Positions 1-64,000 of a stretch of DNA of 64,000 bases are shown here, in pieces. The stretch spans positions 1-64,000 of IMG/VR virus record IMGVR_UViG_3300044858_002168. The stretch is one strand, 5' to 3'. This DNA is from an uncultured virus (IMG/VR IMGVR_UViG_3300044858_002168) (Duplodnaviria; Heunggongvirae; Uroviricota; Caudoviricetes). The notes beneath the pieces are model-generated. The model had not been told where the DNA came from and searched no databases. It saw only the letters and a program-made list of their open reading frames with translations. The position numbers and the translations under genes are program-made. How positions within the stretch are numbered: the stretch's first letter is position 1; the number at the start of each line of letters is the position of its first letter.

Positions 1-325
1 ATAACGGGCAAGATACTTGTTGGCGGATCCATCAGTGCCACAGAAACTGAATCAGATATTGCAGCTATAACGGGCAATACAGGTACTAGCGGATCGATTA
101 GTGCCACAGAAACTGAATCAGACATTGCAGCTATAACAGGCAAGATACTTGTTGGCGGATCCATCAGTGCCACAGAAACTGAATCAGATATTGCAGCTAT
201 AACGGGCAATACAGGTACTAGCGGATCGATTAGTGCCACCGAAACTGAATCAGACATTGCAGCTATAACAGGCAAGATACTTGTTGGCGGATCCATCAGT
301 GCCACAGAAACTGAACAAGACATTT
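1..325 (+). repeat. Coding tandem repeat, 66-bp units alternating A/B (132-bp period)
   Basis: ITGKILVGGSISATETESDIAA / ITGNTGTSGSISATETESDIAA repeated with near-identical DNA. Confidence 0.95.
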
Positions 326-3300
326 TTGCTGGGTCTGTTTCAACTGCTCCAGCTATAGAAGTTATTAAACAATATGGAAGAACAGCTGCAACCTATACAT
401 TGGGCGTTTTTCTGTATGATGAAAAAATATTAATAACAGCAGAACCGCTGTCTAGTTTAAGTGTTGCTATTACATACGTATCTAAAACTAAGGCATCTTC
501 CATCTATCACCCAGACAAAGCCACTGCTGAAATCATTAGTCCAAACACCGCACTTGACGTATATTTTACTACTACAAAATTATCAGAAATACTTACGTAC
601 GGTAAAATTGATTCGGTAGCTGCAGATGGAATATTTCTGCCAGAGCTTGAGAGAATACCTGTAGAAGTGGTACAATTCTCAGACAGCCTGTTTAGAGTAA
701 CTTTTAGAGATATTGAAGAAGAGTCAGAGATTTTAGAAATCTATGAAACTTTCTTAGAAAAACCGTTAACAGATACCTATACAACAGAAGATTATCTTGA
801 TACACAAACTGACTACTACAGAGATCAAGTAGATTTCACCAGTATATCTTCAGATATACTAATTAATATGTTGTACGATAATTATTTATCTGATCAGTAC
901 AGCACTGTAGATCAGTTGTCTAATACTACAGTTAAATCTTTAGAAGATCAGTACAGTATCTCAGATAGTTTTACTTATGTTAATATAACAGGAGTTATTG
1001 ATCAGTTTGTAACACAAGACTTATTAACTACCGAGTACACTAAAGTTGTAATAGATCAGTACAATATATCAGACATAGTATCAACACAATTAAGTTACTT
1101 CAAAGATTTTGCAGATGAATACAATGTATCAGATTTAGTATCTAACAACCCACAAAAAGTAGTAGAAGATAGTTATAGTATAACTGACAATACAATTTAT
1201 TCGATAGAAAAAATAGTACTCGATCCAGCCAGTATATCTGACAATTTATCACGAATAGTAGATTTTAATCCTAGCATAATAGATCAACTAAATCTTTCTG
1301 ATAATATTGGTGAAACCCAAATTGACGACGGCACAACCTTTAAATATTCAAAAGACGAAACCGATCAGTATTTTATATCAGACATTCAATACTCTTTAAT
1401 AACAAAACCTGTAATTGACCAATACAACATTGCAGACCAAGTATTTAGCGATATTGCAAAAATTGTAGCCGATCAGTACAATATTTCAGATAGTCTAAAT
1501 AGATCGTTAGATTTTTACAGAGATCAAACAGATCAAAGTAATATACTAGATATTCAATATTCTTTGATAGCTAAACAAGAATCAGAAAGTACACAATTTA
1601 CAGAAAGTAATATTACCAGTGTAAACAAAATAGTTCAAGAGCAAACAAATATTCAAGAAATAGTAGATAAGCAATTAGACAAACTATCTATAGATTATTT
1701 TAATATTGGTAGCTCAATATCTACACAAAAAGATTTTTTCAGAGATTTTTCCGAAACCAACAACATATCGGATATAGCAAGACAGCTTGTAAGTAAATCT
1801 ACACAAGAAGAGTTTAATGTATCAGATACTTATGTGTCCGTCATTAACTTTCTTAGACAGCCTGTTGAAAACCCTGTAATTTCTGATCAACTAGTCTCAA
1901 CTACTGATTTTCTAAGAAATCCTACAGATGTTGGTAGAATATCTGACAATTTAAACTACATCGCCAATTTTTTCAGAGCACCAGAAGACCCTGTAAATCT
2001 ATTAGAAATAGTTAATTATAGTGTAGTAAAAGTATTAACAGATACGTACAGCTTGGAAGAAGTAATATCCAATCAAGTAGGTAAGCCACTGACTGATAGT
2101 TATCAGATATCTGATATCACTAGCACTGTGGTTGAGTATACTCGAGAATTTTTGGAAGGATTAAATCTAAGTGACGACATTAACGGCGCTGCCACAGACG
2201 ACGATCAAAATGTTATTTACTTTAAAAACCCTTCTGACGAGTACAATGCCTCCGACGAACTATACAGCAGTATAAATAAAGCCGTACAAGAACAGTATAG
2301 TATACTAGACATTATTTTTAGCAGTGTTTTAAAACCAGTACAAGATCAATATAGTGTATCTGATATAGTTTTTACCGAAACTAATTATATTAGGGTGCAA
2401 GAAGATATAACAAATGTAGATGATAGCAGATTTTATTCATACAACAAAGTCAATATTGATGAATATAATTTATCAGATACTTTAGTTAATAGCTTAAATA
2501 AAGTATCAGTAGATCAGTTTAATATTGCAGAAATAGTACAAACTAACTTTACTAAAACTATAGTTCCAGATATTTTTAGTATATCAGACACAACTTCAGT
2601 ACAAGCTGATTTTTATAGAAATCCAACAGATCCAACTAATTTGGGCGATCTAGTTGCCAGGTTAGTAGGTAAACCTTTAGAAGAAATAACTAATTTAACA
2701 GATATATTATCAGTTACTGTTAACTACTTTAGGTCATTTATTGACGATACTAATATATCCGATTCTCCAATACTAATAGTTAATTACAATCCTGAGTACG
2801 ATGATTTATTGGTAGGTACAGATTTTACTGAATTTGAAGCTGAATTTTATAGAGAACCTGAAGAACCTTTAAACATAATTGATACTTCACAATATGATCT
2901 GTCCAAGCTACTATTAGATGAGTATAATATTAGTGATTTCTATATAAGTACATACAATAAATTTGTAACAGATCAGTCAAATGTATCGGATAACTATACT
3001 AGAGTAGTATCGTTTAGTAGAGAGTTTACTGACAATGTAGGTGTTGCCGACAATATTAATAGTGGAAGCTATATAGGTGATACTGGGTATTTTAACTATT
3101 CTAAATTTTTAGTAGAGCAAACTACTGTTCAAGAGCTTATAGTAAGTGATATTGACAAACCACTACCTGTGAATCAATATAACATAAATGACGCCATCTC
3201 TAATGATATTAGTAAAATCCCAGAAGATCTAACAAATATATCGGACTTAACAGCAATTCAAGCAGAGTTTATTAGAACACCAGAAGATATTAACAATATA

Positions 3301-6300
3301 TCTGAAAGTGCAATTATAGAGTACAGTTCAGAATTGTCAGATAGCTATGTTATATCAGAGGATATAATAAACACTGTTGAAAAGCCATTCTTAGACTACT
3401 ACTACACAACAGATGTAACTGTATATGTGGTAGACAAAGTTACTGAAGATATCACAGAAATACAAGAAGTAGCAGAAACTCAAGTAGATTTTTACAGGGA
3501 TCCACTTGATGAAAACAATATTATTGATATTTTTGAAAGTGTATTTGACAAACCAACAGAAGAATCTCTAAACAGTATCGACGTTATATCTTTTGCCACA
3601 GACTACTTTAGAGAAGCTTTAGACGACACTAGCTTATCTGACGATACATTAATTATTAACAGTTTTATAAGAGATATTATTGATATCAATACGCTTTCTG
3701 ACGAACTGTTGTCAGTTATTGATTATATTAGAGAATTCGACGACGTCTTAGACCTACAGGAAATAGTAGAAAATACTGTATTAAAAGAACTAGAAGAAAG
3801 TTTTAATCTAGGAGATGAGGCTCTTTTATTAACAGAAGTTAATGTAACGGACAACTATGAGCTCTCGGATACGCTAGACACTGTTATATCATATGATAGA
3901 GAGTTATTAGAAGAGTTAAATCTAAGTGATGACATAGACGGCTCAGCCTTAGACGACGATCAAAACTTTAGTTACTTTAAAAATCTATCAGATACTTATA
4001 GTTTACTAGACAGTACCCTCAGTTCAGTAGATAAAGGTTTATCAGAGGAGTATTATACTCTATCCGACAATCTTCAATATGATATTAATAAAGCACCTTT
4101 AGATTACTACAATATATCAGAAACTTTTGACCGAGCAGCTGAATTCTATAGAGACTACAGCGATCAATTTAATGCAACAGACTTATTAGTATCTGCTACA
4201 GACTTCTATAGAAATCCAGAGGAAACAGCATCCTTAACGGATAATACTATCTATAGTACGTTAAAAGTAGTAATTGACTCAAATAACATATCAGAAGATA
4301 TAGCAAGTAGCATAAATAAACTACTATCAGAACAAACAAATATTTTAGATACTGCTGCTACCAGCTTGTCTTTTATAAGAGATATAAGTGACAACATATT
4401 CTTTACAGATGATATAAATGGTTCGTCTGTTGATGATAGTCAAAATTTTACATACTTTAAAAATATTACTGATCGAAATGATGTAGTTGACAGTTTTACA
4501 ACCAGTACAATTAAAGCTATTCAAGATTCGTACACTTTATTTGAGGACTTACAAACCGCAGTAGAAAAGTCGATATCAGATACATACAGACTATCTGATA
4601 CTTTATTAACATATGTGGTATCCATCAGAGAGTTTACAGATTCTTACTATATTGCAGAATTAATTAGTGTAGGCAGTAACAAAGTATTTACTGACCAATA
4701 CACTTTAAGTGATACTACAACTCAAACTGTAAATTATAGCAGACTAGTAACAGATCAATCTAATATATTCGATCAATTTGACAGGCAGGTCAACTATGTA
4801 CCTAGCCATACAGATCAGTATAGGGTATTAGATAACGTATCCGTAAATGTTGAATTTAATAAATCTTACGAAGACCTATACTCTGCTGTAGATATACTAT
4901 CCTTGGCTTTAAACAGTGTTACAATTGACCAGTACAATATAAATGATACTATTGCACTATCCTCCAATAAGACAGTACTAGATCTAACCAATATTTCTGA
5001 TAGCCTTGACACTGCTACATCATTTGCAAGAACTATATTAGATCAGATAAACTTTTCTGACAATATTGGTGGTGCTACAATTAGTGATGGTTCAAATTTC
5101 AAGTATTCTAAAAATGAAATTGATCAATATTTTGTACAGGAATTACTAGCGTATCAAGTTAACAAAGTAGTCTCAGATCAATTTAACACTACTGATATAA
5201 CAGCACTTGATACTAATAAATCCGTTATAGATGTATATTCTGTAACTGATTCTATAAGCAGACAAACTGACTACATCAGAAATATATTAGATCAGCAATA
5301 TGTGAGCGACACGGTTGATACTCTGTTAGTAGTTATCAGGGAGTTTATCGACTTACCACTCGTTCAAGACATTCCTTTAATTGACTTTAACGTTGGAATT
5401 TCCGATAGTTATAATACAGTTGATGAGATATCTAATACTGTTAACAAACGATTAAATGATCAAACTATTACAACAGATAGTTTGAATACTGTATTAAGTT
5501 TTGATAGAAACTTTACTGATCAGATAAATACTTCTGATAATCTGAGCGGATCTTCTGTAGACGACAACCAAAATTTCATTTACTTTAAAGATATACAAGA
5601 TCAAACTAGCACTATAGATTACACGGCTATTAGTACTGTAAATTACCTTTATGACCAACAAGAGGTTGCTGAAGATATATCACTATTTGCTGGCAAAACA
5701 ATAAGTGATGTTTACGTAGCCAGTGACGTTTTAGAAAGAACAGCCGAGTACTACAGAAGTCTTACAGATCAATTTAGTACTTCAGATACTGTATCTACTC
5801 AATCAGCATTTTTTAGATCGCTGTCTGATAACTACAGTTTGTTTGATGTACTAGTAACTGCGACAACATCAGCGCAGGCAGATCAGTTTATAGTAAATGA
5901 CTCGTCTGAATTTTCTGCATTAAAATCTTTAACAGATCAAGGAAGTTTGTCTGATTCGTTTACCAGAGTTTTAGAGTACAATCAATCCTTAATTGATCAG
6001 ATAAATTTTTCTGACAATATTGGTGGAGCTACAATTAGTGATGGGTCAAACTTCAAGTATTCAAAAAATGAAACTGATCAATATCTAATATTAGAAATAA
6101 TATCTAATGATGCAAATAAGGGAGTTTTAGATAGTCAAGATATACTAGATTATCAAGAGCTATTTGTAAATAAAGGACCACTCGATCAAAGTAGTCTATT
6201 AGATAATATTTTAATAGATTCAGAATTTGACAGAGTTTTTACTGATCAAGCGGGATCATCCGACAGTATCGGTTTTCAAAATAATTTTTATAGACTTTTT

Positions 6301-7890
6301 GACGACCAGTACAGTATACTGGATTCTATAACTACTAGTAGCAATAAGCAGTCCTTGGATCAGCTAAATATAGAAGATGGTCAGTACTACACGGTATTTA
6401 AAGAATTATTAGATACAAGTATTTTATCTGACGACCTATCTATTGATTCGGAGTTTTACAGAAGTTTACTGGATGTACCTAGAGTAACTCAGCTGATTTC
6501 CTTACAAAATAATTTTAATAGAGATTTTGAAGACCAATACACTGTATCAGATTTTGTAAATGTTGTTCCTAACAAAGCAACTATTGAAGAAATAGGTCTT
6601 TTAGATACTCAGTATTTTGATATATTAAGAGCACCCACAGATACTCTTAATATAGAAGAATTAACAGAAATATCCTACAACATAGGCTTTTTTGATCAGG
6701 TATATGCGTTTGAGAAATTCAGCGAAAAAGATGCGTACGAATTTGAGTTTAATAAAATTAGTGACTACTTGTTCAACGATATTAGTAAAGTTCAAACAGA
6801 TCAAACCAGCCTGTCTGATTTTGTACTTGCAGATGTCACTTTTGACAGAGAAATTACAGAAACTGCAAGCATAGAAGAGACTATATCCCTGAGACCAAGA
6901 ATAAGGCTACCAGATTTACTTGTAAGTAAAATATCTTGGGCAATGTATACTCAAGATTATACAGGTGGTTATTTTGCAGAAATGTATCTTGAGGGTACTG
7001 GCAGAGAGTATGACGGCACTTATTATAATCTCTACGAGACGTATAAAGATAAGTATAATATTACTGATGTAGCTTCTTTAAGTACACTCTATAATAGGCC
7101 GGCTACAGAAAACACAAGTGTATCTGAAGATTTATTTATTGATAACAATGTATCGCCTATAGAAAATCCACTGAACTTTAATGATAATTTATATAATGTT
7201 ATAACCAAAAACATTTTTGATGAAATTAATCTAAGTGAAAATCTAATAACGCTGGGTACAGGTGACGCATCGCCGGCTGATTCATACGGTATTTCTGACA
7301 ACCTGTATTATAACACTGAAAAAACTATAGTGGACCAATACAGTATATCAGACTCTATATTGCTTGCTTATATTTCTGGTGTACCACTAGAGGATATTAT
7401 AAGTTTGACAGATTCCTTGTTTAATACAATAAACAAGAATTTGATAGATCAGCTAAACATAGCTGATGAGATATCAACACAAAGTGATAGCAGTACCACT
7501 TCGACAGACAGTTATAATATTGTAGACACTGTTTATCATACAACTGATAAACTATACGAAGATATTACTAATACTACAGATACCTATTACAGCGAAATAG
7601 TTAAAAGTATATTAGACCAATTAAATATATCTGATTTTACAACAATAGAAAAATCTGAGAATGCTGCTCCACAGGATAGTTCTAGTATTACAGATACAAC
7701 ATATTGCATTGTAGACAAGAGTATATTAGATCAATATAATATAGTAGATTCTTTATTAATCAACTGTATTTTTGACAGACAGATAGTAGATACTACAAGT
7801 GTTACATCTGATGGAATTATTTCCAACCAAAACTATGTTGCCGACTACTTTCAAGAAGGCTATATAGGAACATCATTGACATTTACATAA
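1..7890 (+). CDS. Giant acidic repeat-rich virion/tail-associated protein, 5' end outside window (>2600 aa)
   Basis: Frame 1 is open from base 1, so the track start at 400 is internal. D/S/T/I/V-rich with recurring DQYxISD motifs; N-terminal part is 22-aa repeats. Confidence 0.75.
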   Translation: MTGKILVGGSISATETESDIAAITGNTGTSGSISATETESDIAAITGKILVGGSISATETESDIAAITGNTGTSGSISATETESDIAAITGKILVGGSISATETEQDIFAGSVSTAPAIEVIKQYGRTAATYTLGVFLYDEKILITAEPLSSLSVAITYVSKTKASSIYHPDKATAEIISPNTALDVYFTTTKLSEILTYGKIDSVAADGIFLPELERIPVEVVQFSDSLFRVTFRDIEEESEILEIYETFLEKPLTDTYTTEDYLDTQTDYYRDQVDFTSISSDILINMLYDNYLSDQYSTVDQLSNTTVKSLEDQYSISDSFTYVNITGVIDQFVTQDLLTTEYTKVVIDQYNISDIVSTQLSYFKDFADEYNVSDLVSNNPQKVVEDSYSITDNTIYSIEKIVLDPASISDNLSRIVDFNPSIIDQLNLSDNIGETQIDDGTTFKYSKDETDQYFISDIQYSLITKPVIDQYNIADQVFSDIAKIVADQYNISDSLNRSLDFYRDQTDQSNILDIQYSLIAKQESESTQFTESNITSVNKIVQEQTNIQEIVDKQLDKLSIDYFNIGSSISTQKDFFRDFSETNNISDIARQLVSKSTQEEFNVSDTYVSVINFLRQPVENPVISDQLVSTTDFLRNPTDVGRISDNLNYIANFFRAPEDPVNLLEIVNYSVVKVLTDTYSLEEVISNQVGKPLTDSYQISDITSTVVEYTREFLEGLNLSDDINGAATDDDQNVIYFKNPSDEYNASDELYSSINKAVQEQYSILDIIFSSVLKPVQDQYSVSDIVFTETNYIRVQEDITNVDDSRFYSYNKVNIDEYNLSDTLVNSLNKVSVDQFNIAEIVQTNFTKTIVPDIFSISDTTSVQADFYRNPTDPTNLGDLVARLVGKPLEEITNLTDILSVTVNYFRSFIDDTNISDSPILIVNYNPEYDDLLVGTDFTEFEAEFYREPEEPLNIIDTSQYDLSKLLLDEYNISDFYISTYNKFVTDQSNVSDNYTRVVSFSREFTDNVGVADNINSGSYIGDTGYFNYSKFLVEQTTVQELIVSDIDKPLPVNQYNINDAISNDISKIPEDLTNISDLTAIQAEFIRTPEDINNISESAIIEYSSELSDSYVISEDIINTVEKPFLDYYYTTDVTVYVVDKVTEDITEIQEVAETQVDFYRDPLDENNIIDIFESVFDKPTEESLNSIDVISFATDYFREALDDTSLSDDTLIINSFIRDIIDINTLSDELLSVIDYIREFDDVLDLQEIVENTVLKELEESFNLGDEALLLTEVNVTDNYELSDTLDTVISYDRELLEELNLSDDIDGSALDDDQNFSYFKNLSDTYSLLDSTLSSVDKGLSEEYYTLSDNLQYDINKAPLDYYNISETFDRAAEFYRDYSDQFNATDLLVSATDFYRNPEETASLTDNTIYSTLKVVIDSNNISEDIASSINKLLSEQTNILDTAATSLSFIRDISDNIFFTDDINGSSVDDSQNFTYFKNITDRNDVVDSFTTSTIKAIQDSYTLFEDLQTAVEKSISDTYRLSDTLLTYVVSIREFTDSYYIAELISVGSNKVFTDQYTLSDTTTQTVNYSRLVTDQSNIFDQFDRQVNYVPSHTDQYRVLDNVSVNVEFNKSYEDLYSAVDILSLALNSVTIDQYNINDTIALSSNKTVLDLTNISDSLDTATSFARTILDQINFSDNIGGATISDGSNFKYSKNEIDQYFVQELLAYQVNKVVSDQFNTTDITALDTNKSVIDVYSVTDSISRQTDYIRNILDQQYVSDTVDTLLVVIREFIDLPLVQDIPLIDFNVGISDSYNTVDEISNTVNKRLNDQTITTDSLNTVLSFDRNFTDQINTSDNLSGSSVDDNQNFIYFKDIQDQTSTIDYTAISTVNYLYDQQEVAEDISLFAGKTISDVYVASDVLERTAEYYRSLTDQFSTSDTVSTQSAFFRSLSDNYSLFDVLVTATTSAQADQFIVNDSSEFSALKSLTDQGSLSDSFTRVLEYNQSLIDQINFSDNIGGATISDGSNFKYSKNETDQYLILEIISNDANKGVLDSQDILDYQELFVNKGPLDQSSLLDNILIDSEFDRVFTDQAGSSDSIGFQNNFYRLFDDQYSILDSITTSSNKQSLDQLNIEDGQYYTVFKELLDTSILSDDLSIDSEFYRSLLDVPRVTQLISLQNNFNRDFEDQYTVSDFVNVVPNKATIEEIGLLDTQYFDILRAPTDTLNIEELTEISYNIGFFDQVYAFEKFSEKDAYEFEFNKISDYLFNDISKVQTDQTSLSDFVLADVTFDREITETASIEETISLRPRIRLPDLLVSKISWAMYTQDYTGGYFAEMYLEGTGREYDGTYYNLYETYKDKYNITDVASLSTLYNRPATENTSVSEDLFIDNNVSPIENPLNFNDNLYNVITKNIFDEINLSENLITLGTGDASPADSYGISDNLYYNTEKTIVDQYSISDSILLAYISGVPLEDIISLTDSLFNTINKNLIDQLNIADEISTQSDSSTTSTDSYNIVDTVYHTTDKLYEDITNTTDTYYSEIVKSILDQLNISDFTTIEKSENAAPQDSSSITDTTYCIVDKSILDQYNIVDSLLINCIFDRQIVDTTSVTSDGIISNQNYVADYFQEGYIGTSLTFT

Positions 7891-7904
7891 ACAGAAGGGT
7901 TTCT

Positions 7905-8360
7905 ATGATTTTAGAAAATTTGAAACTAAGCGGTAAGTTAAACATAGTAATTAAAGACCAAGACGGTTCTGTTAAAGACCAGGTAGAGGTAGATAACTTA
8001 GTAGTTACTGCCGGTCTTACTTTTATCGCCAGCCGTATGGGCGGCACAACACAAGCAGTGATGAGCCACATGGGTGTTGGTTCCGGTACAACTGCTGCAG
8101 CGGCTGGTCAAACAGACTTGGTATCTATTGTTGGCTCACGCGTAGCATTAACCAGCACAACACCTGGAACTAGTAATATTGTATATGTTGCTAGCTTTGG
8201 TGCTGGCGTAAGTACAGGCGCCATTACAGAAGCAGGTATTTTTAATAATGCCACAGCTGGCAGCGGTACTATGTTATGCAGAACTACTTTCGCTGTTATC
8301 AATAAAGGTGCTAACGACACCATGACTGTTACTTGGACAGTTAGTTTAGTAGCCGTTTAA
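7905..8360 (+). CDS. Small structural/tail-associated protein
   Basis: 151-aa ORF with NLVVTAG...MGVGSG...ITEAGIFN motifs seen in phage tail-region proteins. Confidence 0.7.
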   Translation: MILENLKLSGKLNIVIKDQDGSVKDQVEVDNLVVTAGLTFIASRMGGTTQAVMSHMGVGSGTTAAAAGQTDLVSIVGSRVALTSTTPGTSNIVYVASFGAGVSTGAITEAGIFNNATAGSGTMLCRTTFAVINKGANDTMTVTWTVSLVAV

Positions 8361-8370
8361 TATCTCGCAT

Positions 8371-8399
8371 AAAGGACCACCTGCAAAGGTGGTCCTTTT
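8371..8399 (+). terminator. Intrinsic terminator
   Basis: aaaggaccacc-tgcaaa-ggtggtcctttt hairpin with U-tract. Confidence 0.85.
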
Positions 8400-8436
8400 A
8401 TTGCAAAATATTTAATAAATAACACGAGCAGGATTT

Positions 8437-8778
8437 ATGGCAAATATACTTTATAGAGAAACTACAACGCCTACTTTGCCTTCTTCTACCTCGGCAAAAG
8501 GCACACCACTAACCAACCTAGAGCTGGACGCTAATTTTAGATCTCTCAATGATGCAAAATTAGAAGGCATAGTACCTGTTGTTAACGGTGGTACAGGTGT
8601 TGTAACAATACCCGCTAATGCAGTAGTTATTGGAGCCGGTACCGATCCAATAACTAGCGTATCTCCGGGTACGGCAGGAAATGTTTTAACAAGCAATGGT
8701 ACTACGTGGTCGTCGACTGCACCGGGCGGTGTTACTACTGGTAAGGCTATAGCCATGGCTATTGTTTTTGGTTCTTAA
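8437..8778 (+). CDS. Tail fibre-associated protein
   Basis: KGTPLTNLELDANF N-terminal motif and GTAGNVLTSNG fibre repeat; AGGA RBS. Confidence 0.7.
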   Translation: MANILYRETTTPTLPSSTSAKGTPLTNLELDANFRSLNDAKLEGIVPVVNGGTGVVTIPANAVVIGAGTDPITSVSPGTAGNVLTSNGTTWSSTAPGGVTTGKAIAMAIVFGS

Positions 8779-8787
8779 GGAGTATCT

Positions 8788-9180
8788 ATGGCTAATCCAA
8801 ACATTGTAAACGTATCTTCTATATTTGCTAATACCACATATTTAACACCATCAGTAACAACTGCTGTGGTATTGCTGCCTAATGCGGCAGCTTCAAATAA
8901 AGTACTAAAAATCAATCAAATAGTAGTAGCTAATACTACTGGTATAGCTGCAAATACCACTGTTAGCATTTACACCAACGGAGCTGTAGCGCAAGGTTCG
9001 GCACCAAGTGGTGGTACAGCTTTTTCTATTGTATCAGGCGTACCAGTACCAGGTAGTGCTTCATTAATAGTAGTAGACAAGTCTACAGGTATCTATCTTC
9101 AAGAAGGGGTATCTATTGTTGTAACCTCCGGAACCGCAAGCGCCCTAACCTATAGTATATCCTATGAAGATATTAGTTAA
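8788..9180 (+). CDS. Hypothetical virion protein
   Basis: 130-aa ORF, AAGGAG RBS, in structural operon. Confidence 0.75.
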   Translation: MANPNIVNVSSIFANTTYLTPSVTTAVVLLPNAAASNKVLKINQIVVANTTGIAANTTVSIYTNGAVAQGSAPSGGTAFSIVSGVPVPGSASLIVVDKSTGIYLQEGVSIVVTSGTASALTYSISYEDIS

Positions 9181-9188
9181 GGAACACT

Positions 9189-10046
9189 ATGTCAACAAGA
9201 TATTTAGGTGCCGCATTAACTTCTAGTTTACAGACCCCTACCACAAATCCCAACAGTGTATGGAACACACGTGAAGAGCTGAGATATATACAAGAAGGTA
9301 CTTGGGCACCCCTTGTTGTAGACTGTTTATTGGTAGGCGGTGGTGGTGGTGGTGGTGGGCCGGGTACCAACGTAAGTGGTGGTGGTGGTGGCGCTGGTGG
9401 ATTTTTATTACAAAAATTAATTTTAACACCTGGAGCAATTTATACCATTATAATAGGGGTCGGCGGAGCAGGTGCCCCCGGAACAAATCTTCCAGGATTT
9501 AAGGGCGGTAATACTACTATAAGTGGTCCCAAAATCAATCTAGTGGCATACGGCGGTGCTCCTGGAATGATATTTCCAAATGCATACCCAGGCGGCCCTA
9601 TAGGTGGTAGTGGCAGCGGGGTTAGTGGAAACAGCGGCGGCGGCCACAGTGGTAACGGTCCTGTAGGGTTTGGAACATTTGGACAAGGCTTTGACGGATC
9701 ACTGGGAACTGGCGTTCTAGGAAGTACTGGTTGTAGTGGCGGAGGAGGCGGAGGTGCTGGAGGTCCTGGAACTATAGCGGCCGGAGGACCGGGTAGATTA
9801 AGTTCTATTACTGGAAATCTAGTTGTGTATGCAAGTGGAGGAATTGATACAGTTATATCGGGAGCTGCCAATAGAGGCAATGGAGGCGGCGGTGGCAGCG
9901 GCACGCCGGGCGCAAGTGGCGGCAGCGGTATAGCTGTTATAAGAGCACAAGTAACAGCACGTTCTACAACTGGGTCTCCAATAATTACAACTGTGGGATC
10001 GTCTACTGTTTATACTTTTACAGGTAGTGGTACAATAACTTTTTAA
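9189..10046 (+). CDS. Glycine-rich domain tail protein
   Basis: LLVGGGGGGG...GGSGIAVIR...YTFTGSGTITF glycine-rich domain. Confidence 0.75.
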   Translation: MSTRYLGAALTSSLQTPTTNPNSVWNTREELRYIQEGTWAPLVVDCLLVGGGGGGGGPGTNVSGGGGGAGGFLLQKLILTPGAIYTIIIGVGGAGAPGTNLPGFKGGNTTISGPKINLVAYGGAPGMIFPNAYPGGPIGGSGSGVSGNSGGGHSGNGPVGFGTFGQGFDGSLGTGVLGSTGCSGGGGGGAGGPGTIAAGGPGRLSSITGNLVVYASGGIDTVISGAANRGNGGGGGSGTPGASGGSGIAVIRAQVTARSTTGSPIITTVGSSTVYTFTGSGTITF

Positions 10047-10049
10047 ATT

Positions 10050-13000
10050 ATGAGCAAACAATATCCAGGTGGTTATATAACCAAACTAGCTAGTACTCCA
10101 AACATAATATCTGCTCCAGGTATTTGGACCCTAGATCAGGCTGCCCAGTATATATCTGACGATAGTTGGCCAGGACTGCCTTCAGATCCAAATTTTAATA
10201 ACGTAACACTGTTGTTAAACGGCAACAACATTCAAGGCAGGTCTAACAATTGTTTTATAGACTCCTCGCCTAGTAAAATGGCTTTTACTAGGTCTGGCAA
10301 TACCACTCAGGGCAGTTTTAATCCACACGGCCCGCTGTGGTCAAACTATTTTGATGGCAATAATTATATCTATTATGATGTAACTACATCAAATGCCCCT
10401 GGAACCGATAATTTTTCAGTAGAATGTTTTGTAAATGTTACAAATAATACTGAAAACAGGGGAATTTGCCAGTTCAGTGCCACCAGCACTGGTCTTCAGG
10501 GCAGTAGCAGTGCTACCTTGATGATGCAACTATATAATGGTAATTGGTGGTACCATGCTGGTAATGAGAGCAGAGGTCCCTATGGTACTGTAGTGCCAAA
10601 TAGGTGGTATCACGTTATAATAACAAGATTTAATTCAACAACTTATTTAATTGTAGATGGCACCGCACTACACGCTTTTGGAGATTCTACTAATTACAGT
10701 ACTGCTCGTTACGTGGCAGTAGGTGGAGGTTATGCGAGTGGGTATTTAGGCAAATGTTACATCAGTAATTTTAGGTATATAAAAGGTTTCGCACCATATA
10801 TTGGTGTTTCTTATTCCAGACCAACATCACCTCTTACAAATGTTCAGGGAACTCAACTACTAACTTGTAATAGTAATAGAACCATAGATACTAGTCTTAA
10901 TAACGTACCAGTAACCAGAAGTGGTACTACACTTGTTAAACGGCTAAGCCCATTTAACCCGCCTTCAAAATACGAAACTTCTAACAGTGACATTGGTTGG
11001 TCTAATTTTTTTAATATTAACACAGATCATTTGCAGATACCTTATTCATCACAATTTGCTTTTGATACCGGCGACTTTACAGTTGAGTGCTGGGTAAATT
11101 TTAATTCCAGAAGCACGACATTTTCACCTATAATAATGTTGGGTACTGGTGTTGATGCCATACCTGTTCAGCGATTAGCATCTTGGGCACTGTATGCAGA
11201 TAATAGTGCTAATACATTGGTATTTAATAGATATACTCCTACCAATATAGCCGTTAGTTTTTCTTGGACGCCTGTTTTAAATCGTTGGTACCATATAGCA
11301 GTGTCTAGAAGCGGCACCAGTTTTAGAGCTTTTATAGATGGTGCACAAATAGGAACTACACAAACATCTACAACTAATTACTCTGCTGTTAATACTTCAG
11401 ATCCTTTAGTTATTAGTAGATTTATTGCTTCTGGCGGAGTTGTTTATGGCTTTAACGGTTATATTAGCAATGTTAGAGTACTAAAAGGTACCGCTGTATA
11501 TACCAGTAATTTTTTACCTTCCACAACACCATTAACTGCTATAACCAATACTGCTCTGTTAACCTGTAACAGCAGTACAATTGTAGATAATAGTACGAAC
11601 AGTTTTTCTATAACCAGAAACGGCCTTATCCCTGTAGAAAAATTTAGTCCTTTTCACAGTTCAATAAATGAAAATACTGTCTTAACTCGCAGTGTTTATT
11701 TTAACGGTGCCTCTGTTATAACAGCTAGTAATACTGTAACAAATTTCGGAACAGGAGATTTTACAGTTGAGTGCTGGTTTCGGACTAATGTAATTGATAC
11801 TAGCAGCGATACAATAATTTCTAATTATAATAATGCTAGTGGGGGTTCTATTGGAGTTTATATAAATAGAGGAACCAGTGGTGGTATACAGGTTTATCAA
11901 GGCACAGGTAATACATTGGTATTAAATGCACCAAGTGTTATTACTGCCACTAATACTTGGTATCACATTGCAGTTGCTAGATCAAGTGGGGTATCTAGGT
12001 TATTCCTTAATGGTATATTAATGACCACTGCTACAGACACCAGCAATTATGGTATAGACAATTCTGTAGTTGCCATTGGAGGGGCAAGTGTAAATGGCGT
12101 TTATGGGAGCTTTTTTCAGGGGCTAATATCTAACCTACGTGTGGTTAAAGGTACTGCTCTATACACAAATTTTACTCCGCCTACTGCACCTCTTACTGCT
12201 ATTACTAATACTCAGTTGCTAACTTCTCAAAGTAACCGCTTTGTAGACAATAGCAGCAACGCTTTTACGGTCACTAGTACCGGAGATACAAGCGTTCAAC
12301 CATTTAGCCAATTTGCACCCACAGCATCGTGGAATGCTACTATTAATGGCGGTAGTGCGTACTTTGATGGTAGCGGAGATTACATTTCTGCACCTGCTTC
12401 GGGTTTTGCACTACCTGGAGATTTTACGGTAGAAGCATGGGTTTATATTGCCGGTAACAGCCCTCTAGACGGTGCCAGTCAAAGAAGTGCTGTAATAGCA
12501 TCTACTATGCAAACCAGCAATCCAGTTAGTGGATTTACTTTTTACATTGGTGGTAATTCAGCAATTACTGGCATATTTCTAGCTGCCGAAATGCGTGTAG
12601 GTGGAATTGTTACAGGTTATAGTACATCAGTAAGCATACCACAAGGGGTATGGAATCATATTGCTTTTGTAAGAACTGGCACAACATTAACCTATTATTT
12701 AAATGGTATAAATGTAGGTTCAAGCTCTGGTGTAAGTCAAAACATACCTGTAAATAATGCACTAACTATAGGTGGACAAACTGTTCCTTCGTATACGCGA
12801 GACTTAAATGGATATATATCAAATTTGCGTATAGTAAGCGGTACAGGAGTTTATACTGGTAACTTTACCCCACCCACTGCACTCCTTACTGCTATTACTA
12901 ATACTAGTCTCCTGCTAAATTTCGCTAATGCAGGCATTTACAACGCAGTGTCTAGCAATGTTATAGAGACTGTAGGCAATGCCCAAGTAAGCACTGTACA

Positions 13001-16000
13001 AAGCAAGTGGGGTGGGTCGTCTATTGCATTTGACGGATCGGGTGATCGTTTAGTATCTGCTCCTTCCCCTCTTAATGTATTAGACTCTGGCAATTTTACA
13101 ATTGAATTTTGGTTATACCCAAATAATACTGCATCTGCTTATAGAGCGTTAGTTTCGAGCGAAAATTATCCTTCCACAACTGGCGGATGGACTTTGTATC
13201 AAAACGGCACATCAATCGAGTTTTGGATAACAGGATCATTAATACTCGGCTCTGGATCTTTAGCAATAACCGCAAGCACTTGGCAACATCTAGCTCTTTG
13301 CCGTGCATCGGGTACATTACGTTTGTTTATAAACGGAACAAGTATTGCCTCTGTGTCAAACAGTACATCATTGACAGGTCGGCAAATTTGGATTGGAGAC
13401 AATAATTCTAGCGGCGGCGGACTTTATTTTTACAACGGTTACATAGATGACCTGCGCATTACTCATGGAGTTGCCCGTTATATTACAAACTTCACTGCTC
13501 CTACACAGGCGTTTTCTAATGTAGCAAGTGGAGATCAATTTCTGTCTAATGTTGTACTGTTATTAGCTGATAACGGCACTAATAGTAGTCAGAACAACAC
13601 ATTTATTGATTCTAGTACTAACAACTTTACAATTACCCGCGTTGGCAACACTACACAGGGCACGTTCTCGCCGTTTAGTCAGACAGGATGGAGCAACTAT
13701 TTTGACGGGACAGGAGATTATTTGAGTGTTCCAAGTAATTCGGCTATAGTAGTTGGAAGCTCTGATTTTACCGTCGAAGCATGGATCTATTTAACAACAA
13801 CAGGGCCTTGGACTGGATACATTTTTGGTAAACGAGCGGGTTCAGGCTCTTTGGGAATAATACTCGGTTTTGAAGCAGCAAGTGTTCCTCGTTTATTAGC
13901 GTCAGTTGATGGTAGCAATTGGAATGTCCTCATAAACAGTAGTATTTCTGTTACTCCGCAAACGTGGACTCATATAGCGGCTACTCGCAGTGGAAATTCA
14001 TGGAGACTATTCGTAAATGGTCAACAGGGAGCTACCGCTACAGTCGCAGGAACTGTAGTTGATTCTGGTGCTAACTTGACAATTGGAGCTAATGCTGCTA
14101 ACGGAACAAGTGTATTTCCCAGGGGGTATATAAGCAATTTTAGATTGGTAAAAGGTACGGCTTTATACACAAGTAGTTTTATACCATCTCAGACACCATT
14201 AACCCCATTAACCCCAGTAACAAATACGGCACTATTAACCTGTCAAACAAATGTTATACAGGACAGATCTTCCAATAATTTTTCTATAACCAATAACAAT
14301 AATGCTGTAATAGATCTCAACAGCCCCTTTACAGAAACGTCTTCAGAAACAGCTTTATTGTCAGAAATTGGCAGTTTATATTTTGATGGTGCCGGAGATA
14401 GCCTAATAATACAAGACAACTTAGCTTTAGAGCCTGAAAATAGTAATTTAACTTGGGAAATGTGGATTAATACCACAGTAACAGCACAGTATAGTACATT
14501 ATTTAGTAGATACGCTTCTAGTTTTGGGGCAGGAAGTTGGACTTTATTATTAAACAACACCGCAAGCGCAGGAAACGTTGCTATGTGGTTTTCAGACTTT
14601 AGTGGATCTACGCCATTATTGCTATCTAGTGGAGTCAATGTGTGCGACGCAAGGTGGCACCACATAGCCGTGGTTAGAAACGGCAGTAGTTGGGTCCTTT
14701 ATGTGGATGGCGTTTCTAGGGCTACTGCTACCTGGTCAGGAACTGTATCTAATATAACACCTCCTGTATTGATAGGAGCAGACTCAGTTAACGGAAGAAA
14801 TTATATTGGTTATATTTCTAACCTTCGCATAGTAAAAGGTACTGCACTTTACACTGCCAACTTTATTCCGCCAACATCTTCTCTAACCGCAGTTGCAGGT
14901 ACCTCACTGTTAACTTGTCAAAACAATCTTATAGTAGATAATAGTTCCAATGGTTTTAATATTACTCCAACTAGCAATGTTAGAGCTGATCCATTTAATC
15001 CCTTTACATCAAGTACTCTAGTACCCTATAATAAGTTTGCCTCCGGTGGTAGCGCATCTTTTGACGGTACCGGAGATTGGTTAAGCTCATCATTTAATCC
15101 TTCATTAAATCTGGGACTTCTTCCATTCACTTTTGAAACTTGGGTTTACCCAAATAGTGTTACTGGAATTGTTGGATTGTATGCGGTTTCTGCTGGTGCT
15201 GGTACTGTACCTAAATTTATTGTACATTTAGATGCTGGTACACCAAAAGTACATTATAATGGCCTAACAGGCGGCAGTAATATCTACAACAATGCAACTA
15301 CTGCTATACCAGTCGGCAGTTGGTCACATATTGCATTTGTTAGAGCACTTGACGGTAAGTGGACTTGGTTTGTCAATGGCATACCTTCTGGAACTGGTAC
15401 TAACACTACTGATATAACTTTTACTTCGCAGCCATCTTATATAGGGTATGGGGGTGAAGCAACTTTTACTCCACTCAATGGTTATTTGAGTAGTATGAGA
15501 TTGTTAGCTAATACAACATTGTACACTACTGCATTTATTCCTCCCAGAAGCCCTGTTGTTTCAACAGATCTAAATACGCGACTATCAATGAATTTTACTA
15601 ATGCGGGCATAGTAGACAGTTCTTGTAATACTAACATAGAAGTGTTTGATGGTGCTCACATAAGTACTGTACAGAGCAGGTGGGGCGGTAGCAGTTTGTA
15701 TTTTGACAGTAGTTCAGACAGACTCTTATTTTTAAACTCTCCAGAATATTCGTTTGGTACTGGAAATTTTACTATAGAGTTTTGGTTTAATTCTCAAGAC
15801 ATGAGCGGCAGCACTCAAAGGGGATTTTTACAAACTTCACAGGCTGCCGGAGGATTACATGCTAGTTATACGAGTGGCATAGCTATTTATCAAGGTATAA
15901 ATGGTAGTAATACCCCTACTACTGGTGGAATAGCGGCAAACGTGTTAGGTGCTGTTATTGGTAGCAGTGCTACATTTTCCCCAAATACTTGGCACCATTT

Positions 16001-16235
16001 AGCCTTGGTAAGATCATCTGGCGTAGTAACGCTGTATGTCAATGGTACTGCAAATGGAAGCAGCGCATCTGCTACTGTTGCTGGAGATTTACCCCACGGT
16101 AATTTGGTAATTGGTGGTTATTATAGTGCTAGCTATTTGTATCAAGGATATATAGATGACTTGCGTATTACCCGTGGAGTTGCCCGCTACACTGCGAACT
16201 TCACTCCACCTAGTGCACCCCACTACTTGAGGTAA
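10050..16235 (+). CDS. Large multi-domain concanavalin A-like/LamG tail adhesin
   Basis: About nine repeats of DFTVExW...WxHIAxxR...LFxNG...GYISNLRIVKG. Confidence 0.85.
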   Translation: MSKQYPGGYITKLASTPNIISAPGIWTLDQAAQYISDDSWPGLPSDPNFNNVTLLLNGNNIQGRSNNCFIDSSPSKMAFTRSGNTTQGSFNPHGPLWSNYFDGNNYIYYDVTTSNAPGTDNFSVECFVNVTNNTENRGICQFSATSTGLQGSSSATLMMQLYNGNWWYHAGNESRGPYGTVVPNRWYHVIITRFNSTTYLIVDGTALHAFGDSTNYSTARYVAVGGGYASGYLGKCYISNFRYIKGFAPYIGVSYSRPTSPLTNVQGTQLLTCNSNRTIDTSLNNVPVTRSGTTLVKRLSPFNPPSKYETSNSDIGWSNFFNINTDHLQIPYSSQFAFDTGDFTVECWVNFNSRSTTFSPIIMLGTGVDAIPVQRLASWALYADNSANTLVFNRYTPTNIAVSFSWTPVLNRWYHIAVSRSGTSFRAFIDGAQIGTTQTSTTNYSAVNTSDPLVISRFIASGGVVYGFNGYISNVRVLKGTAVYTSNFLPSTTPLTAITNTALLTCNSSTIVDNSTNSFSITRNGLIPVEKFSPFHSSINENTVLTRSVYFNGASVITASNTVTNFGTGDFTVECWFRTNVIDTSSDTIISNYNNASGGSIGVYINRGTSGGIQVYQGTGNTLVLNAPSVITATNTWYHIAVARSSGVSRLFLNGILMTTATDTSNYGIDNSVVAIGGASVNGVYGSFFQGLISNLRVVKGTALYTNFTPPTAPLTAITNTQLLTSQSNRFVDNSSNAFTVTSTGDTSVQPFSQFAPTASWNATINGGSAYFDGSGDYISAPASGFALPGDFTVEAWVYIAGNSPLDGASQRSAVIASTMQTSNPVSGFTFYIGGNSAITGIFLAAEMRVGGIVTGYSTSVSIPQGVWNHIAFVRTGTTLTYYLNGINVGSSSGVSQNIPVNNALTIGGQTVPSYTRDLNGYISNLRIVSGTGVYTGNFTPPTALLTAITNTSLLLNFANAGIYNAVSSNVIETVGNAQVSTVQSKWGGSSIAFDGSGDRLVSAPSPLNVLDSGNFTIEFWLYPNNTASAYRALVSSENYPSTTGGWTLYQNGTSIEFWITGSLILGSGSLAITASTWQHLALCRASGTLRLFINGTSIASVSNSTSLTGRQIWIGDNNSSGGGLYFYNGYIDDLRITHGVARYITNFTAPTQAFSNVASGDQFLSNVVLLLADNGTNSSQNNTFIDSSTNNFTITRVGNTTQGTFSPFSQTGWSNYFDGTGDYLSVPSNSAIVVGSSDFTVEAWIYLTTTGPWTGYIFGKRAGSGSLGIILGFEAASVPRLLASVDGSNWNVLINSSISVTPQTWTHIAATRSGNSWRLFVNGQQGATATVAGTVVDSGANLTIGANAANGTSVFPRGYISNFRLVKGTALYTSSFIPSQTPLTPLTPVTNTALLTCQTNVIQDRSSNNFSITNNNNAVIDLNSPFTETSSETALLSEIGSLYFDGAGDSLIIQDNLALEPENSNLTWEMWINTTVTAQYSTLFSRYASSFGAGSWTLLLNNTASAGNVAMWFSDFSGSTPLLLSSGVNVCDARWHHIAVVRNGSSWVLYVDGVSRATATWSGTVSNITPPVLIGADSVNGRNYIGYISNLRIVKGTALYTANFIPPTSSLTAVAGTSLLTCQNNLIVDNSSNGFNITPTSNVRADPFNPFTSSTLVPYNKFASGGSASFDGTGDWLSSSFNPSLNLGLLPFTFETWVYPNSVTGIVGLYAVSAGAGTVPKFIVHLDAGTPKVHYNGLTGGSNIYNNATTAIPVGSWSHIAFVRALDGKWTWFVNGIPSGTGTNTTDITFTSQPSYIGYGGEATFTPLNGYLSSMRLLANTTLYTTAFIPPRSPVVSTDLNTRLSMNFTNAGIVDSSCNTNIEVFDGAHISTVQSRWGGSSLYFDSSSDRLLFLNSPEYSFGTGNFTIEFWFNSQDMSGSTQRGFLQTSQAAGGLHASYTSGIAIYQGINGSNTPTTGGIAANVLGAVIGSSATFSPNTWHHLALVRSSGVVTLYVNGTANGSSASATVAGDLPHGNLVIGGYYSASYLYQGYIDDLRITRGVARYTANFTPPSAPHYLR

Positions 16236-16239
16236 AATA

Positions 16240-16614
16240 ATGGCACATTTTGCTAATTTAGACAACAACAATACAGTAGTTAATGTTATAGTTGTAAATA
16301 ACGAAGAACTACTAGAGGACGGTATAGAATCAGAAACCAAAGGTATTGCTTTTTGCATGTCTCTGTTTCCAGACACAAACTGGAAACAAACATCTTATAA
16401 CGGCACATTTCGTAAACATTATGCAAATCCTGGATTTACATATAATAACGAATTAGACGCTTTTATACCCCCTAAACCATATAGTGATTGGATATTGGAT
16501 ACAAAAACGTGTACTTGGGTAGCACCGCTACCCTATCCAGATGACGGTGTATGGTATATATGGAGTACTGAACAAGCAACTTGGGTCACAGTTCAATCGT
16601 ATTTTCAGGAGTGA
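16240..16614 (+). CDS. Tail fibre assembly-like protein
   Basis: MAHFA...WKQTSYN...FRKHYA...DAFIPPKPY family, usually downstream of fibre genes. Confidence 0.7.
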   Translation: MAHFANLDNNNTVVNVIVVNNEELLEDGIESETKGIAFCMSLFPDTNWKQTSYNGTFRKHYANPGFTYNNELDAFIPPKPYSDWILDTKTCTWVAPLPYPDDGVWYIWSTEQATWVTVQSYFQE

Positions 16615-16620
16615 TCTGTT

Positions 16621-16654
16621 AAAAATACCCGGCCCACAAAGCTGGGTATTTTTT
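16621..16654 (+). terminator. Intrinsic terminator
   Basis: aaaaatacccggc-ccacaaa-gctgggtatttttt. Confidence 0.8.
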
Positions 16655-16657
16655 CGC

Positions 16658-16686
16658 TTGACCAAAGTTTGCCTTCATGATATAAT
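16658..16686 (+). promoter_or_regulatory. Sigma70-type promoter
   Basis: TTGACC-17 bp-TATAAT. Confidence 0.8.
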
Positions 16687-16742
16687 AGTACCAAAATCAC
16701 AGAGCACGAAAAACTCGGCTCTATATAATAGAGGAGTGCCCT

Positions 16743-17327
16743 ATGGCTGGTCCAACAAAACTGAATCTTAAAATATATCAGGGCAGTACCTTTCGTGAGA
16801 CTATTCGTTGGGAAAGTCCTGTAAAGGTTTATGCCCCAATCACCATGGTTAGTAAAAGTGCCCCCATGGTAATAACTGCACAAAATCACGGCTTACCTAA
16901 TGGGTGGAGATTAAAAATCAGTGGTGTTGGGGGCATGAAAGAAGCTAATACAACGGACTGGGTATACGCTAGTGATGTTACTGCTAATACTGTTGCTATA
17001 AACAGCGCTAATTCCTTGGCATATACTACATTTACCAGCGGTGGCGTTTTAGAGTACAATCAGCCAATTGATCTAACAGGATATACTGCACGAATGCAAA
17101 TCCGGGAAAAGATTACAAGTGAAACTGTACTGGAAACATTGACGACTGAAAACGGTAAAATCTTAATAGATACGTCTCAGAAAACAATCTCTCTGGTGTT
17201 AAGTGCCGAAATGACAGCGGCGTATGCATGGAAGTCAGGAGTTTACTCTCTAGAAATGGTAAAAGACGGTGTTGTTACAGGACTTATTTATGGTTCAGTA
17301 TCTGTGGAACGTGAGGTAACTCGATGA
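16743..17327 (+). CDS. Virion structural protein (BppU-like baseplate/adaptor fold possible)
   Basis: IYQGSTF...PIDLTGYTARMQIR...GVYSLEM motifs; GAGGAG RBS. Confidence 0.6.
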   Translation: MAGPTKLNLKIYQGSTFRETIRWESPVKVYAPITMVSKSAPMVITAQNHGLPNGWRLKISGVGGMKEANTTDWVYASDVTANTVAINSANSLAYTTFTSGGVLEYNQPIDLTGYTARMQIREKITSETVLETLTTENGKILIDTSQKTISLVLSAEMTAAYAWKSGVYSLEMVKDGVVTGLIYGSVSVEREVTR

Positions 17328-17719
17328 AATTGAGCACAGAATTAAGAAATCAAATGTTGGCGCAATACGAATCTTTTTTAGGTCCAAGTCCTGTTATAGA
17401 GATTAGAACAGGAACTGCTCCAGCAACATGCGAAGATACTGCAACAGGCACTAATTTAGTTTCCATAACACTACCAACAGATTGGTTTACTACACCTATT
17501 ACTGGCACAGTATCGAAACAAGGCACATGGTCAGCAACATCGCAAGCTCAAGGAACAGCCGGCCACTACCGATTCAGATCTAATAGTGGAATAGTGCATG
17601 AACAAGGAACCATTACCACAGCTGGTGGTGGGGGAGACTTGGAAATAGATAGTATCAATATAGCGTTAAGTCAAATTGTCCAAATAGTCACTTGGACACG
17701 AACACAAGGAGGCCAATAA
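17324..17719 (+). CDS. Small structural protein (paralog of next gene)
   Basis: Shares GTAxxxR and I/L-D-x-x-x-I-A-x-x-Q-x-V-x-I motifs with 17719..18090. Confidence 0.7.
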   Translation: MKLSTELRNQMLAQYESFLGPSPVIEIRTGTAPATCEDTATGTNLVSITLPTDWFTTPITGTVSKQGTWSATSQAQGTAGHYRFRSNSGIVHEQGTITTAGGGGDLEIDSINIALSQIVQIVTWTRTQGGQ

Positions 17720-18090
17720 TGGCAGTAGTATATACAACAGCGGTAAAGAACGCCCGCTTGAACGCAGTTACAACCGCCATCGGAACCACTGGTGTTCTAG
17801 AAATTGGCACAACCGGTATGGCCTTAGTATTGGCCACCATCAACTTGGGCAATCCAGCCGCTCCTGCTGCAGCGAGTGGTGTATTGACCTTTACCATGCC
17901 TCAAAGCGACAACGCAGCTGATGCCACCGGCACAGCAGCTGAGGCCAGAATCCGTACTGCGTCGGGCGGTACTGATGTGGTAACTGGGTTGACAGTGGGC
18001 ACCAGTGCTACTGACATTGTGTTAGACAATCTCTCAATTGCCACAGGTCAGCAGGTTACCATCAATAGTGCAACTATTACACACGCATAA
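17719..18090 (+). CDS. Small structural protein
   Basis: ATG at 17719 after AGGAGG and overlapping the previous stop (TAATG); the track start at 17692 is too early. Confidence 0.75.
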   Translation: MAVVYTTAVKNARLNAVTTAIGTTGVLEIGTTGMALVLATINLGNPAAPAAASGVLTFTMPQSDNAADATGTAAEARIRTASGGTDVVTGLTVGTSATDIVLDNLSIATGQQVTINSATITHA

Positions 18091-18092
18091 TC

Positions 18093-18518
18093 ATGGCTGA
18101 TAATCTAGGTTATACCCCCGGCAGCGGGGCAACCGTTGCCACAGAAAATTCTGGAGGGGTCCACCACCAACGCGTGTTGATGGAAACCGCTGTGGAGGGT
18201 GTTCCAACCGACGTTTCTGCTGCCTCACCCATGCCTGTTGCGTCAAGTCGCAGCGATGACTTGTTGGTGATGTTGAGCCGCATTGTCAAACTGTTGGAAA
18301 GTAATGCAACGGTTGACAGTGCACAACGTCAGCGTGTGGTTGTTGATAGTGGTGCGATTACTGCCTCTATTGCCTCCGCTCAGACCTTGGGAACCGTAAC
18401 AACGGTTTCATCCGTGACCAACATGGTATCAAATGCAGGTATGGATCGCGAACAGTACATCAACATTGCAAAACAGACGTACAGTCAAGGCATACGTTCT
18501 GGTTTAACTTTCCAGTGA
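18093..18518 (+). CDS. Hypothetical virion protein
   Basis: 141-aa ORF in operon. Confidence 0.7.
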   Translation: MADNLGYTPGSGATVATENSGGVHHQRVLMETAVEGVPTDVSAASPMPVASSRSDDLLVMLSRIVKLLESNATVDSAQRQRVVVDSGAITASIASAQTLGTVTTVSSVTNMVSNAGMDREQYINIAKQTYSQGIRSGLTFQ

Positions 18519-18526
18519 GGTAATAA

Positions 18527-21169
18527 ATGCCTGCTTTAACAAAAAATACACTTTCAACTCAAGTCGACCTTCCAACATGGGAGTGGACTCGCTTTGCACC
18601 GGCTGTTTCTAGTGCACTGAGTTCTACCTGTGCGCCTGATAACATGGGGTTCCTGCGAACTGAACATGGCAGATACATCTATTATTTAATCTCTGCAACT
18701 CAATTTGTTCGATATGATACCTGGACAGATATGTTCCAGGGTTTGACTGCTCCACCCGTAGCTGGTTTTAACGTAAGCACAATGAAGTTTGCGGGAGCAT
18801 ATGGACCCGAGGGAAAGACTATTTCTGCTACTTCAAACACAATTACAGTTCCAGCGATTTCGATGGCGTCCATGCTGGGTTACGACATTGTGATTGTCAG
18901 CGGTACAGGTGCAGGACAACGCAGAAAGATTACTGCTGTTGCAGAACCCACAATCCATGACAGCGGTGTGGTTACAGCAATTGCTAACGCAGCTGGTGGT
19001 ATCACAATAACTGATACTTTGAAAACTTGGGGTTTCAATCAGTGGGCTGGTTATACTCTACGTGTTTCCGGCAACAGTGGTGTTGGTCAGTACCGCCGTA
19101 TCTTGAGCAATACTGCAACAGTGCTAACCATTGCTGATACTACCCAAATGAACATGCGGTTGAATAACCCTGCAATCTTTGCTCCTACAATTGCGAGCAC
19201 GGCAGGATCCCAATCTGCATATGTTATTGAATCGCAAGCTTTAACAGTGAACTCACCTTGGACTGTGACACCAGATAGCACATCAGTGTTCCGTATTCAG
19301 TCTGGTCAGATCTTGTTGGTATCACCTAACGCAGCAACTGCAACTGCGCCTTTCGTGTTAACACAGCTGTATGATATCTTGACCGATACTTGGTATGTAC
19401 TACCAACAATGACCAACACCCTGTTGGCTGCTGCCACCGACTTGGCACTAGAGCGTATGAGTGAAAACGCTTCTCTTTGGGAACGAGGTACAGCAACAGG
19501 TGGTACAACTACTACGTTGATCGATACTACACAAGGTGTAGATCACGCAGCTTGGAGTGTCAATCAATGGGCCGGTTACTGGGTATACATTGAATCTGGA
19601 ACAGGTGTCGGTCAGATCCGTCAAGTACTGAGCAACACTGCTACCACTTTGACTTGGGCAACTGCTGGCACAGCTCCTGATGATACTTCTCAATACTTGA
19701 TTTTGGGCTTTGATGCAGGCACTGCAACAAGCGCTACTTCTACAACCCTAACAGACAGTACAGTAGCTTGGCCTGTAAACCGTTGGTCAAATTACGCTGT
19801 GCGTATCTTGTCAGGCACTGGTGCGGGTCAAGTTGTGGCTATTGCAAGCAACACTGCTACAGCCTTGACAATTGTTGGTAACTGGGGAGTAACTCCTGAC
19901 AGTACGTCTGTGTATGCCATTCAAGGTGACCCAGACAAGTTTTACCTATTTGCCGGTGGTATTGCTGGTACGCCAATCTTAAATTACAGCTCTCAAACCC
20001 AAACTTTTGGTCGTCAGCAAGATTGGGGTATTGCCAGAAATGCCGCAGCAACTGTGGGTGGATATCAGCCTGTTGCAATTGCTTCACTTGCTAATGCAAC
20101 AACCACGGCAACGGTTACAACTGCACATCCTCATCAATTCAAGGTTGGTGAATTAGTTACGGTCCGCGGTGCAACAGACGCAAACTTTAACGTAACCAAC
20201 GTTGCAATTGCCACTGTACCTTCAGCGACTACGTTTACTTATACAATGGCAGGAACTCCTGCTGCAACTACAATTCCTGGTGCTCAGTCTACTACAACAC
20301 TCACAGACGGTTCTAAGAGTTGGACAGTTAACCAGTGGGCGGGTTTTACCTGCCACATGTACGCAGCAACTCCAACTGCTGCATCTGGTTCAACTACAGG
20401 TCAAGTATTGCGAATTGTAAGTAACACTGCCACAACCTTAACATTTGCTGTAGCAGGTACCGCACCCACAAACGGTATTAGTCGATACTCTATCTGCACT
20501 AGTTCAGCAATTGGAGCAACTGACTCTGGTGTTGCAACGGGTACACACAGCACAACAACACTGCAAGATACCAACAAAACTTGGGCTGTAAACATTCATG
20601 CCGGTAAGAGAGCTCGTATCTTAACAGGTCCTGGCGGTCCAGCCGAGGCTATTATTAGTAGCAATACAGCTAATACTTTGACATTCTCAGCTGCACTGGG
20701 TGCTGCACCTGTGAGCGCTCAAACGGGTTACGCAATCATTGAACCTACTGTAAGAGGTCTTGGTACTACAGCAAATTGGGCGTTTGGTACTAGTGTTCCA
20801 GCCCTCCGTGGTCGGTACACGTACATTACTCGTGGCGGTGGTACTGCTGGCTTCGATCGTTGGGACGTTACCACAGATCGTGTTAACTTGATGACCACTT
20901 CGCCACTTACAGAAACACTGACGACCGGTACTATGGCAGCGTATGATGGCAGAGATCGCATCTACTTCCACAAAGACAACACTCAACGTGTTTATAGCTT
21001 AAACGTAGTAACTGCAAACGTTAATGGTGCTTCAATGTATCCGTATGTTGCTCCTACAGCAATCATTGGCAACCGTATGGAGATTATTACAACAAAAGAC
21101 GGCTTGAAGTACATCTGGCTCAACCGAGCATCTTTTGCAGAGTGCTTCCGTTGCTTGGCTTTCTGGTAA
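18527..21169 (+). CDS. Thr/Ala-rich repeat protein, probable tail spike/adhesin
   Basis: Five or more repeats of TLTD...WxxNQWAGY...GxGQxRxIxSNTATTLT; GAGG RBS. Confidence 0.7.
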   Translation: MPALTKNTLSTQVDLPTWEWTRFAPAVSSALSSTCAPDNMGFLRTEHGRYIYYLISATQFVRYDTWTDMFQGLTAPPVAGFNVSTMKFAGAYGPEGKTISATSNTITVPAISMASMLGYDIVIVSGTGAGQRRKITAVAEPTIHDSGVVTAIANAAGGITITDTLKTWGFNQWAGYTLRVSGNSGVGQYRRILSNTATVLTIADTTQMNMRLNNPAIFAPTIASTAGSQSAYVIESQALTVNSPWTVTPDSTSVFRIQSGQILLVSPNAATATAPFVLTQLYDILTDTWYVLPTMTNTLLAAATDLALERMSENASLWERGTATGGTTTTLIDTTQGVDHAAWSVNQWAGYWVYIESGTGVGQIRQVLSNTATTLTWATAGTAPDDTSQYLILGFDAGTATSATSTTLTDSTVAWPVNRWSNYAVRILSGTGAGQVVAIASNTATALTIVGNWGVTPDSTSVYAIQGDPDKFYLFAGGIAGTPILNYSSQTQTFGRQQDWGIARNAAATVGGYQPVAIASLANATTTATVTTAHPHQFKVGELVTVRGATDANFNVTNVAIATVPSATTFTYTMAGTPAATTIPGAQSTTTLTDGSKSWTVNQWAGFTCHMYAATPTAASGSTTGQVLRIVSNTATTLTFAVAGTAPTNGISRYSICTSSAIGATDSGVATGTHSTTTLQDTNKTWAVNIHAGKRARILTGPGGPAEAIISSNTANTLTFSAALGAAPVSAQTGYAIIEPTVRGLGTTANWAFGTSVPALRGRYTYITRGGGTAGFDRWDVTTDRVNLMTTSPLTETLTTGTMAAYDGRDRIYFHKDNTQRVYSLNVVTANVNGASMYPYVAPTAIIGNRMEIITTKDGLKYIWLNRASFAECFRCLAFW

Positions 21170-21179
21170 GGGAGGTTGT

Positions 21180-21347
21180 ATGTTATTACAAGACATTATA
21201 CAAATCCTTAATAACAGGTTGGAGTCCTTGAAAGCTAAAAAGAACATAGCGATCGCCTCCGGAGAACTGGAACAGGTCTACAATTTAGAACTTGAAATTT
21301 CCGAAACAACTTCTACATTAGATCAACTCAAGACATTGATGGTGTAA
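21180..21347 (+). CDS. Small coiled-coil protein
   Basis: ATG at 21180 after GGAGG; 55 aa. Confidence 0.65.
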   Translation: MLLQDIIQILNNRLESLKAKKNIAIASGELEQVYNLELEISETTSTLDQLKTLMV

Positions 21348-21350
21348 TAT

Positions 21351-22718
21351 ATGTTGCTAACCCTGCTCCAATCCGGCGGGGCAGGTCCTGGGTTTGTCTC
21401 TGGCAATCTCATAGCTTCAGAAACTGGTTTAGACTCTTGCGTCATAACAGGAGTACTACCAGTTTCTGGTAGTCTGGCCTCCTCAGAGACCGGCAATGAT
21501 ATATCTTCCACAACTGGTAAGTTGACAGTACGTGGTAACTTAAACACTTCAGAAACCGGAAGCGATAGTTTTGCAGGAGCCAGTTCGGCACCTAGCGGTA
21601 TAACCGGTAGTTTGACAGCCAGCGAGACTGGTACGGACACAGCAGTTTTAACAGCCAAAGCACTGGTTCGTGGCTCACTAGCGGTCAGCGAAACTGGTAC
21701 GGACACAGCAGTTTTAACAGCCAAAGTACTGGTTCGTGGTTCACTAGCAGTCAGTGAGACTGGGTCTGACGTATCAAGTAGCTCTGGCAAAGTATTGGTA
21801 AAAGGTTCTCTGGCTCGTAGTGAGAGTGGAACTGATACTTTTAGTGCTACTAGTACTGCACCAAGTGCCCGAACTGGTACTCTACAAGCCGCAGAAACTG
21901 GTACAGATACTACAACAATCGTTGCTAAAAACATAGTACGTGGCTCATTAGCAGTCAGTGAAACTGGTACAGATACCTCTGCCCTAACAGGTAAGTTGGT
22001 AACACGTGGTAGCCTGAGTGTTAGTGAAACTGGAACGGATACCTCAACCTCAACGGGTAAGGTGGTCGTAAAAGGCTCACTCAGCCGTAGCGAAAACCCA
22101 GACACTACAGCTATTTCCGGCAAGGTATTGGTAAGGGGGTCACTGTCCGGCAGCGAGGGTTCAGACACTGCCCTCTTGGTAGGTAAAGTACTAGTACAAG
22201 GAACCACTGGCCTACAGGAAATAGGATTCGATAGTGCTCAAGGCATAGCAAAACTCAGAGTGTTGGGTACCTTGGGCAGCACAGAGTCTGGTTCTGATTC
22301 TGCCAATATTATAGCAAAACTAGTTAATAGAGGTAGTTTTGCAAGCAGTGAAACTGGGCTTGATACTGCCGAGGTCGTAGCAAAATTAGTCAACAGGGCT
22401 AATTCTTCACAAGTTATTGACTTCTTGTACAGCTCTGCAGCTGCTACTATTGTGAGCGGTAACAGTACCAATGTAATACCAATAACGGGATTTGCTAGTG
22501 CGTTAAGAATTGCACTGGCCTTGAAAGGTAATGATACATTTGTACAGAGTATTGACAGTACTACATTTATACAAAATATTGACAGTACTACAGTTATACA
22601 AAATATTGACAGTACTACATTTATACAAAATATTGACAGTACTACATTTATTGCTTACTCTGTATCCGATCCTATATTTATTACCTCTGAAGAGGTTGGG
22701 ATTACTGTTTACGAGTAA
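21351..22718 (+). CDS. 22-aa repeat (GSLAVSETGTD) virion protein
   Basis: More than a dozen degenerate 22-aa repeats of the same type as window bases 1-325. Confidence 0.75.
   Translation: MLLTLLQSGGAGPGFVSGNLIASETGLDSCVITGVLPVSGSLASSETGNDISSTTGKLTVRGNLNTSETGSDSFAGASSAPSGITGSLTASETGTDTAVLTAKALVRGSLAVSETGTDTAVLTAKVLVRGSLAVSETGSDVSSSSGKVLVKGSLARSESGTDTFSATSTAPSARTGTLQAAETGTDTTTIVAKNIVRGSLAVSETGTDTSALTGKLVTRGSLSVSETGTDTSTSTGKVVVKGSLSRSENPDTTAISGKVLVRGSLSGSEGSDTALLVGKVLVQGTTGLQEIGFDSAQGIAKLRVLGTLGSTESGSDSANIIAKLVNRGSFASSETGLDTAEVVAKLVNRANSSQVIDFLYSSAAATIVSGNSTNVIPITGFASALRIALALKGNDTFVQSIDSTTFIQNIDSTTVIQNIDSTTFIQNIDSTTFIAYSVSDPIFITSEEVGITVYE
22535..22650 (+). repeat. 27-bp coding tandem repeat, about 4 copies
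   Basis: attgacagtactacatttatacaaaat (IDSTTFIQN). Confidence 0.9.
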
Positions 22719-22730
22719 GAGGAATATTAT

Positions 22731-23216
22731 ATGCTAGAATTTGCAGCTAGTGGATTATTGGGCAGTTTATTTGGCGGATTGTTCCGTTTAGCCCCAGAAA
22801 TACTGAAGTTTTTTGATCGCAAAGATGACCGCAAACACGAACTGAGTATGTATGGCCTACAAATTGACTTGGAAAAGACAAAAGGTCAGGTCAAGATTGA
22901 AGAAAAGTACATAGACTACGGCATTGCCAACACTCAGGCTATTCAGAGTGCTTTTGAGAGTCAGGCCAAAGAGGCTTCCAACAGCTATCGCTGGGTAGCC
23001 GCACTGAGTGCTCTAGTCCGGCCAATGGTAACTTATGTACTATTTGGTATGTATGTGACATTTAAGATAATCGTTATCTCTTACGCAATGCAAAACGGTG
23101 CCAACTGGATTGACATTGCAAACAAGCACTGGACACCAGACGACTTTGCAATGTTGAACATGATACTCACATTCTGGTTTTTGGGCCGCAGTATTGAAAA
23201 GCGTAGTGGGTCATGA
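22731..23216 (+). CDS. Putative holin (3TM/GTA-holin-like)
   Basis: Hydrophobic segments, VRPMVTY...FWFLGRS motif, directly upstream of lysozyme. Confidence 0.65.
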   Translation: MLEFAASGLLGSLFGGLFRLAPEILKFFDRKDDRKHELSMYGLQIDLEKTKGQVKIEEKYIDYGIANTQAIQSAFESQAKEASNSYRWVAALSALVRPMVTYVLFGMYVTFKIIVISYAMQNGANWIDIANKHWTPDDFAMLNMILTFWFLGRSIEKRSGS

Positions 23217-23749
23217 CCCAAGAAGCCGTCAAACTGTGTACAGATGCCCTCTTACATCCCTTTGAGGGCTATCACAAACGTCTAGCAAATGGTGATTGTG
23301 AAAGCTATCCCGACCCAGCCAGTCCACTGGCTCGGGGTAAGTTTTCAAAGGTTGAAGTAGCAAATATGACACCTGACCAGCTGCTCAAAGCTGGGCACCC
23401 TTGGACTATTGGTTGGGGCATTACTGGCTCAGACATTGTGCCTGGACTGGTGTGGACGCGCCAGCAGGCAGATGAGCGATTTGAAAGAATGCTAAGCAAA
23501 TTTGTGAATGGGGCTGTCAGCCTCAGCCCCAACCTGTTAAATGAACCGCCCAGAAGGTTGGCGGCAATCATTAGTTTTTGTTATAACTGTGGCTTAGGTA
23601 ACTACAGAATTAGCACTCTGCGTAAGAGGGTCAATCAAGGCGACTGGTGGGGTGCTTATCACGAAATACAAAAATGGAATAAAGCGCAAGGTATTGTGTT
23701 AAATGGATTAACGCGCCGCCGCCTAGCAGAAGGCAAGTTTCTTCTCTAG
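23213..23749 (+). CDS. Endolysin, GH24 lysozyme
   Basis: FEG...YPD...WTIGWG, SFCYNCG, GLTRRRLAE. Confidence 0.9.
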   Translation: MTQEAVKLCTDALLHPFEGYHKRLANGDCESYPDPASPLARGKFSKVEVANMTPDQLLKAGHPWTIGWGITGSDIVPGLVWTRQQADERFERMLSKFVNGAVSLSPNLLNEPPRRLAAIISFCYNCGLGNYRISTLRKRVNQGDWWGAYHEIQKWNKAQGIVLNGLTRRRLAEGKFLL

Positions 23750-23776
23750 GTATTCTTCAACCAACCTTCAAAATCT

Positions 23777-24475
23777 ATGGCAAATTCAAGTGGCAAGAAA
23801 GCTCGCAGAGCAGCAAGTGAGGCCCCTAAATCCGAGTTCTTGACGAGAACAGGATTTAAGGAGGTAAAACCACTAAATTATATACAGGAAACGTATTTAA
23901 ATGCTATAAAAACCAATGAGATTGTCTTTGGTATTGGAAGTGCAGGCACAGGCAAAACCTATGTGGCTGCAAGCTATGCTGCAAGTGAACTCTTTCACCG
24001 TCGCGTGGAAAAGATCATTTTAACCAGACCCAACGTAGAAACAGGCAGAGGTTTGGGGTTTTTACCAGGTACACTGGAAGAAAAATACGAACCGTACCTA
24101 GATCCCTTTGATCAGGTGTTTCAACGGTCGTTGGGCAGTGGTTTTTACGAGTATGCTTTGAAGAGCAAAGCCATTGAACCACGTCCACTGGGATTTATGA
24201 GAGGTGCTACTTTTGATAATGCCATTGTGTTAGTAGATGAGGCTCAGAACGCCACAAAAACCGAGTTCAAAATGTTATTGAGTAGAATCGGTCGGAACAC
24301 AAAAATGATTATCAGTGGCGATCATGAACAGAGTGATATTGGTAACGACAGTGGCCTAACAGACGCAGTTACCAGACTAGAGGGTATAACCGGCATTGAA
24401 GTGGTCCGTTTCTTGGACAGCGACATTGTACGAAGCAAAATGTGTAAAGCCATCATCATGGCATATAAGAATTGA
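23777..24475 (+). CDS. phoH: PhoH-like ATPase
   Basis: GSAGTGKT Walker A, RGATF, DEAQN, IVRS. Confidence 0.95.
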   Translation: MANSSGKKARRAASEAPKSEFLTRTGFKEVKPLNYIQETYLNAIKTNEIVFGIGSAGTGKTYVAASYAASELFHRRVEKIILTRPNVETGRGLGFLPGTLEEKYEPYLDPFDQVFQRSLGSGFYEYALKSKAIEPRPLGFMRGATFDNAIVLVDEAQNATKTEFKMLLSRIGRNTKMIISGDHEQSDIGNDSGLTDAVTRLEGITGIEVVRFLDSDIVRSKMCKAIIMAYKN

Positions 24476-24635
24476 GGAGACCATGGCCAAAGAACTGTGT
24501 CCAAATATTAATTTGAGCAACTACTTGGCAGCGGTTCAGTACGCCAACTATGGGGCGGAGACGGTGGTCAGTCTTGGGCCAAAGCTAAGCGAGATCAAAT
24601 AGTAAGGGCTCGCGAAAACAACTAAGAGGTGATTT

Positions 24636-24968
24636 ATGCCAGATCCAACAAGTTATTTAACTGCTAAGGTCGCATCAATGATAGGCGGACTTTTTGGCGG
24701 ATTTGCAATCTTAACCTTCATCAGACCTAAAACTATTGGTGAAGCATTTATGAGAGGCGGAATGAGTGTTGGAAGTGCCATAGTATTTGCACAGCCCCTA
24801 CTAGAAGTGCTTGATTTGTCCAACAATTGGGAAACTCAGATGATGGGTGGGTTCTGTGTAGGCTTTCTATCCTATACAGTATTAGGAATGATAGCGAACT
24901 TCTTGCGAAAAAATCAAAACAAAGACATTGTACAAGCTGCAAAAGACGTTAAAGACGTCATAAAATGA
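24636..24968 (+). CDS. Membrane protein, possible second holin
   Basis: Three hydrophobic segments; GAGG RBS. Confidence 0.55.
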   Translation: MPDPTSYLTAKVASMIGGLFGGFAILTFIRPKTIGEAFMRGGMSVGSAIVFAQPLLEVLDLSNNWETQMMGGFCVGFLSYTVLGMIANFLRKNQNKDIVQAAKDVKDVIK

Positions 24969-25003
24969 AAAAAGCCCCTCAACTTGTGTTGAGGGGCTTT
25001 TTT
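24968..25003. terminator. Bidirectional terminator between convergent modules
   Basis: aaaaaagcccctcaac-ttgt-gttgaggggctttttt. Confidence 0.9.
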
Positions 25004-25161
25004 CATTTTTTCTCTGGCTTTTCTGACTTCTCCGGCAGCTGTTCTTTTGCCTGCTCTTGAAGTTTACGAGTCAGTGGATTAGCTACTTTAGCTGGTAATT
25101 CTTGTAATCCTGCCAAAATAATATTAGCTTCTTGCTCTGTTACCTTAAATGTTAATTCCAT
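25003..25161 (-). CDS. Small hypothetical protein (52 aa, not in track)
   Basis: MELTFKVTEQEANIILAGLQELPAKVANPL...; GAGG RBS. Confidence 0.7.
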   Translation of the reverse strand: MELTFKVTEQEANIILAGLQELPAKVANPLTRKLQEQAKEQLPEKSEKPEKK

Positions 25162-25171
25162 ATTTCCTCTT

Positions 25172-27136
25172 TTATTTTATGGGGCAAGCACCTGTAGTGC
25201 AGTCGTCTTGTACGATCTCATCAAAACTGTTGGCATTGTTGATATCAACGGGCAATAGGTTTTGAATGTACTCTTGATAGGTTTGTTCGTCTACTACTTC
25301 CTGTGGTAAATAGAGATAGCCTAAGTCTTTGGCAGTCTTTGTAGGGTCACTACGGAATAAGAAGCTTACCCCTACATAGCAATCCCAATTGTTTAATAGC
25401 CAGTTCTTAATACCCTCAACTTCGCTTGGATCGTAGCTGATAGTTACCGACGTATTTTGCTGAGTCCAGCTGGTCTGAATCATCTTGTAGCGTTCAAGTT
25501 GATGAATGGCACTTTCCAGGTTGACTTCCTTGCCATCTACCTTGTCAAAAGGCACATCATCCCATTTGACTGGAAATGTGACGAGTACGCCACTGGGGTC
25601 GGTGGGGTGATTGATCACTTTGTAGTTTGCTGCGCGCAACTTGTCTACTACTGGATCAAACTTTGAGAACTGTACGTTGTTAAAAATGTACTTTCCAAGA
25701 GGCTTGTGTACTCCTTCTGTGGTATCCATGATCTTGGATAGGGTTCCACTAGGTTTGATACAAGTAATGTTCTTTGGTCTTGGTAACCCGAGTTCATCGG
25801 CCATCCCAACTGCGGCAGCAGTTGCTGTACGCTTAAGATATTCATAGTCATAGCCTGTCATGTCAGGACGTTTTACAATGCCGGTCAGACCTACTCCACA
25901 CAGGCGTAGGAAGTAGTTGTTCAAATGCCAGCTCTCTTGTAAGATACCATCCTTTAGGTTTACACAAGTCTGGCGATAATTTGCGCGAGCAGCCAGCCTG
26001 ATAGCTTCATGCATTCCTGCATTGTTGCCTTTAAACTTGCCAATGTCTGTTTCTGTCAAGTTGCAAAAGCTCTTGTTGCCTAATAGAATTTCTACACAAG
26101 GATTGCAACCAGCAAACCAAGGAGCACGACGAAGAGCTTCGACTGCATTGATAAAGCCCGGCTCGCTGCCGCCTGCGTCCAACATCAAGTCAAAGATTTG
26201 ACTGATTTCTTCATATGTAGGCTTTTTGCGGAATACTAAGCTATTATTGCTCTGTTGGCGCTGACTGTTTCCATGCAGCCACCAATCTTTCTTGGCTAGG
26301 GCAAATTCTTTCCACTCGGGCTGGTCGTATTCAAAAAGAGCAATTTCAGCACTTCTACGACTAGAGAGTATAGTCCCAAGCCAATTAACAATGTCGAGAA
26401 TATCCATCCGAGTAAGAAGGCTATCGGCACGACCATTAAGAATACGGGCAATAGCACTATAAGCCACGCTAATCGCTTCGTCGCCACTTGAAATCCATCC
26501 ATAACCCTTTAGCCTTTCACCAGCAGGTCGTAATTGACTAAAGTCCAACACCAAGGTTTCTGCCGGGTATTTACCCGCAAGCAGCTTGCCAATAGACTTT
26601 GCCCAAGCTTCTGCACTATCACCAACTTGAATTGTCCAAGTTTTTGTATCTTGGTCCCAGGTTTCCACATTGTGTTCATTTCCACCCTTTTCAGTTCGTG
26701 TACTACGAACAGTTCTGATGTTCTTGATGGGCTTTGAAAAACCGTTCAAGGTGCCTACAACTGGCTTGAACCCAACACCGCAGCCTTGTAGCAACAGCCA
26801 TAACACGTCTACTACGTCGTATACTGTTTCTACACAGGTAAAGCTACAATTGAATTGACTAGCTTCACGAGTCTTAGCAACGTCTGTACCACCCAACCAC
26901 AACGTGCGGCCACTGGTCAACACCTTGCGATCCAACATCAACTGTTCTAGATCGTACAGTTCTGCGTATTCCTGATCGCTTAGTTCATCACCTTTTGCTC
27001 GAAGCCACAGCCATTCTTGGTGATCAATCACTCGTGCAACTGTTTCTTGCCAGGTTTCAAAGTTTAAACCACTGTCGTCGGTAGGACGGTTATATGTACG
27101 CCGGGTTATTACTTGTGCTCTTGTACTTGGTACCAT
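25172..27136 (-). CDS. nrdJ: Class II (adenosylcobalamin) ribonucleotide reductase
   Basis: SGRTLW, NPCVEI, KPSGT, C-terminal CTTGACP; no small subunit nearby. Confidence 0.9.
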   Translation of the reverse strand: MVPSTRAQVITRRTYNRPTDDSGLNFETWQETVARVIDHQEWLWLRAKGDELSDQEYAELYDLEQLMLDRKVLTSGRTLWLGGTDVAKTREASQFNCSFTCVETVYDVVDVLWLLLQGCGVGFKPVVGTLNGFSKPIKNIRTVRSTRTEKGGNEHNVETWDQDTKTWTIQVGDSAEAWAKSIGKLLAGKYPAETLVLDFSQLRPAGERLKGYGWISSGDEAISVAYSAIARILNGRADSLLTRMDILDIVNWLGTILSSRRSAEIALFEYDQPEWKEFALAKKDWWLHGNSQRQQSNNSLVFRKKPTYEEISQIFDLMLDAGGSEPGFINAVEALRRAPWFAGCNPCVEILLGNKSFCNLTETDIGKFKGNNAGMHEAIRLAARANYRQTCVNLKDGILQESWHLNNYFLRLCGVGLTGIVKRPDMTGYDYEYLKRTATAAAVGMADELGLPRPKNITCIKPSGTLSKIMDTTEGVHKPLGKYIFNNVQFSKFDPVVDKLRAANYKVINHPTDPSGVLVTFPVKWDDVPFDKVDGKEVNLESAIHQLERYKMIQTSWTQQNTSVTISYDPSEVEGIKNWLLNNWDCYVGVSFLFRSDPTKTAKDLGYLYLPQEVVDEQTYQEYIQNLLPVDINNANSFDEIVQDDCTTGACPIK

Positions 27137-27144
27137 AATGTTCC

Positions 27145-27588
27145 TTAATTCTTTCCAGTACTGCCAAATCCGCCAGTACCGCGTTGTGTATCATTCCATT
27201 CTTCGTCTGACCAGTCGTCTACGTCAGGTTTTACCAATAGGATGGGCACTATTACAAGCTGCACAATTCGATCGCCTTGGTAAATAACAGGGTTAAAATT
27301 CTGTCCTCCAGTATACATGAGACTGGCCATAATCTCTCCACGATAGTCCGAATCAATCACGCCTACCGAGTTTGTCATTACGATCCCGCTCTTGCTCAGA
27401 GAGCTGCGCGGAATCAACATGCCTACATAACCCTGTGGAATTTTTACACTTACTCCTGTACCAATCAAAACTCTAATATTGAGAGGCATTTCGCAAGTGG
27501 ATCTGGCCCGCAAGTCTAATCCAGCATCTGTGGGATTGGCTCTGGTGGGCATGCAATCCGGGTTCTGTAATTTAGTTTTCATAAACAT
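27145..27588 (-). CDS. dut: Trimeric dUTPase
   Basis: DAGLDL, PRSS, GVIDSDYRG, RGTGGFGSTG. Confidence 0.95.
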   Translation of the reverse strand: MFMKTKLQNPDCMPTRANPTDAGLDLRARSTCEMPLNIRVLIGTGVSVKIPQGYVGMLIPRSSLSKSGIVMTNSVGVIDSDYRGEIMASLMYTGGQNFNPVIYQGDRIVQLVIVPILLVKPDVDDWSDEEWNDTQRGTGGFGSTGKN

Positions 27589-28426
27589 TTTTTAGTGTTT
27601 GGTTAATGGTTTCACAATTCGTTGGACCCAGTGCTTCGTCACAGAACTCTAATAGGTCCATTAGTTTATAGTTCAACATCAAGTTGTCAGCACCAAACTC
27701 GTTAAGGTTTTGTACATATTTATATCGACTAGCAATCGGCAAATTAGCAATGATATCCCAGGTACTGCCATACTGAGATACCAGAGTTTGCGCCTTTTTC
27801 GGACCAATTCCGGCGACACCAGGAATGTTATCACCGGAATCGCCAGTAAGGCACTTGATACTAATGTGATCAGCAGGATTGTACTCATAGTGTTCGTTCC
27901 AATTCTCTAATGTAATTTCTTTGCGTGTAACGTAGCTGAACCGCATCACGTCTTCACACACCAACAGGTCCCAGTCTCGGTCTGACGAGATCAACACCAC
28001 CTTGTCTATATCAAACTTTTTGCGGTGTTTGACAATATAGGCCCCAATGTCGTCAGCCTCACATTTGTCAAAACGAAACAGTGGATACTTTGATGAATTC
28101 TTGTAGTGATCCATGACACGATTGAACTCTGTGAAAAATCTTTCAAACGCAAGCTGTTCTTCTGGGGTTTGTTGATCAAACTTGTCTTTGCGGTTTTGCT
28201 TGTAGCCGGGATAAATACTCTTGCGATAGCTGCTGCTGCCACTGTCACAGGTCAGGATAACTTTGGCGGCTTTGTAGCTTTTGCGAAGGCTGTCTACTGT
28301 TCTGACATAGCTGTCGAGAAAGTCCGTATCACCACTATGCTTCCACCTAAAACCCAAGTTGAGACAGTCCACTATGATTGCAGTGTTAGGTTCCAGCTCT
28401 TGTACTTTGTTAAATTCAATACTCAT
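27572..28426 (-). CDS. D15: Flap endonuclease / 5'-3' exonuclease (T5 D15-like)
   Basis: EADD, SSDRD, GDSGDNIPGVAGIGPK. Confidence 0.9.
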   Translation of the reverse strand: MSIEFNKVQELEPNTAIIVDCLNLGFRWKHSGDTDFLDSYVRTVDSLRKSYKAAKVILTCDSGSSSYRKSIYPGYKQNRKDKFDQQTPEEQLAFERFFTEFNRVMDHYKNSSKYPLFRFDKCEADDIGAYIVKHRKKFDIDKVVLISSDRDWDLLVCEDVMRFSYVTRKEITLENWNEHYEYNPADHISIKCLTGDSGDNIPGVAGIGPKKAQTLVSQYGSTWDIIANLPIASRYKYVQNLNEFGADNLMLNYKLMDLLEFCDEALGPTNCETINQTLKNVYEN

Positions 28427-28474
28427 GTTGACTCTGTAGTTAATCTGTTATTATACAGCATACGAGACGGTTAT

Positions 28475-28927
28475 TCAAGACACAAATTTTGGTTTTTCTT
28501 GAACAATCCAGTCTTCTAGAATCGTTACATAGAACTCAAAACCGTTGCGACTGATGTACAAGAACGGAACGTGTGTTTCTGGTAGGGCCTCAAAAGCACA
28601 AAACAACTTACTGCGATCGTGTTTAAAGATGAGCAAGGGCTCGCGGTTTACTTGATCGGCTTGTCGTTTACACTGAGTCCACCACTCAAACAGCTGTGGG
28701 TTCTTATCTGTTAAGACTTTACTATTGAGGTGATCTTCTTTGTAGTGTTTACATTCTACGCACCACAGATTTGTAACGCCAGGCAGGTATAGATCACCTT
28801 TTAGCATGTGCTTAGGATCCAACGCGCCGCTGCCGGGAGTTCGCTCCCATTTAAGACCTGTCAATTCTCGAAGTTTATCTCTGATAACCGTTTCTGCTCT
28901 ACTGCCCTTGTCTCTGCTATCAACCAT
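28475..28927 (-). CDS. D14: Holliday junction resolvase-like nuclease (T5 D14-like)
   Basis: SRDKGSRAE...RTPGSGA...KGDL...VECK PD-(D/E)xK pattern; T5 synteny. Confidence 0.85.
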   Translation of the reverse strand: MVDSRDKGSRAETVIRDKLRELTGLKWERTPGSGALDPKHMLKGDLYLPGVTNLWCVECKHYKEDHLNSKVLTDKNPQLFEWWTQCKRQADQVNREPLLIFKHDRSKLFCAFEALPETHVPFLYISRNGFEFYVTILEDWIVQEKPKFVS

Positions 28928-30719
28928 TGTCTATCCTAGAAATGTTATTTTGTTTCATTACTGTAACCTTTTCTAGTAGAGGGTGTTGAAAGCCGTGACT
29001 TACTACAAAAGTATTTAGGTACTCTTCTTTGAGTAGTACTTCTACCAGCTTTTCTTTGCCTTCTAAGTCTAGGTTCTCAATGGTTTCGTCCAAGATTAAC
29101 AGATTGATGCGAGTATTGCTCAAACTCTGCATCAGCTTGCGTATGCCCAACAATGCTGCTGCATTAACTCTGGCTCTTTCACCGCCGCTCAGGGCTAGGA
29201 TTTCTATATCCTTGCCTTGATCTGTGATAACTACATTCAATTTATCACTGCCTGCAATTCTGAAACCCAACTGGAAACGACCGCCACTCAATTCGCCCAA
29301 GTACTCGTTGGTTGTAGACTCTAGGTCTTTTACTAAACACTCTATCTTGTAGGCAACCAGTCCTGTGCTACTAAATGTTTTTACCAAGACCTGTAGAGTA
29401 GACAGTTTGTCACTGGCTTCTTCTAGTTCACCTCTGTGTACAGCTAGGCTGGCTTCCATTTCTTCAAGCTGACTTAAAATAACGTCTACTTTGGCATTGT
29501 GAGCAATTGCTTTGTTGTTACTATCCGTAATCTTTTTAATCGTGTCTTTGATTTGCTGTATAGAAACTTCTGTAGACTTGATGGTTTGTTCCAGAGTCTT
29601 TTTATCTAGTAACTCAGTAGTAATATTGGGATCATACAGAGCATGGTATTCTTCGTATAGCTCTTTGGTTTCGTTTAGCTTTTCCCACTCTTTGACCTCA
29701 AGTTCTAGGTTACGAATCAGTGCTTCAAGTTCTTGAACTCTGACACTAGCACTAGCCTTGGAAGACCTTTGCTCTTCTAATAGATCATCTATTTTGTGTT
29801 TGTCAATGTCTTGTAGACAAGTAGGACATACACTACCCAACTTACCCATCTTGGAAATAAAACTGTCACAATCTTTGACAGTTTTAGCAAGCTCAATCTT
29901 TTCACAAGTATACTCGGGTATTTGACTACCAGGTTTTGCACCAACTGGTTGTAGTACTAAGCTTTCTAACAATTCTTTGTACTTATTGTTTTGTACAATT
30001 GCTTTGTTTTTGGCTTCAATGTCTCTGAGGGTATCACGAACAGTCTGACAGACCTCTTCCAACTCTTTTGGTTGATCTGGTACTGGCTGTACTTCTTGTT
30101 CTGTCAAATCAGCAGCTCGGTACTTCTTTAGCCAGTCGTCACAACTTGTTATCTTTGCATTTGCTGCTGTAACTGCTTTATCAACACCTGTAGCCAAGCC
30201 TTTAAACACATCTCCCAACTCTACATATTTTGTTAGGTTCAATAGGTCAATCAAAAACTTTTTACGATTGCCGTCTGTGGCAGTTAAAAACTCCAGGCTA
30301 GCACTACTACTTTGATACACAATCTGACAAAATGTCTTGTGATCGTAGCCAATAAGCTCTTCGATGGTCTTGTAGGTAGCAGTAGAAGTGTGACTACTAA
30401 TATCTTCGCCGTCGCATGTCAGTTTAACAGTTTGTGTGGCTCCACGAACTGTTTTGACAGTATAAGTTTTACCGTCTTTGTCAAACTCCAGTTCGATAGA
30501 GTAGTTTTTTGCCTTGACGTTGCGGTTTAAGATGTCTGCTTTCTTGATGCCTTTAGAATTCTTGTTGTAGACAACCTCTTCTAGGATCAGTGCAATACTA
30601 CTCTTACCGTGACCATTGCCACCAACAATCTGAGTCAGTGGGGAATTGTCAAAGTTTATCTCGTTATTTTCGCCGTAACTGAAGGGATTGCTCCACTTCA
30701 TCTTTTTGAGAACAATCAT
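28920..30719 (-). CDS. D13: SbcC/Rad50-like ATPase (T5 D13-like)
   Basis: GGNGHGKSS, CPTC zinc hook, LSGGE, LILDE. Confidence 0.92.
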   Translation of the reverse strand: MIVLKKMKWSNPFSYGENNEINFDNSPLTQIVGGNGHGKSSIALILEEVVYNKNSKGIKKADILNRNVKAKNYSIELEFDKDGKTYTVKTVRGATQTVKLTCDGEDISSHTSTATYKTIEELIGYDHKTFCQIVYQSSSASLEFLTATDGNRKKFLIDLLNLTKYVELGDVFKGLATGVDKAVTAANAKITSCDDWLKKYRAADLTEQEVQPVPDQPKELEEVCQTVRDTLRDIEAKNKAIVQNNKYKELLESLVLQPVGAKPGSQIPEYTCEKIELAKTVKDCDSFISKMGKLGSVCPTCLQDIDKHKIDDLLEEQRSSKASASVRVQELEALIRNLELEVKEWEKLNETKELYEEYHALYDPNITTELLDKKTLEQTIKSTEVSIQQIKDTIKKITDSNNKAIAHNAKVDVILSQLEEMEASLAVHRGELEEASDKLSTLQVLVKTFSSTGLVAYKIECLVKDLESTTNEYLGELSGGRFQLGFRIAGSDKLNVVITDQGKDIEILALSGGERARVNAAALLGIRKLMQSLSNTRINLLILDETIENLDLEGKEKLVEVLLKEEYLNTFVVSHGFQHPLLEKVTVMKQNNISRIDNG

Positions 30720-30967
30720 TGACCTTCCTTGAAGTACTTGACTAGTTCATTAAATCCACCCACATAGTAGTTACCCACAAATATTTGTGGAACGCTACGA
30801 GCATCTGGCACCAATTCTAATAAGTGCTTTTTAGTCCATGGACCAGACGCATCTAGTTTTCTGACTTCTACTGTATAACCTTTTGATTTTAGCAAAGACA
30901 CTGCATTGTTGCAAGCAAAACAATTTTCTTGACTGTATACAATTGCATTAGTTAATTCTGTGTTCAT
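30716..30967 (-). CDS. Glutaredoxin
   Basis: CFAC, SVPQIF, VGGF. Confidence 0.88.
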   Translation of the reverse strand: MNTELTNAIVYSQENCFACNNAVSLLKSKGYTVEVRKLDASGPWTKKHLLELVPDARSVPQIFVGNYYVGGFNELVKYFKEGQ

Positions 30968-31910
30968 GGGTTTTTAATTCCTGCAATGCTTTTTGTATTG
31001 AGTCTTCATTTAAGTTCAATACATAGCGTAAGTACTCGCACACTTCTTCACTCAGTGTTAGTTCTGGAGATAAAATAAGTGCTGTATCAGTTTCACGTTT
31101 GACAATCTTTTTGTCTATCAAACTGCTGTCTTCTACACCACTCAATTCACTCATGTCGCCTTCTACCTCGTAGACAGTGTGGTGATAGTCTGTGGCAACC
31201 ATGGCTTCGCCAGCCCTGACTGTTTTACGGATCAGTTGTGGTACCTCTAACTTCTTCCAAACATGCTCCAAAGTATCAGAATCCACAACAATAACGCCGG
31301 TGTCGACAAGACCGCGATGAAAACTAGTGGTAACGGGACTACCAGGGTAAAGAATATTACGCTGGCAATTGTCATAACTGTGAAGATCACCGGCGAGAAC
31401 CAGACTCCAGCGGTCAAAGATTTCCAGAGGTACTTCGGGTTTAACATGTGGTGGTATCTCTCCTCTTACGTGGGTGCACAGTATACGATTGTGTAGGCTA
31501 ACAAAAGTATTATCTGGATCTTTTTCCCACTCTTTGAGCTTGTTGTATGGTATAATATCTACTACTCCATTACTCCAGTAGTCGTCTACAACAGTCACCA
31601 ATTCATTGATCTTGTTGGTAGCGCCTTTGAGATTGGTTAAAAAAGTAGTATTACGTTTGACTGCTTCGTGATTGCCGCTGTAGATGTACGTGGGAATGCT
31701 GCAGCTGGCCACAAAGTCAAAGTAGACTTCTAGCTCTTCCATGGACGGTAGCTTGTCAAATATGTCACCACCCACAATCATGATATCACACTCTTTTTGA
31801 ATCTCCCACAGCTGATCCATCAAGACTTCATATCGATTGCGTGCCCATTCAACAGGGACATTTTTCTGGCCAAGCTTAATGTGAATATCTGCTATAAATA
31901 GTATCTTCAT
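30948..31910 (-). CDS. D12: SbcD/Mre11-like nuclease (T5 D12-like)
   Basis: ADIH, GGDIFD, SGNHE, GDLH, YPGSP. Confidence 0.92.
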   Translation of the reverse strand: MKILFIADIHIKLGQKNVPVEWARNRYEVLMDQLWEIQKECDIMIVGGDIFDKLPSMEELEVYFDFVASCSIPTYIYSGNHEAVKRNTTFLTNLKGATNKINELVTVVDDYWSNGVVDIIPYNKLKEWEKDPDNTFVSLHNRILCTHVRGEIPPHVKPEVPLEIFDRWSLVLAGDLHSYDNCQRNILYPGSPVTTSFHRGLVDTGVIVVDSDTLEHVWKKLEVPQLIRKTVRAGEAMVATDYHHTVYEVEGDMSELSGVEDSSLIDKKIVKRETDTALILSPELTLSEEVCEYLRYVLNLNEDSIQKALQELKTHEHRIN

Positions 31911-31924
31911 AACACCTCAGTGAG

Positions 31925-31961
31925 AAAAGCCCCTAAGAGTTGTAGTTCTTAGGGGCTTTTT
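31925..31961 (-). terminator. Intrinsic terminator
   Basis: aaaagcccctaaga...tcttaggggctttt. Confidence 0.85.
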
Positions 31962-31963
31962 AA

Positions 31964-32602
31964 TTAACCTAGTTCTTTGATAGACTCTGGGTCTACACCG
32001 TCTTCACCATCACTAGCAGCGCCTGCTACAATCTTTTCGAGAGCGGCTTTTACTTCTTCTGGAGAAGGACGTGGGAACTTTGAATCAATGTTTTCCGCTC
32101 CTTCGGCCAAGGCCCTTTCATCTGGTGTCAGTGCACGAACCTTGCACTTCAACACACTTAAATTGTACTCTACATTGAATGGTAGAGGGCCGGTCTTGGT
32201 ACGCTTGAATACAACATCCCAACCACCATCATAATCAGTCGGGTCGCCCAAATCTTCTGCTGCATTGATGATTTGCTCAAACAGCTTCTTTTTCAGGTTT
32301 AGTGCCTTGACCTTGCCGTCTTTGGGATCGATGCAATTGATTGAGTACGCCCAGCTGCACTTCTTGTCAGAGAAGTAGCTCGGTACGTGGTCTACTTCCA
32401 CATTTGTAAACTTTTCCTTTTCACGATCAAAGGCCAAGCACTCGATAGGGATGTCTTTGTTGTTGGTACCCTTTAGCCAGTACACATATCGTGGTAGGAC
32501 CCCGCCGATAAGACGAACAGTATTGTCACCGTCTTTGTACTCATAAGCCTCTACAGACTTCTTAACTGCCTTGCCTTTTGTTTCGCCAAATTTTAGAGCC
32601 AT
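31964..32602 (-). CDS. D11: ssDNA-binding protein (T5 D11-like)
   Basis: VRLIGGVLPRYVYW...LKKKLFEQI...GDPTD, acidic C-terminus; T5 synteny. Confidence 0.85.
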   Translation of the reverse strand: MALKFGETKGKAVKKSVEAYEYKDGDNTVRLIGGVLPRYVYWLKGTNNKDIPIECLAFDREKEKFTNVEVDHVPSYFSDKKCSWAYSINCIDPKDGKVKALNLKKKLFEQIINAAEDLGDPTDYDGGWDVVFKRTKTGPLPFNVEYNLSVLKCKVRALTPDERALAEGAENIDSKFPRPSPEEVKAALEKIVAGAASDGEDGVDPESIKELG

Positions 32603-32987
32603 TGTAAATTTCCTCGTATTTGAATTTGATTAGATTGGTTTCAATAATTAATAATGGATTGTTTTTTATTTTATCTATTAAAAGATCTGGAAAAAATGAT
32701 CTGTCTAGTGTTATCACACCGTATGTTTTATATAGGAACCAGTCACGACGTCCTGCCAATCGCACGTATTGCGTTCTATAACCAGGGTCAATGTTTTCTA
32801 GGTTCAATACTGGATCTGGATTCAGTAAGTAACTGGTGCCTTTTAACGATGTTTTACTAGGTTTATATTTAGATTTAGAGCTAGAGGGGATGCTGCCACG
32901 GTGATGATAGGTAAGCAGTGCTAAGAATTTATCGGGGTCACCTGCAGCTTCCCTCTCCAAGACCTCTAAGTTAAAAAATAAAGCCAT
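32562..32987 (-). CDS. Conserved T5-like hypothetical protein
   Basis: 141-aa ORF between D10 and D11 homologs, own promoter. Confidence 0.7.
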   Translation of the reverse strand: MALFFNLEVLEREAAGDPDKFLALLTYHHRGSIPSSSKSKYKPSKTSLKGTSYLLNPDPVLNLENIDPGYRTQYVRLAGRRDWFLYKTYGVITLDRSFFPDLLIDKIKNNPLLIIETNLIKFKYEEIYNGSKIWRNKRQGS

Positions 32988-33007
32988 TATCTGCCTTAAG
33001 AAATACT

Positions 33008-33036
33008 ATTATAGCATTTATGATTTATTGTGGCAA
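33008..33036 (-). promoter_or_regulatory. Sigma70-type promoter
   Basis: TTGCCA-17-TATAAT with upstream AAATTTT. Confidence 0.75.
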
Positions 33037-33054
33037 GTCAAAATTTATCTTGCC

Positions 33055-34368
33055 TTACAATCTTTCTACTGTCCAGCCCTTGTCCATGTAAAAACCCAAT
33101 CGCAGTGCGGCTTGACGTTTTTCTGGTCCACTAGCAAATGCTATGTCTAGTACAATAGGATCTGGTTTATTTGGGTGTAGTCTCATGACTCGCCCAATTA
33201 TTTGTTCTAAGCTGATGGGATTGGAGGTAGGTACTGCCAATATAACACAACTCAGTCTGTTAATGGAGATTCCTTCTGAGAAGATTTGACGGCTTCCAGC
33301 AACACACATTTTTGTTTCACTTTCGAGTTCTTCAATGATGTGTTTGCGTTGTTCATATGTTGTGGAGCCTGTAACAAGCGCGCAAGTTTCTTTTCCAATC
33401 TTGTTTCTCACTTTCTCCAAAAACTCAGTTCGGTCAGCCACTATCAACACACTGTGTCCATGGCCTATCTGGATTGCTGCCATGGCTGCTACAAAGTTTT
33501 GATAGTCCTCACTGTAGAGTAGATCGTTGATCTTTTCTACCCAGGTTCCATCATTTTTTAAGTGCAGTCCTGTGTTTACAATCTTTACCGTTGGGTTCAG
33601 TGTATGACTTTGTGGAGGTCTGTAAATCTTGTCACCAAAGTAGTCACGAAACACAACGTGTTTGCCATCTGTACGTTCCATTGTACCACTTAAAGCAATA
33701 CGATATCGGCTATACATACCATCTATCAATTGCCCAAAAGTTTCAGCAGGTACGTGGTGAGCTTCGTCTAGTATGATGGTACCAAACTCCTTACTCAAGA
33801 CTGCTATGTGCTTGATGACAGTTTGAATGTTGCCGATGACAATAAAGTGATCTTCAATATCAAAGTCACCACTGCCAATGATTCCAGGCGTCAAGCCGTA
33901 AAGACTTTGTACTTCGCCTATCCACTGATCACGCAAAAAGGTATTGTGAGTGATTACCAGTGTTTTTTGACCAAACTTGCGAGCCAAGTGTAAGGCAGTA
34001 AATGTTTTACCCCAACCCACTAGTGCGTTTATGAAACAGGTATCCTCAACCTGATCGTACACTGGTTGTTGACTGTCTCGTAGCTGAAACCGTGGATTTG
34101 GGAAGGGTACTTCGTGAGTGACCCTTTTATCTACGATTTCATACTCTGGTGGTATCAGGTCCCATCGACCCTGAGGAATACTCACTATGTCTCGTGGCAG
34201 AATCTTGTAGTTTTTAATGGTTTCAATCTTCTTGGTTTTGCCCTTTTGACCAGCTCTGGTTTCGATCCGGTATGTAAGGCTATCTATCAACTGCTTTAGG
34301 TGTTCGTGGTTTTTTGGTTTTAAGTATATTCGATTGCTAACAATTGCTTTTGGTTTTTCTGCTGTCAT
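33055..34368 (-). CDS. D10: SF2 helicase (T5 D10-like)
   Basis: GWGKT, DEAHH, LSGT, QIIGRVMR. Confidence 0.9.
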   Translation of the reverse strand: MTAEKPKAIVSNRIYLKPKNHEHLKQLIDSLTYRIETRAGQKGKTKKIETIKNYKILPRDIVSIPQGRWDLIPPEYEIVDKRVTHEVPFPNPRFQLRDSQQPVYDQVEDTCFINALVGWGKTFTALHLARKFGQKTLVITHNTFLRDQWIGEVQSLYGLTPGIIGSGDFDIEDHFIVIGNIQTVIKHIAVLSKEFGTIILDEAHHVPAETFGQLIDGMYSRYRIALSGTMERTDGKHVVFRDYFGDKIYRPPQSHTLNPTVKIVNTGLHLKNDGTWVEKINDLLYSEDYQNFVAAMAAIQIGHGHSVLIVADRTEFLEKVRNKIGKETCALVTGSTTYEQRKHIIEELESETKMCVAGSRQIFSEGISINRLSCVILAVPTSNPISLEQIIGRVMRLHPNKPDPIVLDIAFASGPEKRQAALRLGFYMDKGWTVERL

Positions 34369-34901
34369 ACCATTCTTACTGTGTCGGTCAGTTTGTCTGG
34401 ATACAGTCCGTATAACAAGTACCCTGTACCCACCAATAACAATCCGGCATATTTACAGTCTTGGTTTGGCGCGTGCAAAACTTTGAATCTGGTTCCAACG
34501 CCCTGTACTTCTACAATGGCACCGCCTGTTTTGATAGGAATGATCTGACTGATACTCTTGAACACAAGAGGCACCCTTTTGGTCTTACGGTACTCAAAAA
34601 CATACCCGGTACTATCAATAAACCAAGTGCCACCCTTGCTTAACTTGATCATGTCGCCTAGAAAAAACACTGCATGTCTCAGCTTTGCCAAGGCCACGCC
34701 ACTGTTCTTCAATTGCAGCCTTCTCATGGCAAGACTGTTGCCTGGTGTACTGGTATCGTCAACTACTAGGGTCTTGGTTTCTACCTCACCATCTTTGTGG
34801 TGAGTTTCGTAGTGGTAATACCAACGTGTGCCTTCACGATTGGGCTTGTCATGACCCAAGTGATAGATTGGAAACTGGATCTGATTAAGCATTTTTAACA
34901 A
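34365..34901 (-). CDS. Conserved T5-like hypothetical protein
   Basis: Between polymerase and D10; VVDD...RRLQL motif. Confidence 0.7.
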   Translation of the reverse strand: MLKMLNQIQFPIYHLGHDKPNREGTRWYYHYETHHKDGEVETKTLVVDDTSTPGNSLAMRRLQLKNSGVALAKLRHAVFFLGDMIKLSKGGTWFIDSTGYVFEYRKTKRVPLVFKSISQIIPIKTGGAIVEVQGVGTRFKVLHAPNQDCKYAGLLLVGTGYLLYGLYPDKLTDTVRMV

Positions 34902-37176
34902 GAATTCCGTTTTCTAGTGTGTAGTGTTCTTCGAACTTGTCAAAGCTGTAGTCTTGGCCCACATCTTGATCTACGCCAATAGGTGATCCCAGGATGCTGC
35001 AGCCGCGGTCTTTTTGTGTGTTAAGTTTCAAGATTTCACAGTAAGTTTCTACGTGTTCGTCTTTTACCAGTGCTACAATGCTGTCGTGTACCAACATAAA
35101 GATTTTAGCGTCTAAGTTGATGTTATTGCAAAAATCCTGAGTGTCCATCGCCCCCAATAGATTTACGTCTGAGGCTAGGCTTTGTACTTCCGCGTTAATT
35201 CCCGAACGTACTTCATGCGCTGCAATTCCTTTGTCCGCTGAGAATACGTTTGGTAGACGCCTTTTACGGCCAAAGAATGAATATGTATACCCATTAGTCT
35301 CAATGAATGTCTTTCGCTGATCCAGCCAAGTCTTGAGCTTCTTGAAGCGAGTAAAATACTGGCTAATGTCGTCTTTTGCTTGGGAGATAGGGTAGGATTC
35401 TCCAGTTGCTTTCGTAACCGACTGGCTAACCTTTGCTGGGCCCGAACCGTATAATATTCCAAAACTGATTGCTTTCGCACTCTGACGTAGAGAGCCATAC
35501 TGTTTCTTAACATCTTCTACCTCACATGGTAAGTTGAATACCATTTTAGCAATACTACTGTGAAAGTCTCCGCCACTGGAGAACACACTTTGTAGGTTCT
35601 TGTCACCACTCAACACAGCAGCATAATACATCTCTGCTGTTGTCAAGTCCTGACTTACAATCTTGTAACCAGTTGGAGCGACAATACATCCTTTAATGAT
35701 AGGATCGTCTCGTGGAATTTGCTGAGCATTAAATTTACCACTGCTAGATAAACGCCCGCTTGTGGTAAAGATAAGATTAAAATTGGTACGAATTCGGCTA
35801 TCACGATCTAACTCCGGTAATATTTTGCTAACATAGCTTGACTGAATCTTAGCAAGCTGGCGTACAGTGAGGATCTGGGCAGGGAGGGGATGCTCTTCAC
35901 TGAGTTCTTCAAGTACTTCAGCATCGGTTGATAGTGCCCCCGTTTTGGTGAGTTTGCCTGTTGGAGTAAGTCCCACATAGTCAAATAACACTGTTCTAAG
36001 CTGTTGAACTGAATTGGGGTTGAAGATCTTGCCACTATCTTTTTCAAATGCTTTAACTTCCTCAAAACTATAAACCTTTTCTTTAGCTTCTAAAATCCAC
36101 TTGTCCAAGTAACCGCCGGCCGCCTCCAATCGTGGCTTGCTCATGGGAATGCCCACCTCTTCCATGTCCATCAAGAACAAGGTGCCACGGATCAACAGAT
36201 TTTGGTACACCCAAGTCAGTTTGGGATTCTTTTGGATCAACGGATGGAACTTTTCGTACAATTCTAGGGTCACAGCAGTGTCGATTGAGGCGTACTTGCT
36301 GATCACATCAAAGGGAATGAGGTCGTAGGTAAAGTCCTCTTCTAGCAGGCCATACTGCTTGCAGTAACTCTTTTTGAAGTCGTCTAGTTCACTGTCGTAG
36401 TCGCCATAGTCGGTGTACTTTAGGGCCAATTGTTTTAAACCGTGACTATCTGTTTCGTCCAGTACATAGTGCATAACCATAGTGTCATGCACTCTGGCTC
36501 TGTTGAAGTCGATGCCTAGATGGTAATAGATCATCTTGTAGTCAAACTTCATGTTGTGAAACACAATGCTGTACTTGTCGACGATCCTGTTGATCAAGTC
36601 CAGGTGCCGGACGTCTAACACATCTGTCAAGATATATCGACCCTGCTTTTTCTTGTAGCTCAAGCTCAAACCCAACACATAACCATCTCGTGGATACAGT
36701 GCAGTTGTTTCCGTGTCTAGTGCAACCACATCTACCGCATTGTCGAACACTTCTTGTAAGTACTCCAGTGCTTCTTCAGAGTCGTTGATGCCCTTAAAGT
36801 CGCCAGTTTGACTACTATTTTTGACGTTGCCTGCTGCATACTGCTTGATCTTGTCTGCTGCACGCTCAAAATCTGGCTTACCCTCTGGCTTAAAAATCAG
36901 CATGGCTGGGTTGGTAATACATACCCACTTATCGTCAATCAACAATCCAGCATAGTTGGTAACACTGCTGACTTTGGCATACTCTTTTGCAGCCTCTGAG
37001 CCTACCAAGATCACTAGGTCAAACGGATCTAACAGACTCCGATCCAAGTCCACATCTTTTTTCAGCAACTTTTGAATTGGTACTGAACTCATGTGAAAAA
37101 CCTCAAACTCAAAGTCAAAGTACTTTGAGTAGTCATTACGACTAGGTGCTTTATCAACTATTGCTATCTTTTTCAC
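34885..37176 (-). CDS. pol: Family A DNA polymerase with 3'-5' exonuclease
   Basis: DTET, HNMKFD, SGRLSS, DLTTAE, RQSAKAISFGILYG, VHDS. Confidence 0.95.
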   Translation of the reverse strand: MKKIAIVDKAPSRNDYSKYFDFEFEVFHMSSVPIQKLLKKDVDLDRSLLDPFDLVILVGSEAAKEYAKVSSVTNYAGLLIDDKWVCITNPAMLIFKPEGKPDFERAADKIKQYAAGNVKNSSQTGDFKGINDSEEALEYLQEVFDNAVDVVALDTETTALYPRDGYVLGLSLSYKKKQGRYILTDVLDVRHLDLINRIVDKYSIVFHNMKFDYKMIYYHLGIDFNRARVHDTMVMHYVLDETDSHGLKQLALKYTDYGDYDSELDDFKKSYCKQYGLLEEDFTYDLIPFDVISKYASIDTAVTLELYEKFHPLIQKNPKLTWVYQNLLIRGTLFLMDMEEVGIPMSKPRLEAAGGYLDKWILEAKEKVYSFEEVKAFEKDSGKIFNPNSVQQLRTVLFDYVGLTPTGKLTKTGALSTDAEVLEELSEEHPLPAQILTVRQLAKIQSSYVSKILPELDRDSRIRTNFNLIFTTSGRLSSSGKFNAQQIPRDDPIIKGCIVAPTGYKIVSQDLTTAEMYYAAVLSGDKNLQSVFSSGGDFHSSIAKMVFNLPCEVEDVKKQYGSLRQSAKAISFGILYGSGPAKVSQSVTKATGESYPISQAKDDISQYFTRFKKLKTWLDQRKTFIETNGYTYSFFGRKRRLPNVFSADKGIAAHEVRSGINAEVQSLASDVNLLGAMDTQDFCNNINLDAKIFMLVHDSIVALVKDEHVETYCEILKLNTQKDRGCSILGSPIGVDQDVGQDYSFDKFEEHYTLENGILVKNA

Positions 37177-38023
37177 TTATGTATTCCTTGATGCTGTCCA
37201 CATACTCTTGGCTCAACTCACCTGGGTCACTGTCTTCTTCTAATACAATCTTTTCAGTTATGTACCCACATTCTTGTAACACAGGTTCCAGTTTGTTCAT
37301 CGCATCCTGTCCTGCTTTATCGCCATCGTACATGAGATATAATTTTACTATGCCCTGAGCTTTCAAACCCAACAGTTTAAGCTCTGGTTCTTTGAACAGA
37401 GTGTTTGTTCCAAAGGTACAGCATACGTTGTGCAACCCCTTGTCGTACAGGTTCAGCATGTCAAATATGCCTTCTACTAACACTGCACTGGTATATCGTT
37501 CGGGGAACACCTCTGGGTAGATTGGCATTGTTACACCACGAGGATAGTTCAAGTAACGCGGGTTGCCGTCACTCATCATGTGGCGGCCTACGTATACCAT
37601 GTTTTTACCACGAATGTCACGAATGGGAAACCAGATTCTGTCAGTTAATTCACTGCCACTGTTGACGTAAAAGGAATCGAACTCTTTTAAGGTTTTAACA
37701 CTGATACCTCGAAAAGACTTTGTCATTGGAACAAAGGCCTCTGGAAACTCCACTCCGTTGAAGTTTAGGTTTAACTCTTTTAACTTTTCTTTTAGTTTTG
37801 CCACTTTGATACTAGTAAAATTACCTACTACGCCAAAGTGTTTGAATATGTTTGTTTTAAACCCACAGCTAAAACAATGACTGACTCCAGTGATGCGATC
37901 TACTCTGAAACTGGGGTTGCTGTCGTCATGCTCAGGATTGAGACAGCGTATAAGGTAATCCCTGCCACTCACTGTGAAACTGATGTTTTGTTTATTTAGT
38001 AGGTCTAGTACGTGGTCCGTCAT
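37154..38023 (-). CDS. pri: DNA primase
   Basis: CLNPEHDD...CFSC zinc finger; VEGIFD, DGD TOPRIM. Confidence 0.92.
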   Translation of the reverse strand: MTDHVLDLLNKQNISFTVSGRDYLIRCLNPEHDDSNPSFRVDRITGVSHCFSCGFKTNIFKHFGVVGNFTSIKVAKLKEKLKELNLNFNGVEFPEAFVPMTKSFRGISVKTLKEFDSFYVNSGSELTDRIWFPIRDIRGKNMVYVGRHMMSDGNPRYLNYPRGVTMPIYPEVFPERYTSAVLVEGIFDMLNLYDKGLHNVCCTFGTNTLFKEPELKLLGLKAQGIVKLYLMYDGDKAGQDAMNKLEPVLQECGYITEKIVLEEDSDPGELSQEYVDSIKEYISEKDSNS

Positions 38024-38216
38024 ATATGCGTTTTTCCCAGTTGTATCCTGCTTCGGCCCGTTTAACTACGCGTTCCAACTTTAGTTTAATACCTACAAGT
38101 TCTTTGTATTCTCTCAATGAGCCAACGTAGTTTGCAAGACTAAACTTACCCAGAACTATACTCATTAACTCATTGGCTTCTTTTAAGTTTTTAAGTTGCT
38201 TTTCTTTGTAGTTCAT
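37992..38216 (-). CDS. Hypothetical protein
   Basis: Short ORF coupled (ATGA) to the helicase stop. Confidence 0.55.
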   Translation of the reverse strand: MNYKEKQLKNLKEANELMSIVLGKFSLANYVGSLREYKELVGIKLKLERVVKRAEAGYNWEKRIYDGPRTRPTK

Positions 38217-39598
38217 ATGTTCCAAGGAATATCACTGTCGCTGTCGTCTTGCTTTGCTGCTTCTTTCTTTTTCGAAGCTCTCTTGACGGTTTCTTTTTTC
38301 TCAGGGGCTTCAATCTCATGAGGGCTGATGCGCAAGCTATCCCAGTTGATTGGTGATGTAAAAGTCATTTCACGACCGCCACGAATCTTTGTGGTAGAGA
38401 AGGTGAGTGCACCCTTGTCTTTTTCATGAGCCTCCATTACCAAAGCAATGTCAGCAGCATCAAGAATGCCCTTGGCAAACCGTGCCTCACCACTTGCATC
38501 AATCTGATAAGGGCTAACCATAACAAGATCGTATTTTCTACCCAATTCTTTCAACTTTTTAGAGATTACAATCTGTGGCTGCCAATCAAACTGGCTGGCT
38601 CCTTCAACTACAATCTGGTTCAAGTAGTCTACTACTGCCACTGTAAACTTGTCACCAAACTTGGCTTTCAATTTACCCAAGTGTAAGTCTAGACTGGTCA
38701 GGGTCAGTGCACGGTCATCAATGATAATCATTTGATTGTCAGGCTTCAATCGCTTTTCACGTACTAAAGCCTGCTCAAATTTGATCTTGTCTCGGTGAGC
38801 TTTGAAAGCTTCTACCAGGTCATCACTGTCTTGAAACATCGCCGCTCTGGCTTTGACAACCTTTAACAGTTCTTCTTCTGTTAAACGATTTTGTTTCAAG
38901 TTTTGATGACTCACATCAGCCAAGATGCTCAAGTTACGTTCGAGCACCTCGTGTGCAATCATTTCAATACTGAAGATAACACTTGTATTACCAGACTCGT
39001 ACTGGTTAACAGCAATATTGCTGCTGCAAATAGACTTGCCGCTACCTCTCTTACCGCCAATGAGAACGAGCTCCTGCCTTGCAACACCAGCGAGGGTAGC
39101 ATCGAAAGTATTGTTAAAACCAAGGTGTATACGGTCACGGGCTAGTTCCTCTGCATTCTTGAACAACATAATGTCTGCCATGTTGTAGACGCCCTCTGTG
39201 GTGAGAGTCTTGTCATCCAACGTCAACACCATTGCAGCCAGGTTTTCCTTGATTTCCTGTGTGTCGTAGACTGGCAGTTTGTCTATAAACTTATCTAGTA
39301 GTTTGATTGTTTCGTTTTGTGTGTATTGGTCTATTAAGGCATTTAAGGCTACTTCAGAACTAATGTCAGGATTGTCGGCCAGTTTGAGCGTGGCCAACGT
39401 TCTGAGAGCAGGACCTTCTCGTAATGTGAGTTCTAACTCATCAAAAGAAGGAATTGCACTGTAATTATCGTAGTACTTCTTAACTGCGCTATACAGACTT
39501 GAAAAAGCTGGATCCAGAAAGACGAGCTTTAACCTGGACCAAATGTCCAAGCTCCTTTCTGTCAACAACTTGTTTAAGACAATAGCACTACAATCCAT
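38213..39598 (-). CDS. DnaB-like replicative helicase (T5 D6-like)
   Basis: GGKRGSGKS, FSIEM, VVDYLN, SPYQ. Confidence 0.9.
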   Translation of the reverse strand: MDCSAIVLNKLLTERSLDIWSRLKLVFLDPAFSSLYSAVKKYYDNYSAIPSFDELELTLREGPALRTLATLKLADNPDISSEVALNALIDQYTQNETIKLLDKFIDKLPVYDTQEIKENLAAMVLTLDDKTLTTEGVYNMADIMLFKNAEELARDRIHLGFNNTFDATLAGVARQELVLIGGKRGSGKSICSSNIAVNQYESGNTSVIFSIEMIAHEVLERNLSILADVSHQNLKQNRLTEEELLKVVKARAAMFQDSDDLVEAFKAHRDKIKFEQALVREKRLKPDNQMIIIDDRALTLTSLDLHLGKLKAKFGDKFTVAVVDYLNQIVVEGASQFDWQPQIVISKKLKELGRKYDLVMVSPYQIDASGEARFAKGILDAADIALVMEAHEKDKGALTFSTTKIRGGREMTFTSPINWDSLRISPHEIEAPEKKETVKRASKKKEAAKQDDSDSDIPWNI

Positions 39599-39897
39599 TA
39601 TACTACTCGAGATTCGTTATCGATAATTACTTGATCAATTATTTCTTCTACTTTATACAATACGTCGCTGCGAAGCTTTTTAATGTCTTGCTGATAGTTG
39701 TCACCACTATCATACAACAAACTCAACTGTTCATGTGTAGTCAACTGTTGCAGTCCAAAGTAAATCATGTCGTACGCCATTGTACTTTCAGGCGTTACTT
39801 CTACTTTGCAAGCCTTGCCATAGTTATGCGTTGCTTGGCGCACCACTTCTTCAACGGTCAGGCTGTCGTTATCATGATACGTTATTGTTACCTTCAT
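39598..39897 (-). CDS. Hypothetical protein
   Basis: ATG (MKVTITY) after GGAG. Confidence 0.65.
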   Translation of the reverse strand: MKVTITYHDNDSLTVEEVVRQATHNYGKACKVEVTPESTMAYDMIYFGLQQLTTHEQLSLLYDSGDNYQQDIKKLRSDVLYKVEEIIDQVIIDNESRVV

Positions 39898-39910
39898 GAT
39901 TCTCCAGTGC

Positions 39911-39943
39911 AAAAAGGGATAGAGTTTTTAGTCTCTATCCCTT
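39911..39943 (-). terminator. Intrinsic terminator
   Basis: aagggatagag...ctctatccctt with U-tract on the minus strand. Confidence 0.75.
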
Positions 39944-39962
39944 GTATATAAAACTGCTGTGT

Positions 39963-40712
39963 TTAAGCAGCTACGGCCTTGGCTTCAGCCTTGGCCTTCT
40001 TTGCTTGACCGTCATAGTCAGCAACCTTGATGCCACGACGGGTTAGGAGCGTCTTGATGCCACGCTCTGTCTTGTCTGCTGCGGCTGCGATTTCTGCAAC
40101 AGTCATGGTAACAACCTTGTCACCCAGAGCACTCACGGGATCAACCGTGTTCTGTGCATGGCTTTCACGCTGAGCAGGGATCTTTTCGATCTGACCGTTG
40201 CGTGTCAGGCTCAGTGCCTTGCCGCGTACGCTTGCAATGCTCTTGTTCAATGCGACAGCAATGTCTTCGATGAACTTGCCAGCCTGTACCATAGTCACAA
40301 ACTTGGTTTCTTCGGCCTCGCTGTAGGTACGCGCAGCTTCTACCTTTTCAGCAGGCTTTACTGAACCCGTTAGTTCTAGGGCTAACAGCTTGCCCTGAAT
40401 TTGCTTGGCAGTGAACTTGCCATCAGCAAAACGCTCTGCGATTTCCTTGTAGGTCAGTGCGCCAGCCTTGCGAGCAACAAATTCCTTCAATGAGTTTGTT
40501 TCGCCTTCAGTAAATGCACTGGTCTTTTCCTTGGCCATGGAAGCTACTTCGCGGTCAAGTTGACGTAGCTTGCTTGCCACTGAACGAGTACTGAAATCTA
40601 GTTCAGCAGCGGCTTGTTCTACCTTGGCTACGCTAACTGGGCTGGCCGTACCTACAATGCTTAGTAGACGCGCAACAGCCTCATCTGACCACTTCTTTGC
40701 TTTTTCTGTCAT
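39963..40712 (-). CDS. D5: DNA-binding protein (T5 D5-like)
   Basis: Repeated HTH-like units; RSVASKLR, QIQGKLLALELT, LTRRGI..ADYDG. Confidence 0.88.
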   Translation of the reverse strand: MTEKAKKWSDEAVARLLSIVGTASPVSVAKVEQAAAELDFSTRSVASKLRQLDREVASMAKEKTSAFTEGETNSLKEFVARKAGALTYKEIAERFADGKFTAKQIQGKLLALELTGSVKPAEKVEAARTYSEAEETKFVTMVQAGKFIEDIAVALNKSIASVRGKALSLTRNGQIEKIPAQRESHAQNTVDPVSALGDKVVTMTVAEIAAAADKTERGIKTLLTRRGIKVADYDGQAKKAKAEAKAVAA

Positions 40713-40714
40713 GT

Positions 40715-41467
40715 TTATGCTTTCTTTAAAAATTGAGTTAAATTGTCAACGATTGTTATACCGTATTGTTCTGCTTTTTTACGCTTAGAACTGTTGTCAT
40801 TAGCTTCGTCTACCAAGTAACTCAGTGTTTTTGTAACACTGTCAACTACTTTGTACCCGGCTGTGACCAGTGCTTCACTGGCCTCACTCTTGGTCTTAAA
40901 CGAAGTCAATTTACCTGTGATACAAACAGTTGGTCCGCTTGTACTGTGGGTAACTTGAACGTTGGAACGGAAAGAGAACGGTAAAAACTCCTTCAATTCC
41001 TTGTATTCTGTTTCTAGCCAATCCATCAAATTGCTTGTGGCTTTGTCTCCCAATCCTGCTTGTTTACACTTTTCGTGGTCGATTTCGTCAATGTGGGCCA
41101 CAGCACCAGCAATCTTGTTGCTGGCTGTGGTTCCAATCAGTGGAATGGAAAAACTACTCAACACTGTTGCCAAGTCAGCACCCCTGGCTTTATCAATCTC
41201 ACCCAATAGTTTGATGGCCACCTTTGTGCTGCCCAGTGCCTCGACCAATTGATCTTGTTCTAGGTAAAAGATTTCTGTCAAGTCGCTCAGTTGAAGCTTC
41301 TCCACAGTTTTAGGGCCAAAACCCTTGATGCCCAGTGTCTTACAAAAGTGTTCTACTTTTGAGTATAACTGAGCACTGCAACCAACATTGCGACAAAACA
41401 GTTGGTCGTTGACTTGTTGGAGTGTGTAGTCACAGCAGGGGCAGTTGGTTGGAATGAGGATCTTCAT
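40715..41467 (-). CDS. ligB: NAD-dependent DNA ligase subunit B (Zn finger, HhH, BRCT)
   Basis: PTNCPCC...FCRNVGC, GIKGFG, CITGKL BRCT. Confidence 0.9.
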   Translation of the reverse strand: MKILIPTNCPCCDYTLQQVNDQLFCRNVGCSAQLYSKVEHFCKTLGIKGFGPKTVEKLQLSDLTEIFYLEQDQLVEALGSTKVAIKLLGEIDKARGADLATVLSSFSIPLIGTTASNKIAGAVAHIDEIDHEKCKQAGLGDKATSNLMDWLETEYKELKEFLPFSFRSNVQVTHSTSGPTVCITGKLTSFKTKSEASEALVTAGYKVVDSVTKTLSYLVDEANDNSSKRKKAEQYGITIVDNLTQFLKKA

Positions 41468-41492
41468 GGCTTTTTAACTATTTAGAACAGTA

Positions 41493-41521
41493 ATTATAGC
41501 TTGTTTGATAGCTGTATGCAA
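41493..41521 (-). promoter_or_regulatory. Sigma70-type promoter
   Basis: TTGCAT-17-TATAAT. Confidence 0.75.
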
Positions 41522-41562
41522 GACAAAATTTGTTGTGCCCCAAGGCCTAAAATACACTTGAC

Positions 41563-42510
41563 CTACTCTACCTTGTAGACAATTTCGGGAATGATTTCAC
41601 CTGCCCTGCGAATCGCCACTCGGTCACCGATGTGTAAGTCTAGGGCTCGGATAAATCCTGGATTGTTTAAAGTGGCACGGCTTACCATGGCATCACCTAC
41701 TAACACTGGCTCCAAGATTGCGACAGGAGTTACCTTGCCAGTCTTGCCCACACCCCACTCTACATCCAGTAGCACAGTTTCAACGCACTCACCACGAGTC
41801 TTTTTGGCATACGCTCCACGAGGATGTTTTGCAGTATAGCCTAACTGTTCAAAAGTCTGGTTACTGTCTACACGAAACACCACACCGTCTGTGGGATAGA
41901 TGTGGTGTAGGTTGTCGTCAAATACGGTGTTGAAACCCCAGCTCTTCAAACACTTCAAGTCCCAGGTATAGCTTGGTGTCAGGGCTGGAGTGCACTGATA
42001 AGCAAAGAACTCCACACTGCGGGTGGAGAACTCCTCCAATGAACCCAGGTTGAGAGCACCTGCTGCATAGTTGCGGCTGTTTTCCACATGGGCTGGGGCA
42101 CATACTTCGCCTGTGACCTGAAGCACCCCACTCTGGTCGATGGTCTTGGGCACAAGTCGGGCCAGTTTGGGTGTAACATCGCGCCCCTCTTTGCCATCCC
42201 CTCGGGTTAGTGCACGCACAAACACTCCGTCTACATACAGAAGGGACACAGCCGCGCCGTCCAGTTTGGGAGTCATTACCACATTGGTATAGTGTTCAAA
42301 CAGTGGGTTAGGGCGGTCTTCGTCTTCGTACCACTTTTGCAGTGAGTACATGGGGTACAAGTGCCGTTGTACATCGCCATGCTGAACAGCGCCTACTTTG
42401 TTGTAGCCACAGCTTTCAGCAAGATTGTCAAACTGTTCGTCTGAAATAATAGGTGTACCATTGTAGTAGTGACGACTGGCATTGTCTAAAAACTCTGTTA
42501 GATTGTTCAT
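41563..42510 (-). CDS. ligA: NAD-dependent DNA ligase subunit A (adenylation + OB)
   Basis: PKLDG, TRGDG, SRNYAAG, DGVV, RATLNN, RAGEIIP. Confidence 0.92.
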   Translation of the reverse strand: MNNLTEFLDNASRHYYNGTPIISDEQFDNLAESCGYNKVGAVQHGDVQRHLYPMYSLQKWYEDEDRPNPLFEHYTNVVMTPKLDGAAVSLLYVDGVFVRALTRGDGKEGRDVTPKLARLVPKTIDQSGVLQVTGEVCAPAHVENSRNYAAGALNLGSLEEFSTRSVEFFAYQCTPALTPSYTWDLKCLKSWGFNTVFDDNLHHIYPTDGVVFRVDSNQTFEQLGYTAKHPRGAYAKKTRGECVETVLLDVEWGVGKTGKVTPVAILEPVLVGDAMVSRATLNNPGFIRALDLHIGDRVAIRRAGEIIPEIVYKVE

Positions 42511-42815
42511 AGTTCTATTGTAGTGGGTTTGGGCTGAGACTTCAAGTGAGAAATTTTGTTTTCCAAGTGTTGGATAATACTGTCTGCACCCTCTGCTTGA
42601 CTACACAGCTCCAACAACCCATCTAGTACAGCATAAGTATTTTGAATTGTAGCAGGAATGGATGCACCCTCTTTGGTTGCAATCCACTCACCCTCATAGC
42701 TCAAAAAGTACTTTCGTAGGTGTAGGTACTCTACCTCACGAAAGCTGCTGACCGTTAAGCGATACTGGTATCCCTTTTCCATGTTTTCATAGATTAACTT
42801 CTCATAAACATCCAT
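42507..42815 (-). CDS. PC4-like ssDNA-binding protein
   Basis: RLTVSSFREVEYLHLRKYF...W..TKEG; T5 synteny. Confidence 0.8.
   Translation of the reverse strand: MDVYEKLIYENMEKGYQYRLTVSSFREVEYLHLRKYFLSYEGEWIATKEGASIPATIQNTYAVLDGLLELCSQAEGADSIIQHLENKISHLKSQPKPTTIEL
42517..42545 (-). promoter_or_regulatory. Sigma70-type promoter (probable leaderless ligA mRNA)
   Basis: TTGAAG-17-TACAAT, 6 nt before ATG. Confidence 0.6.
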
Positions 42816-42816
42816 G

Positions 42817-43428
42817 CTATACCTTTACACCCAGTTCTGTCAAGTGCTTTAGTGATGCCAGTTCGCTAGCAGGTTGATAACAATACTGTTGCCAGCGGTC
42901 GCTCAATAACCACAAACGATACACGTATTCTTCTGGGTGAGGAAACTCGCCTTCCACCACAGCCATGCTGTCATAGCGTGCACTGTAGACTCGTTCACCC
43001 ATGTCAAACTTTGTACGAACTGCACCTTCTGGGATCAGTTCGGGTTTGAAGTAATCGTGCGATCTGCTACGGATTGGCACTTCGTACCGGTCTAACACCT
43101 GTTTTACAAAAGTGTTAGGCCGGTGGATATTGTTGCTCAAACTGTCGATTGTGTCGCCCTCCAGGTAACCACTGATAATATAGCTGATCTCTTCCGGTGT
43201 GGCGGGTGTTCCGCGCTTTTCTTGACGATAGCGACGATCACGCGCCTTCTTTTCTTTGTGCTTTTCGATGAGATTGCCCAATCTGGTGGTATTGTAGGCA
43301 ATGTTTAAGATCGAGCACGCCTCTTTTTTGGTGATTGGCTTTTCGGCCTCCAACAGTGCAATAACTTTGTCTAGGTTGGAGGGATCCAGCTTTTCATCAT
43401 CACCGTTTTTAGTCTTCTTAGAGGGCAC
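42817..43428 (-). CDS. D2: T5 D2-like protein
   Basis: TKKEACSILNIAYNTTRL motif. Confidence 0.75.
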   Translation of the reverse strand: MPSKKTKNGDDEKLDPSNLDKVIALLEAEKPITKKEACSILNIAYNTTRLGNLIEKHKEKKARDRRYRQEKRGTPATPEEISYIISGYLEGDTIDSLSNNIHRPNTFVKQVLDRYEVPIRSRSHDYFKPELIPEGAVRTKFDMGERVYSARYDSMAVVEGEFPHPEEYVYRLWLLSDRWQQYCYQPASELASLKHLTELGVKV

Positions 43429-43627
43429 GATTCATCACCTTTCTTTCACCGTTTTCATCAAAACCACACAATACTTGGGGAACGTCACTCCAGTCGGTCC
43501 AGGTGTGCTCTGTTACCCAACCCGGGTTACCATCAGCGCCCATTGTGGACCGGACTTCGCGTTCACGAACTCTGTACTGCAACACACGGTGGCCACTTCC
43601 AAAAACCAGCCAGCGAAGTTCAATCAT
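43418..43627 (-). CDS. Hypothetical protein
   Basis: GGAGG RBS; LQYR...WTDWSDVP. Confidence 0.65.
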   Translation of the reverse strand: MIELRWLVFGSGHRVLQYRVREREVRSTMGADGNPGWVTEHTWTDWSDVPQVLCGFDENGERKVMNRAL

Positions 43628-43671
43628 AAATCCTCCAATAACGACTAAAGGCGGCCTGAGCCGCCTTTTAA

Positions 43672-44031
43672 TTAACCAGAGATAACGCCAGTCAGATAGA
43701 CAGCGGCCTTGCCGGTCAGCTTGTCTAGAATTTCATCGTCTACGGTACCACCCTTGGCAGCAATAGCAGCCTTCAGTGCAGCGATGCTGCTCTCCTTCGA
43801 GACACGCTTAGTGCCCTCTGCGCCACCGCTTGGCTTCTTGGTATCGCCACCACTGGCTGCTTCCTTTTTTACATAAACGCCTGCTTGTACCAACACCATA
43901 CGTACGCCGTTGGGGCTTTGTTCAAAAGTTTCTGCAATATCTTTGATGATTTCGGTACTGGTCTCAGGAGTGGGTTCTGCATCCTTGTATGCCTTGATTA
44001 CTTGAGCCTTGGTTTCGTCGGTCCATGCCAT
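43672..44031 (-). CDS. D3: T5 D3-like DNA-binding protein
   Basis: MAWTDE...SPNGVRMVLVQAGVYVKK...KLTGKAA. Confidence 0.8.
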   Translation of the reverse strand: MAWTDETKAQVIKAYKDAEPTPETSTEIIKDIAETFEQSPNGVRMVLVQAGVYVKKEAASGGDTKKPSGGAEGTKRVSKESSIAALKAAIAAKGGTVDDEILDKLTGKAAVYLTGVISG

Positions 44032-44043
44032 GGTTGTTTTCCT

Positions 44044-44307
44044 TTAGTGATAAGATTTAGTTGATTTAGGGGAATAGCCACACTGCAAGAGTTCTTCTTC
44101 CAGCAGTTTGTCGTACAGGGCTTCGTAACATGCCACAAGCGTGTACAGTGTGTCTGTAGGCACAACACTGGGTGGCAGGTCTTCTGGATTCAGTTTGTCA
44201 CTGCACAGTTCTTCAATCTTTTCCTTGACTTGTAGGCTCTGTTGAAGCGTTTGAAATAACAGTTTGTTATCCCACACTCTGAACTTGCGGTGTGATTTTG
44301 AATTCAT
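44044..44307 (-). CDS. Hypothetical protein, probably leaderless
   Basis: The promoter at 44315-44343 lies inside the longer track ORF, so the ATG at 44307 fits a transcription start. Confidence 0.6.
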   Translation of the reverse strand: MNSKSHRKFRVWDNKLLFQTLQQSLQVKEKIEELCSDKLNPEDLPPSVVPTDTLYTLVACYEALYDKLLEEELLQCGYSPKSTKSYH

Positions 44308-44314
44308 TGACATT

Positions 44315-44343
44315 ATTATAAGTGTTTGGGTTGTGTTGTTCAA
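44315..44343 (-). promoter_or_regulatory. Sigma70-type promoter
   Basis: TTGAAC-17-TATAAT. Confidence 0.7.
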
Positions 44344-44555
44344 ATGCAAAATTTTTGACCATAACCAATCATACTCACAGCTGTTTAAGAACATTTAGTC
44401 CCCAGGATCGTCTAGGGCATTCAGTCCTCTCATACCTTTGGCATCGCCTCAAAAGTTCTAAACCCACCACAGGTTGTCGAGGAACTCGGTAGAGATAGGT
44501 ATCACCCAGTGAGTCAGGCTGCTGGTTGGGCACTTTGCTCTCAGATGATTGGTTA

Positions 44556-44631
44556 TGGTGCCGCTTGAGGGACTCGAACTCTCGACCTACCGCTTACAAG
44601 GCGGTTGCTCTACCAACTGAGCTAAAGCGGC
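44556..44631 (-). tRNA. tRNA-Thr(TGT)
   Basis: Cloverleaf, loop CTTGTAA, CCA encoded. Confidence 0.95.
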
Positions 44632-44761
44632 AAGTGGCACGACAGCCCATCCTGTTTTCGTCGTGCGCGGAGGCGGGTTCCTCAAGGGGGTGTACAGGCC
44701 CGCCAATACAAGCACTAGTACTTTGAATACAGAGTACCAGTCTTCTTTATCAGTGAAGTGC

Positions 44762-44879
44762 TAGTATTTTATAAACACACCGGGGACCACGGTGCGCACC
44801 GTACGGCCTGACCCGCGGAAGGTGTCTCGAGAATACTCCGCATATATGTATTAAGTGGCGGTGTGCTTATAGAATACTA
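44762..44879 (-). ncRNA. Stem-enclosed small RNA cassette
   Basis: About 21-bp terminal inverted repeat (tagtattttataaacacaccg / cggtgtgcttatagaatacta). Confidence 0.6.
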
Positions 44880-44951
44880 TTTTATTAAGACACCGCACTT
44901 ACAGAGGTAACGCGTACCACGGCTAGATCTCGCCTCAATGTCTTAATAAAA
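44880..44951 (-). ncRNA. Stem-enclosed small RNA cassette
   Basis: ttttattaagaca / tgtcttaataaaa inverted repeat. Confidence 0.5.
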
Positions 44952-44952
44952 T

Positions 44953-45275
44953 GCCACATGATTTGTAACAAGGACATGTGGCCAAACCCTGGCTCAGCTA
45001 GTTTTTTAGGCTGCTAGAGCGTAAACGCTGTCGTTTGCATTTAAGTTTTTGCTGTTTCGGATTGAGAAACCCCAACCCTACGGCTTTCACATTGCCGGGT
45101 TGCCGTCTTCACTATCTCACGCTGTCGAAACCACATCCGGCCCATCAAAAACATATTAGTACACAGTTTTCCCATTTCAGGTTTTAGAGTACCTTATCGG
45201 GCTAATATGCTTTTGGTGGACCGGGGCGGGAATGATCCGCCGTCCAACATGCCTTCGATCTGACAGAATTACAAC
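44953..45275 (-). ncRNA. ssrA: Circularly permuted (two-piece) tmRNA
   Basis: The acceptor piece ending CCGGTCC-ACCA (45214) precedes the coding piece starting GGGCCGG-ATGTGGTTTCGAC (45143). G3:U pair; tag ORF ANDSVYALAA* at 45038-45006. Outer ends approximate. Confidence 0.92.
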
Positions 45276-45397
45276 CATATTCTACTACAATCGGGACTCG
45301 AACCCGTATGCGACCCGTTCTTCCTGGCCTGTCTACTCTGTATCCGGATTTAGGAGTAAACTATCGGTGTTCCAGTGTAGTCGGCTAAGTAGTGGTA
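45274..45397 (-). ncRNA. Small RNA with T-arm motif upstream of tmRNA
   Basis: CGGG-TTCGAGT-CCCG hairpin; 3' end AATATGGT resembles the cassette family. Confidence 0.45.
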
Positions 45398-45670
45398 CTA
45401 GATTTCTTCGGTGACAACACCATCCATCTTGTCTTCAAAAAACTGACGGTACCGGTGGGTTAAATCGTACTGACGTTGCAGTGCTTCAACCTGTGCCAGG
45501 AACGTAGAACGGGCTGCTTCATAGGCCAGTGCAAAACCAACCACGGCCTCATCGTCTTGTTCGGTAACGTCGATGCCGCTCAGTTTGGTGGTGGGCTCCT
45601 GAACCACCAATACTTGGCGGTTACTGATCTTGCCTTTCAGGTCTGTGTATACAAATGTTTTCAGTTTCAT
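45398..45670 (-). CDS. Hypothetical protein
   Basis: 90-aa ORF with own promoter (TCGACA-17-TATAAT, 45696-45724). Confidence 0.7.
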   Translation of the reverse strand: MKLKTFVYTDLKGKISNRQVLVVQEPTTKLSGIDVTEQDDEAVVGFALAYEAARSTFLAQVEALQRQYDLTHRYRQFFEDKMDGVVTEEI

Positions 45671-45733
45671 GGGGTTTTACCGTTTGAGAACAACTATTAT
45701 AGCCCAAAAGCTCAACACTGTCGAGTGAAAAAT

Positions 45734-46003
45734 TTATTGGGTCTTTTCCAGGTTGAGGGCAAGTGCATTCCGAAAACGGGCACCCATGCTGGGTACTATG
45801 CACGAAGCAATGATCAGTGGAGCGATCAACACACTCATCAAGAAAAAGGTCACTACACTGATCTTCCAGTAGGTCACCACCATCAGCTCAGGGTGTGTGA
45901 TCCTCAAACTGGAAATTACAGGCCAAAACAGTTCATATACTGCAACCAATCCTGTGGTGACTGCGCATAGGAGATAGAAACTGATGACTGTCATTGAACC
46001 CAC
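45734..46003 (-). CDS. Membrane protein
   Basis: Two hydrophobic segments. Confidence 0.65.
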   Translation of the reverse strand: MGSMTVISFYLLCAVTTGLVAVYELFWPVISSLRITHPELMVVTYWKISVVTFFLMSVLIAPLIIASCIVPSMGARFRNALALNLEKTQ

Positions 46004-46374
46004 CTTGCACGTGCACCAAAGCTAAACATGACCTTTTCATTGGTGTTGGGTGGTCGCTCCTTGCTGTACGGTCCGGGCGATAACAGTGCTGCAGCTTGGA
46101 GTTTTTCATTGTTGGAAAACATGTCCATGTCTACTCGGCCACAGAACCTCTTGAACAGCACGGCTTGACGAATCATACTGTGCGTCCAGAATGGTGTTGT
46201 TGGGGTACGTCGACGGTATGCCACATTGGTGATGGCCTTGGCCAGTTGTTCGTTGTTGGGGTGGTCTTTCAGTGCCCTCTTCAAACGCTTGATACGATTG
46301 CGCTCCCAAACTCGCGCCGACTTGTAGTTTGCTGACTGAGAAACCTTGCTGTTGCCGCCACTCTTATTTGCCAT
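45991..46374 (-). CDS. Basic hypothetical protein
   Basis: 127-aa ORF, GAGG RBS. Confidence 0.65.
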   Translation of the reverse strand: MANKSGGNSKVSQSANYKSARVWERNRIKRLKRALKDHPNNEQLAKAITNVAYRRRTPTTPFWTHSMIRQAVLFKRFCGRVDMDMFSNNEKLQAAALLSPGPYSKERPPNTNEKVMFSFGARARWVQ

Positions 46375-46633
46375 ATGTTGTAAATACCTCGTAGTATGTT
46401 GTTTTGTTTTCTTTGTGTTCTAAAATCTTGATCAATCCCAACTCTTCCAAGAACCCCATGCAAGTTACCACTTCCTCTGGGCTTTCACAGACGACGCCAC
46501 CCATAAAGAGGTAATCTTTGATATGATTTACCACTTCTAGGGTCAGATAGTTTCCAGATAGGGGTTTTAAGTAGTCAAGTATTAGACCCAGTGGATTGAA
46601 GTTGTTCTGATAGATTTTCATTGTGTAACACAT
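46364..46633 (-). CDS. Hypothetical protein
   Basis: ORF in operon. Confidence 0.55.
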   Translation of the reverse strand: MCYTMKIYQNNFNPLGLILDYLKPLSGNYLTLEVVNHIKDYLFMGGVVCESPEEVVTCMGFLEELGLIKILEHKENKTTYYEVFTTYGK

Positions 46634-47273
46634 CCTTCAGAGCCGGAAACTCGCCTAACAAGATGTCTAAACAGGCCTGGGCTACTTCACGGTGCTCTTT
46701 TTGGGTACCCATATCTGTTCTGAGCATGCAGTAGTGAATCCAGCTGCGTACACTTCCGGCCATATATAGACGGCTATGTGTTAAACCTTCTGGCAACACA
46801 GCACGAGCCTGCTCTTTAGCAATACCGTTGGTCAAGGCCCAGGTATACGCTCGTTTTACTACTCGTAACACGTCCTGTTGCTGAGACTGCCAAACTTCCA
46901 CCAGCTCTTTGTCGTCTGTCTCCAAACTGGCCTGACGATTCTTGAGGTCTTGCATTCGTGCTTCACGGACCTCAAAACCCAAGTCGTCTGCACGGGCATA
47001 TCGTTGGCTGAATTCTTGGAAAGAGAAGCTGCGATGACGCAAGATCTGGCGTGCAATGTCACGGGTAGTGTTGATCTCCACTACCATGTGAGCCATTTCA
47101 AAGGGGCTCCAGTGTTGGTTTTTCACCAAGTATTTAAGCAGCTTTGGCGCAGTCTCTGTGTTGAGCTGGTTACTGGGATTGCTAACACGGGCAATATAGG
47201 CCAACATGTCGTTGACAGTTGGAACTTCTGGAATCTTGCTTTCTGTGACTCCTATCAATTTTACAGCGTTCAA
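46575..47273 (-). CDS. thyX: Flavin-dependent thymidylate synthase
   Basis: HWSPFEM, RQILRHRSFSFQEFSQRY, EQARAVLP. Confidence 0.95.
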   Translation of the reverse strand: MNAVKLIGVTESKIPEVPTVNDMLAYIARVSNPSNQLNTETAPKLLKYLVKNQHWSPFEMAHMVVEINTTRDIARQILRHRSFSFQEFSQRYARADDLGFEVREARMQDLKNRQASLETDDKELVEVWQSQQQDVLRVVKRAYTWALTNGIAKEQARAVLPEGLTHSRLYMAGSVRSWIHYCMLRTDMGTQKEHREVAQACLDILLGEFPALKDVLHNENLSEQLQSTGSNT

Positions 47274-47575
47274 CGGCGGTCTTCCTTTTGAAAGAAATCC
47301 AGTACTTGGTCTAGTTCATTGTAGGTACGTTCACGAATGTTATCACACTCTTGTATCATCTTATGCATCTTTTTAGCTGCAAACAACACCATATCTGCTT
47401 CGTGCGCATTGTCCAATGCAAGTGGAAAGTGTCGGCCACAGGTGTCATAGAAACACACCTGGTCTTCGTCTAGTACGGCACGGTACCAATAGTGTTGTCC
47501 GTCATGTTTAAATGTTTCACTGGGATCAACATTGTTGTATTCGTTGAAGTCTACGGGGCCAAAAAATAGTTCCAT
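47270..47575 (-). CDS. Hypothetical protein
   Basis: Start MELFFG; the longer track start overlaps tRNA-Leu. Confidence 0.65.
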   Translation of the reverse strand: MELFFGPVDFNEYNNVDPSETFKHDGQHYWYRAVLDEDQVCFYDTCGRHFPLALDNAHEADMVLFAAKKMHKMIQECDNIRERTYNELDQVLDFFQKEDRR

Positions 47576-47641
47576 TACTTTCTTTCTTAGGTTAAAATTA
47601 AAAACGCAAAAAGCCACAGCAAAATCTGCTGTGGCTCGTGT

Positions 47642-47729
47642 TGGTACCCCCGGCCGGACTCGAACCGGCACGCACATAGTCGGCGAGGGATTTTAAGTCC
47701 CTTGTGTCTACCAATTCCACCACAGGGGC
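47642..47729 (-). tRNA. tRNA-Leu(TAA)
   Basis: Class II cloverleaf, CCA. Confidence 0.95.
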
Positions 47730-47734
47730 GTACA

Positions 47735-48136
47735 TCAGGCAATGACGTCGTGATAGAACATACACAGCAGGTTGCCTACAATGGTATCATCATGACCATA
47801 ACGAACAGGAACCATGACGGTATTTCCATTGACAAAACGATCTACTGCTAGTTCTGCACCAATCTTCTTGTTGAAGCTGTCTTTGGGTGAGCAATATGCC
47901 AGAGCAACCTCTACCATACGAGTGTTACGCCAGTTGCTGCACTTGCGATAAGCAATTGTAACACCGCCACGATTGTCGTGACGATTATAACCATGACAAA
48001 TTCGAAGGTCTAAATCTTCTATGTCGTCTAGGTAGGTGTTGGTATACATAGGGGTTGGATTGATTGGAAAAGGCCAGGCTTGTTGTGCCTTGGGAAAGTC
48101 AATCTTGTTACGGGTGTTTGTTTGGTAAATTATCAT
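47735..48136 (-). CDS. Hypothetical protein
   Basis: GGVTIAY...AYCSPKDSFNKKIG motif. Confidence 0.65.
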   Translation of the reverse strand: MIIYQTNTRNKIDFPKAQQAWPFPINPTPMYTNTYLDDIEDLDLRICHGYNRHDNRGGVTIAYRKCSNWRNTRMVEVALAYCSPKDSFNKKIGAELAVDRFVNGNTVMVPVRYGHDDTIVGNLLCMFYHDVIA

Positions 48137-48154
48137 GGTGATGTTGTGGTTAGT

Positions 48155-48229
48155 TGGCGGCCTCAAGGGGAATCGAACCCCTGCCATCGCCGTGACAGGG
48201 CGACATTCTTGCCGTTAAACTATGAAGCC
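48155..48229 (-). tRNA. tRNA-Asp(GTC)
   Basis: Cloverleaf, loop CTGTCAC, GCCA. Confidence 0.95.
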
Positions 48230-48387
48230 GACTTATTCCAAGCTGCTTGGATTTGTTCATAGACTTGTTCAAACTGTTGTAGAGTACAGCCAGTACTTTT
48301 CATTACAAAAGTTCGAAGTTGTTCGCCTACCATGTTTAGGTCCAATGCAGTCACGATTGTCTTAAAGACAAAGTATTCATTATCCAT
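48220..48387 (-). CDS. Small ORF (55 aa) ending inside tRNA-Asp
   Basis: MDNEYFVFKTIV...NKSAS*; TAG = tRNA nt 8-10; weak RBS. Confidence 0.45.
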   Translation of the reverse strand: MDNEYFVFKTIVTALDLNMVGEQLRTFVMKSTGCTLQQFEQVYEQIQAAWNKSAS

Positions 48388-48389
48388 AT

Positions 48390-48418
48390 ATTATAGTCCA
48401 AATAACACAACACTTCAA
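48390..48418 (-). promoter_or_regulatory. Sigma70-type promoter
   Basis: TTGAAG-17-TATAAT. Confidence 0.75.
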
Positions 48419-48432
48419 GTCAAAAATTAAGT

Positions 48433-48508
48433 TGGTCCACTCTCTTGGAATCGAACCAAGTCCCCTGGATTTTCAGTCCAGTGTACGCACCAGCTATACC
48501 AAAAGTGG
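48433..48508 (-). tRNA. tRNA-Phe(GAA)
   Basis: Cloverleaf, CCA. Confidence 0.92.
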
Positions 48509-48509
48509 T

Positions 48510-48584
48510 TGGTAGGATGTGACGGACTCGAACCGCCGACAGTCGTCTTGTAAGGGCGATGTTCTACCACTGAACTAACATCCT
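48510..48584 (-). tRNA. tRNA-Val(TAC)
   Basis: Cloverleaf, CCA. Confidence 0.92.
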
Positions 48585-48585
48585 A

Positions 48586-48664
48586 TGGAGCGGGCAGGGA
48601 GAGTCGAACTCCGCGTTCTTCAGCTTGGAAGGCTGTTGGTGGCCCCTTCACCTTGTCTGCCCGC
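48586..48664 (-). tRNA. tRNA-Gly(TCC), atypical D-arm
   Basis: GCGGGCA/TGCCCGC-TCCA acceptor, loop CTTCCAA; lacks U8 and the standard D-loop. Confidence 0.8.
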
Positions 48665-48757
48665 ACGTACCTCTTCAACCTCAACAAAGTTGTGGTTGTC
48701 AAAACTCCACAACAGGTAGCTTTGTGGAGTGTCATCAAAAATCTTTATTACGTCCAT
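48620..48757 (-). CDS. Small ORF (45 aa) reading into tRNA-Gly
   Basis: TAAGGA RBS; MDVIKIFDDTPQSY...; stop inside the tRNA. Confidence 0.45.
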   Translation of the reverse strand: MDVIKIFDDTPQSYLLWSFDNHNFVEVEEVRAGRQGEGATNSLPS

Positions 48758-48771
48758 ATTAAATCCTTAGG

Positions 48772-48843
48772 GGTGACCTACGAGACTCGAACTCGTACCC
48801 CCACAGTCACAATGTGAGGTGCTGACCATTACACCAAGGTCAC
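48772..48843 (-). tRNA. tRNA-His(GTG)
   Basis: Cloverleaf, C73; CCA not encoded (CCT), no genomic G-1. Confidence 0.88.
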
Positions 48844-48854
48844 GCCTAAGGATT

Positions 48855-48929
48855 TGGAGCCACCGGAGAGACTCGAACTCCCGACCACTACGTTCGTAGC
48901 GTAATGCTCTTCCACTGAGCTACGGTGAC
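48855..48929 (-). tRNA. tRNA-Arg(ACG)
   Basis: Cloverleaf, loop CTACGAA. Confidence 0.93.
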
Positions 48930-48930
48930 C

Positions 48931-49004
48931 TGGAAACCCCTCAGAGAATCGAACTCTGGTGTTCAGATTTGCAATCTGCTGCCTAACCTCTTGGCTAAGG
49001 GGTT
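48931..49004 (-). tRNA. tRNA-Cys(GCA)
   Basis: Cloverleaf, U73. Confidence 0.92.
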
Positions 49005-49037
49005 ATTAAAATGTTACTTCTTACATAATTTTCTTTG

Positions 49038-49127
49038 TGGCGGAAGTGGAGAGAGTCGAACTCCCAAGGCTGTTTCCAACTCGGCTGTTTTCAAGACAGT
49101 TTTCGTCGCCAATCGATTTGCACTTCC
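49038..49127 (-). tRNA. tRNA-Ser(TGA)
   Basis: Long variable arm, G73. Confidence 0.9.
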
Positions 49128-49130
49128 CTT

Positions 49131-49206
49131 TGGGTTCCGATTACGGACTCGAACCGCAACTTCAAGGTTTTGGAAACCTGACGACTAGCCATTGTCTTAA
49201 TCGGAA
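49131..49206 (-). tRNA. tRNA-Trp(CCA)
   Basis: Loop TTCCAAA; unusual C73. Confidence 0.8.
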
Positions 49207-49214
49207 GCTGTATT

Positions 49215-49306
49215 TGGCAGTGAGTGAGGGATTCGAACCCTCGGACCCTGTTTCCAGAATCTCTTTCTTAGCAGGAAAGTGATTTAAACCGCTCATCCAA
49301 CTCACT
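49215..49306 (-). tRNA. tRNA-Ser(GCT)
   Basis: Long variable arm, G73. Confidence 0.92.
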
Positions 49307-49307
49307 G

Positions 49308-49382
49308 TGGTGGTTAAGGCTGGATTCGAACCAACGACCCCGACCGTATGAAGGTCTTGCACTACCGCTGTGCTACATAACC
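49308..49382 (-). tRNA. tRNA-Met(CAT), elongator-type
   Basis: Loop TTCATAC, CCA. Confidence 0.85.
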
Positions 49383-49390
49383 AGATTGTT

Positions 49391-49465
49391 TGGCTCCACA
49401 GGCAGGGATCGAACCTACGACCAATTGATTAACAGTCAACTGCACTACCGCTGTGCTACTGTGGA
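49391..49465 (-). tRNA. tRNA-Asn(GTT)
   Basis: Cloverleaf, G73. Confidence 0.95.
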
Positions 49466-49475
49466 AATGTATTCT

Positions 49476-49688
49476 TTAATCTTCGTCGTCTTCGTCTTCC
49501 ATACCCTGATGGTACTTGGCAGCTTTGACAATGTCTTCTGTTACGGTATCATAGTCCTCATTGTAGATAAAACTAACGATTTGTGCCATGTCCTCTGCCC
49601 AGGAGATAAACTGCGTGGGCTTGTCAAGGGTAGGAGACATTTCCGCAAGATGTTCAATTGTCCGCTCATAGCTCTTTGTGTAGTACAT
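49476..49688 (-). CDS. Acidic hypothetical protein
   Basis: AAGGA RBS, 70 aa. Confidence 0.65.
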   Translation of the reverse strand: MYYTKSYERTIEHLAEMSPTLDKPTQFISWAEDMAQIVSFIYNEDYDTVTEDIVKAAKYHQGMEDEDDED

Positions 49689-49702
49689 TTAACTATTTCC
49701 TT

Positions 49703-50011
49703 TTAGGTGTGTTCAACTATTTCGATACCAGCCGATCTAATGGCACTACTACACACTACACACGGCCGAGCCGTGGCCGGGGAACCGTCTTCCAAAAACC
49801 GAAATATCTTCATACTATGCGCCTTGGCTAAGTCACGGCACAGTGAGATTGCATGAATCTCTGCATGAAGAAATACACGGTGGGGTTCCCCGGCCAGTTT
49901 AGCGTGGGCTGCTTGAAGTGGGTGAGTCTTGATGTAACTGTTCTTACCCACACTCATCACTCTACCACGCTTGTCATAAATTATTGCAGTGATGTTGTAT
50001 CGTTTCGTCAT
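49703..50011 (-). CDS. Zn-dependent cytidine/deoxycytidylate deaminase-family protein
   Basis: HAE...PCxxC motifs. Confidence 0.85.
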   Translation of the reverse strand: MTKRYNITAIIYDKRGRVMSVGKNSYIKTHPLQAAHAKLAGEPHRVFLHAEIHAISLCRDLAKAHSMKIFRFLEDGSPATARPCVVCSSAIRSAGIEIVEHT

Positions 50012-50227
50012 CTAATCATTATACGGCTTTGACTGTGACTTTTCAATATAAGTTTTTTCACAGTCTTCGGGTGGTTCTTGAAAGTACTCAGCCTTCATGA
50101 CCACACTCTTGGATTCTCGAGCATGTATAGCGCGCTCTGCCGCTTCACAGCTGGAGAGCGTGTCAAAAACACAACGCCCACGTTCACCGTACTTGTATTT
50201 CCCATTACTGCACTTGTAGCATGGCAT
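50012..50227 (-). CDS. Cys-containing hypothetical protein
   Basis: AGGAG RBS; MPCYKCSNGKYKYG. Confidence 0.65.
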   Translation of the reverse strand: MPCYKCSNGKYKYGERGRCVFDTLSSCEAAERAIHARESKSVVMKAEYFQEPPEDCEKTYIEKSQSKPYND

Positions 50228-50236
50228 TTTGTTCTC

Positions 50237-50617
50237 CTACAGTTGACTCTTATAAAAGTTGTGGACTGCTTGTTCACTATCCTGAACACCTAAGTGGGCG
50301 GCAAAAGCCTTCAAGAGGTCGCGTTCCTGATCCATATCAAAGATTGAATTGTGTAGGGCTAGGTACCCAGCCATCTGTGCCTGTGCATAGCTTTCAGGGC
50401 CGAAATGAAATACATCGTATAACACATACCGGTAGCTGCCATGTTCTTCAATCTCACCACGATGAATGCGACGCACGACCGCACAGAAGGCCTTCAACTG
50501 GTCGTCCTTACTCAGACTGTTCCAGTAGGCCTCCTGCTCGTGTTCAATAGCACTCATGGCTTGGTTAAATATGTCGCTGATTTCGTCCAATACTTTTCCT
50601 AATTCTTGCTGTTCCAC
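50237..50617 (-). CDS. Hypothetical protein
   Basis: GSYRYVLYDVFHFG...GYLALHN motif. Confidence 0.7.
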   Translation of the reverse strand: MEQQELGKVLDEISDIFNQAMSAIEHEQEAYWNSLSKDDQLKAFCAVVRRIHRGEIEEHGSYRYVLYDVFHFGPESYAQAQMAGYLALHNSIFDMDQERDLLKAFAAHLGVQDSEQAVHNFYKSQL

Positions 50618-50630
50618 GATTTTCCTTGTT

Positions 50631-50707
50631 TGGTAGGCTGTGTTGGGCTCGAACCAACGACTAACCGATTATGAGTCGGCTACTCTGACCAACTGAGTTA
50701 ACAGCCC
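50631..50707 (-). tRNA. tRNA-Ile2(CAT, lysidine-type)
   Basis: GCCGA-CTCATAA-TCGG arm resembles bacterial ileX tRNA. Confidence 0.8.
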
Positions 50708-50712
50708 AGTTC

Positions 50713-50815
50713 TGGTAGAAGGGGTGGGAATCGAACCCACATTACTCCGCCTTATCTAGACGGTGCTCTACGAGTGTATAAGGCTCGCCCTTAGGCCAAT
50801 ATTAGCAACCCTTCC
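50713..50815 (-). tRNA. Atypical 103-nt tRNA-like RNA (TAT anticodon, very long variable arm)
   Basis: GGAAGGG/CCCTTCT-ACCA, canonical T arm, loop CTTATAC. Confidence 0.75.
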
Positions 50816-50901
50816 ATAAGTTACCACACGTTAAAATGATCTTCTGCGTTACAGCGCAATCTCCCACTTGTACAGGGCGATACATTTGTGTGGTAACTTA
50901 T
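50816..50901 (-). ncRNA. Stem-enclosed small RNA cassette
   Basis: 14-bp inverted repeat ataagttaccacac / gtgtggtaacttat. Confidence 0.55.
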
Positions 50902-50902
50902 A

Positions 50903-51025
50903 GAGAGCAGAATACTACTACATGCTGGTTACACTGTCCAGTCAATACCGTTACGCTAGTGAGGCATCCTAGTCACCAATAGTAGCTTTATAGGTTCAGT
51001 GGATTGGTTACCACACTCTACTCAA
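50903..51025 (-). ncRNA. Candidate structured small RNA
   Basis: ORF-free; GAGTAGA...TCTGCTC ends; internal hairpins. Confidence 0.4.
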
Positions 51026-51028
51026 AAT

Positions 51029-51103
51029 TGGTTGCCAGTGCTTGAATCGAACAAGCAATAAGCGCTTATCAAGCGCCCGTTATAACCATTTAACTAACCG
51101 GCA
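51029..51103 (-). tRNA. tRNA-Ile(GAT)
   Basis: Loop TTGATAA, CCA. Confidence 0.9.
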
Positions 51104-51104
51104 A

Positions 51105-51179
51105 TGGCAGGGGATGATGGGTTCGAACCACCGAATGCCTGAATCAAAATCAAGTGCCTTACCGCTTGGCGAATCCCCT
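51105..51179 (-). tRNA. tRNA-Gln(TTG)
   Basis: Cloverleaf, G73. Confidence 0.92.
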
Positions 51180-51399
51180 ACAATACTCGTACACTATCTA
51201 CACGATTCCAACAAATCCACACTGAACTGTAGTCCAGTCGTAGGTTGGTGGAGTCCCGAACGCTGCAATACGGTCCGTTGAGTACCTTGAAGTCACGACC
51301 TGCCATCCATTCGTTCACAGCATCTTCTTTGGTTAGATAAACCCTGCCGTATGCAGGAATCAATTCTAGAGGACCACTAACTTGTGCAATTGCTTCCAT
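51178..51399 (-). CDS. Hypothetical protein, stop overlaps tRNA-Gln 5' end
   Basis: AAGGAAG RBS; PAYGR...GRDF...GPYCS motif. Confidence 0.7.
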   Translation of the reverse strand: MEAIAQVSGPLELIPAYGRVYLTKEDAVNEWMAGRDFKVLNGPYCSVRDSTNLRLDYSSVWICWNRVDSVRVL

Positions 51400-51418
51400 T
51401 TTTCTTCCTTGAAAGTAC

Positions 51419-51497
51419 TACCAAACATTATCACACCAGAAGAGGCGACCCTGTGGCCACAAGTTCCGGCTTATCTCTGGTGTGATAATGTTTGGTA
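51419..51497 (-). ncRNA. Stem-enclosed small RNA cassette
   Basis: 22-bp perfect inverted repeat taccaaacattatcacaccaga, starting at the tRNA-Lys CCA. Confidence 0.6.
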
Positions 51498-51568
51498 CGG
51501 GCGGCGGGGTTCGAACCCACGACCAACGGATTAAAAGTCCGCTGCTCTACCGGCTGAGCTACACCCGC
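51493..51568 (-). tRNA. tRNA-Lys(TTT)
   Basis: Cloverleaf, CCA. Confidence 0.95.
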
Positions 51569-51690
51569 GTAGAACTGCGGGCCTGAGCACGCAGTTGTTT
51601 GTTGGACTTGCAGTGCCGTCCAGCTTTACGAAAAAGAACAGCCGCTACAAATGGATTGCGCGGCTGTTTGTTTGGTATCTTGATCTTCAT
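51559..51690 (-). CDS. Small basic peptide (43 aa), stop inside tRNA-Lys
   Basis: GAGG RBS, own promoter (TTGATT-17-TATAAT, 51712-51740); MKIKIPNKQPRNPFVAAVLFRKAGRH. Confidence 0.7.
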   Translation of the reverse strand: MKIKIPNKQPRNPFVAAVLFRKAGRHCKSNKQLRAQARSSTRV

Positions 51691-51750
51691 GATTTCCTCA
51701 GCCAAAACATTATTATAGACTAAAGGATTATCAAAATCAAGATTAAATTT

Positions 51751-51824
51751 TGGTGGAGATAGGGAGAGTCGAACTCCCGTAAACAGCTTGCAAAGCTGCC
51801 GTAATACCATTATACTATATCCCC
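51751..51824 (-). tRNA. tRNA-Ala(TGC)
   Basis: G3:U70, CCA. Confidence 0.95.
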
Positions 51825-51825
51825 G

Positions 51826-51904
51826 TGGTCTGAGTGGCAGGATTCGAACCTGCGGCCTCTCACTTCCAAGGCGAGCCGTCTGACCTAGCTGACAATACAC
51901 TCAG
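51826..51904 (-). tRNA. tRNA-Pro(TGG)
   Basis: C1:G72, A73. Confidence 0.9.
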
Positions 51905-52131
51905 TAAATTCTTACTGCTTGGAAGCGTGGTTTGGAACCGTGTTCTGGATCTAGGTACTCGTCGTCCAATTCATGAGGTCCATAATACCAAGCAGCGTTT
52001 ACATCTTCTACAAATGTTCGTGGTTCAACGACCCCACTCACTGTATTGTACCCACCTTCGTATCCACTCAACACTACCACCATCTCAGGATCAAACTCCT
52101 GCAACCGTTGGACGAGATCAATCACTTTCAT
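51901..52131 (-). CDS. Hypothetical protein, stop inside tRNA-Pro
   Basis: GGAG RBS; GYEGG, WYYGPH motifs. Confidence 0.7.
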   Translation of the reverse strand: MKVIDLVQRLQEFDPEMVVVLSGYEGGYNTVSGVVEPRTFVEDVNAAWYYGPHELDDEYLDPEHGSKPRFQAVRIY

Positions 52132-52408
52132 TTAAGTACTCTCCACGAGCAGTTTGGACACCCATGTTGTCGTAGGCATCATGGTACTTCTTGACTTGAA
52201 CCTGTTCATGGCACAGGGCCTCAAAGTTTTCCCACAGCTTTTCAAACTTCAACTGGTACAATTCCTTCATGCCCAACAGTACATTGCTGATCTGGTCTTG
52301 ATTGATTTCACGCTCCAACACACCCTCACAAACTGTTTCCAAGTCTTCACAGACATTCCAGCAGTTCATGATTTCTTGTTCCATGTCAAAACGGTTAAAA
52401 GGCTTCAT
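52118..52408 (-). CDS. Hypothetical protein
   Basis: GAGG RBS; promoter TTGAAG-17-TAAAAT at 52432-52460. Confidence 0.7.
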   Translation of the reverse strand: MKPFNRFDMEQEIMNCWNVCEDLETVCEGVLEREINQDQISNVLLGMKELYQLKFEKLWENFEALCHEQVQVKKYHDAYDNMGVQTARGEYLNESD

Positions 52409-52471
52409 GTTTTCCTCACAATTAAAAGATTATTTTAGTCTAAAAGAACGCACACTTCAAGTGTAAAATTT

Positions 52472-52545
52472 TGGTTGCGTGGCCTCTGAATCGAACAGGT
52501 CCTGAGGGTTATGAGCCCTCCGTGCTTCCATCACACTCGCCCGCA
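52472..52545 (-). tRNA. tRNA-fMet-like(CAT)
   Basis: GAGGG-CTCATAA-CCCTC three-GC anticodon stem; irregular acceptor stem. Confidence 0.75.
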
Positions 52546-52551
52546 ACTGGT

Positions 52552-52923
52552 TTAGTAATAGTATTTATGTGGCTTGTGGCTCACACTGGGTTTGTCCAGC
52601 TCTTCCAGTTCTGGAACTGGTGTGTGAGCTGCTGTATGCTCCCACAAGTGGGCTGCTCGACGCTGTGGACGATTCATCATCATTCGGGTCCACCAACTTG
52701 GTGTGCTGCCCATCCAGTGCCAATTACAGTCCACTGTTTTGCGCTTTTTGGTTTTGTAGCCCGGTATTTCTTTGTACCAGTAACGTGTGTAGTCTACCCA
52801 CTCATCTGGGTCGTAGTAGGACCGCCTCTGACTACTATAAGGAATCTTTTCAGTTCCAAACTCCCAAGTATAGTTTTCAGGAAAACGCACTTTGGCTGGG
52901 CGATCTTTGTAGGTTCTGCTCAT
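52552..52923 (-). CDS. Basic hypothetical protein
   Basis: AGGAG RBS; MSRTYK...TPSWW. Confidence 0.7.
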   Translation of the reverse strand: MSRTYKDRPAKVRFPENYTWEFGTEKIPYSSQRRSYYDPDEWVDYTRYWYKEIPGYKTKKRKTVDCNWHWMGSTPSWWTRMMMNRPQRRAAHLWEHTAAHTPVPELEELDKPSVSHKPHKYYY

Positions 52924-53020
52924 TTTTTATTCTCCTACCTTGGTTTAAGATATGACATACCCTAAAACAAAGTAACAGGCTCGAGGTATCGGCCTGTTGC
53001 GTCTAACCAGGCCTCAGCCC

Positions 53021-53191
53021 TTAGACTTTGCGTTGATCAGTCGCCTCTTTGATCTGTTCAAACAGTTCATGAACGTGGTTCTGTAACTGAGTTCTGCTTT
53101 CCATTAGTGTATCGTAAGTCATAGCGCTCAATTGGCTTGCTGCCGCAGCCATGTTATCTGCGAGTGCTAGTACTTCTTTTTCTGTTATCAT
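53021..53191 (-). CDS. Small hypothetical protein (56 aa, not in track)
   Basis: MITEKEVLALADNMAAAASQ...; GGA RBS. Confidence 0.55.
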   Translation of the reverse strand: MITEKEVLALADNMAAAASQLSAMTYDTLMESRTQLQNHVHELFEQIKEATDQRKV

Positions 53192-53200
53192 TTTCCGTCC

Positions 53201-53824
53201 CTATTCATAGTGTGCAACAATATTCCAGCCGTCTGTTCTAAACAATACTGTAATGCTTTCATAGGCATTTTCTAGTACCACAGACGACTTGCCGTCTATT
53301 AACTTTCCATTACCTTTGAGTGTTACTTTTCTATTTCCTACAGGTGGCTCCATTTCTAGTTTGATAACGTATATCTTTCCTTCAAGCGGGACAGGTGGTA
53401 AAAAGACATTCAGTGGCTTTGTGGCCTTTACACCTATATAGTAATCGGTGTCTGTAACAGAGTAGTCTTTTTCTATTAGTATGTTGTCACTGCAATTTAT
53501 ACAAGACTCTGAGGGGCTTGAAGGTCCTGGCGGGCCTTGAGGACCTGTTGGACCTGCTTCACCCTGCGGACCTGGATCGCCTTGCGGACCTGTTGGACCT
53601 GCTTCACCCTGCGGACCTGTTGGACCTGGATCGCCTTGCGGACCTGTTGGACCTGCTTCACCCTGCGGACCTGTTGGACCTGCTTCACCCTGCGGACCCT
53701 GCGGACCAGGCGGTCCAGGAGGGCTAGGCGGATCATAGTTTATCACTACTGGATCGCTAAAGTTTGGCATTCCAACAGGAACAAATGGTACATGGGGCCA
53801 GAATAAAAATTGTTGTTGGTTCAA
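53201..53824 (-). CDS. Collagen-like (Gly-X-Y) protein
   Basis: About 21 GPQ/GEA/GPT triplets encoded by 27-bp DNA repeats (about 53520-53720). Confidence 0.85.
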
Positions 53825-53878
53825 GACAATCTCCCCAAACCCGGCCCTTGTGGGACCGGGTTTAACAAAAGTCAGAGA

Positions 53879-54646
53879 TTATCGGATGCTTGTGTTTGTA
53901 TTGCTTGGGTTAGCGGTCAGTGTGCCGCTTCCAACGTTGATTGCGCCGTTAGTGATGTTTTGGCCTAGAGCATAGATCAAGTGCGCTAGTTGGCTGTACT
54001 GAGCTTGCTGTTGAGCTTGCTGCTGCATCTGGTTAACAGTGGTTGTTGTGTTGACTTCTACACCACGTGTACGCTCTGCGGTATCAAAACGAGACTGCAG
54101 TGCAATAATGTTTGCGTTGGCATCGCTCAGCTGACGATTCAGCGTGGCTTCGTATTGACTAGTGATCAGTGCACGAGTCTTGTCACCATCATTGTTAATG
54201 TCTTGTGCCAGCTGGTAACGATTCTCCATTACTTGTTGCTGTACACCGTTCAATTGCTGTGAAAGCAGCATAGCGGTCGCATTGACTGCTTCTTTGGTAC
54301 CGTCAACGCGAGTTGCCAGTGAACCTGTTTGTGCATTCAATTGATTTGTAAAAGCAATGGTTTGATTGGCTTGTGACGCTTCCATGGCTGCTGTACTAAC
54401 AGCTACTGCCTTGTCAACAGCACCAATGCTCTGCATTAGGCTCATGTTGGCTTGAACTTGCTCTGGAGGTGAGCGTAACACTGCTCCACCTGCACCATCG
54501 CCGTTCCCGCCGAAAAGGTTACCGTTGTTGCGGAGCAGGCTGCCTAGGATCAGACCGCCAATCAATCCGCCACCGCCGCCACCGCCAAATAGGCCGTCGC
54601 CGCCACCGCTCATCATCATACCGCTTGGATTTAGAATTTCTGCCAT
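53879..54646 (-). CDS. Gly-rich/Gln-rich coiled-coil protein
   Basis: 255-aa ORF, AGGGG RBS, followed by a hairpin. Confidence 0.75.
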   Translation of the reverse strand: MAEILNPSGMMMSGGGDGLFGGGGGGGLIGGLILGSLLRNNGNLFGGNGDGAGGAVLRSPPEQVQANMSLMQSIGAVDKAVAVSTAAMEASQANQTIAFTNQLNAQTGSLATRVDGTKEAVNATAMLLSQQLNGVQQQVMENRYQLAQDINNDGDKTRALITSQYEATLNRQLSDANANIIALQSRFDTAERTRGVEVNTTTTVNQMQQQAQQQAQYSQLAHLIYALGQNITNGAINVGSGTLTANPSNTNTSIR

Positions 54647-54724
54647 TGTATTCCCCTTTTTTATTATTTTAAGTGGGTTAATAAACAGCAGTTAAGGCCG
54701 GCAAGCCCTAGCTGCCGACCAGGA

Positions 54725-54922
54725 TCAAGCGACCGTGGGTTTCTTTGTTATGTGTTCAAATTCCTCGATTGTGAGTGGATCTGTGTCCTTGCTCATCCAG
54801 GCCAAGTTATTGACCAACCAATCAAAATCAGTTGCTGTAATTTTAGGGTCTTTGACAAACTCAAACAGCTTTTTCATCAATTGTGGAGTGAGTTCAATCT
54901 CCATTCGCTTGTACTTGCTCAT
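54725..54922 (-). CDS. Small hypothetical protein
   Basis: Paralog of 54919..55101. Confidence 0.65.
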   Translation of the reverse strand: MSKYKRMEIELTPQLMKKLFEFVKDPKITATDFDWLVNNLAWMSKDTDPLTIEEFEHITKKPTVA

Positions 54923-55101
54923 GACAACCCCACCAATTGGTCATAGTCTTTCATGCTCAGGTAACTGGTTGGGTCACTGTGTTTTACTAAGTTCTCTGTT
55001 AAAAAATGCAGGTCAAGGTCCGTATTAGCGTCTTCCCGTGCAAATTCTAACAGCCTTAGCATAAGCGGCACGTTTAGCCGCAATACTAATTCGTCTGACA
55101 T
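54919..55101 (-). CDS. Small hypothetical protein
   Basis: VPLMLRLLEFAREDA..DLDLH motif; AAGGA RBS. Confidence 0.7.
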   Translation of the reverse strand: MSDELVLRLNVPLMLRLLEFAREDANTDLDLHFLTENLVKHSDPTSYLSMKDYDQLVGLS

Positions 55102-55157
55102 AAGATTTCCTTTGTTTTTATTATTATACCAATCCTATGGTTTGGTTCTGGTCTTCA

Positions 55158-55250
55158 ACCATATTGAAACACACTCTTGGCTGTCTAAACACGCGGTTGA
55201 TCAGTCCGCTCACCTTTGCCCTATTGTGGGAGAATGTGTTTTAATATGGT
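55158..55250 (-). ncRNA. Stem-enclosed small RNA cassette
   Basis: accatattgaaacacactct / agaatgtgttttaatatggt, starting at the tRNA-Leu CCA. Confidence 0.65.
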
Positions 55251-55323
55251 GCCCCAGAGGAGACTCGAACTCCTAAAATTTGGTTTCTAAGACCAACACG
55301 TATGCCAATTCCGTCACCGGGGC
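55247..55323 (-). tRNA. tRNA-Leu(TAG), short variable loop
   Basis: Leu-type D arm and A73 but only 77 nt. Confidence 0.9.
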
Positions 55324-55326
55324 GAT

Positions 55327-55416
55327 TGGTGGGTTCTGATGGTAACGCTCCACCTGTCCAACTTCCACTCGGTTTAGGGACACCGGATTTACAGTCCGGG
55401 GAGTGGGGCAGAACCC
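55327..55416 (-). tRNA. D-armless tRNA-Tyr(GTA)-like RNA
   Basis: GGGTTCT/AGAACCC-ACCA, CCGGA-CTGTAAA-TCCGG; no D hairpin; non-canonical T loop. Confidence 0.75.
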
Positions 55417-55613
55417 TAGATTGATTGTTTGTAAGTCTTGATTGCGTCGGCATCTAGGCTACAGTAGACCCGGAACTTGTCACGACCAACCTCGTCGTAG
55501 AAGCGATTGGCCATGGACTCTAATTCTACAAGCTGTTCGATGGTGATCAGAGAACAGGCCAAAAACCTGCTCATGAATGCGTCAACTAGAAAGTCTTTGG
55601 TATAAGCAGCCAT
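55416..55613 (-). CDS. Hypothetical protein, stop overlaps the Tyr-like tRNA
   Basis: 65-aa ORF; the G of TAG is tRNA +1. Confidence 0.65.
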   Translation of the reverse strand: MAAYTKDFLVDAFMSRFLACSLITIEQLVELESMANRFYDEVGRDKFRVYCSLDADAIKTYKQSI

Positions 55614-55813
55614 TAACTCAGTACCTCATAGTCGTTGATGTTACCATGTTGGAACGTGTTCCACGGCTCTGCATCAATGCTCTGGGCAGTATAGCCTTCT
55701 ACATCTGTTATATAGGCACCCAGTTTTTTAGCAGCCCTGTACTCACTAGGAGCCCACACACAGTAGGCAGTCCAGTCACCTATTTCATCATAAACCCTGC
55801 AATACCAATGCAC
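55613..55813 (-). CDS. Hypothetical protein
   Basis: GGAG RBS, GTG start. Confidence 0.6.
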   Translation of the reverse strand: MHWYCRVYDEIGDWTAYCVWAPSEYRAAKKLGAYITDVEGYTAQSIDAEPWNTFQHGNINDYEVLS

Positions 55814-55827
55814 TTGTTACTCCGTTA

Positions 55828-55902
55828 TGGTCGAGCCACCAGGAATCGAACCTGGATTGACGGCTTAGAAGGCCGTTGTTCTGTCCGTTGAACTATGGCC
55901 CG
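55828..55902 (-). tRNA. tRNA-Arg(TCT)
   Basis: Cloverleaf, CCA. Confidence 0.93.
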
Positions 55903-55922
55903 AAAGATATATTATGGCACTT

Positions 55923-56912
55923 TCAGTGACCAACTTCAAGACAGAATTTATCGGCTGCCAAGTTCTTCATCTTCGACTCCAGCATGATATCATGCGTGTT
56001 GGAGAAACTGTAGGCCCAGCAGTTACTAGCCGTATTCCAGTAGTAATCACTGTGAGCACGCAGTTGGGTTTTTGTGTATCCCAAATACAACAGCTCTACC
56101 AAGTCTGGTAACAGGTCTGGGTCCCAGCCGTCTAACACTTCTTCTCGACTGAGTGAGTAGTGGATTACAGGACGCACGCCGCGCCAGCTTTCCATCATCC
56201 TTAAGACTCGACTATCACTTGGTTGGATATACTCACCAGTTCTAATTAGGTGATGGTGAATGTCCAACACAAGAGCGCAATCGTTGACCAGTTCCAGACT
56301 GGCGTCCACTCCCCACTTGAACTCGTCGTTTTCTACAGTGATAACATTTCGTGCTTCACGGCTCAACTTCTTCAACGCAGCTTTAAAGCCAGTTGGGCCA
56401 GCCTTGCCGCCAATGTGGATGTTGCATTTAAAGTCTTGGAAAACTTTGCCGTACCCCATGTAACGGATCAAGTCTACGTGATACTCGAATTCCTGGATAG
56501 AGTTCTCCACAACTTGTGGATTCTCAGATCCCAACACACAAAACTGGCCTGGATGAAAACTCAGTCTTACGTCCAATTCTCGAGCACGATTGCCTACCTT
56601 CATCAATTCACGTTCTAGGAAGGTCACTGTGTCGTGTTCCCAGTAGAACCAGCTCCAGTCGTCGTGAGTATATGCGGGTAACACATCGCTGCTTATACGC
56701 AGCATACGCCGACCAGGTGGCAGGGCTCCCACATGGTTTACCTGACTCATTAAAGCCACTACGTTGTGCTTCATCAAGTCTGTCAACTTTTCAACAGCCC
56801 TTTGACGGGTGGCTGAATTCAACCACGTAATAGTGGTGGTCTTGATGTTGGGGACACTTAGTTCTTCGAACTTGCAGGCAAAGCCGACTCTGTTGATTTG
56901 TTGATTAAACAT
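55923..56912 (-). CDS. uvsE: UV damage endonuclease
   Basis: GFAC, RISSD, RLSFHPGQF, VEND, VLDIHHH, RAHSD, DIMLESKMK; promoter at 56935-56963. Confidence 0.92.
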   Translation of the reverse strand: MFNQQINRVGFACKFEELSVPNIKTTTITWLNSATRQRAVEKLTDLMKHNVVALMSQVNHVGALPPGRRMLRISSDVLPAYTHDDWSWFYWEHDTVTFLERELMKVGNRARELDVRLSFHPGQFCVLGSENPQVVENSIQEFEYHVDLIRYMGYGKVFQDFKCNIHIGGKAGPTGFKAALKKLSREARNVITVENDEFKWGVDASLELVNDCALVLDIHHHLIRTGEYIQPSDSRVLRMMESWRGVRPVIHYSLSREEVLDGWDPDLLPDLVELLYLGYTKTQLRAHSDYYWNTASNCWAYSFSNTHDIMLESKMKNLAADKFCLEVGH

Positions 56913-56964
56913 AGTTGTAGTTGATTAAAACACTATTTTATATCAAATGACTATAACAATCAAG

Positions 56965-57561
56965 TCAGGGATTTACAAGGTAAAAGGCTTTGCTAAAGCC
57001 CAATGGTGTCATACTTCGTAGTTCTTTTGTTTTTTCACTCTTGCCGCCCAGCCTCATAATGGGACTATTGCCCAATGAGGGCTCAACAGGCTTTTTCTCT
57101 GGGGTATTGAAGGTTCCCCACAGTCCGGTACGCTTGTTGTAGGCCTCGGTTGATGGATCGGATAGATAGCCAGCAAACTCGCAGGGATTGAAATACCATG
57201 GTGTTCCCAGTTCTGGGAACAATTTGTTCAACCGGCCCACAGGGTTTTCAATTGCCCAAACACGCGGTTTGTAGTAGTGGATCAATTCTAGGGTCTTGGA
57301 CACCAGGTCCATGCTAGCCTCAGTGCGACCATCGTTGTCTTTGGTCTTCCAGTACTGAGCACCGCTTGAGGCAAAGTCAGTACAGGGTGGAGCTGCGAGT
57401 ATGATTCCTATCTCTGAGGCCGGAATGTCGTCTGGTGTTAGGTCCAGTATGTCCACACCAAGTTTGACGTCTACTTGGTAGACTTCGTAGCCGCTTTCAC
57501 GGTAGGGACTACTCCATCGGCCGCTAAAGTCAAACAATGACAGTACTGTTTTACATTCCAT
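56965..57561 (-). CDS. C5 cytosine DNA methyltransferase-like protein
   Basis: LSLFDFSG, PPCTDF, ENPVG. Confidence 0.8.
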   Translation of the reverse strand: MECKTVLSLFDFSGRWSSPYRESGYEVYQVDVKLGVDILDLTPDDIPASEIGIILAAPPCTDFASSGAQYWKTKDNDGRTEASMDLVSKTLELIHYYKPRVWAIENPVGRLNKLFPELGTPWYFNPCEFAGYLSDPSTEAYNKRTGLWGTFNTPEKKPVEPSLGNSPIMRLGGKSEKTKELRSMTPLGFSKAFYLVNP

Positions 57562-57757
57562 AAAATCGATTACATACTTTGCAAATTGGGTTGCCGTCCA
57601 AGTCTGGGATCAATTCTGTACTACGAAACCAGATACTACAATTGCTGCAGGTTTCGATGGTGGGAATGTCTGCTTCTTCCACTGGGATGTTGAACTCCAA
57701 ACACGCTTCCAATAAACTCTTCTTTTTACGGTACAGGGACTTCTCTAGTTCATTCAT
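57551..57757 (-). CDS. Zinc-finger protein
   Basis: CSNC...CKVC. Confidence 0.65.
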   Translation of the reverse strand: MNELEKSLYRKKKSLLEACLEFNIPVEEADIPTIETCSNCSIWFRSTELIPDLDGNPICKVCNRFYGM

Positions 57758-58260
57758 CTTTTAAAACGGTCATCATTGTTGTATCGGTCCTTGTACTTGC
57801 TGTAGTAAATCAGGAAAATTACATTGCAGCCAGCGTGGGCTAGGTGGCTCAGTCCACTTTCAGGGTCCAAGTCCTCACCACGACTCCAGGCGAATAAATG
57901 GCGGAACAGTGAGCTTAACACTCGGGTATAACGGAAACCATCTCCTTGGGTCCAGTTGTGGGCAGCGTACTTACGAGCACCAAACTCCAATACCTTGTTG
58001 ATTTCTTCTACCGCCTCAAACGGCATCAAACTCCAGTCCGTTTTACCACTGTCATATTTAACTGCAGTGGCCTCAGTTTTAGGGTCTGGAGTTGGGTCCA
58101 CAGTAACCTTAGATAAAACAGGCGGACTGTCCTGTACTGTGACTGTGATGTTAACAGGCGGACTGTCCTGTACTGTGACTGTGATGTTGTCATCACCAGG
58201 GGTTGGAAATGGATGGTCAAAGTCTTTCCAGAACTGTTGTAGGTCTGATCGAGAATTCAT
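57754..58260 (-). CDS. dATP/dGTP diphosphohydrolase N-terminal (DUF5664-like) protein
   Basis: KYDSGK, GARKYAAHNW, RHL...DPESGLSHLAHA; duplicated NITVTVQDSPPV. Confidence 0.8.
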   Translation of the reverse strand: MNSRSDLQQFWKDFDHPFPTPGDDNITVTVQDSPPVNITVTVQDSPPVLSKVTVDPTPDPKTEATAVKYDSGKTDWSLMPFEAVEEINKVLEFGARKYAAHNWTQGDGFRYTRVLSSLFRHLFAWSRGEDLDPESGLSHLAHAGCNVIFLIYYSKYKDRYNNDDRFKR

Positions 58261-58525
58261 AGATGGTTGAGTTAGGTTGATAGTTGGGGGCCCGGGATCG
58301 CACCGGGCACACAGATGGCCATCTGTGTTGCAGATCTTACCCTCTGGCTCGGTAATAACTTCACGTTATTCAAAACAGCACTTGGCATACAGATCCGTAC
58401 TGTTGGGTAGAGCTACTGCACTGGTTTCAAGCAGTTTGTATAGTTCTGCTTTCATGAGATACAGCTTATGGACAGTTTAGTTTTTTCATGGCTTTCGCTC
58501 GTGCAGGGTAAACGTCAAAACCCCG

Positions 58526-58705
58526 TTAATTATCCAGTGGCCAAGGTTTAAAGAGGGCCGGCTCTTTGCGAGATAGTTTATCCACTACTGGCATTTCCAA
58601 CACAGGTTTGGCGCCACCAACCAGTTTGTAGTATTTGTGGTATACTGGCAGCAACTTACTGCACAAGTTTTCAAGGTCTTTAACGTACTGGTTGTCGTTG
58701 TTCAT
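58526..58705 (-). CDS. Hypothetical protein
   Basis: GAGG RBS; promoter TTGCGC-17-TATAAT at 58728-58756. Confidence 0.6.
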   Translation of the reverse strand: MNNDNQYVKDLENLCSKLLPVYHKYYKLVGGAKPVLEMPVVDKLSRKEPALFKPWPLDN

Positions 58706-58793
58706 GGTGGTATCCTCGCTATTTCGTATTATAGCACTATACCTGGACCCGCGCAAATCAAAAATTCTTTTGCTCATAGATTAAATTTAGATA

Positions 58794-58834
58794 AAACAAA
58801 AGCCACCGTGCCTTTAACAGCAGGGTGGCTTTTG
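58794..58834 (-). terminator. Intrinsic terminator closing the ncRNA block
   Basis: CAAAAGCCACC...GGTGGCTTTTG-TTTT. Confidence 0.8.
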
Positions 58835-59760
58835 AACCGATCGAGTTTTTGTTGCCTGTAGAAATTCAGACTGGGGTAACCCCCAGTATTCTACGAGTAC
58901 GTATTCGGCTTGTTGGCCAGGCGTTACAGGGATTTTCCAACCTCCCACTACAGTGTTCTAGTTTACGCTAGCTGTACGGATTTAAGTGTTTGTTTACCCG
59001 GTTGACTCCGGGGAAAGTTAGTTTACGGCAACTTCAGTCTATCACGTATGGACTCTGGGTCCCATATACCCACTGGTTTCGGTACCAACACACTAGTCGT
59101 AAAACTATGGTGGTTGGGTTTCGAAGTACCGACTAGATTTGATTAAACCGTTTACAAGTACAGGCTGTAACTGACCTCAGGCACGGATTTTTCTGTCCAG
59201 GCTAAAGCCCCGCCCTTCCCGGTCAATCCGGAGGCCGATATGTTTTTTGACAGACACCACTCTCTCACTCTGACAGGCTGATTACTGTCCCTGGCGTGGA
59301 TTTAGATGACAGCCGTTGTGTACATAAATGCAGTGACTTCGGGCAAGTCTGACGCTACCACACATGATGCGTGTGTATCACAGTTAGTTGGTCGGTTCGG
59401 TATTTGATTTCCAATCCTTATACCTTGGCGGAGTATTGATAAACTATTAGAGTCGCCCCTCTTTAGTTTATTCGCTAGTGGGATTCCAGACCCACATTAC
59501 AGGATATATCCTGCTCTTGTTGTTCAGGTTGTGTGTTCCTGAGTTAGAAGATAGCTGTATTTTACAGACTTCTTTGTCTGCGAGTTTAACGTCACCTCAC
59601 CGTGGACGCGAGCATTTAAGGCAGTCTCGAAGCCGCAAATGTTTACCGTAGCCTGAAAGAAGCTGGTGTGGGTGTCATATTAACCGCCTTGCGAGCGGCC
59701 CTCACCATCGAAGGCTTAGGGAGTAAACCTGTCTGCCGAAACCTCAACAGTATAATCTAC
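58835..59760 (-). ncRNA. Candidate large structured ncRNA (GOLLD/ROOL-like size and context)
   Basis: No credible ORF; multiple GNRA-type hairpins and long-range complementarity on the minus strand. Confidence 0.6.
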
Positions 59761-59763
59761 GAA

Positions 59764-59967
59764 TTAAACACTTTAGGATTTGGAGAAACGAACGTGCTGC
59801 TTTGCTCAGAGAACTTTTCCAATTATTCCGTTCGACAACGCATAGAAACTCAAATATGCCTATTCGGTTTCTAGGATCTAGTTGGGCAGTGGGCATAGAC
59901 TCTTATCGCGTCTAGCGTGATCTTTGTCCTAGGCATTAGGACCTTTCTCCAAATTCTAAAGAGTTTG
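59764..59967 (-). ncRNA. Long-stem-enclosed RNA cassette
   Basis: ctttaggatttggagaaa / tttctccaaattctaaag inverted repeat. Confidence 0.5.
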
Positions 59968-60073
59968 TAGAGGGCTGTGGCTCGGTGACGTAGCTTGTCC
60001 ACAATTAAGTCGTATCACGTAGCAGTAATATATCGCTGTGACCGCTGACACCCTTTTCTCAACAATAAAATCT

Positions 60074-60102
60074 ATTATACACTAACGGGTAGTTACCATC
60101 AA
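60074..60102 (-). promoter_or_regulatory. Sigma70-type promoter driving ncRNA block
   Basis: TTGATG-17-TATAAT. Confidence 0.75.
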
Positions 60103-60117
60103 GTGTAAATTTTTATA

Positions 60118-60223
60118 CCATATTGAAACACACTGCTGGATCCTGACTACCGTTTACAACTATTAAGTCTACTGCCGTATTCCTAGTCTAGTGTAAAACT
60201 CGCCACAATGCGTTTCAATATGG
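60118..60223 (-). ncRNA. Stem-enclosed small RNA cassette
   Basis: ccatattgaaacacactg / caatgcgtttcaatatgg. Confidence 0.7.
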
Positions 60224-60394
60224 CAACAAGCCGATCTCCGCTATTATAGATCACATTCGTCCCCATATTACGCCGGCAGGGATAGCGGTAAGTAGTTACA
60301 GTTGATACGTGCTGGTAGCCAATTTATCCGACTCGAACGGACAGCTTACTAATGACATGCCTGTCACTGCTTTCTCAACATCTACACTTGTTTA

Positions 60395-60457
60395 CCATAT
60401 TGAAACACACTATGCCACGCTCTGAACCTGGGCTCTTAGTAATATGCTTCAATATGG
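60395..60457 (-). ncRNA. Stem-enclosed small RNA cassette
   Basis: ccatattgaaacacacta / taatatgcttcaatatgg. Confidence 0.7.
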
Positions 60458-60495
60458 CGACCCATTGTGGGGTGGACTTCGAAACCACCATTTCG

Positions 60496-60568
60496 CTGCG
60501 TTTTGACCACTAAACTAACGTTCCTTGGAAGGACCGTACGGGATTCGAACCCATGTCTCCTGCGTTTT
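60496..60568 (-). ncRNA. Permuted tRNA-like element (T arm, acceptor hairpin, D arm)
   Basis: A 3' half ending TCCA precedes a 5' half; no anticodon arm. Confidence 0.65.
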
Positions 60569-60635
60569 CCCTTAAAACTACCACGGGTCATCGGAGTCAT
60601 GACTTCCGACTATGTTAAAAGTTAATTACTCTTTT

Positions 60636-60758
60636 ACCATAGTTTAACACACTGCACTATCTAGATGGATCAGTAGCTGTATTCCGGAATTATCTACTAT
60701 CCCCACCCTACGCTCCCGTGGACCTTTGGGAATGGCTTGCAATGTATTAAACTATGGT
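60636..60758 (-). ncRNA. Stem-enclosed small RNA cassette
   Basis: accatagtttaacacactgca / tgcaatgtattaaactatggt. Confidence 0.7.
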
Positions 60759-60821
60759 TTGTCTCACACAATAAATATATTATTGCACAAACAACAAAAT
60801 GTTTCAAGACAATAATCTTTA

Positions 60822-60958
60822 ACCATATTTCAGCACACTGATTAGGGAATCGAACCCTTTACGACTGCGCTTTTGTATCACCATGACATAGTATTACCTA
60901 TTGTGGCAGGATTCGAACCTGCTTCTACGTTGACCACGTCAGTGTGCTGAAATATGGT
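60822..60958 (-). ncRNA. Stem-enclosed cassette with two T-arm motifs
   Basis: 20-bp perfect inverted repeat; GCAGG-TTCGAAT-CCTGC and AGGG-TTCGATT-CCCT. Confidence 0.7.
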
Positions 60959-61035
60959 CCCGTCGCGTCACTGAACGGGTACGGTTTCCATGGCCGTGAA
61001 AGGATAACTCCACCATGTACACACCAAAACGCACT

Positions 61036-61160
61036 TACCATATTTTAACACACTGTCGTTTCGCGTTCACTTCTAGAATCACCAGATTACGAATTTCTGG
61101 AACTTCACAGCTTACAAGGCTGGTCGTCAAACTACTGGGGCAGTGTGCTAAAATATGGTA
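61036..61160 (-). ncRNA. Stem-enclosed small RNA cassette
   Basis: taccatattttaacacactg / cagtgtgctaaaatatggta, starting at the tRNA-Glu CCA. Confidence 0.7.
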
Positions 61161-61230
61161 CTCAGTACGGGAGTCGAACCCGTCTTTCCGGCGTGAAAGG
61201 CCAGCGTCCTAACCAATAGACGAACCGAGC
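61156..61230 (-). tRNA. tRNA-Glu(TTC)
   Basis: Loop CTTTCAC, CCA. Confidence 0.93.
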
Positions 61231-61375
61231 ATGTTACTGGTTACGTGTCCAGTGTACCAGCGCCAGGTACCGCGACAGCCGCTCATTGAGGGATAACACC
61301 GTGCTGGCTAGGCACTAGCGGATATTTGACGCATATCTACGGTCAACGCTGAGGCGGTTGACATACCTACGAGTC

Positions 61376-61490
61376 GGGTCTTTCTTCTCACATTGTGATG
61401 CTACCAAGCAGTTTCCGGACTAAAACGTTGGGCGTAAGCTAAGGGTCGTTCCTCTCACATTAAGATGCTATCGGGCACAATGCCAGACCT
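61376..61490 (-). repeat. Two imperfect ~47-nt direct repeats (tandem RNA motif)
   Basis: gggtc..tctcacatt..gatgcta...gca...gac at 61376 and 61443. Confidence 0.7.
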
Positions 61491-61509
61491 ATATCACCCA
61501 ACAAACTCT

Positions 61510-61538
61510 ATTATACAGGGTTGACAATCGCTTTTCAA
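61510..61538 (-). promoter_or_regulatory. Sigma70-type promoter
   Basis: TTGAAA-17-TATAAT. Confidence 0.75.
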
Positions 61539-61798
61539 GACAACAATTATCAACCCTGTACAACAGGGAATCGAAACAGACCTTGGATAGGTAACGACTC
61601 CTATCTGTATCTAGCTTTCATGGCTGCCACTCACATACTGCCCTTTCCACGTCTAGCTCAGAGAGCTACTCGCGCTGATATTCAGAGAAAATCAGCTCTA
61701 TTGCCACATGGATAGTGCCTATGACTGTTGGGGCTTACCACTACCGATATTTTTGTCGCACAAGGATCGCCAAGGGTCTCCTCATCAACAGAAACATT

Positions 61799-61827
61799 AT
61801 TATGACACAAAAGGCAACAGACTTCAA
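61799..61827 (-). promoter_or_regulatory. Sigma70-type promoter
   Basis: TTGAAG-17-CATAAT. Confidence 0.65.
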
Positions 61828-61851
61828 ATGAAAATTTCTGTTGCCTTGACC

Positions 61852-62154
61852 TCAGAACCGGGCTGCGATCAACACCAGTTGGTCGCGGCTGCACTTGGAG
61901 AGGCTGTCCAACACACCGGCCTCAAAGCCCATGCCCGCCTCGATACGAGCCACCAGGTCCTCCTTGGTCAGCCGGCTGGAAGCAGTCTTGGTCTTGGCCA
62001 CGTACACGCCCTCGCGGCTCAGCTTGGCAACCACTGATCGAACAGTACGGCTCAGTTCGCGGGCAATCATTTCCACAGGCATACCTGCGGTGTACCGAGC
62101 CACCAGGTCTTGGGTTTGTTCAGGGGTGTAGTTCACATTCTTTGCTTCAGACAT
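61852..62154 (-). CDS. HTH DNA-binding protein, T5 A2/D3-like
   Basis: YTPEQT...RSVVAKLSREGVYVAK...TKEDLV; AGGAG RBS; promoter at 62184-62212. Confidence 0.7.
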   Translation of the reverse strand: MSEAKNVNYTPEQTQDLVARYTAGMPVEMIARELSRTVRSVVAKLSREGVYVAKTKTASSRLTKEDLVARIEAGMGFEAGVLDSLSKCSRDQLVLIAARF

Positions 62155-62195
62155 TGCTTTCTCCTTTGTCGATCAATAAAACTATTTTAGAGAGT

Positions 62196-62399
62196 TTAGG
62201 TTTTCTGTTCAAACTCAAATTTTTCAAACTGTTCTGGCCAACAGATCTTGAAGTGCTCAACCAGGCTGTTCATTGACCAACGATAGAAATCATTTTCTAG
62301 TCGGTCGCCAACAAAGTCCATCATGTCGGCCTTGCTCATCTCGGCAATAGTAAGGTTGACCATCTTCTGAATCATGTTGTGTAGGTCTGTATCGGTCAT
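62196..62399 (-). CDS. Hypothetical protein
   Basis: AAGGA RBS; promoter at 62431-62459. Confidence 0.65.
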   Translation of the reverse strand: MTDTDLHNMIQKMVNLTIAEMSKADMMDFVGDRLENDFYRWSMNSLVEHFKICWPEQFEKFEFEQKT

Positions 62400-62579
62400 T
62401 TTTTGAATCCTTTGGCTATCGAATAAATCTATTATCTCTCAAAACAGACCACACTTCAAACTCAAAATCTTTGATGTACTGTGACAGCCAAGACCTTTTT
62501 AGACACCAACGACAACACAATTTCAGTAGCCGTTGGTATCGGTAGAAGCCGGTGGTTACCCTTTCCATCGAATAAATCT

Positions 62580-62697
62580 ATTATGGCACAGTGACTTTAA
62601 GTCTTCAAGAAAATATTTTTGGATTTGAACGCAAGGCACGTTGGCGCTGCGGCCACGAAATTTTTGGCTTGATCACCACCTGCTTTTGGTTTATAAT
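62580..62697. promoter_or_regulatory. Back-to-back divergent promoters
   Basis: Minus: TTGAAG-17-CATAAT (62580-62608). Plus: TTGATC-17-TATAAT (62669-62697). Confidence 0.7.
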
Positions 62698-62721
62698 AGT
62701 GTTCTCTAACGGAGAAATACC

Positions 62722-62910
62722 ATGAATATTCTAGAAGAACTCACTGGCCCGCAAAAAATCTTTAAAGTGCAAGAAGACGGCTCAGAGACTGTAGAGTACA
62801 GGCCGCCCAATGCAGTTATGCTCCGAGCGGCTAGTATAATCAAACAGATGGATCAATCAATTAAAGTGTTGCAGCTTGAGTTACACAACATTCGTGGAGG
62901 CGTACAATGA
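62722..62910 (+). CDS. Hypothetical protein
   Basis: GGAG RBS. Confidence 0.7.
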   Translation: MNILEELTGPQKIFKVQEDGSETVEYRPPNAVMLRAASIIKQMDQSIKVLQLELHNIRGGVQ

Positions 62911-63095
62911 CTTGGAACTTTGACAAAACTCAACTGGAAAACCTCAAATTTGCAGTAGACAACCTGGGTGTCAAAGAAGCTTTTTGTTTGGTCAACCAAC
63001 TGGACAATATTTCTAGTGTTCCTGTAGATGACTTGGTCGACTTCCAACACCAATTATTTCAACAGTATAAACAACAGTACGGATGCGGCTATTAA
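62907..63095 (+). CDS. Hypothetical protein
   Basis: GGAGG RBS, ATGA coupling. Confidence 0.7.
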   Translation: MTWNFDKTQLENLKFAVDNLGVKEAFCLVNQLDNISSVPVDDLVDFQHQLFQQYKQQYGCGY

Positions 63096-63340
63096 TGGAT
63101 AAGACTAAATTATATCAAAAAGCTATGGAACTGGCTCGTCAAGCAGACTTCCAGTTCTGGGAGGGTGAGACTTGGGCTCCTGAACTTCAGGCCATCGACT
63201 GGAGCTGTGACTATGATGACCAGGTTGTAGAACTGGTCAGGTTGACTGTTAAAACCTGTGCAAACCTAGCTGACAACACCAACAGCAGATTACTAATTTT
63301 AGAAAGCTTTGGCTTGGCTCAAAAATATACAGTTGATTGA
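63095..63340 (+). CDS. Hypothetical protein
   Basis: TAATG coupling; IDWSCDYD motif. Confidence 0.65.
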   Translation: MDKTKLYQKAMELARQADFQFWEGETWAPELQAIDWSCDYDDQVVELVRLTVKTCANLADNTNSRLLILESFGLAQKYTVD

Positions 63341-63370
63341 AGTTCCCAAATGATCTATAATAGTTACACT

Positions 63371-63595
63371 ATGACACACTACTGCATCAACTGTTCAGAT
63401 GACGTCAACCCCAACCGCTGGGCCATTGGTTTCAAAACCTGTTTGGCCTGCGGCGAGGCACTGGCCCGTACAATACGCCACACCATTGTGCCCATGCACA
63501 AGTCAAACTATGTTCCGGTCTTTAACCACAGTGATCTAGTAGGCATTAACTCTAAGGGTGGCATTGTCCACAATCGCTATGATTCAAAATCTTGA
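63371..63595 (+). CDS. Zinc-finger protein (TraR/DksA-like C4 pattern)
   Basis: CINC...R...G..TCLAC; promoter TTGATT-17-TATAAT at 63333-63361. Confidence 0.55.
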   Translation: MTHYCINCSDDVNPNRWAIGFKTCLACGEALARTIRHTIVPMHKSNYVPVFNHSDLVGINSKGGIVHNRYDSKS

Positions 63596-63983
63596 CTATC
63601 ACCTAACCCAGACCTTTCCTCAAATCTTTGTCCGCACACCCGGAACCAACCACCAAGACAAAGCCGACCAGCAATACTGGGGTTTTGAGTGTGACAGCGG
63701 CTGGTATCAGCTGATCTATGACCTGTGCAGTGAGATCATGACACACTGTGAAACCACAGGCGACCGAGTTCCTACAGCTGAACAAGTCAAGGAGAAATTT
63801 GGTGGAATGAGGTTTTATGTAGACCGGGCTAGTGAAGCGGTATACAATATCATTGACCGCTATGAAAGTCGTAGCTACAAGGTATGCGAAACTTGTGGTG
63901 AACCTGGACACCGCAGATTGGATTTGAGCTGGATACACACACTGTGCGATCACCACTACGAAATCAAGAGGGGACTGAAGTGA
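63579..63983 (+). CDS. Conserved phage protein (QVKEKFGG family)
   Basis: GW...QVKEKFGGMRFY...CETCG...TLC. Confidence 0.75.
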   Translation: MIQNLDYHLTQTFPQIFVRTPGTNHQDKADQQYWGFECDSGWYQLIYDLCSEIMTHCETTGDRVPTAEQVKEKFGGMRFYVDRASEAVYNIIDRYESRSYKVCETCGEPGHRRLDLSWIHTLCDHHYEIKRGLK

Positions 63984-64000
63984 AATTTTTTAAGCGACAT

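What the first reader, a model, noticed from the sequence alone, without database searches (positions are those of the whole stretch)
44762..61160. Family of 'carrier-stem' small-RNA cassettes: conserved terminal helix, unrelated cargo
Seen: about ten 60-140 nt non-coding elements (44762, 44880, 50816, 51419, 55158, 60118, 60395, 60636, 60822, 61036) are each closed by a 13-22 bp inverted repeat. Six share the minus-strand consensus CCATAkTtnAryAcAyT...AGTGTGyTnnAmTATGG, and most others keep the GTGTG arm. Most arm mismatches are G:U on the minus (transcribed) strand but A:C on the plus strand, which points to selection on an RNA helix. Three begin exactly at the CCA of the preceding tRNA (Leu, Lys, Glu). 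The interiors are unrelated, and some carry tRNA parts. Known: T4 and T5 tRNA clusters encode a few stable RNAs of unknown function. Inference: a modular RNA expression system in which one processing or binding signal releases many different RNA payloads (decoys for defence nucleases, aptamers or tRNA mimics).
Basis: partly seen in the sequence, partly recalled or inferred. Interest (0 to 1): 0.9.

Follow-up and report, generated by a model that had tools for sequence, protein, structure and literature searches.

The report
Stem-closed small-RNA cassettes behind phage tRNAs
An uncultured lake phage carries, in its tRNA gene cluster, a family of small RNA genes that are each closed by the same 19-base-pair stem starting on the CCA end of a tRNA, and related and unrelated phages swap the inner parts like cassettes; what the inner RNAs do is unknown.

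Summary
The window has six canonical cassettes (55159-55249, 60118-60223, 60395-60457, 60637-60757, 60823-60957, 61038-61158, minus strand) and three diverged ones (51419-51497, 50812-50905, 44762-44886). The family is widespread. I collected 185 unique cassettes from 113 of 133 sources, nearly all inside phage tRNA clusters. The closing helix is a fixed 19 bp (R-CCAUAUUGAARCAYAYUN paired with NAGUGUGYUUCAAUAUGGU). It covaries, and its G:U pairs lie on the tRNA strand (123 cassettes against 8). In 81 of 185 it starts exactly on the CCA of a tRNA, mostly Glu, Lys, Gln, Leu, Thr or Ile. Cargo is very diverse (145 clusters). Some cargo has its own covarying structure. Different cargo occupies the same site between identical flanks. 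The family occurs in phage lineages with unrelated core genes. It has no Rfam match, and four literature searches found no description. Earlier agents of this scan noted the same family on other DNA. Best reading (0.45): an RNA processing stalk, probably cut by host RNase III, that frees the tRNA and a stem-capped small RNA and also serves as the homology handle for cargo exchange. Cleavage and cargo function are untested. Anticodon-loop decoys found no support.

The parts
61038..61158 (-). Cassette C1. The helix starts on the CCA of tRNA-Glu(UUC) (61156-61230). The cargo is 85 nt and holds a Thr-type anticodon-arm fragment.
   Evidence: (E 4.4e-11)
60823..60957 (-). Cassette C2. The cargo has two T-arm hairpins, one identical over 20 nt to the tRNA-Pro gene.
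   Evidence: (E 1.2e-9)
60637..60757 (-). Cassette C3. It is preceded by a promoter-like site (60807-60779). A related cargo occurs in L129.
   Evidence: (E 3.8e-10)
60395..60457 (-). Cassette C4, the shortest at 63 nt. Its 27-nt cargo is conserved in L009, L102 and L107.
   Evidence: cluster 3; E 6.1e-15
60118..60223 (-). Cassette C5, the last of the array. It is followed by the promoter of the large non-coding RNA.
   Evidence: (E 2e-12)
55159..55249 (-). Cassette C6. The helix starts on the CCA of tRNA-Leu(UAG) (55247-55323).
   Evidence: E 2.6e-13
51419..51497 (-). Variant cassette V1. It has a 23-bp helix from the discriminator and CCA of tRNA-Lys(UUU) (51493-51568). The outer 8 bp are fully covaried and the inner CACAC/GUGUG motif is kept.
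   Evidence: E about 1e-5
50812..50905 (-). Variant cassette V2. Its 5' end reads CUAUA rather than CCAUA and no tRNA lies upstream. Its 3' arm abuts the tRNA-like gene 50716-50815.
   Evidence: E 0.0085
44762..44886 (-). Variant cassette V3, downstream of the tmRNA gene. The helix has diverged, but the cargo is orthologous to canonical cassettes beside tmRNA genes in L029 and L073.
   Evidence: (E 0.5)
45139..45218 (-). Borderline. This is the intervening hairpin of the permuted tmRNA gene, between the CCA of the acceptor piece and the 5' end of the coding piece. Its 3' arm resembles a cassette arm.
   Evidence: E 0.048
44357..44560 (-). Borderline. A 16-bp long-range helix runs from the CCA of tRNA-Thr (44556-44631) to the start of ORF 44044-44394. 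Its sequence differs from the family.
   Evidence: E 0.26
60458..60636 (-). Spacer RNA between C3 and C4. It has two T-arm-like hairpins and ends in G-CCA, which forms the first base pairs of C4. L045 ends in a similar way.
60958..61037 (-). Spacer between C1 and C2. It ends in a hairpin plus A-CCA, which forms the first base pairs of C2.
61510..61538 (-). Promoter-like site (11 of 12 matches) ahead of tRNA-Glu. It is the likely start of the non-coding operon.
   Evidence: a consensus match only

Best explanation
These are transcribed small-RNA cassettes that belong to phage tRNA operons. Each is closed by a fixed-length 19-bp RNA helix. The first four base pairs use the discriminator base and CCA of the RNA just upstream, which is a tRNA or a hairpin RNA ending in RCCA.

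I read the helix as a processing stalk. A double-strand-specific nuclease, most likely host RNase III, would cut near the helix centre. The upstream tRNA would keep a short trailer that exonucleases trim back to CCA. The cargo would be released capped by the inner, sequence-conserved half of the helix (ARCAYAYU / AGUGUGYU).

Because all cassettes share the arms, the arms also serve as the homology on which cargo is exchanged. Fixed slots behind certain tRNAs therefore hold different small RNAs in different phages.

Shown here: the RNA-level helix, the CCA anchoring, the fixed length, cargo structure, cargo exchange, and spread across phage lineages. Inferred: the cut, the enzyme, the mature ends, and recombination through the arms. 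Cargo function is unknown.
For: - Strand. Of 131 cassettes with a strand call and one-way tRNAs nearby, 123 lie on the tRNA strand and 8 on the other. Over the first 17 bp the tRNA strand has 228 G:U and 58 mismatches, and the opposite strand has 41 G:U and 245 mismatches.
- Covariation. 97.4% of cells are paired against 90.0% in shuffles. 12 of 19 pairs change on both sides (shuffles 5.8, sd 1.3; 0 of 500 reach it). Slid controls give 25-50% paired.
- Fixed length. Pairing is 96-100% at positions 1-17 apart from position 8 (88%; 16 of its 22 unpaired cells are A:C), 81% at position 18 and at chance from position 19. The flanking pair is R:U in 153 of 177. An RNase III dimer takes about 22 bp, and its central two pairs usually include a G-C (PMC6212723, passages read). 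Here a G:C at position 8 sits in an A/U-rich centre in 106 of 177.
- CCA anchoring. 81 of 185 cassettes start on the CCA of an ARAGORN-called tRNA. Many others follow tRNAs that ARAGORN missed or hairpins ending in RCCA. Position -1 is A or G in 175 of 185, and the base after GG is T in 169 of 185.
- No terminator-like site lies at any cassette.
- Presence or absence is precise: at three sites the empty form reads CCA followed by the downstream flank.
- Exchange. Sites with 100%-identical 40-nt flanks hold unrelated cargo, for example L051, L125 and G001, or L106 and L118.
- Cargo is under selection: compensatory changes occur in the cargo hairpins of cluster 1.
- No phage-encoded RNase III in 0 of 5 cassette-bearing records, and G000, G001 and G002 share no RNA-related gene. 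This points to a host enzyme.
- The excised intervening segment of the window's two-piece tmRNA gene is a weak cassette look-alike (E 0.048).
Against: - No cleavage site or mature end was seen. The only RNA data are assembled contigs, which cannot show ends.
- RNase III needs little sequence, yet the inner 8 bp and a U:G wobble at position 16 (132 of 177) are nearly invariant across unrelated phages. That fits a sequence-specific reader, or homogenisation by recombination, better than a generic dsRNA cut.
- At 19 bp the helix is at the lower edge of RNase III substrates.
- The short pseudo-symmetry UUGAA/UUCAA is centred on a base pair, not between two pairs as a 2-nt staggered cut would predict (my reasoning).
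- My collection required CCATA/TATGG ends and 14 or more paired positions. Positions 1-5 are therefore invariant by construction and the pairing percentages are inflated.
- The strong preference for slots behind Glu, Lys, Gln, Leu, Thr and Ile tRNAs is not explained by a plain processing role.
Confidence: 0.45

Rival explanations
1. Protein-binding scaffold in the style of a Y RNA. The conserved helix would be the docking site for one host or phage protein. The variable cargo would be the effector module, so each cassette makes a different ribonucleoprotein. Cutting of the helix would not be needed.
For: Sequence is conserved beyond what pairing needs. A10, C12, A13, A15 and U17 are near-invariant, and U:G at position 16 occurs in 132 of 177. 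This holds across phages with unrelated core genes. The architecture of a terminal stem with a variable far end matches Y RNAs. 17 of 185 cargos hold a T-arm, and cluster 1 has a T-arm plus a D-like hairpin, as in bacterial YrlA (recalled).
Against: No TROVE/Ro gene in 0 of 5 cassette-bearing phage records, including 3 that are at least 90% complete. No Y RNA or other Rfam match at E up to 5. The helix is perfect and lacks the bulge of Ro-binding stems (recalled). No conserved protein gene is linked to the cassettes in G000, G001 and G002. A naked 19-bp duplex would be exposed to RNase III.
Confidence: 0.2
2. A device acting in cis on the upstream tRNA. The hairpin would exist mainly to shape or time the 3' end of particular tRNAs. 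It could hide the CCA in a duplex until processing, or mimic a tRNA stem for RNase P as terminator hairpins do behind some E. coli tRNAs. The cargo would be secondary.
For: The helix begins at the discriminator and CCA. Slot use is strongly biased by tRNA: Glu 23 of 49, Lys-UUU 15 of 34, Gln 7 of 23, and 0 for each tRNA species of Trp, Cys, His, Ala, Asp, Phe, Pro and Val counted at least five times. 40 of 185 cassettes are followed within 10 nt by the next tRNA, so RNase P would set their 3' end. The tmRNA intervening hairpin is similar.
Against: Some cassettes stand behind a promoter or another cassette with no tRNA upstream: C3, V2 and the tandem pair in L105. Cargo has its own conserved, covarying structure and recurs behind different tRNAs in 8 of 22 multi-member clusters. 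Most tRNAs in the same clusters manage without a cassette: 626 of 704.
Confidence: 0.17
3. A DNA-level element. The inverted repeats would act as single-stranded DNA hairpins or terminal repeats for a recombinase, transposase or nuclease, in the manner of an integron attC site, a MITE or a homing cassette. The transcripts would be incidental.
For: Presence, absence and replacement occur at identical sites. Arms are conserved while interiors are unrelated. Structure alone cannot separate RNA from ssDNA (PMC5737381, passage read).
Against: There is no target-site duplication at three filled/empty site pairs. Interiors are not copies of one parent (145 clusters). Arm pairs more than 200 nt apart are all cross-pairs of neighbouring cassettes, so none encloses an ORF. 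Pfam found no integrase, transposase, GIY-YIG or HNH domain in the 57 window ORFs scanned. G:U asymmetry follows the tRNA strand 123 to 8. Cargo hairpins covary. The exact use of the tRNA's own CCA as helix base pairs makes sense for RNA.
Confidence: 0.08
4. Intrinsic terminators or plain stability hairpins with no specific role.
For: They are long stable hairpins at the ends of tRNA genes.
Against: No U-run follows the stem: after GG comes T and then mostly A. 0 terminator-like sites fall at the cassettes in 58.7-61.7 kb. Cassettes stand in tandem inside operons. Length and sequence are conserved across lineages.
Confidence: 0.03

Closest known systems
RNase III processing stalks (16S/23S rRNA flanking helices; phage T7 early-RNA RNase III hairpins)
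   Same: A long duplex is formed by the sequences flanking a stable RNA inside a polycistronic non-coding transcript. The length is about two helical turns. A single G:C sits in an A/U-rich centre (PMC6212723, passages read).
   Different: Cleavage is not shown. One near-invariant helix sequence is shared by hundreds of units in unrelated phages. The helix uses the CCA of the preceding tRNA. The enclosed RNA is freely exchangeable.
Phage T4 RNAC and RNAD (species 1 and 2), small stable RNAs of the T4 tRNA cluster
   Same: Both are small non-coding RNAs co-encoded with phage tRNAs and have unknown roles (PMC3014915, passage read). I recall, but did not see, a 1976 report that RNase III cuts T4 species 1 RNA.
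   Different: blastn against 50,697 phage records matched only the tRNA-Glu gene, so no sequence relation was found. T4 has two fixed RNAs, not a family with a shared stem and swapped cargo.
Y RNAs / bacterial YrlA
   Same: A terminal stem is formed by the 5' and 3' ends and is conserved between paralogues, while the far end is variable. Some far ends are tRNA-like.
   Different: There is no Rfam match and no Ro/TROVE gene in 0 of 5 phage records. The helix is perfect, and the units are embedded in tRNA operons and anchored on CCA.
Integron attC sites and gene cassettes; promoter-stem-loop (PeSL) shuffling modules of T4-type phages (the latter recalled)
   Same: A conserved boundary structure surrounds unrelated inserts, and inserts are exchanged at fixed sites.
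   Different: The inserts are 25-170 nt structured RNAs, not genes. Selection is on the transcribed strand as RNA. No integrase was found in the window's ORFs.
Intervening segment of two-piece (permuted) tmRNA genes
   Same: It begins right after the CCA of one RNA piece and ends at the 5' end of the next, and it is removed during maturation. The window's own copy resembles a cassette (E 0.048).
   Different: The similarity is weak, and it occurs once per gene with no exchangeable cargo.
tRNA-linked hairpin RNAs of murine gammaherpesvirus 68 (tRNA-miRNA units; recalled)
   Same: A viral tRNA-like gene is followed directly by hairpin RNAs that tRNA-processing enzymes release.
   Different: That system is eukaryotic, with Pol III transcription and the miRNA pathway. 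There is no shared conserved stem and no homology.

Membership tests
RNase III processing stalk | Duplex of about 20 bp or more formed by the flanks of a stable RNA | tested here: met
   The helix is 19 bp (R:U plus 18 pairs). It is 96-100% paired at positions 1-17 apart from position 8 (88%), and at chance beyond position 19.
RNase III processing stalk | Staggered double cut by RNase III leaving 2-nt 3' overhangs | not testable with these tools
   Only assembled RNA-library contigs were available, and these show no ends.
RNase III processing stalk | Central two pairs paired, usually with a G-C (PMC6212723) | tested here: inconclusive
   G:C at position 8 occurs in 106 of 177, flanked by A/U pairs. 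The position of the cut is unknown.
Y RNA / YrlA | Match to the Rfam Y RNA or YrlA models | tested here: not met
   No such match at E up to 5 in 44400-62000, or at E up to 0.5 in 12 related loci.
Y RNA / YrlA | Linked Ro/Rsr (TROVE) gene | tested here: not met
   PF05731 was found in 0 of 5 cassette-bearing phage records. The control genomes were detected.
Y RNA / YrlA | tRNA-like module at the far end | tested here: inconclusive
   17 of 185 cargos have a T-arm-like hairpin. Cluster 1 has a T-arm plus a second hairpin. Most cargos have neither.
Integron attC / gene cassette | Sites flank ORF cassettes and occur with an integron integrase | tested here: not met
   Cargo is 25-168 nt. Arm pairs over 200 nt apart are cross-pairs of neighbouring cassettes. 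No integrase domain appears in the 57 window ORFs scanned.
MITE / transposon with terminal inverted repeats | Target-site duplication, and interiors derived from one parent element | tested here: not met
   Three filled/empty site pairs show no duplication. 185 cargos fall into 145 clusters.
Intrinsic terminator | G+C-rich stem followed by a U-run | tested here: not met
   The stem is A/U-rich, and the tail is T followed mostly by A. The scan finds no terminator-like site at the cassettes.
T4 RNAC/RNAD-type stable RNAs | Small non-coding RNA gene inside a phage tRNA cluster on the tRNA strand | tested here: met
   all model hits in two complete phage genomes lie in stretches of about 10 kb and 4.6 kb that also hold tRNA genes.
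T4 RNAC/RNAD-type stable RNAs | Sequence homology to the T4 RNAs | tested here: not met
   blastn of 60100-61240 against the phage collection matched only tRNA-Glu genes.
CRISPR repeat or crRNA mimic (solitary repeat, RNA anti-CRISPR) | Repeat sequence kept as sequence, with uniform spacer length | tested here: not met
   Positions 6-9 and 11 of the helix, where I recalled a resemblance to a common 8-nt crRNA handle, covary freely. Cargo length runs from 25 to 168 nt.

The most novel reading that the evidence does not exclude
This would be an integron-like exchange system for small structured RNAs. Fixed slots lie directly behind particular phage tRNAs (Glu, Lys, Gln, Leu, Thr, Ile). One conserved 19-bp RNA helix would act both as the processing or binding signal and as the recombination handle. 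Unrelated lake-phage lineages could then draw on a large shared pool of small RNA effectors (at least 145 cargo types among 185 cassettes). The fast turnover between near-identical phages points to host takeover or counter-defence.
Probability: 0.3. Interest if true: 0.9.

Novelty: new variant of a known kind. Interest (0 to 1): 0.78.

Why it matters
Phage tRNA clusters are usually read as codon-supply or anti-nuclease spare parts. This family shows that they also carry a large exchangeable repertoire of small structured RNAs under a common 'wrapper', shared by phages with unrelated core genes.

If the stem is a general release or binding signal, it gives a simple handle for finding phage small RNAs in metagenomes. 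One motif indexes more than a hundred unknown RNAs. It could also serve as a natural carrier for expressing RNAs in bacteria.

The slot preference for Glu, Lys and Gln tRNAs, which are frequent targets of anticodon nucleases (recalled), makes a link to defence directly testable.

Tried and rejected
- RNA evidence. One run search found six freshwater RNA libraries holding 7-14% of the sampled words. I laid four of them. All are assembled contigs. The cassette array (60.28-61.40 kb) has summed depth of only 0-4, and two short contigs cross cassette borders. This says nothing about processing or expression of small RNAs.
- Rfam. Nothing on the cassettes at the gathering thresholds, at E up to 5, or in 12 related loci at E up to 0.5.
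- Phage isolates. megablast and blastn against 50,697 phage records matched only tRNA genes.
- Bacterial genomes. A two-arm pattern gave 10 loci. Only 2 are true cassettes, both in tRNA-cluster contigs binned into freshwater actinobacterial MAGs. The other 8 have no continuing stem.
- Partner proteins. TROVE in 0 of 5 records, RNase III in 0 of 5, RNA ligase in 1 of 5. The ORFs shared by G000, G001 and G002 are a helicase, SbcC, ThyX, an unannotated 232-aa ORF and what reads like a cell-wall hydrolase (my reading). None is RNA-related.
- Antisense targets. Cargo against the whole contig gave only 11-15 nt chance-level matches, plus same-strand tRNA fragments.
- Anticodon-loop decoys. Not enriched.
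- ORF-bearing cassettes. None found.
- crRNA-handle resemblance. Dropped because that segment covaries.
- Literature. Four full-text searches and passages of PMC5737381 gave no description of this motif.
- Large RNA at 58.8-60.07 kb. No homologue in 5 phage records, in the fetched loci, or by one 18-nt pattern in viral contigs.

Full report
**Setting.** The window is the first 64 kb of a single 72,507-base virus contig.
- Its genes suggest a distant T5-like phage: family A DNA polymerase, DnaB-type helicase, primase, a two-part NAD ligase, SbcCD, flap nuclease, ThyX and UvdE. The T5 comparison is my recall.
- From 44.5 to 61.2 kb all 21 tRNA genes and a permuted tmRNA gene lie on the minus strand.
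- DNA runs that hold the stretch are lake-water metagenomes.

**The observation.**
- At 2 mismatches or fewer they form exactly six inverted pairs in the whole contig.
- Each pair folds into a 19-22 bp terminal helix.
- A covariance model built later scores the six at E 6e-15 to 1.2e-9 on the minus strand. It adds 51419-51497 (E about 1e-5) and 50812-50905 (E 0.0085).
- 44762-44886 scores weakly. Its cargo aligns with canonical cassettes next to tmRNA genes in two other phage contigs, so it is a member with a diverged helix.
- Three elements start on the CCA of tRNA-Leu, tRNA-Lys and tRNA-Glu.

**The family is widespread.**
- Looking for a complementary 5' arm within 45-260 nt (45-200 nt in the counted set), I found 185 unique cassettes in 113 of the 133 sources (132 loci plus the contig). 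107 sources hold at least one tRNA gene.
- Cassettes are 63-200 nt long, median 91.
- Caveat: this collection required CCATA and TATGG ends and at least 14 paired positions with one mismatch allowed. Positions 1-5 are invariant by construction and the pairing percentages are inflated.

**Evidence that it is an RNA helix.**
- Where a strand could be called and the nearby tRNAs point one way, 123 cassettes lie on the tRNA strand and 8 on the other. 36 are ties.
- Over the first 17 pairs the tRNA strand reads 228 G:U and 58 mismatches. The other strand reads 41 G:U and 245 mismatches.
- Position by position (177 of 185 cassettes used; 8 dropped for opposite strand call, short stem or missing flank), pairing is 96-100% at positions 1-17 apart from position 8 (88%), 81% at position 18, and no better than shuffles from position 19.
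- The base before CCA is A or G in 175 of 185. The base after the final GG is T in 169 of 185, which adds an R:U pair.
- The helix is therefore a fixed 19 bp.
- Positions 6-9, 11-14 and 18 carry many compensatory changes.
- A10, C12, A13, A15 and U17 are almost invariant, and U:G at position 16 occurs in 132 of 177.
- On a MAFFT alignment of 70 cassettes (the 70 shortest of 111 that were 100 nt or less; one row misaligned), the pair-count tool gives 97.4% paired against 90.0% in shuffles.
- In that alignment 12 of 19 pairs change on both sides (shuffles 5.8, sd 1.3; 0 of 500). Slid controls give 25-50% paired.

**Anchoring on CCA.**
- 81 of 185 cassettes begin exactly on the CCA of an ARAGORN-called tRNA.
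- Many of the other 104 follow tRNAs that ARAGORN missed (long-arm Ser/Tyr types), or hairpins followed by one base and CCA.
- Exceptions are C3, which stands behind a promoter-like site, and V2, which reads CUAUA with no tRNA upstream.
- 40 of 185 are followed within 10 nt by the next tRNA.
- Slot use depends on the tRNA. Of 704 unique tRNAs in these loci, 78 carry a cassette.

| tRNA | with cassette / total |
|---|---|
| Glu-UUC | 23 / 49 |
| Lys-UUU | 15 / 34 |
| Gln-UUG | 7 / 23 |
| Leu (three species) | 13 / 47 |
| Thr-UGU | 7 / 34 |
| Ile-GAU | 5 / 29 |

- For each tRNA species of Trp, Arg, Cys, His, Ala, Asp, Phe, Pro and Val counted at least five times, and for Ser-GCU, Ser-UGA and Gly-GCC, the count is 0.
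- Relatedness of the contigs inflates these counts. However, the 24 cassettes behind tRNA-Glu fall into 21 cargo clusters, and the 15 behind tRNA-Lys into 15. The slot persists while its content changes.

**Cargo.**
- 185 cargos fall into 145 sequence clusters.
- Some recur in several contigs with diverged arms, for example the 27-nt cargo of 60395-60457.
- 8 of 22 multi-member clusters occur behind two or more tRNA species.
- Cluster 1 has a T-arm abutting the 3' arm and a second hairpin, both with compensatory changes. Cluster 4 also keeps a structure.
- 17 of 185 cargos hold a T-arm-like hairpin, against 0.28 in shuffles.
- Two window cargos contain exact fragments of the phage's own tRNA-Pro and tRNA-Thr genes.
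- Anticodon-loop-like hairpins are not enriched.
- No cargo matched an Rfam family other than tRNA-type models in 12 loci.

**Exchange.**
- Comparing flanks, I found three sites where one contig has a cassette and another has none. The empty form reads CCA followed directly by the downstream flank, with no duplication.
- In L105 an extra cassette sits in tandem before another.
- Several sites hold different cargo between flanks that are identical over 40 nt. One is the site shared by L051 (129 nt), L125 (106 nt) and G001 (87 nt). Another is shared by L106 and L118, where even the arms are identical and only the interior differs.

**Spread.**
- Two complete cassette-bearing phage genomes (G001, 168 kb; G002, 162 kb) share no polymerase, helicase-loader or structural gene with this contig.
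- They nevertheless carry the same helix.
- The model finds 5 and 3 members in them, all within one stretch of about 10 kb and one of about 4.6 kb, both of which hold tRNA genes.
- Bacterial genomes lack the motif, apart from two phage-like tRNA contigs in freshwater MAGs.
- Cultured phage records gave no match beyond tRNAs.

**How it most likely works.**
- The element is not a terminator.
- It does not look like a transposon or an attC site.
- A perfect duplex of about two turns, made by the flanks of a stable RNA inside a non-coding operon, is the classical layout of an RNase III processing stalk. The A/U-rich centre with one G:C fits what is reported for E. coli sites (PMC6212723, passages read).
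- None of the five phage records searched encodes RNase III, Ro or a shared RNA enzyme, so a host enzyme is the economical reader.
- Such a cut would leave the tRNA with a short trailer to be trimmed, and the cargo capped by the conserved inner half-helix.
- Against this reading, no ends were seen and the helix is only 19 bp. The inner sequence and the U:G wobble are more conserved than RNase III would need. That keeps open a sequence-specific binding protein, or homogenisation through recombination between arms.
- I put 0.45 on the stalk reading, 0.2 on a protein scaffold, 0.17 on a cis role for the upstream tRNA, 0.08 on a DNA-level element and 0.03 on a terminator or stability hairpin.

**Comparison and novelty.**
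- The closest known things are RNase III stalks, the T4 RNAC and RNAD RNAs of unknown role (PMC3014915, passage read), Y RNAs, integron cassettes, and the intervening segment of two-piece tmRNA genes.
- The window's own tmRNA intervening segment is a weak look-alike.
- None of these combines a shared helix anchored on CCA with exchangeable structured cargo.
- I found no Rfam model and no paper.
- Earlier agents of this scan described the same family on other genomes, with the same leading reading. That is not independent evidence.

Noticed in passing
window 58800-60070 (minus strand): An ORF-poor stretch lies between a promoter-like site (60102-60074) and a terminator-like hairpin (58823-58803). 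In four freshwater RNA libraries from four studies, 58.58-59.71 kb has summed contig depth of 68-501 in 7 of 8 bin-and-run cells (9 in the eighth), against 0-41 elsewhere on the 17 kb laid. Variants replace a 150-nt inner part. The 921-nt core folds with z = -3.5. There is no Rfam match. This is probably an abundant large non-coding RNA next to the cassette array, in the position that GOLLD or ROOL RNAs take beside tRNAs.
   Followed up: partly
window 44947-45315 (minus strand): Phage-borne permuted (two-piece) tmRNA gene with tag ANDSVYALAA. It matches the Rfam beta-type and permuted models. Its intervening hairpin (45139-45218) resembles a cassette arm.
   Followed up: partly
window 50716-50815, 49042-49127, 48589-48660 (minus strand): Extra tRNA-like genes that ARAGORN did not call. 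One is a 100-nt tRNA match (34.4 bits), one a tRNA-Sec-like match below threshold (36.2 bits against 47), and one a weak tRNA match (23.4 bits).
   Followed up: no
window 60458-60636 and 60224-60394 (minus strand): The spacers between cassettes are themselves structured RNAs ending in RCCA. 60458-60636 has two T-arm-like hairpins and a 3' end like one in L045. A 72-nt spacer RNA ending in a short hairpin plus ACCA recurs in L032, L039, L045 and L052.
   Followed up: partly
L037:1-180; L072:459-654 and 4693-4892; L034:4765-4958: Other cassette-bearing phage contigs carry a GOLLD RNA fragment (E 1.3e-16, cut by the locus end) and about 195-nt group I introns inside their tRNA regions.
   Followed up: no
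window 44357-44560 (minus strand): A 16-bp long-range helix pairs the CCA and trailer of tRNA-Thr with the first codons of ORF 44044-44394. It could couple tRNA processing to expression of that ORF.
   Followed up: no
related loci: Cassette slots are strongly biased to tRNA-Glu(UUC), Lys(UUU), Gln(UUG), Leu, Thr(UGU) and Ile(GAU). They are absent behind 12 tRNA types that are common in the same loci. This is unexplained.
   Followed up: partly
window 53201-53824 (minus strand): A 207-aa ORF with collagen triple-helix repeats sits in the middle of the tRNA region.
   Followed up: no

What the first reader, a model, noticed from the sequence alone, without database searches (positions are those of the whole stretch)
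55327..55416. D-armless tRNA-Tyr-like RNA with a pseudoknot replacing the D arm
Seen: GGGTTCT-GCC-CCACTC-C-[CCGGA CTGTAAA TCCGG]-[TGTCC CTAAACC GAGTGG AAGTT GGACA]-[GGTGG AGCGTTA CCATC]-AGAACCC-ACCA. The acceptor and anticodon arms are perfect and A73 is present, but there is no D hairpin. The leftover CCACTC is exactly complementary to GAGTGG in the loop of the enlarged variable arm. The T loop has also lost TTCG. It is the only Tyr-anticodon RNA in an otherwise complete set. Inference: an alternative tRNA fold that is either functional in decoding or a decoy.
Basis: partly seen in the sequence, partly recalled or inferred. Interest (0 to 1): 0.8.

Follow-up and report, generated by a model that had tools for sequence, protein, structure and literature searches.

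The report
Tyrosine tRNA with a knotted core
This phage's only tyrosine tRNA gene has no D hairpin and instead builds that helix by pairing a strand after the acceptor stem with the loop of its variable arm, a knotted tRNA design that is conserved in other phages and some bacteria and that I did not find described in print.

Summary
Window 55416..55327 (minus strand) is a 90-nt tRNA-Tyr(GUA)-like gene with acceptor stem, A73, encoded CCA, anticodon arm and T arm, but no D hairpin. ARAGORN and Rfam's tRNA model miss it.

I found relatives in 15 other phage or metagenome contigs and in 5 of 151 sampled Planctomycetota genomes, giving 14 distinct sequences. The proposed 6-bp helix between positions 11-16 and the variable-arm loop is paired in 83 of 84 cells. 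Five of its six pairs change on both sides, in nine sequence versions. The crossing variable stem also covaries, so this is a true pseudoknot. G8-C79 is invariant, which gives an 8/4 acceptor/T layout.

The window's version is 97-100% identical in four contigs whose flanks are only 64-82% identical, so it is under selection and is not a decaying pseudogene. It sits where related phages carry a canonical tRNA-Tyr. No canonical tRNA-Tyr was found in the four phage tRNA arrays examined. Two bacterial carriers do also have a canonical tRNA-Tyr.

Most likely it is a working tRNA-Tyr with a rewired D-stem, possibly selected to escape nucleases that cut tRNA-Tyr. Charging and decoding are untested.

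The parts
55327..55416 (-). Whole 90-nt rewired tRNA-Tyr(GUA) gene, including encoded A73-CCA
   Evidence: Sequence. Models R1 and R2 score it 109.6 and 88.3 bits. It lies 3 nt upstream of tRNA-Leu(UAG).
55409..55416 (-). Acceptor 5' strand (RNA positions 1-8, GGGUUCUG)
   Evidence: Pairs with 55331-55338. 112 of 112 cells are paired in 14 sequences and 7 of 8 pairs change on both sides. G8-C is present in 14 of 14.
55407..55408 (-). Two-nucleotide linker (positions 9-10)
   Evidence: Always two pyrimidines in the 14 sequences (alignment).
55401..55406 (-). Pseudoknot helix, 5' strand (positions 11-16, CCACUC); takes the place of the D-stem strand that leads into the anticodon stem
   Evidence: Pairs with 55365-55370. 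83 of 84 cells are paired and 5 of 6 pairs change on both sides. An unbiased scan finds it among only three fully conserved helices.
55383..55399 (-). Anticodon arm (positions 18-34); anticodon GUA at 55390-55392
   Evidence: The 5-bp stem is paired in 70 of 70 cells and 4 of 5 pairs change on both sides. GUA and A37 are present in 14 of 14 and U33 in 13 of 14.
55378..55382 (-). Variable-stem 5' strand (positions 35-39, UGUCC)
   Evidence: Pairs with 55355-55359. As a 4-bp stem, 55 of 56 cells are paired across 14 sequences in six sequence versions; slid controls give 10 of 56 and 18 of 56.
55371..55377 (-). Loop L2 (positions 40-46, CUAAACC)
   Evidence: Variable in sequence. Beyond a 4-bp variable stem it is 4-10 nt long across the family.
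55365..55370 (-). Pseudoknot helix, 3' strand (positions 47-52, GAGUGG)
   Evidence: See the 5' strand entry. It is an island of conservation or compensation within an otherwise diverged loop.
55360..55364 (-). Loop L3 (positions 53-57, AAGUU); candidate stand-in for the D-loop G18/G19 contact
   Evidence: It starts with UGG in 12 of 14 sequences and AAG in the window type. The third letter, G, is invariant, as is the T-loop C at the position of C56. That these two contact each other is my inference.
55355..55359 (-). Variable-stem 3' strand (positions 58-62, GGACA)
55339..55354 (-). G63 plus T arm (positions 64-78 in the 8/4 reading: GUGG-AGCGUUA-CCAU)
   Evidence: The three inner T-stem pairs are kept in 14 of 14 sequences and the outermost is non-standard in 7 of 14. 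The window loop AGCGUUA differs from UUCGAUU/UUCAAUU in 12 of 14. Loop letters 1 and 5 are swapped, from U..A to A..U.
55331..55338 (-). Acceptor 3' strand (positions 79-86, CAGAACCC)
55327..55330 (-). Discriminator A73 and encoded CCA
   Evidence: A73 is present in 14 of 14 sequences. CCA is encoded in 11 of 14: all 9 phage sequences and 2 of 5 bacterial ones.
55247..55323 (-). Neighbouring tRNA-Leu(UAG), the synteny anchor
   Evidence: ARAGORN and Rfam. Relatives L056, L061, L064 and L066 carry a canonical tRNA-Tyr directly upstream of the same tRNA-Leu(tag).

Best explanation
It is a genuine tRNA-Tyr(GUA) gene, maintained by selection, whose core is wired differently from the cloverleaf.

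Shown by comparative analysis:
- An 8-bp acceptor stem is followed by two nucleotides and then a 6-nt strand.
- That strand pairs not with a nearby partner but with six nucleotides in the loop of the variable arm.
- This helix crosses the 4-5-bp variable stem, giving an H-type pseudoknot with the anticodon hairpin in its first loop.
- A 4-bp T stem completes an 8/4 acceptor branch.

Inferred geometry:
- The 5' strand runs straight into the anticodon stem through one nucleotide, as D-stem strand 22-25 does.
- The variable-loop strand lies where D-stem strand 10-13 would lie and is followed by UGG (AAG in the window). This could contact the T loop as G18/G19 do.
- The six pairs could fill the height of a 4-bp D stem plus two tertiary layers.
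- An L-like shape and the anticodon-to-CCA distance would therefore be kept while the chain connectivity is rewired.

Inferred function:
- The RNA is cut out of the tRNA-cluster transcript.
- It is charged by the host TyrRS through G1-C72, A73 and G34/U35.
- It reads UAY codons for the phage.

Speculative advantage: the variable arm, where Septu and retron-Eco7 PtuAB nucleases cut tRNA-Tyr, is buried in the knot. The phage copy would then survive tRNA-directed defence.
For: Structure:
- With 14 distinct sequences, the pseudoknot helix is paired in 83 of 84 cells and 5 of 6 pairs change on both sides.
- The acceptor is paired in 112 of 112 cells and the anticodon stem in 70 of 70. 0 of 500 shuffles reach the observed covariation score, and slid controls pair only 43-57% of cells (phage-only set).
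- A scan of all column pairs finds only the acceptor, pseudoknot and anticodon helices as fully conserved helices.
- The variable stem is paired in 55 of 56 cells in six versions.

Selection:
- The window allele is 100%, 100%, 100% and 96.7% identical in L058, L063, L062 and L060.
- In the same contigs the upstream spacer is 68-82% identical and neighbouring ORFs are 38-87% identical. The element is as conserved as tRNA-Arg (98.7%) and tRNA-Leu (93.5-96.1%).

tRNA character:
- GUA, A37 and A73 are present in 14 of 14 sequences, G1-C72 in 13 of 14, and CCA is encoded in 11 of 14.
- These match bacterial tyrosine identity elements as reviewed in PMC9976931 (passages).

Place:
- It is on the same strand as, and 3 nt from, tRNA-Leu(UAG), inside the tRNA cluster.
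- Relatives carry a canonical tRNA-Tyr in that slot.

Sole Tyr gene in phages:
- ARAGORN finds no tRNA-Tyr in the window (21 tRNAs) or in three other phage arrays (21, 19 and 28 tRNAs). Each holds one copy of this element.

Arms-race context:
- Septu and retron-Eco7 deplete or cut tRNA-Tyr at the variable arm. T5-type phage tRNA-Tyr counters this, and its distinctive variable loop is credited (PMC13096335 and PMC11555353, passages).
- The window and its closest relative L001 have flanks 74-100% identical, most of them 86% or more, with tRNA-Leu and tRNA-Arg both at 100%. Their elements are different alleles, only 52% identical in that alignment.
Against: - Nothing here shows transcription, processing, charging or decoding.
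- The RNA-library data are assembled contigs that also cover flanking ORFs and may contain DNA.
- Both Planctomycetota genomes checked (2 of 2: G137, G029) also have a canonical tRNA-Tyr. In bacteria the element is therefore an extra copy within arrays of irregular tRNAs, so bacteria provide no 'it must decode' argument.
- Irregular tRNAs in such arrays have been reported as charged but not used in translation, or as inactive (PMC5389517, passages).
- All phage records are fragments (19-69% estimated complete), so a canonical tRNA-Tyr elsewhere cannot be excluded.
- The window allele has lost the canonical T loop, and the L001-type alleles have a weak T stem (U-U mismatch).
- The three-dimensional reading and the nuclease-escape benefit are inference. 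The host and its defences are unknown.
- Alignments A6 and A9 were fitted to a model that contains the helix. There are, however, no gaps in those columns, and MAFFT alignments A4 and A5 agree.
Confidence: 0.6

Rival explanations
1. It is a tRNA-shaped RNA that is not used for decoding. It could be a decoy or competitive inhibitor that soaks up a tRNA-Tyr-directed nuclease or another tRNA-binding defence factor. It could also be a regulatory tRNA-like RNA that binds TyrRS or another tRNA-handling protein.
For: - Bacterial carriers keep a canonical tRNA-Tyr as well, so the element can be dispensable for reading UAY.
- It travels in arrays of irregular tRNAs. Members of such arrays elsewhere were charged but not used in translation, or were inactive (PMC5389517, passages).
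- The window allele lacks the canonical T loop.
Against: - A decoy for a nuclease that cuts the variable arm should keep that arm canonical, yet it is the most altered part.
- Features needed for charging and decoding are the most conserved: the full anticodon loop, A37, A73, G1-C72 and encoded CCA.
- In four phage arrays that cover most amino acids it is the only Tyr-anticodon gene.
- It replaces a canonical tRNA-Tyr at the same slot.
Confidence: 0.25
2. It is a decaying tRNA-Tyr pseudogene that lost its D arm, and the 6-bp complementarity is a coincidence.
For: - A 6-bp complement arises by chance in 2.4% of shuffles of one sequence.
- tRNA finders reject it.
- The T loop is degenerate in the window.
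- The MFE z-score is only -1.47.
Against: - It is 97-100% conserved where flanks are 64-82% identical.
- There are nine versions of the helix, all paired (83 of 84 cells).
- Compensatory changes occur in every helix.
- It is present in 16 phage or metagenome contigs, including the window, and in 5 bacterial genomes.
Confidence: 0.02
3. The RNA adopts a nested, non-knotted fold. Candidates are the single-sequence MFE structure, in which CCACU pairs with the T-stem strand GGUGG, or a 7-bp extended anticodon stem. In either case the pseudoknot would not form.
For: - The MFE of the window sequence uses the CCACU/GGUGG pairing.
- RNAalifold on a MAFFT alignment proposes an anticodon stem extended by C16-G36 and N17-U35, and no pseudoknot.
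Against: - The MFE pairing is not possible in L001-type sequences, where the T-stem strand is UUAGG.
- The anticodon-stem extension is broken in 2 of 9 phage sequences and involves invariant letters.
- RNAalifold cannot draw pseudoknots, and MAFFT misregistered the variable region.
- Only the acceptor, pseudoknot and anticodon helices are conserved in all sequences.
Confidence: 0.03

Closest known systems
Canonical bacterial or phage class II tRNA-Tyr(GUA), e.g. those in related phage contigs L003, L008, L013, L056, L061, L064 and L066
   Same: - Same anticodon loop, A73, G1-C72 and encoded CCA.
- Same place in the tRNA cluster next to tRNA-Leu(UAG).
- The window's T stem GGUGG/CCAUC is the same as in the L003 tRNA-Tyr.
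- The L001-type anticodon and T arms resemble the tRNA-Tyr of Moogle-like Ounavirinae phages.
   Different: - No D hairpin.
- The D-stem-like helix is made with a strand from an enlarged variable loop, forming a pseudoknot.
- The branch is 8/4 instead of 7/5.
- It is not recognised by ARAGORN or Rfam RF00005.
(8/4) tRNAs and allo-tRNAs (Mukai et al., Nucleic Acids Res 2017, PMC5389517; abstract and passages read)
   Same: - An 8-bp acceptor with a 4-bp T stem and a long variable arm.
- Found in bacteria and their phages, and in polycistrons of irregular tRNAs.
   Different: - Those tRNAs keep a D stem-loop (Sec-like long stem with tetraloop, passage).
- In the main text 'pseudoknot' occurs 0 times and tRNA-Tyr occurs only in the reference list.
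- I could not see the figures or supplements, which may show more structures.
Mitochondrial D-armless tRNAs (mammalian and nematode mt-tRNA-Ser; PMC4013460, PMC7609411, PMC9427863: listings and passages)
   Same: [quoted passage not shown]
   Different: - In those tRNAs the D arm is replaced by a short unpaired connector, giving a flexible non-L shape, and they work with co-evolved organellar factors.
- Here the connector is base-paired into a 6-bp helix with the variable loop.
- The setting here is phages and bacteria.
Engineered 'mini HisT' lacking the D arm in E. coli (PMC11551756; abstract and passages)
   Same: It shows that a bacterial aaRS, EF-Tu and the ribosome can use a tRNA without a D arm.
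   Different: - It is artificial, has no compensating pseudoknot, and is limited by PNPase degradation.
[quoted passage not shown]
T5-type phage tRNA-Tyr that counters retron-Eco7 / Septu PtuAB (PMC11555353, PMC13096335; passages)
   Same: A tRNA-Tyr from a T5-like phage tRNA cluster. The variable loop is the feature credited with resistance to cleavage.
   Different: - Those are cloverleaf tRNAs.
- No test links the present RNA to any defence system, and its host is unknown.
Pseudoknotted tRNA-like structures of plant viral RNAs, e.g. the tyrosylatable BMV TLS (PMC9976931, passages)
   Same: Viral RNAs that use pseudoknots to mimic tRNA and can be charged with tyrosine.
   Different: - Those are 3'-terminal parts of eukaryotic RNA virus genomes and are not used in decoding.
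- Their pseudoknot builds the acceptor arm, not the D region.

Membership tests
tRNA (canonical cloverleaf; Rfam RF00005 / ARAGORN definition) | Acceptor stem closed by 5' and 3' ends, discriminator, CCA end | tested here: met
   The 7-8 bp stem is 100% paired in 14 sequences. A73 is present in 14 of 14 and CCA is encoded in 11 of 14.
tRNA (canonical cloverleaf; Rfam RF00005 / ARAGORN definition) | 5-bp anticodon stem with a 7-nt loop, U33 and purine 37 | tested here: met
   The loop is CUGUAAA in the window. U33 is present in 13 of 14 and A37 in 14 of 14.
tRNA (canonical cloverleaf; Rfam RF00005 / ARAGORN definition) | T arm with a UUCRANY-type loop | tested here: inconclusive
   The stem and 7-nt loop are present. 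The loop is canonical in 12 of 14 family sequences but is AGCGUUA in the window allele.
tRNA (canonical cloverleaf; Rfam RF00005 / ARAGORN definition) | D stem-loop hairpin between positions 10 and 25 | tested here: not met
   The 10 nt between the acceptor and anticodon stems have no self-complementarity. A substitute helix is formed with the variable loop.
tRNA (canonical cloverleaf; Rfam RF00005 / ARAGORN definition) | Scores above the family threshold or is called by the tRNA finder | tested here: not met
   There is no RF00005 match at E<=10. ARAGORN does not call it in five settings.
tRNA (functional definition) | Aminoacylated and used on the ribosome | not testable with these tools
   This needs charging, suppression or tRNA-seq experiments.
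Bacterial tRNA-Tyr identity | A73, G1-C72, G34 and U35 (PMC9976931, passages) | tested here: met
   All are present in the window. A73 and GUA are in 14 of 14 and G1-C72 in 13 of 14.
Bacterial tRNA-Tyr identity | Long variable arm (class II) | tested here: inconclusive
   A 4-5-bp variable stem exists, but its loop is tied into the pseudoknot. Whether TyrRS accepts that is unknown.
(8/4) tRNAs / allo-tRNAs (PMC5389517) | 8-bp acceptor stem plus 4-bp T stem | tested here: met
   G8-C is present in 14 of 14. A 7/5 reading is impossible in 4 of 5 bacterial members and strained in the L001-type. The window allele can form either layout.
(8/4) tRNAs / allo-tRNAs (PMC5389517) | Sec-like D stem-loop (long stem, tetraloop) | tested here: not met
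   There is no D hairpin.
Mitochondrial-type D-armless tRNA | D arm replaced by a short unpaired connector | tested here: not met
   The connector is paired with the variable loop in 83 of 84 cells. ARAGORN's mitochondrial mode does not call it.

The most novel reading that the evidence does not exclude
Nature has a second working architecture for an elongator tRNA outside organelles. It is a topologically rewired, pseudoknotted tRNA-Tyr whose D-stem is assembled from the 5' connector and the variable loop. In this reading it is charged by ordinary TyrRS and used on ordinary bacterial ribosomes. It is kept by phages as their only tRNA-Tyr, and by some bacteria as a spare, because the knot hides the variable arm from tRNA-Tyr-cleaving immune or toxin nucleases such as PtuAB/Septu.
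Probability: 0.3. Interest if true: 0.92.

Novelty: new variant of a known kind. Interest (0 to 1): 0.82.

Why it matters
Textbooks and recent papers hold that cytosolic and bacterial tRNAs all share the cloverleaf. [quoted passage not shown] D-arm loss is considered a mitochondrial oddity.

Here a tRNA-Tyr gene with a different chain topology is conserved, with abundant compensatory change, in several phage lineages and in Planctomycetota. If it is charged and decodes, several things follow:
- The L-shape can be reached by more than one secondary-structure topology.
- It offers a natural scaffold for orthogonal tRNAs.
- Standard annotation pipelines miss a class of tRNA genes, which makes phage tRNA sets look incomplete.
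- It would give the phage-host conflict over tRNA-Tyr (Septu, retron-Eco7) a structural escape route that can be tested directly.

Tried and rejected
1. First pattern scan of viral contigs. It had one N too few: all 28 hits were unrelated coding sequence. The pattern was corrected, which found 11 hits, of which 2 were real and were the L001 and L002 contigs again.
2. Exact 5'-half pattern: 0 hits.
3. Genome contigs pattern scan: 26 stretches, of which 0 matched model R1. This route found no bacterial member; the model-based search did.
4. GenBank phage collection by blastn with three alleles: 0 records cover 80% or more of the query. Only anticodon-arm or T-arm similarity to ordinary phage tRNA-Tyr was seen. 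No cultured phage with this element was found, but blastn is weak for this purpose.
5. ARAGORN in mitochondrial, low-threshold and intron modes: it gave only spurious calls, such as an opposite-strand 'mtRNA-Val'.
6. Single-sequence MFE folds: non-tRNA-like, not conserved, with weak z-scores. RNAalifold on a MAFFT alignment did not recover the pseudoknot or the variable stem.
7. Expression. RNA-library contigs from four studies carry the region: the window allele in X1 and X3, and the start of the L001-type allele as loose ends in X7 and X8. They are assembled contigs that extend into flanking ORFs and may derive from DNA, so I do not count them as evidence of transcription or processing.
8. 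Whether bacteria rely on it as their only tRNA-Tyr: rejected. G137 and G029 each have a canonical tRNA-Tyr.
9. A prophage origin for the G137 array: not supported by the 20 kb inspected, which holds clpX, topA and tuf-secE-nusG-rplA neighbours.
10. Acidobacteriota sample: 1 of 151 genomes had a hit at E<=1e-8, and it was a tRNA-Sec, not this family.
11. A phage-encoded TyrRS or tRNA-repair enzyme in the window: none was seen among the 41 ORFs scanned.
12. The genome search 'relatives' is not available for a virus record.

Full report
**1. The observation**

- a 7-bp acceptor stem, extendable to 8 bp by G8-C79
- ten nucleotides with no self-complementarity
- a perfect 5-bp anticodon stem with loop CUGUAAA (anticodon GUA)
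- a 28-nt variable region closed by UGUCC/GGACA
- a T arm GGUGG-AGCGUUA-CCAUC
- A73 and an encoded CCA

CCACUC (positions 11-16) is the exact complement of GAGUGG (47-52) in the variable loop.

ARAGORN finds 21 tRNAs and a tmRNA in the window but not this element. It also misses it in low-threshold, intron and mitochondrial modes. Rfam's tRNA model gives no match even at E<=10 on a 451-nt stretch.

On one sequence the evidence is weak. A 6-bp complement appears in 2.4% of shuffles. The MFE fold is a different, nested structure with z = -1.47.

**2. Setting**

The window belongs to a 72.5-kb IMG/VR virus record, estimated 69% complete. Its replication module is T5-like: family A polymerase, split NAD ligase, D5-like regulator, SbcCD-like genes and helicases.

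The element lies in a minus-strand tRNA cluster, 3 nt upstream of tRNA-Leu(UAG). No other GUA-anticodon gene was found in the record.

The set is 'otherwise complete' only if an irregular Gly(UCC) candidate below Rfam's threshold is counted. I saw no aaRS or tRNA-repair gene in the window.

**3. Relatives**

The neighbouring UvdE-like protein gave 13 related IMG/VR loci.
- Six (L003, L004, L006, L008, L009, L013) carry an ARAGORN-detectable tRNA-Tyr.
- The two closest (L001, L002) instead carry an 88-nt homologue of the element in the same place.

A pattern tying a Tyr anticodon loop to the adjacent tRNA-Leu found, in metagenome contigs:
- four more copies of the window allele (L058, L060, L062, L063)
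- four contigs with a canonical tRNA-Tyr directly upstream of tRNA-Leu(tag) (L056, L061, L064, L066)

The element therefore occupies the slot of a normal tRNA-Tyr gene.

Two further viral scans found L118 and L120-L129. These lie in fragments of other, larger phages with big tRNA arrays. In total the window plus 15 contigs carry the element, as 9 distinct phage sequences.

**4. Selection**

The window allele is 100% identical in L058, L063 and L062 and 96.7% identical in L060. In the same contigs the upstream spacer is 68-82% identical and the neighbouring small ORFs are 38-87% identical. It is as conserved as tRNA-Arg (98.7%) and tRNA-Leu (93.5-96.1%). This excludes a decaying pseudogene.

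The comparison with L001 runs the other way. L001 is the closest genome overall, with tRNA-Leu and tRNA-Arg both 100% identical and most other flanks 86-99%. Yet it has a different allele, only 52% identical in that alignment. Alleles of this gene are evidently exchanged among related phages.

**5. Structure**

With the nine phage sequences:
- the 11-16/47-52 helix is paired in 54 of 54 cells
- it changes on both sides at 4 of 6 pairs
- the versions are CCACUC/GAGUGG, CCAUUC/GAAUGG, CCCUGC/GCAGGG and CUCUGC/GCAGAG

I tested that with model R2 on 151 sampled Planctomycetota genomes. Five have full-length matches of 63-83 bits, and all other hits are at or below 34 bits. These add five more helix versions.

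On all 14 sequences:

| Helix | Cells paired | Pairs changed on both sides |
|---|---|---|
| Pseudoknot | 83 of 84 | 5 of 6 |
| Acceptor (8 bp) | 112 of 112 | 7 of 8 |
| Anticodon stem | 70 of 70 | 4 of 5 |

No shuffle of 500 reaches the observed covariation score, and slid registers pair only 43-57% of cells.

A scan of all column pairs finds only those three helices conserved throughout.

The variable stem that crosses the helix is paired in 55 of 56 cells, in six versions, against 10 of 56 and 18 of 56 in slid controls. This is therefore a true H-type pseudoknot with the anticodon hairpin in its first loop.

G8-C is invariant, and a fifth T-stem pair is impossible in most members. The family is therefore 8/4.

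Caveat: A6 and A9 were aligned to a model that contains the helix. Those columns are ungapped, however, and MAFFT alignments agree.

**6. How it probably folds (inference)**

- The 5' strand continues through one nucleotide into the anticodon stem, as D-stem strand 22-25 does.
- The variable-loop strand runs where strand 10-13 would.
- That strand is followed by UGG in 12 of 14 sequences, which could play the part of G18/G19 against the T loop.
- The third of these letters and the T-loop C at the position of C56 are invariant.
- Six pairs match the height of a 4-bp D stem plus two tertiary layers.

The window allele is the derived extreme. Its L3 loop reads AAG and its T loop reads AGCGUUA, with the first and fifth loop letters swapped from U..A to A..U. 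This looks like co-adjustment of two parts that touch.

**7. Function**

For a working tRNA-Tyr:
- The letters needed for tyrosine identity and decoding are the most conserved (PMC9976931).
- In the window and in three other phage arrays (21, 19 and 28 ARAGORN tRNAs) it is the only Tyr-anticodon gene.
- E. coli's HisRS, EF-Tu and ribosome accept an engineered D-armless tRNA (PMC11551756).

Against:
- Nothing measures charging.
- All phage records are fragments.
- Both bacterial genomes I checked also have a canonical tRNA-Tyr.
- In those genomes the element lies in chromosomal arrays of irregular tRNAs (Leu, Tyr*, Leu, Ser, Cys, Ser) beside topA.
- Such arrays have been reported to include molecules that are charged but not used (PMC5389517).

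A plausible selective reason comes from recent work. Septu and retron-Eco7 PtuAB cut tRNA-Tyr in the variable arm, and T5-type phage tRNA-Tyr evades them through a distinctive variable loop (PMC13096335, PMC11555353). Burying that arm in a knot, and swapping alleles, would fit such an arms race. This is untested.

RNA-library contigs contain both alleles but do not prove transcription.

**8. Novelty**

Seven full-text searches found no description of a bacterial or phage tRNA lacking a D hairpin or carrying such a pseudoknot. I also read passages of the most relevant papers (PMC5389517, PMC7609411, PMC11551756, PMC9976931), with the same result. Figures and supplements were not seen.

Earlier unchecked notes of this scan describe the same design in other genomes. 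I count them as leads, one of which I tested.

My verdict is a real feature and a new variant of a known kind (tRNA), of high interest.

Noticed in passing
window 50716-50815 (-): A 100-nt class II tRNA-like gene that Rfam scores at 34.4 bits and ARAGORN misses. By my reading it has a long variable arm and UAU in an enlarged (9-nt) anticodon loop. It aligns (73% mean column identity) with a 96-nt gene that ARAGORN calls tRNA-Ile(tat) in another phage contig (L131 10604-10699). It recalls the allo-tRNA(UAU) group of PMC5389517.
   Followed up: partly
window 48589-48660 (-): An irregular tRNA-Gly(UCC)-like gene: 23.4 bits, below Rfam's cut-off, and missed by ARAGORN. It has a 5-nt connector before a GGUG/CACC hairpin. 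It is the only candidate Gly tRNA in the cluster.
   Followed up: partly
window 44915-45306 (-): A phage-encoded permuted (two-piece type) tmRNA gene with tag peptide ANDSVYALAA. It matches Rfam's permuted and betaproteobacterial tmRNA models, which may hint at the host group.
   Followed up: no
window 55247-55323 (-): tRNA-Leu(UAG) is only 77 nt, with a short, stemless variable region. More distant relatives (L003, L008) have an 83-nt version with a longer variable region. This is unusual for a bacterial-type tRNA-Leu.
   Followed up: partly
L130 2513-2584 and 3565-3639: The large-phage contig G003, which also carries the rewired tRNA-Tyr, encodes tRNAs with UCA and CUA anticodons. ARAGORN labels them SeC and Pyl, but at 72-75 nt they are likely stop-codon suppressors.
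   Followed up: no
L135 1361-1993; L139 1175-1668; L165 9693-10325: Planctomycetota chromosomal arrays in the order Leu(cag) - rewired Tyr - Leu(gag) - Ser - Cys - Ser. ARAGORN places the anticodons at odd positions (31-37), so the whole array seems to consist of irregular tRNAs. In G137 it lies between topA and an R2K ATP-grasp gene, 5.5 kb from the canonical Thr-Tyr-Gly-Thr-tuf cluster.
   Followed up: partly
L068 273-360; L069 273-357: The tRNA-Tyr of Moogle- and Susp-like Ounavirinae phages of enterobacteria is missed by ARAGORN. GenBank records annotate it inconsistently: as tRNA-Tyr, tRNA-OTHER or pseudo, as tRNA-Asn in one record, or not at all. It does have a 3-bp D hairpin by my reading.
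   Followed up: partly
window 55416-55813 (-) versus L058, L002: The small ORF at 55613-55813, between tRNA-Arg and the element, is absent from L058, L063 and L002 (188 gap columns). An RNA-library contig joins across it. It is therefore an optional insert in this intergenic region.
   Followed up: no

Follow-up and report, generated by a model that had tools for sequence, protein, structure and literature searches.

To our knowledge, very few non-coding RNAs of bacteria and phages exceed 600 nt. RNAs of the ROOL class have a lower length bound of about 600 nt and assemble into an octameric nanocage, and the tRNA region of phage T5 encodes small stable RNAs of about 100 nt, which are transcribed from host-type early promoters. 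In the available portions of one account (10.1101/2024.12.08.627333), GOLLD and ROOL are presented as phage RNAs found beside tRNA islands, which form RNA-only cages of unknown purpose. There, GOLLD is described as conserved in its 3' region and less so in its 5' region, with ‘many members exceeding 800 nt’; the ROOL example given is of 659 nt, and ROOL is described as abundant where measured and as having no known protein partner (10.1101/2024.12.08.627333). The structured-RNA motifs of a survey of IMG/VR average 67 nt, as far as the accessible part of that survey goes (PMC10690425).

The window, i.e. the whole stretch of 64,000 nt analysed here, comes from an uncultured virus of the Caudoviricetes (IMG/VR record IMGVR_UViG_3300044858_002168, positions 1 to 64,000), and its minus strand very probably holds a stand-alone gene whose product is a non-coding RNA of very large size and elaborate fold (Table 1). 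With GOLLD, as characterized in the available portions of its description, this RNA shares several features: it is phage-encoded, very large and multi-domain, lies beside tRNA genes, combines conserved with variable parts and occurs in lake samples (10.1101/2024.12.08.627333). Its likeness to ROOL, on the same portions of that source, is that of a phage or prophage RNA near tRNA islands (10.1101/2024.12.08.627333). The differences are as follows: the Rfam model of neither class is matched; against GOLLD, the RNA is 1.08-1.27 kb long and has a T5-like carrier; against ROOL, it is about twice as long (1,084-1,272 nt in the five full-length copies versus about 600-660 nt) and comes from freshwater rather than from the rumen or gut. 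GOLLD forms a self-assembled 14-mer nanocage. In the RNA reported here, conservation falls on the middle domains, D2 and D3, and on the 3' domain, and variation on one 5' sub-domain and the central region, a layout that is not obviously that of GOLLD. The small stable RNAs of T5 are likewise non-coding and lie among the tRNA genes of a T5-like phage, but the RNA reported here is more than ten times larger.

Membership in a described family was assessed by a scan of all 4,227 Rfam families, including group I and II introns, RNase P RNA, tmRNA, rRNA, OLE, raiA, HEARO and the self-cleaving ribozymes. On the RNA strand, no match was obtained at the gathering score across the window or at E ≤ 10 in a 3-kb region, the 1,272-nt RNA alone or four homologues. 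The comparison with GOLLD, ROOL, OLE, RNase P and introns that the preliminary description had suggested returned nothing on the RNA strand at E ≤ 10. Within the RNA, a single Rfam hit was obtained at E ≤ 10; it concerns a thermometer model that is unrelated, falls on the other strand and scores 16.8 bits, where the cut-off is 125 bits. The GOLLD and ROOL models gave no match at E ≤ 10 even when the 1,272-nt RNA was searched alone with the laxest filters. The RNA could still belong to GOLLD or ROOL and have diverged too far for the Rfam models to recognise it, given that it occupies the same niche (a very large phage-encoded RNA by tRNA genes, with variable and conserved parts) and that GOLLD was first found in lake metagenomes, while the runs bearing the present RNA are from lakes and freshwater. 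Against this stand the absence of matches to either model at E ≤ 10, with the RNA alone under the laxest filters or with the four homologues, and a length 1.3-2 times that of typical members as described in the available portions of the source (10.1101/2024.12.08.627333); we consider such a divergent membership highly improbable. The comparisons instead point to a new RNA family outside Rfam, of the same broad kind as GOLLD and ROOL. Of the two options that had been put forward from the letters of the sequence, i.e. a member of those classes or a new giant RNA class, it is the second that is favoured by the covariation, the lack of coding capacity, the dedicated promoter and terminator, the RNA-library contigs and the lack of an Rfam match. 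A search of the literature on GOLLD and ROOL, large structured phage RNAs, tRNA islands and the stable RNAs of T5 found no description of this RNA. The identifiers of the two IMG/VR contigs that carry homologues (L003 and L004) were not found in the six supplement files of the IMG/VR survey that were searched, and short pieces of the RNA may be listed in its files 1, 2 and 4 (PMC10690425).

The stretch has no capacity to encode a protein. The largest ORF between the promoter and the terminator is of 68 aa, in agreement with the initial observation that no credible ORF separates a promoter at 60074-60102 from a terminator at 58794-58834. The surrounding interval, 58778-61707, is the longest part of the window without an ORF of at least 75 aa (2,930 nt, versus at most 1,003 nt elsewhere). 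None of the eight available sequences of the family contains an open frame of more than 115 codons in the standard code, and none has a frame spanning the region when TGA, TAG or TAA is read as sense. Coding by small ORFs or through a recoded stop codon would be compatible with the presence of short ORFs of up to 68 aa; these are, however, not conserved, and no frame is open under any code tried across the eight homologues. Moreover, 71 of the 77 indels relative to the window are not multiples of three (six are), and the neighbouring genes read normally in table 11. We accordingly assign a negligible likelihood to a protein-coding stretch.

The RNA is instead predicted to form its own transcription unit, with a conserved host-type promoter and an intrinsic terminator. 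The promoter-like site is of the sigma70 type and scores 10 of 12 matches in the promoter scan; we take its type to resemble that of the strong early promoters of T5. Three other sites of this type lie in the tRNA region, at 52471, 51751 and 61838. Neither kind of signal is found above chance in the scans as a whole: 13 promoter-like sites were seen where 7.1 ± 2.7 are expected, and 6 terminator-like sites where 4.4 ± 2.1 are expected. The two calls carry weight because both signals stay in register across the homologues: the promoter is kept in the alignment in 7/7 of those that reach its position and the terminator in 6/6, where the sole difference is a change of one stem pair from C-G to U-G. 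Alignable conservation of the gene begins at the promoter and stops at the terminator, and the promoter scan found no internal promoter-like site on the minus strand. The gene thus delimited is longer than had been proposed: the initial estimate of an RNA of about 0.6-0.9 kb at 58835..59760 took in the 3' two-thirds of a predicted transcript that starts at about 60066 and measures about 1.27 kb.

Table 1. Predicted features of the RNA gene and its surroundings, in coordinates of the window
Feature	Position	Strand	Description
RNA gene	58797..60066	minus	About 1,270 nt; start (~60066) placed from the -10 element; end set at the end of the terminator hairpin
Promoter	60074..60113	minus	A/T-rich block upstream; -35 TTGATG at 60102-60097; 17-nt spacer; -10 TATAAT at 60079-60074
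Intrinsic terminator	58797..58834	minus	15-bp hairpin followed by UUUUGUUUU; inner stem 58823-58803 (terminator scan); helix 47
5' domain	59975..60054	minus	Closing helix 60050-60054 with 59971-59975; hairpins P1 (60009-60049) and P2 (59975-60004); helices 2-5
Long-range helix P3	59771..59961	minus	59944-59961 with 59771-59788; about 18 bp, one conserved A.C mismatch
Conserved domain D2	59639..59771	minus	About 133 nt; 92% column identity; model R1, 43 pairs; helices 16-21
Variable hairpin insertion	59609..59638	minus	Length about 30 nt in the window and about 90 nt in L020 and L024; five homologues lack it
Conserved domain D3	59474..59608	minus	Two small hairpins, then four-way junction 59474-59555; model R2, 36 pairs; helices 22-29
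Central variable region	59136..59473	minus	Hairpin modules present or absent between homologues
3' domain	58835..59132	minus	Hairpin 59079-59132 with invariant GUUUUACGAC loop; nested helices; helices 32-46
tRNA-Glu (UUC)	61156..61230	minus	Upstream of the RNA, same strand
ORF-free mosaic spacer	60114..61155	minus	Separates tRNA-Glu from the promoter by about 1 kb in the window and by about 120 nt in L003; not assigned to the RNA
59-aa orphan ORF	58526..58705	minus	Just downstream of the RNA; own promoter-like site and Shine-Dalgarno

The carriers of the RNA form a small clade of freshwater phages that are uncultured and T5-like (Demerecviridae-like). A blastn search of 50,697 phage records gave no match to the RNA stretch. 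By way of the endonuclease gene nearby, 13 loci were identified in IMG/VR, of which only two, L003 and L004, contain similar DNA, and a scan of metagenomes with a 20-mer from the best-conserved block, in D3, yielded six further loci (L020-L025; five distinct, two being identical). The family thus comprises eight distinct sequences including that of the window, namely two from IMG/VR contigs and five from metagenome contigs besides it; five are full-length and three partial (588-865 nt). Their pairwise identities of 72-93% are those of one narrow clade, five of whose members were selected by the D3 20-mer. Three further pattern scans of IMG/VR recovered the same two contigs only; four extra loci from an IMG/VR pattern (L028 and L030-L032) were set aside as chance matches, with no nhmmer hit at E ≤ 1. 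Two scans of genome contigs gave no match to the RNA, and an IMG/VR search by way of an alignment of the 59-aa ORF returned the same two contigs and L037, which has no likeness to the RNA. Among the more distant loci, nhmmer found no homologue within 10 kb on either side of the endonuclease in 11 of them, and models R1 and R2, run on ten of these 11 (L017 not among them), matched none. The D3 model R2 likewise had no match at E ≤ 1 in the whole records of seven more distant relatives, four of them at least 90% complete, and the D2 model R1 had none in five of those seven; as a positive control, R2 recovered all three of three RNA-bearing records. In three cultured Demerecviridae, the searches with R1 and R2 gave chance-level hits only (E 0.4-0.7, about 10 bits).

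Covariation among these homologues points to a multi-domain fold that has been kept by compensatory changes, at a level above that of all the controls. RNAalifold on the eight sequences predicts 257 pairs, and standard pairs make up 96.1% of 1,756 pair cells, a share that falls to 36-44% when the partners are slid by 1-3 columns. As many as 46 of the 257 pairs are changed on both sides, as against 22.1 ± 2.8 in shuffles of the 3' letters (0 of 500 reach 46) and 3-8 in the slid-partner controls; the pair counts were made on the same alignment from which the structure was predicted. Since the structure was chosen on the same data, adjacent coding DNA was put through the same pipeline. This control, a 1.3-kb coding region from the same five genomes, has diverged to an extent akin to that of the RNA (84% versus 82% identity; 375 versus 393 variable columns). 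In these five genomes, 58 of 329 pairs are changed on both sides in the RNA versus 18 of 372 in the coding control, and one-sided changes number 24 versus 69. The 165 G.U cells, against 19 A.C cells, favour the minus strand, an excess that is supportive rather than decisive as the structure was predicted on that strand. The case for the fold rests on covariation because the folding energy of the single sequence is only modestly better than that of shuffles (z = -2.21 for the minus strand and -1.27 for the plus strand, 20 shuffles each). Many helices are invariant and hence uninformative on covariation.

The predicted build is one of two near-invariant core domains (D2 and D3), a conserved 3' domain, a variable domain enclosed by P3, and swappable peripheral hairpins: blocks that hardly vary are interspersed with hairpins in which both arms change in concert between homologues, and whole hairpins are present or absent. 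The 5' 300 nt of the gene hold many of the compensatory changes. Here, hairpin P1 varies in length, L023 having a 15-nt deletion in it, and contains two pairs changed on both sides; hairpin P2 has three such pairs and three stem types among the homologues. The outermost pair of P3 is C-G in four and U-A in three of seven sequences, and the branched variable domain inside this helix (59789-59943, helices 7-15) accounts for 23 of the 46 pairs changed on both sides. A boxA-like CUCUUUA at P3 was considered and dropped, as it differs between homologues.

Covariation in D2 includes a change from GGUG/CACC to GGUC/GACC and an inner hairpin with three different stems. The four-way junction of D3 is cloverleaf-like, its last arm being a 5-bp stem with an 8-nt loop that abuts the closing helix; the latter changes from GCUA/UAGC to GCGU/ACGC in L021 and L022, and one arm covaries too. 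The metagenomes were searched with the 20-mer in D3, so that L020-L025 share it by construction. Also in this domain, an SD-like GAGGUGA was not retained: it lies partly within a stem, and its invariance is partly by construction. In the covariation scan, a candidate 8-bp pairing between D2 and D3 (59656-59663 with 59568-59575) is possible in seven of the eight sequences. An 11-nt-receptor-like CCUAAG...GAUGG was rejected for having one base too many.

In the central variable region of the window, a module of the form AAAUCC...CAGCCUGU is present in two copies. A candidate pseudoknot between a loop at 59453-59457 and 59427-59431 holds in five of seven sequences, with GGCGA/UCGCC and GGCGG/CCGCC as variants. 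The 3' domain is predicted to be closed at the 3' end of the RNA by two helices (58889-58897 with 58856-58863, and 58905-58910 with 58835-58840). Pairs changed on both sides number four in helix 46 and three in helix 37 of this domain, and in helix 32 a pair is C-G in three sequences and U-A in three. A 6-nt complementarity between invariant loops at 59105-59096 and 58967-58962 was set aside, there being no covariation to support the pairing.

Several finer points of the preliminary description are altered by the alignment. The hairpin sequences it quoted as having GNRA-type loops are all present, but the loops are not conserved as tetraloops: the GCAA loop becomes UCU or UUAU in other homologues, the GTAA motifs sit in loops of 6 to 10 nt, and the GAAA is a junction. 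The long-range pairing it drew between GAACCGA and TCGGTTC is possible in full in three of six homologues, with five of the seven pairs in two and four of the seven in one, while a local alternative, AGCCGA with TCGGTT, pairs fully in five of six. A second proposed pairing, GCCAGG with CCTGGC, fails in that the partner is missing altogether in three of six homologues. Its remark on a recurring sequence is borne out: there are two copies of AAATCCGT and five of AAATCC, each of them on the RNA strand, and the flanks within the 4.3-kb locus have no copy of either. GUAAAC, too, occurs five times on the RNA strand, as does AAAUCC; AAATCC is found nowhere else in the locus, and ten of 200 shuffles also reach five copies. 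The interpretation stands, even though the extent, the GNRA loops and the two long-range helices were mostly wrong, because those details do not carry it. Several alternative pairings compete in the predicted structure, which weighs against it; examples are the two partners for the 3' UCGGUU and the two for GUUUAAUUCGUAG.

The sequence of the RNA is present in the RNA libraries of four freshwater studies. In a word index, the stretch occurs in 20 runs from 17 studies, all of them of lake or freshwater origin; six of these runs, from the four studies, are metatranscriptomes, each with 27-51% of the words of the RNA. One RNA run per study (n=4) was mapped, as assembled contigs, onto 56500-62500. 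The contigs cover 58842-59925, mostly 58842-59730, with a word depth of up to about 200, and cover the 5' 340 nt thinly and in one run only; being assembled contigs, they do not give strand, ends, level or the ranking of parts of the gene. In three runs, contigs begin at 58842-58845 and no loose end is seen at that point, which hints weakly at a stable 3' end just before the terminator stem. As the 5' 340 nt are thinly covered, the primary transcript may be longer than the mature RNA. Contig joints that skip 186, 348-350 and 525 nt were considered as splicing and rejected in favour of strain variants, because the same module-lacking variants are seen as DNA in homologues. The flanks (56500-58710 and 60118-62500) have no contig cover, save for the tRNA-Glu bin in one run, and are not countable as evidence.

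This distribution of contigs bears on whether the locus specifies one functional RNA at all. The transcript might be cut into smaller stable RNAs or be a chain of independent elements, with only the 3' part of about 0.9 kb (58842-59730) as a stable product; that is where the library contigs mostly lie, the 5' third being thin and from one run, and the hairpin modules are gained and lost independently. The contigs, however, cannot rank parts of the gene, and covarying helices join parts that lie far from each other: P3, which bridges about 170 nt, closes the 5' variable domain right up against D2, while the 8-bp pairing would further connect D2 to D3 in seven of eight sequences. There is also one conserved promoter and one terminator, with no promoter-like site on the minus strand in between. 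A set of separate RNAs is thus improbable, and a single large RNA is the reading we adopt.

As to what a single RNA of this kind might do, we tentatively propose that it would be an abundant architectural RNA comparable to GOLLD and ROOL, neither a messenger nor a cis-regulator. It would be made by the host polymerase early in infection and fold into a compact particle, possibly self-associating, that might act on or alongside the translation apparatus (the phage tRNAs or the ribosomes) or else soak up a host factor. As a whole, this mechanism, i.e. an early architectural RNA, possibly a multimer, acting with the translation apparatus or as a sink for a host factor, is one that we regard as possible rather than probable; the functions of GOLLD and ROOL are themselves given as unknown in the available portions of their description (10.1101/2024.12.08.627333). 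The more specific suggestion, that the RNA represents a third class of giant ornate RNAs from phages, larger than any before it and with no sequence relation to GOLLD and ROOL, which self-assembles into a multimer and engages the translation apparatus early in the infection cycle of T5-like freshwater phages, is more doubtful still. If it were true, RNA-only megastructures would be a recurrent invention of phages and not two curiosities. An independent family of 1.1-1.3 kb in the same niche would provide a third case in which to ask what giant phage RNAs are for. It would lend itself to this through its clear covariation, the simplicity of its transcription unit and its occurrence in environmental RNA; the T5-like lineage has cultured members that are genetically tractable; and a modular build, with near-invariant cores and swappable hairpins, suits both cryo-EM and the tracing of how large RNAs evolve.

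The genomic setting of the gene is rich in tRNAs: in the full Rfam scan, the window shows 21 tRNA genes and a tmRNA that is permuted and of the beta type, a hint that the host may be a betaproteobacterium. In all homologues long enough to show it (L003, L004, L020, L023 and L024), a tRNA-Glu gene lies directly upstream of the RNA, and the gene order of the carriers is tRNA-Glu, the mosaic spacer, the RNA, the 59-aa ORF and a dATP/dGTP diphosphohydrolase. In relatives that lack the RNA, the diphosphohydrolase and the ORF after it are retained, the 59-aa ORF is absent, and tRNA-Glu lies inside the main tRNA island. The absence of the cassette of tRNA-Glu, RNA and 59-aa ORF from distant relatives that keep the flanking genes, along with the mosaic nature of the upstream spacer, is what might be expected of a mobile-element remnant or RNA (an ORF-less group I or II intron, a retroelement or a satellite RNA) that landed beside tRNA-Glu. 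Such an origin is nonetheless very remote: none of the intron, ribozyme and retron RNA families gives a match at E ≤ 10, a scan of 42 window proteins brought up neither a reverse transcriptase nor an integrase, and the RNA has its own promoter and terminator and no flanking exons. A stand-alone phage gene remains the favoured reading.

The 59-aa ORF is present in the RNA carriers L003, L004, L022 and L023 and in 0 of 4 RNA-lacking records; by this co-occurrence only, its product is a candidate partner of the RNA. It belongs to no Pfam family, its 13 clusters are all at least 70% identical, and an N-terminal extension of the ORF is conserved only at the -35 and -10 positions. The gene content of the carrier is T5-like, with a D5-like regulator, a split NAD-dependent ligase, SbcCD, a DNA polymerase, a primase and helicases, and its polymerase shares 49% identity with the polymerases of Demerecviridae (Myunavirus, Thalassavirus and Tequintavirus). 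The more distant relatives are about 98 kb long, and one of them has terminal repeats.

The giant RNA, a predicted structured non-coding RNA gene, has a promoter of a recurring type that is also present at several places within the tRNA island and near it. This type is characterized by an A/T-rich block, followed by TTGA, a 17-nt spacer, TAtAAT and then ATGTTTT. Just downstream of the RNA gene lies an orphan ORF of 59 aa, which ORF callers lengthen to 83 aa. Among the homologues (other sequences carrying RNA-like DNA) this N-terminal extension is conserved only at the would-be -35 and -10 hexamer positions, a pattern that favors the short form with its own predicted promoter as the more likely over the 83-aa form.

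The ORF-free spacer between tRNA-Glu and the RNA promoter is mosaic when homologues are compared: it spans ~1 kb in the window but just ~120 nt in L003, an IMG/VR contig carrying an RNA homologue. The spacer contains an inverted repeat, a stretch copied from tRNA-Pro and a weak hit to part of a tRNA, which look like tRNA-gene debris or additional small RNAs.

Elsewhere, the phage possesses a two-piece tmRNA with the tag ANDSVYALAA, whose betaproteobacterial type hints at a betaproteobacterial host; related phages have their own versions with different tags. The NAD-dependent DNA ligase is split, as is likewise the case in T5-like phages. Of two very large ORFs, the 2,061-aa one repeatedly matches families of baseplate-wedge and virion structural proteins, and the sole match of the 2,496-aa one is C-terminal, to a family of unknown function.

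Coordinates of the features discussed
Feature	Position	Strand	Remark
Very large ORF	400-7890	+	2,496 aa
Very large ORF	10050-16235	+	2,061 aa
NAD-dependent DNA ligase	40715-41467, 41563-42510	-	two adjacent genes
Permuted tmRNA	44915-45306	-	
Promoter-type sites	51693-51778, 52413-52498, 61780-61865	-	
59-aa ORF extension	58706-58777	-	
Spacer	60114-61155		
Partial tRNA match	60538-60580		E 1.7
Inverted repeat	60822-60841 with 60939-60958		20 nt, perfect
tRNA-Pro copy	60903-60922		20 nt, = 51834-51853
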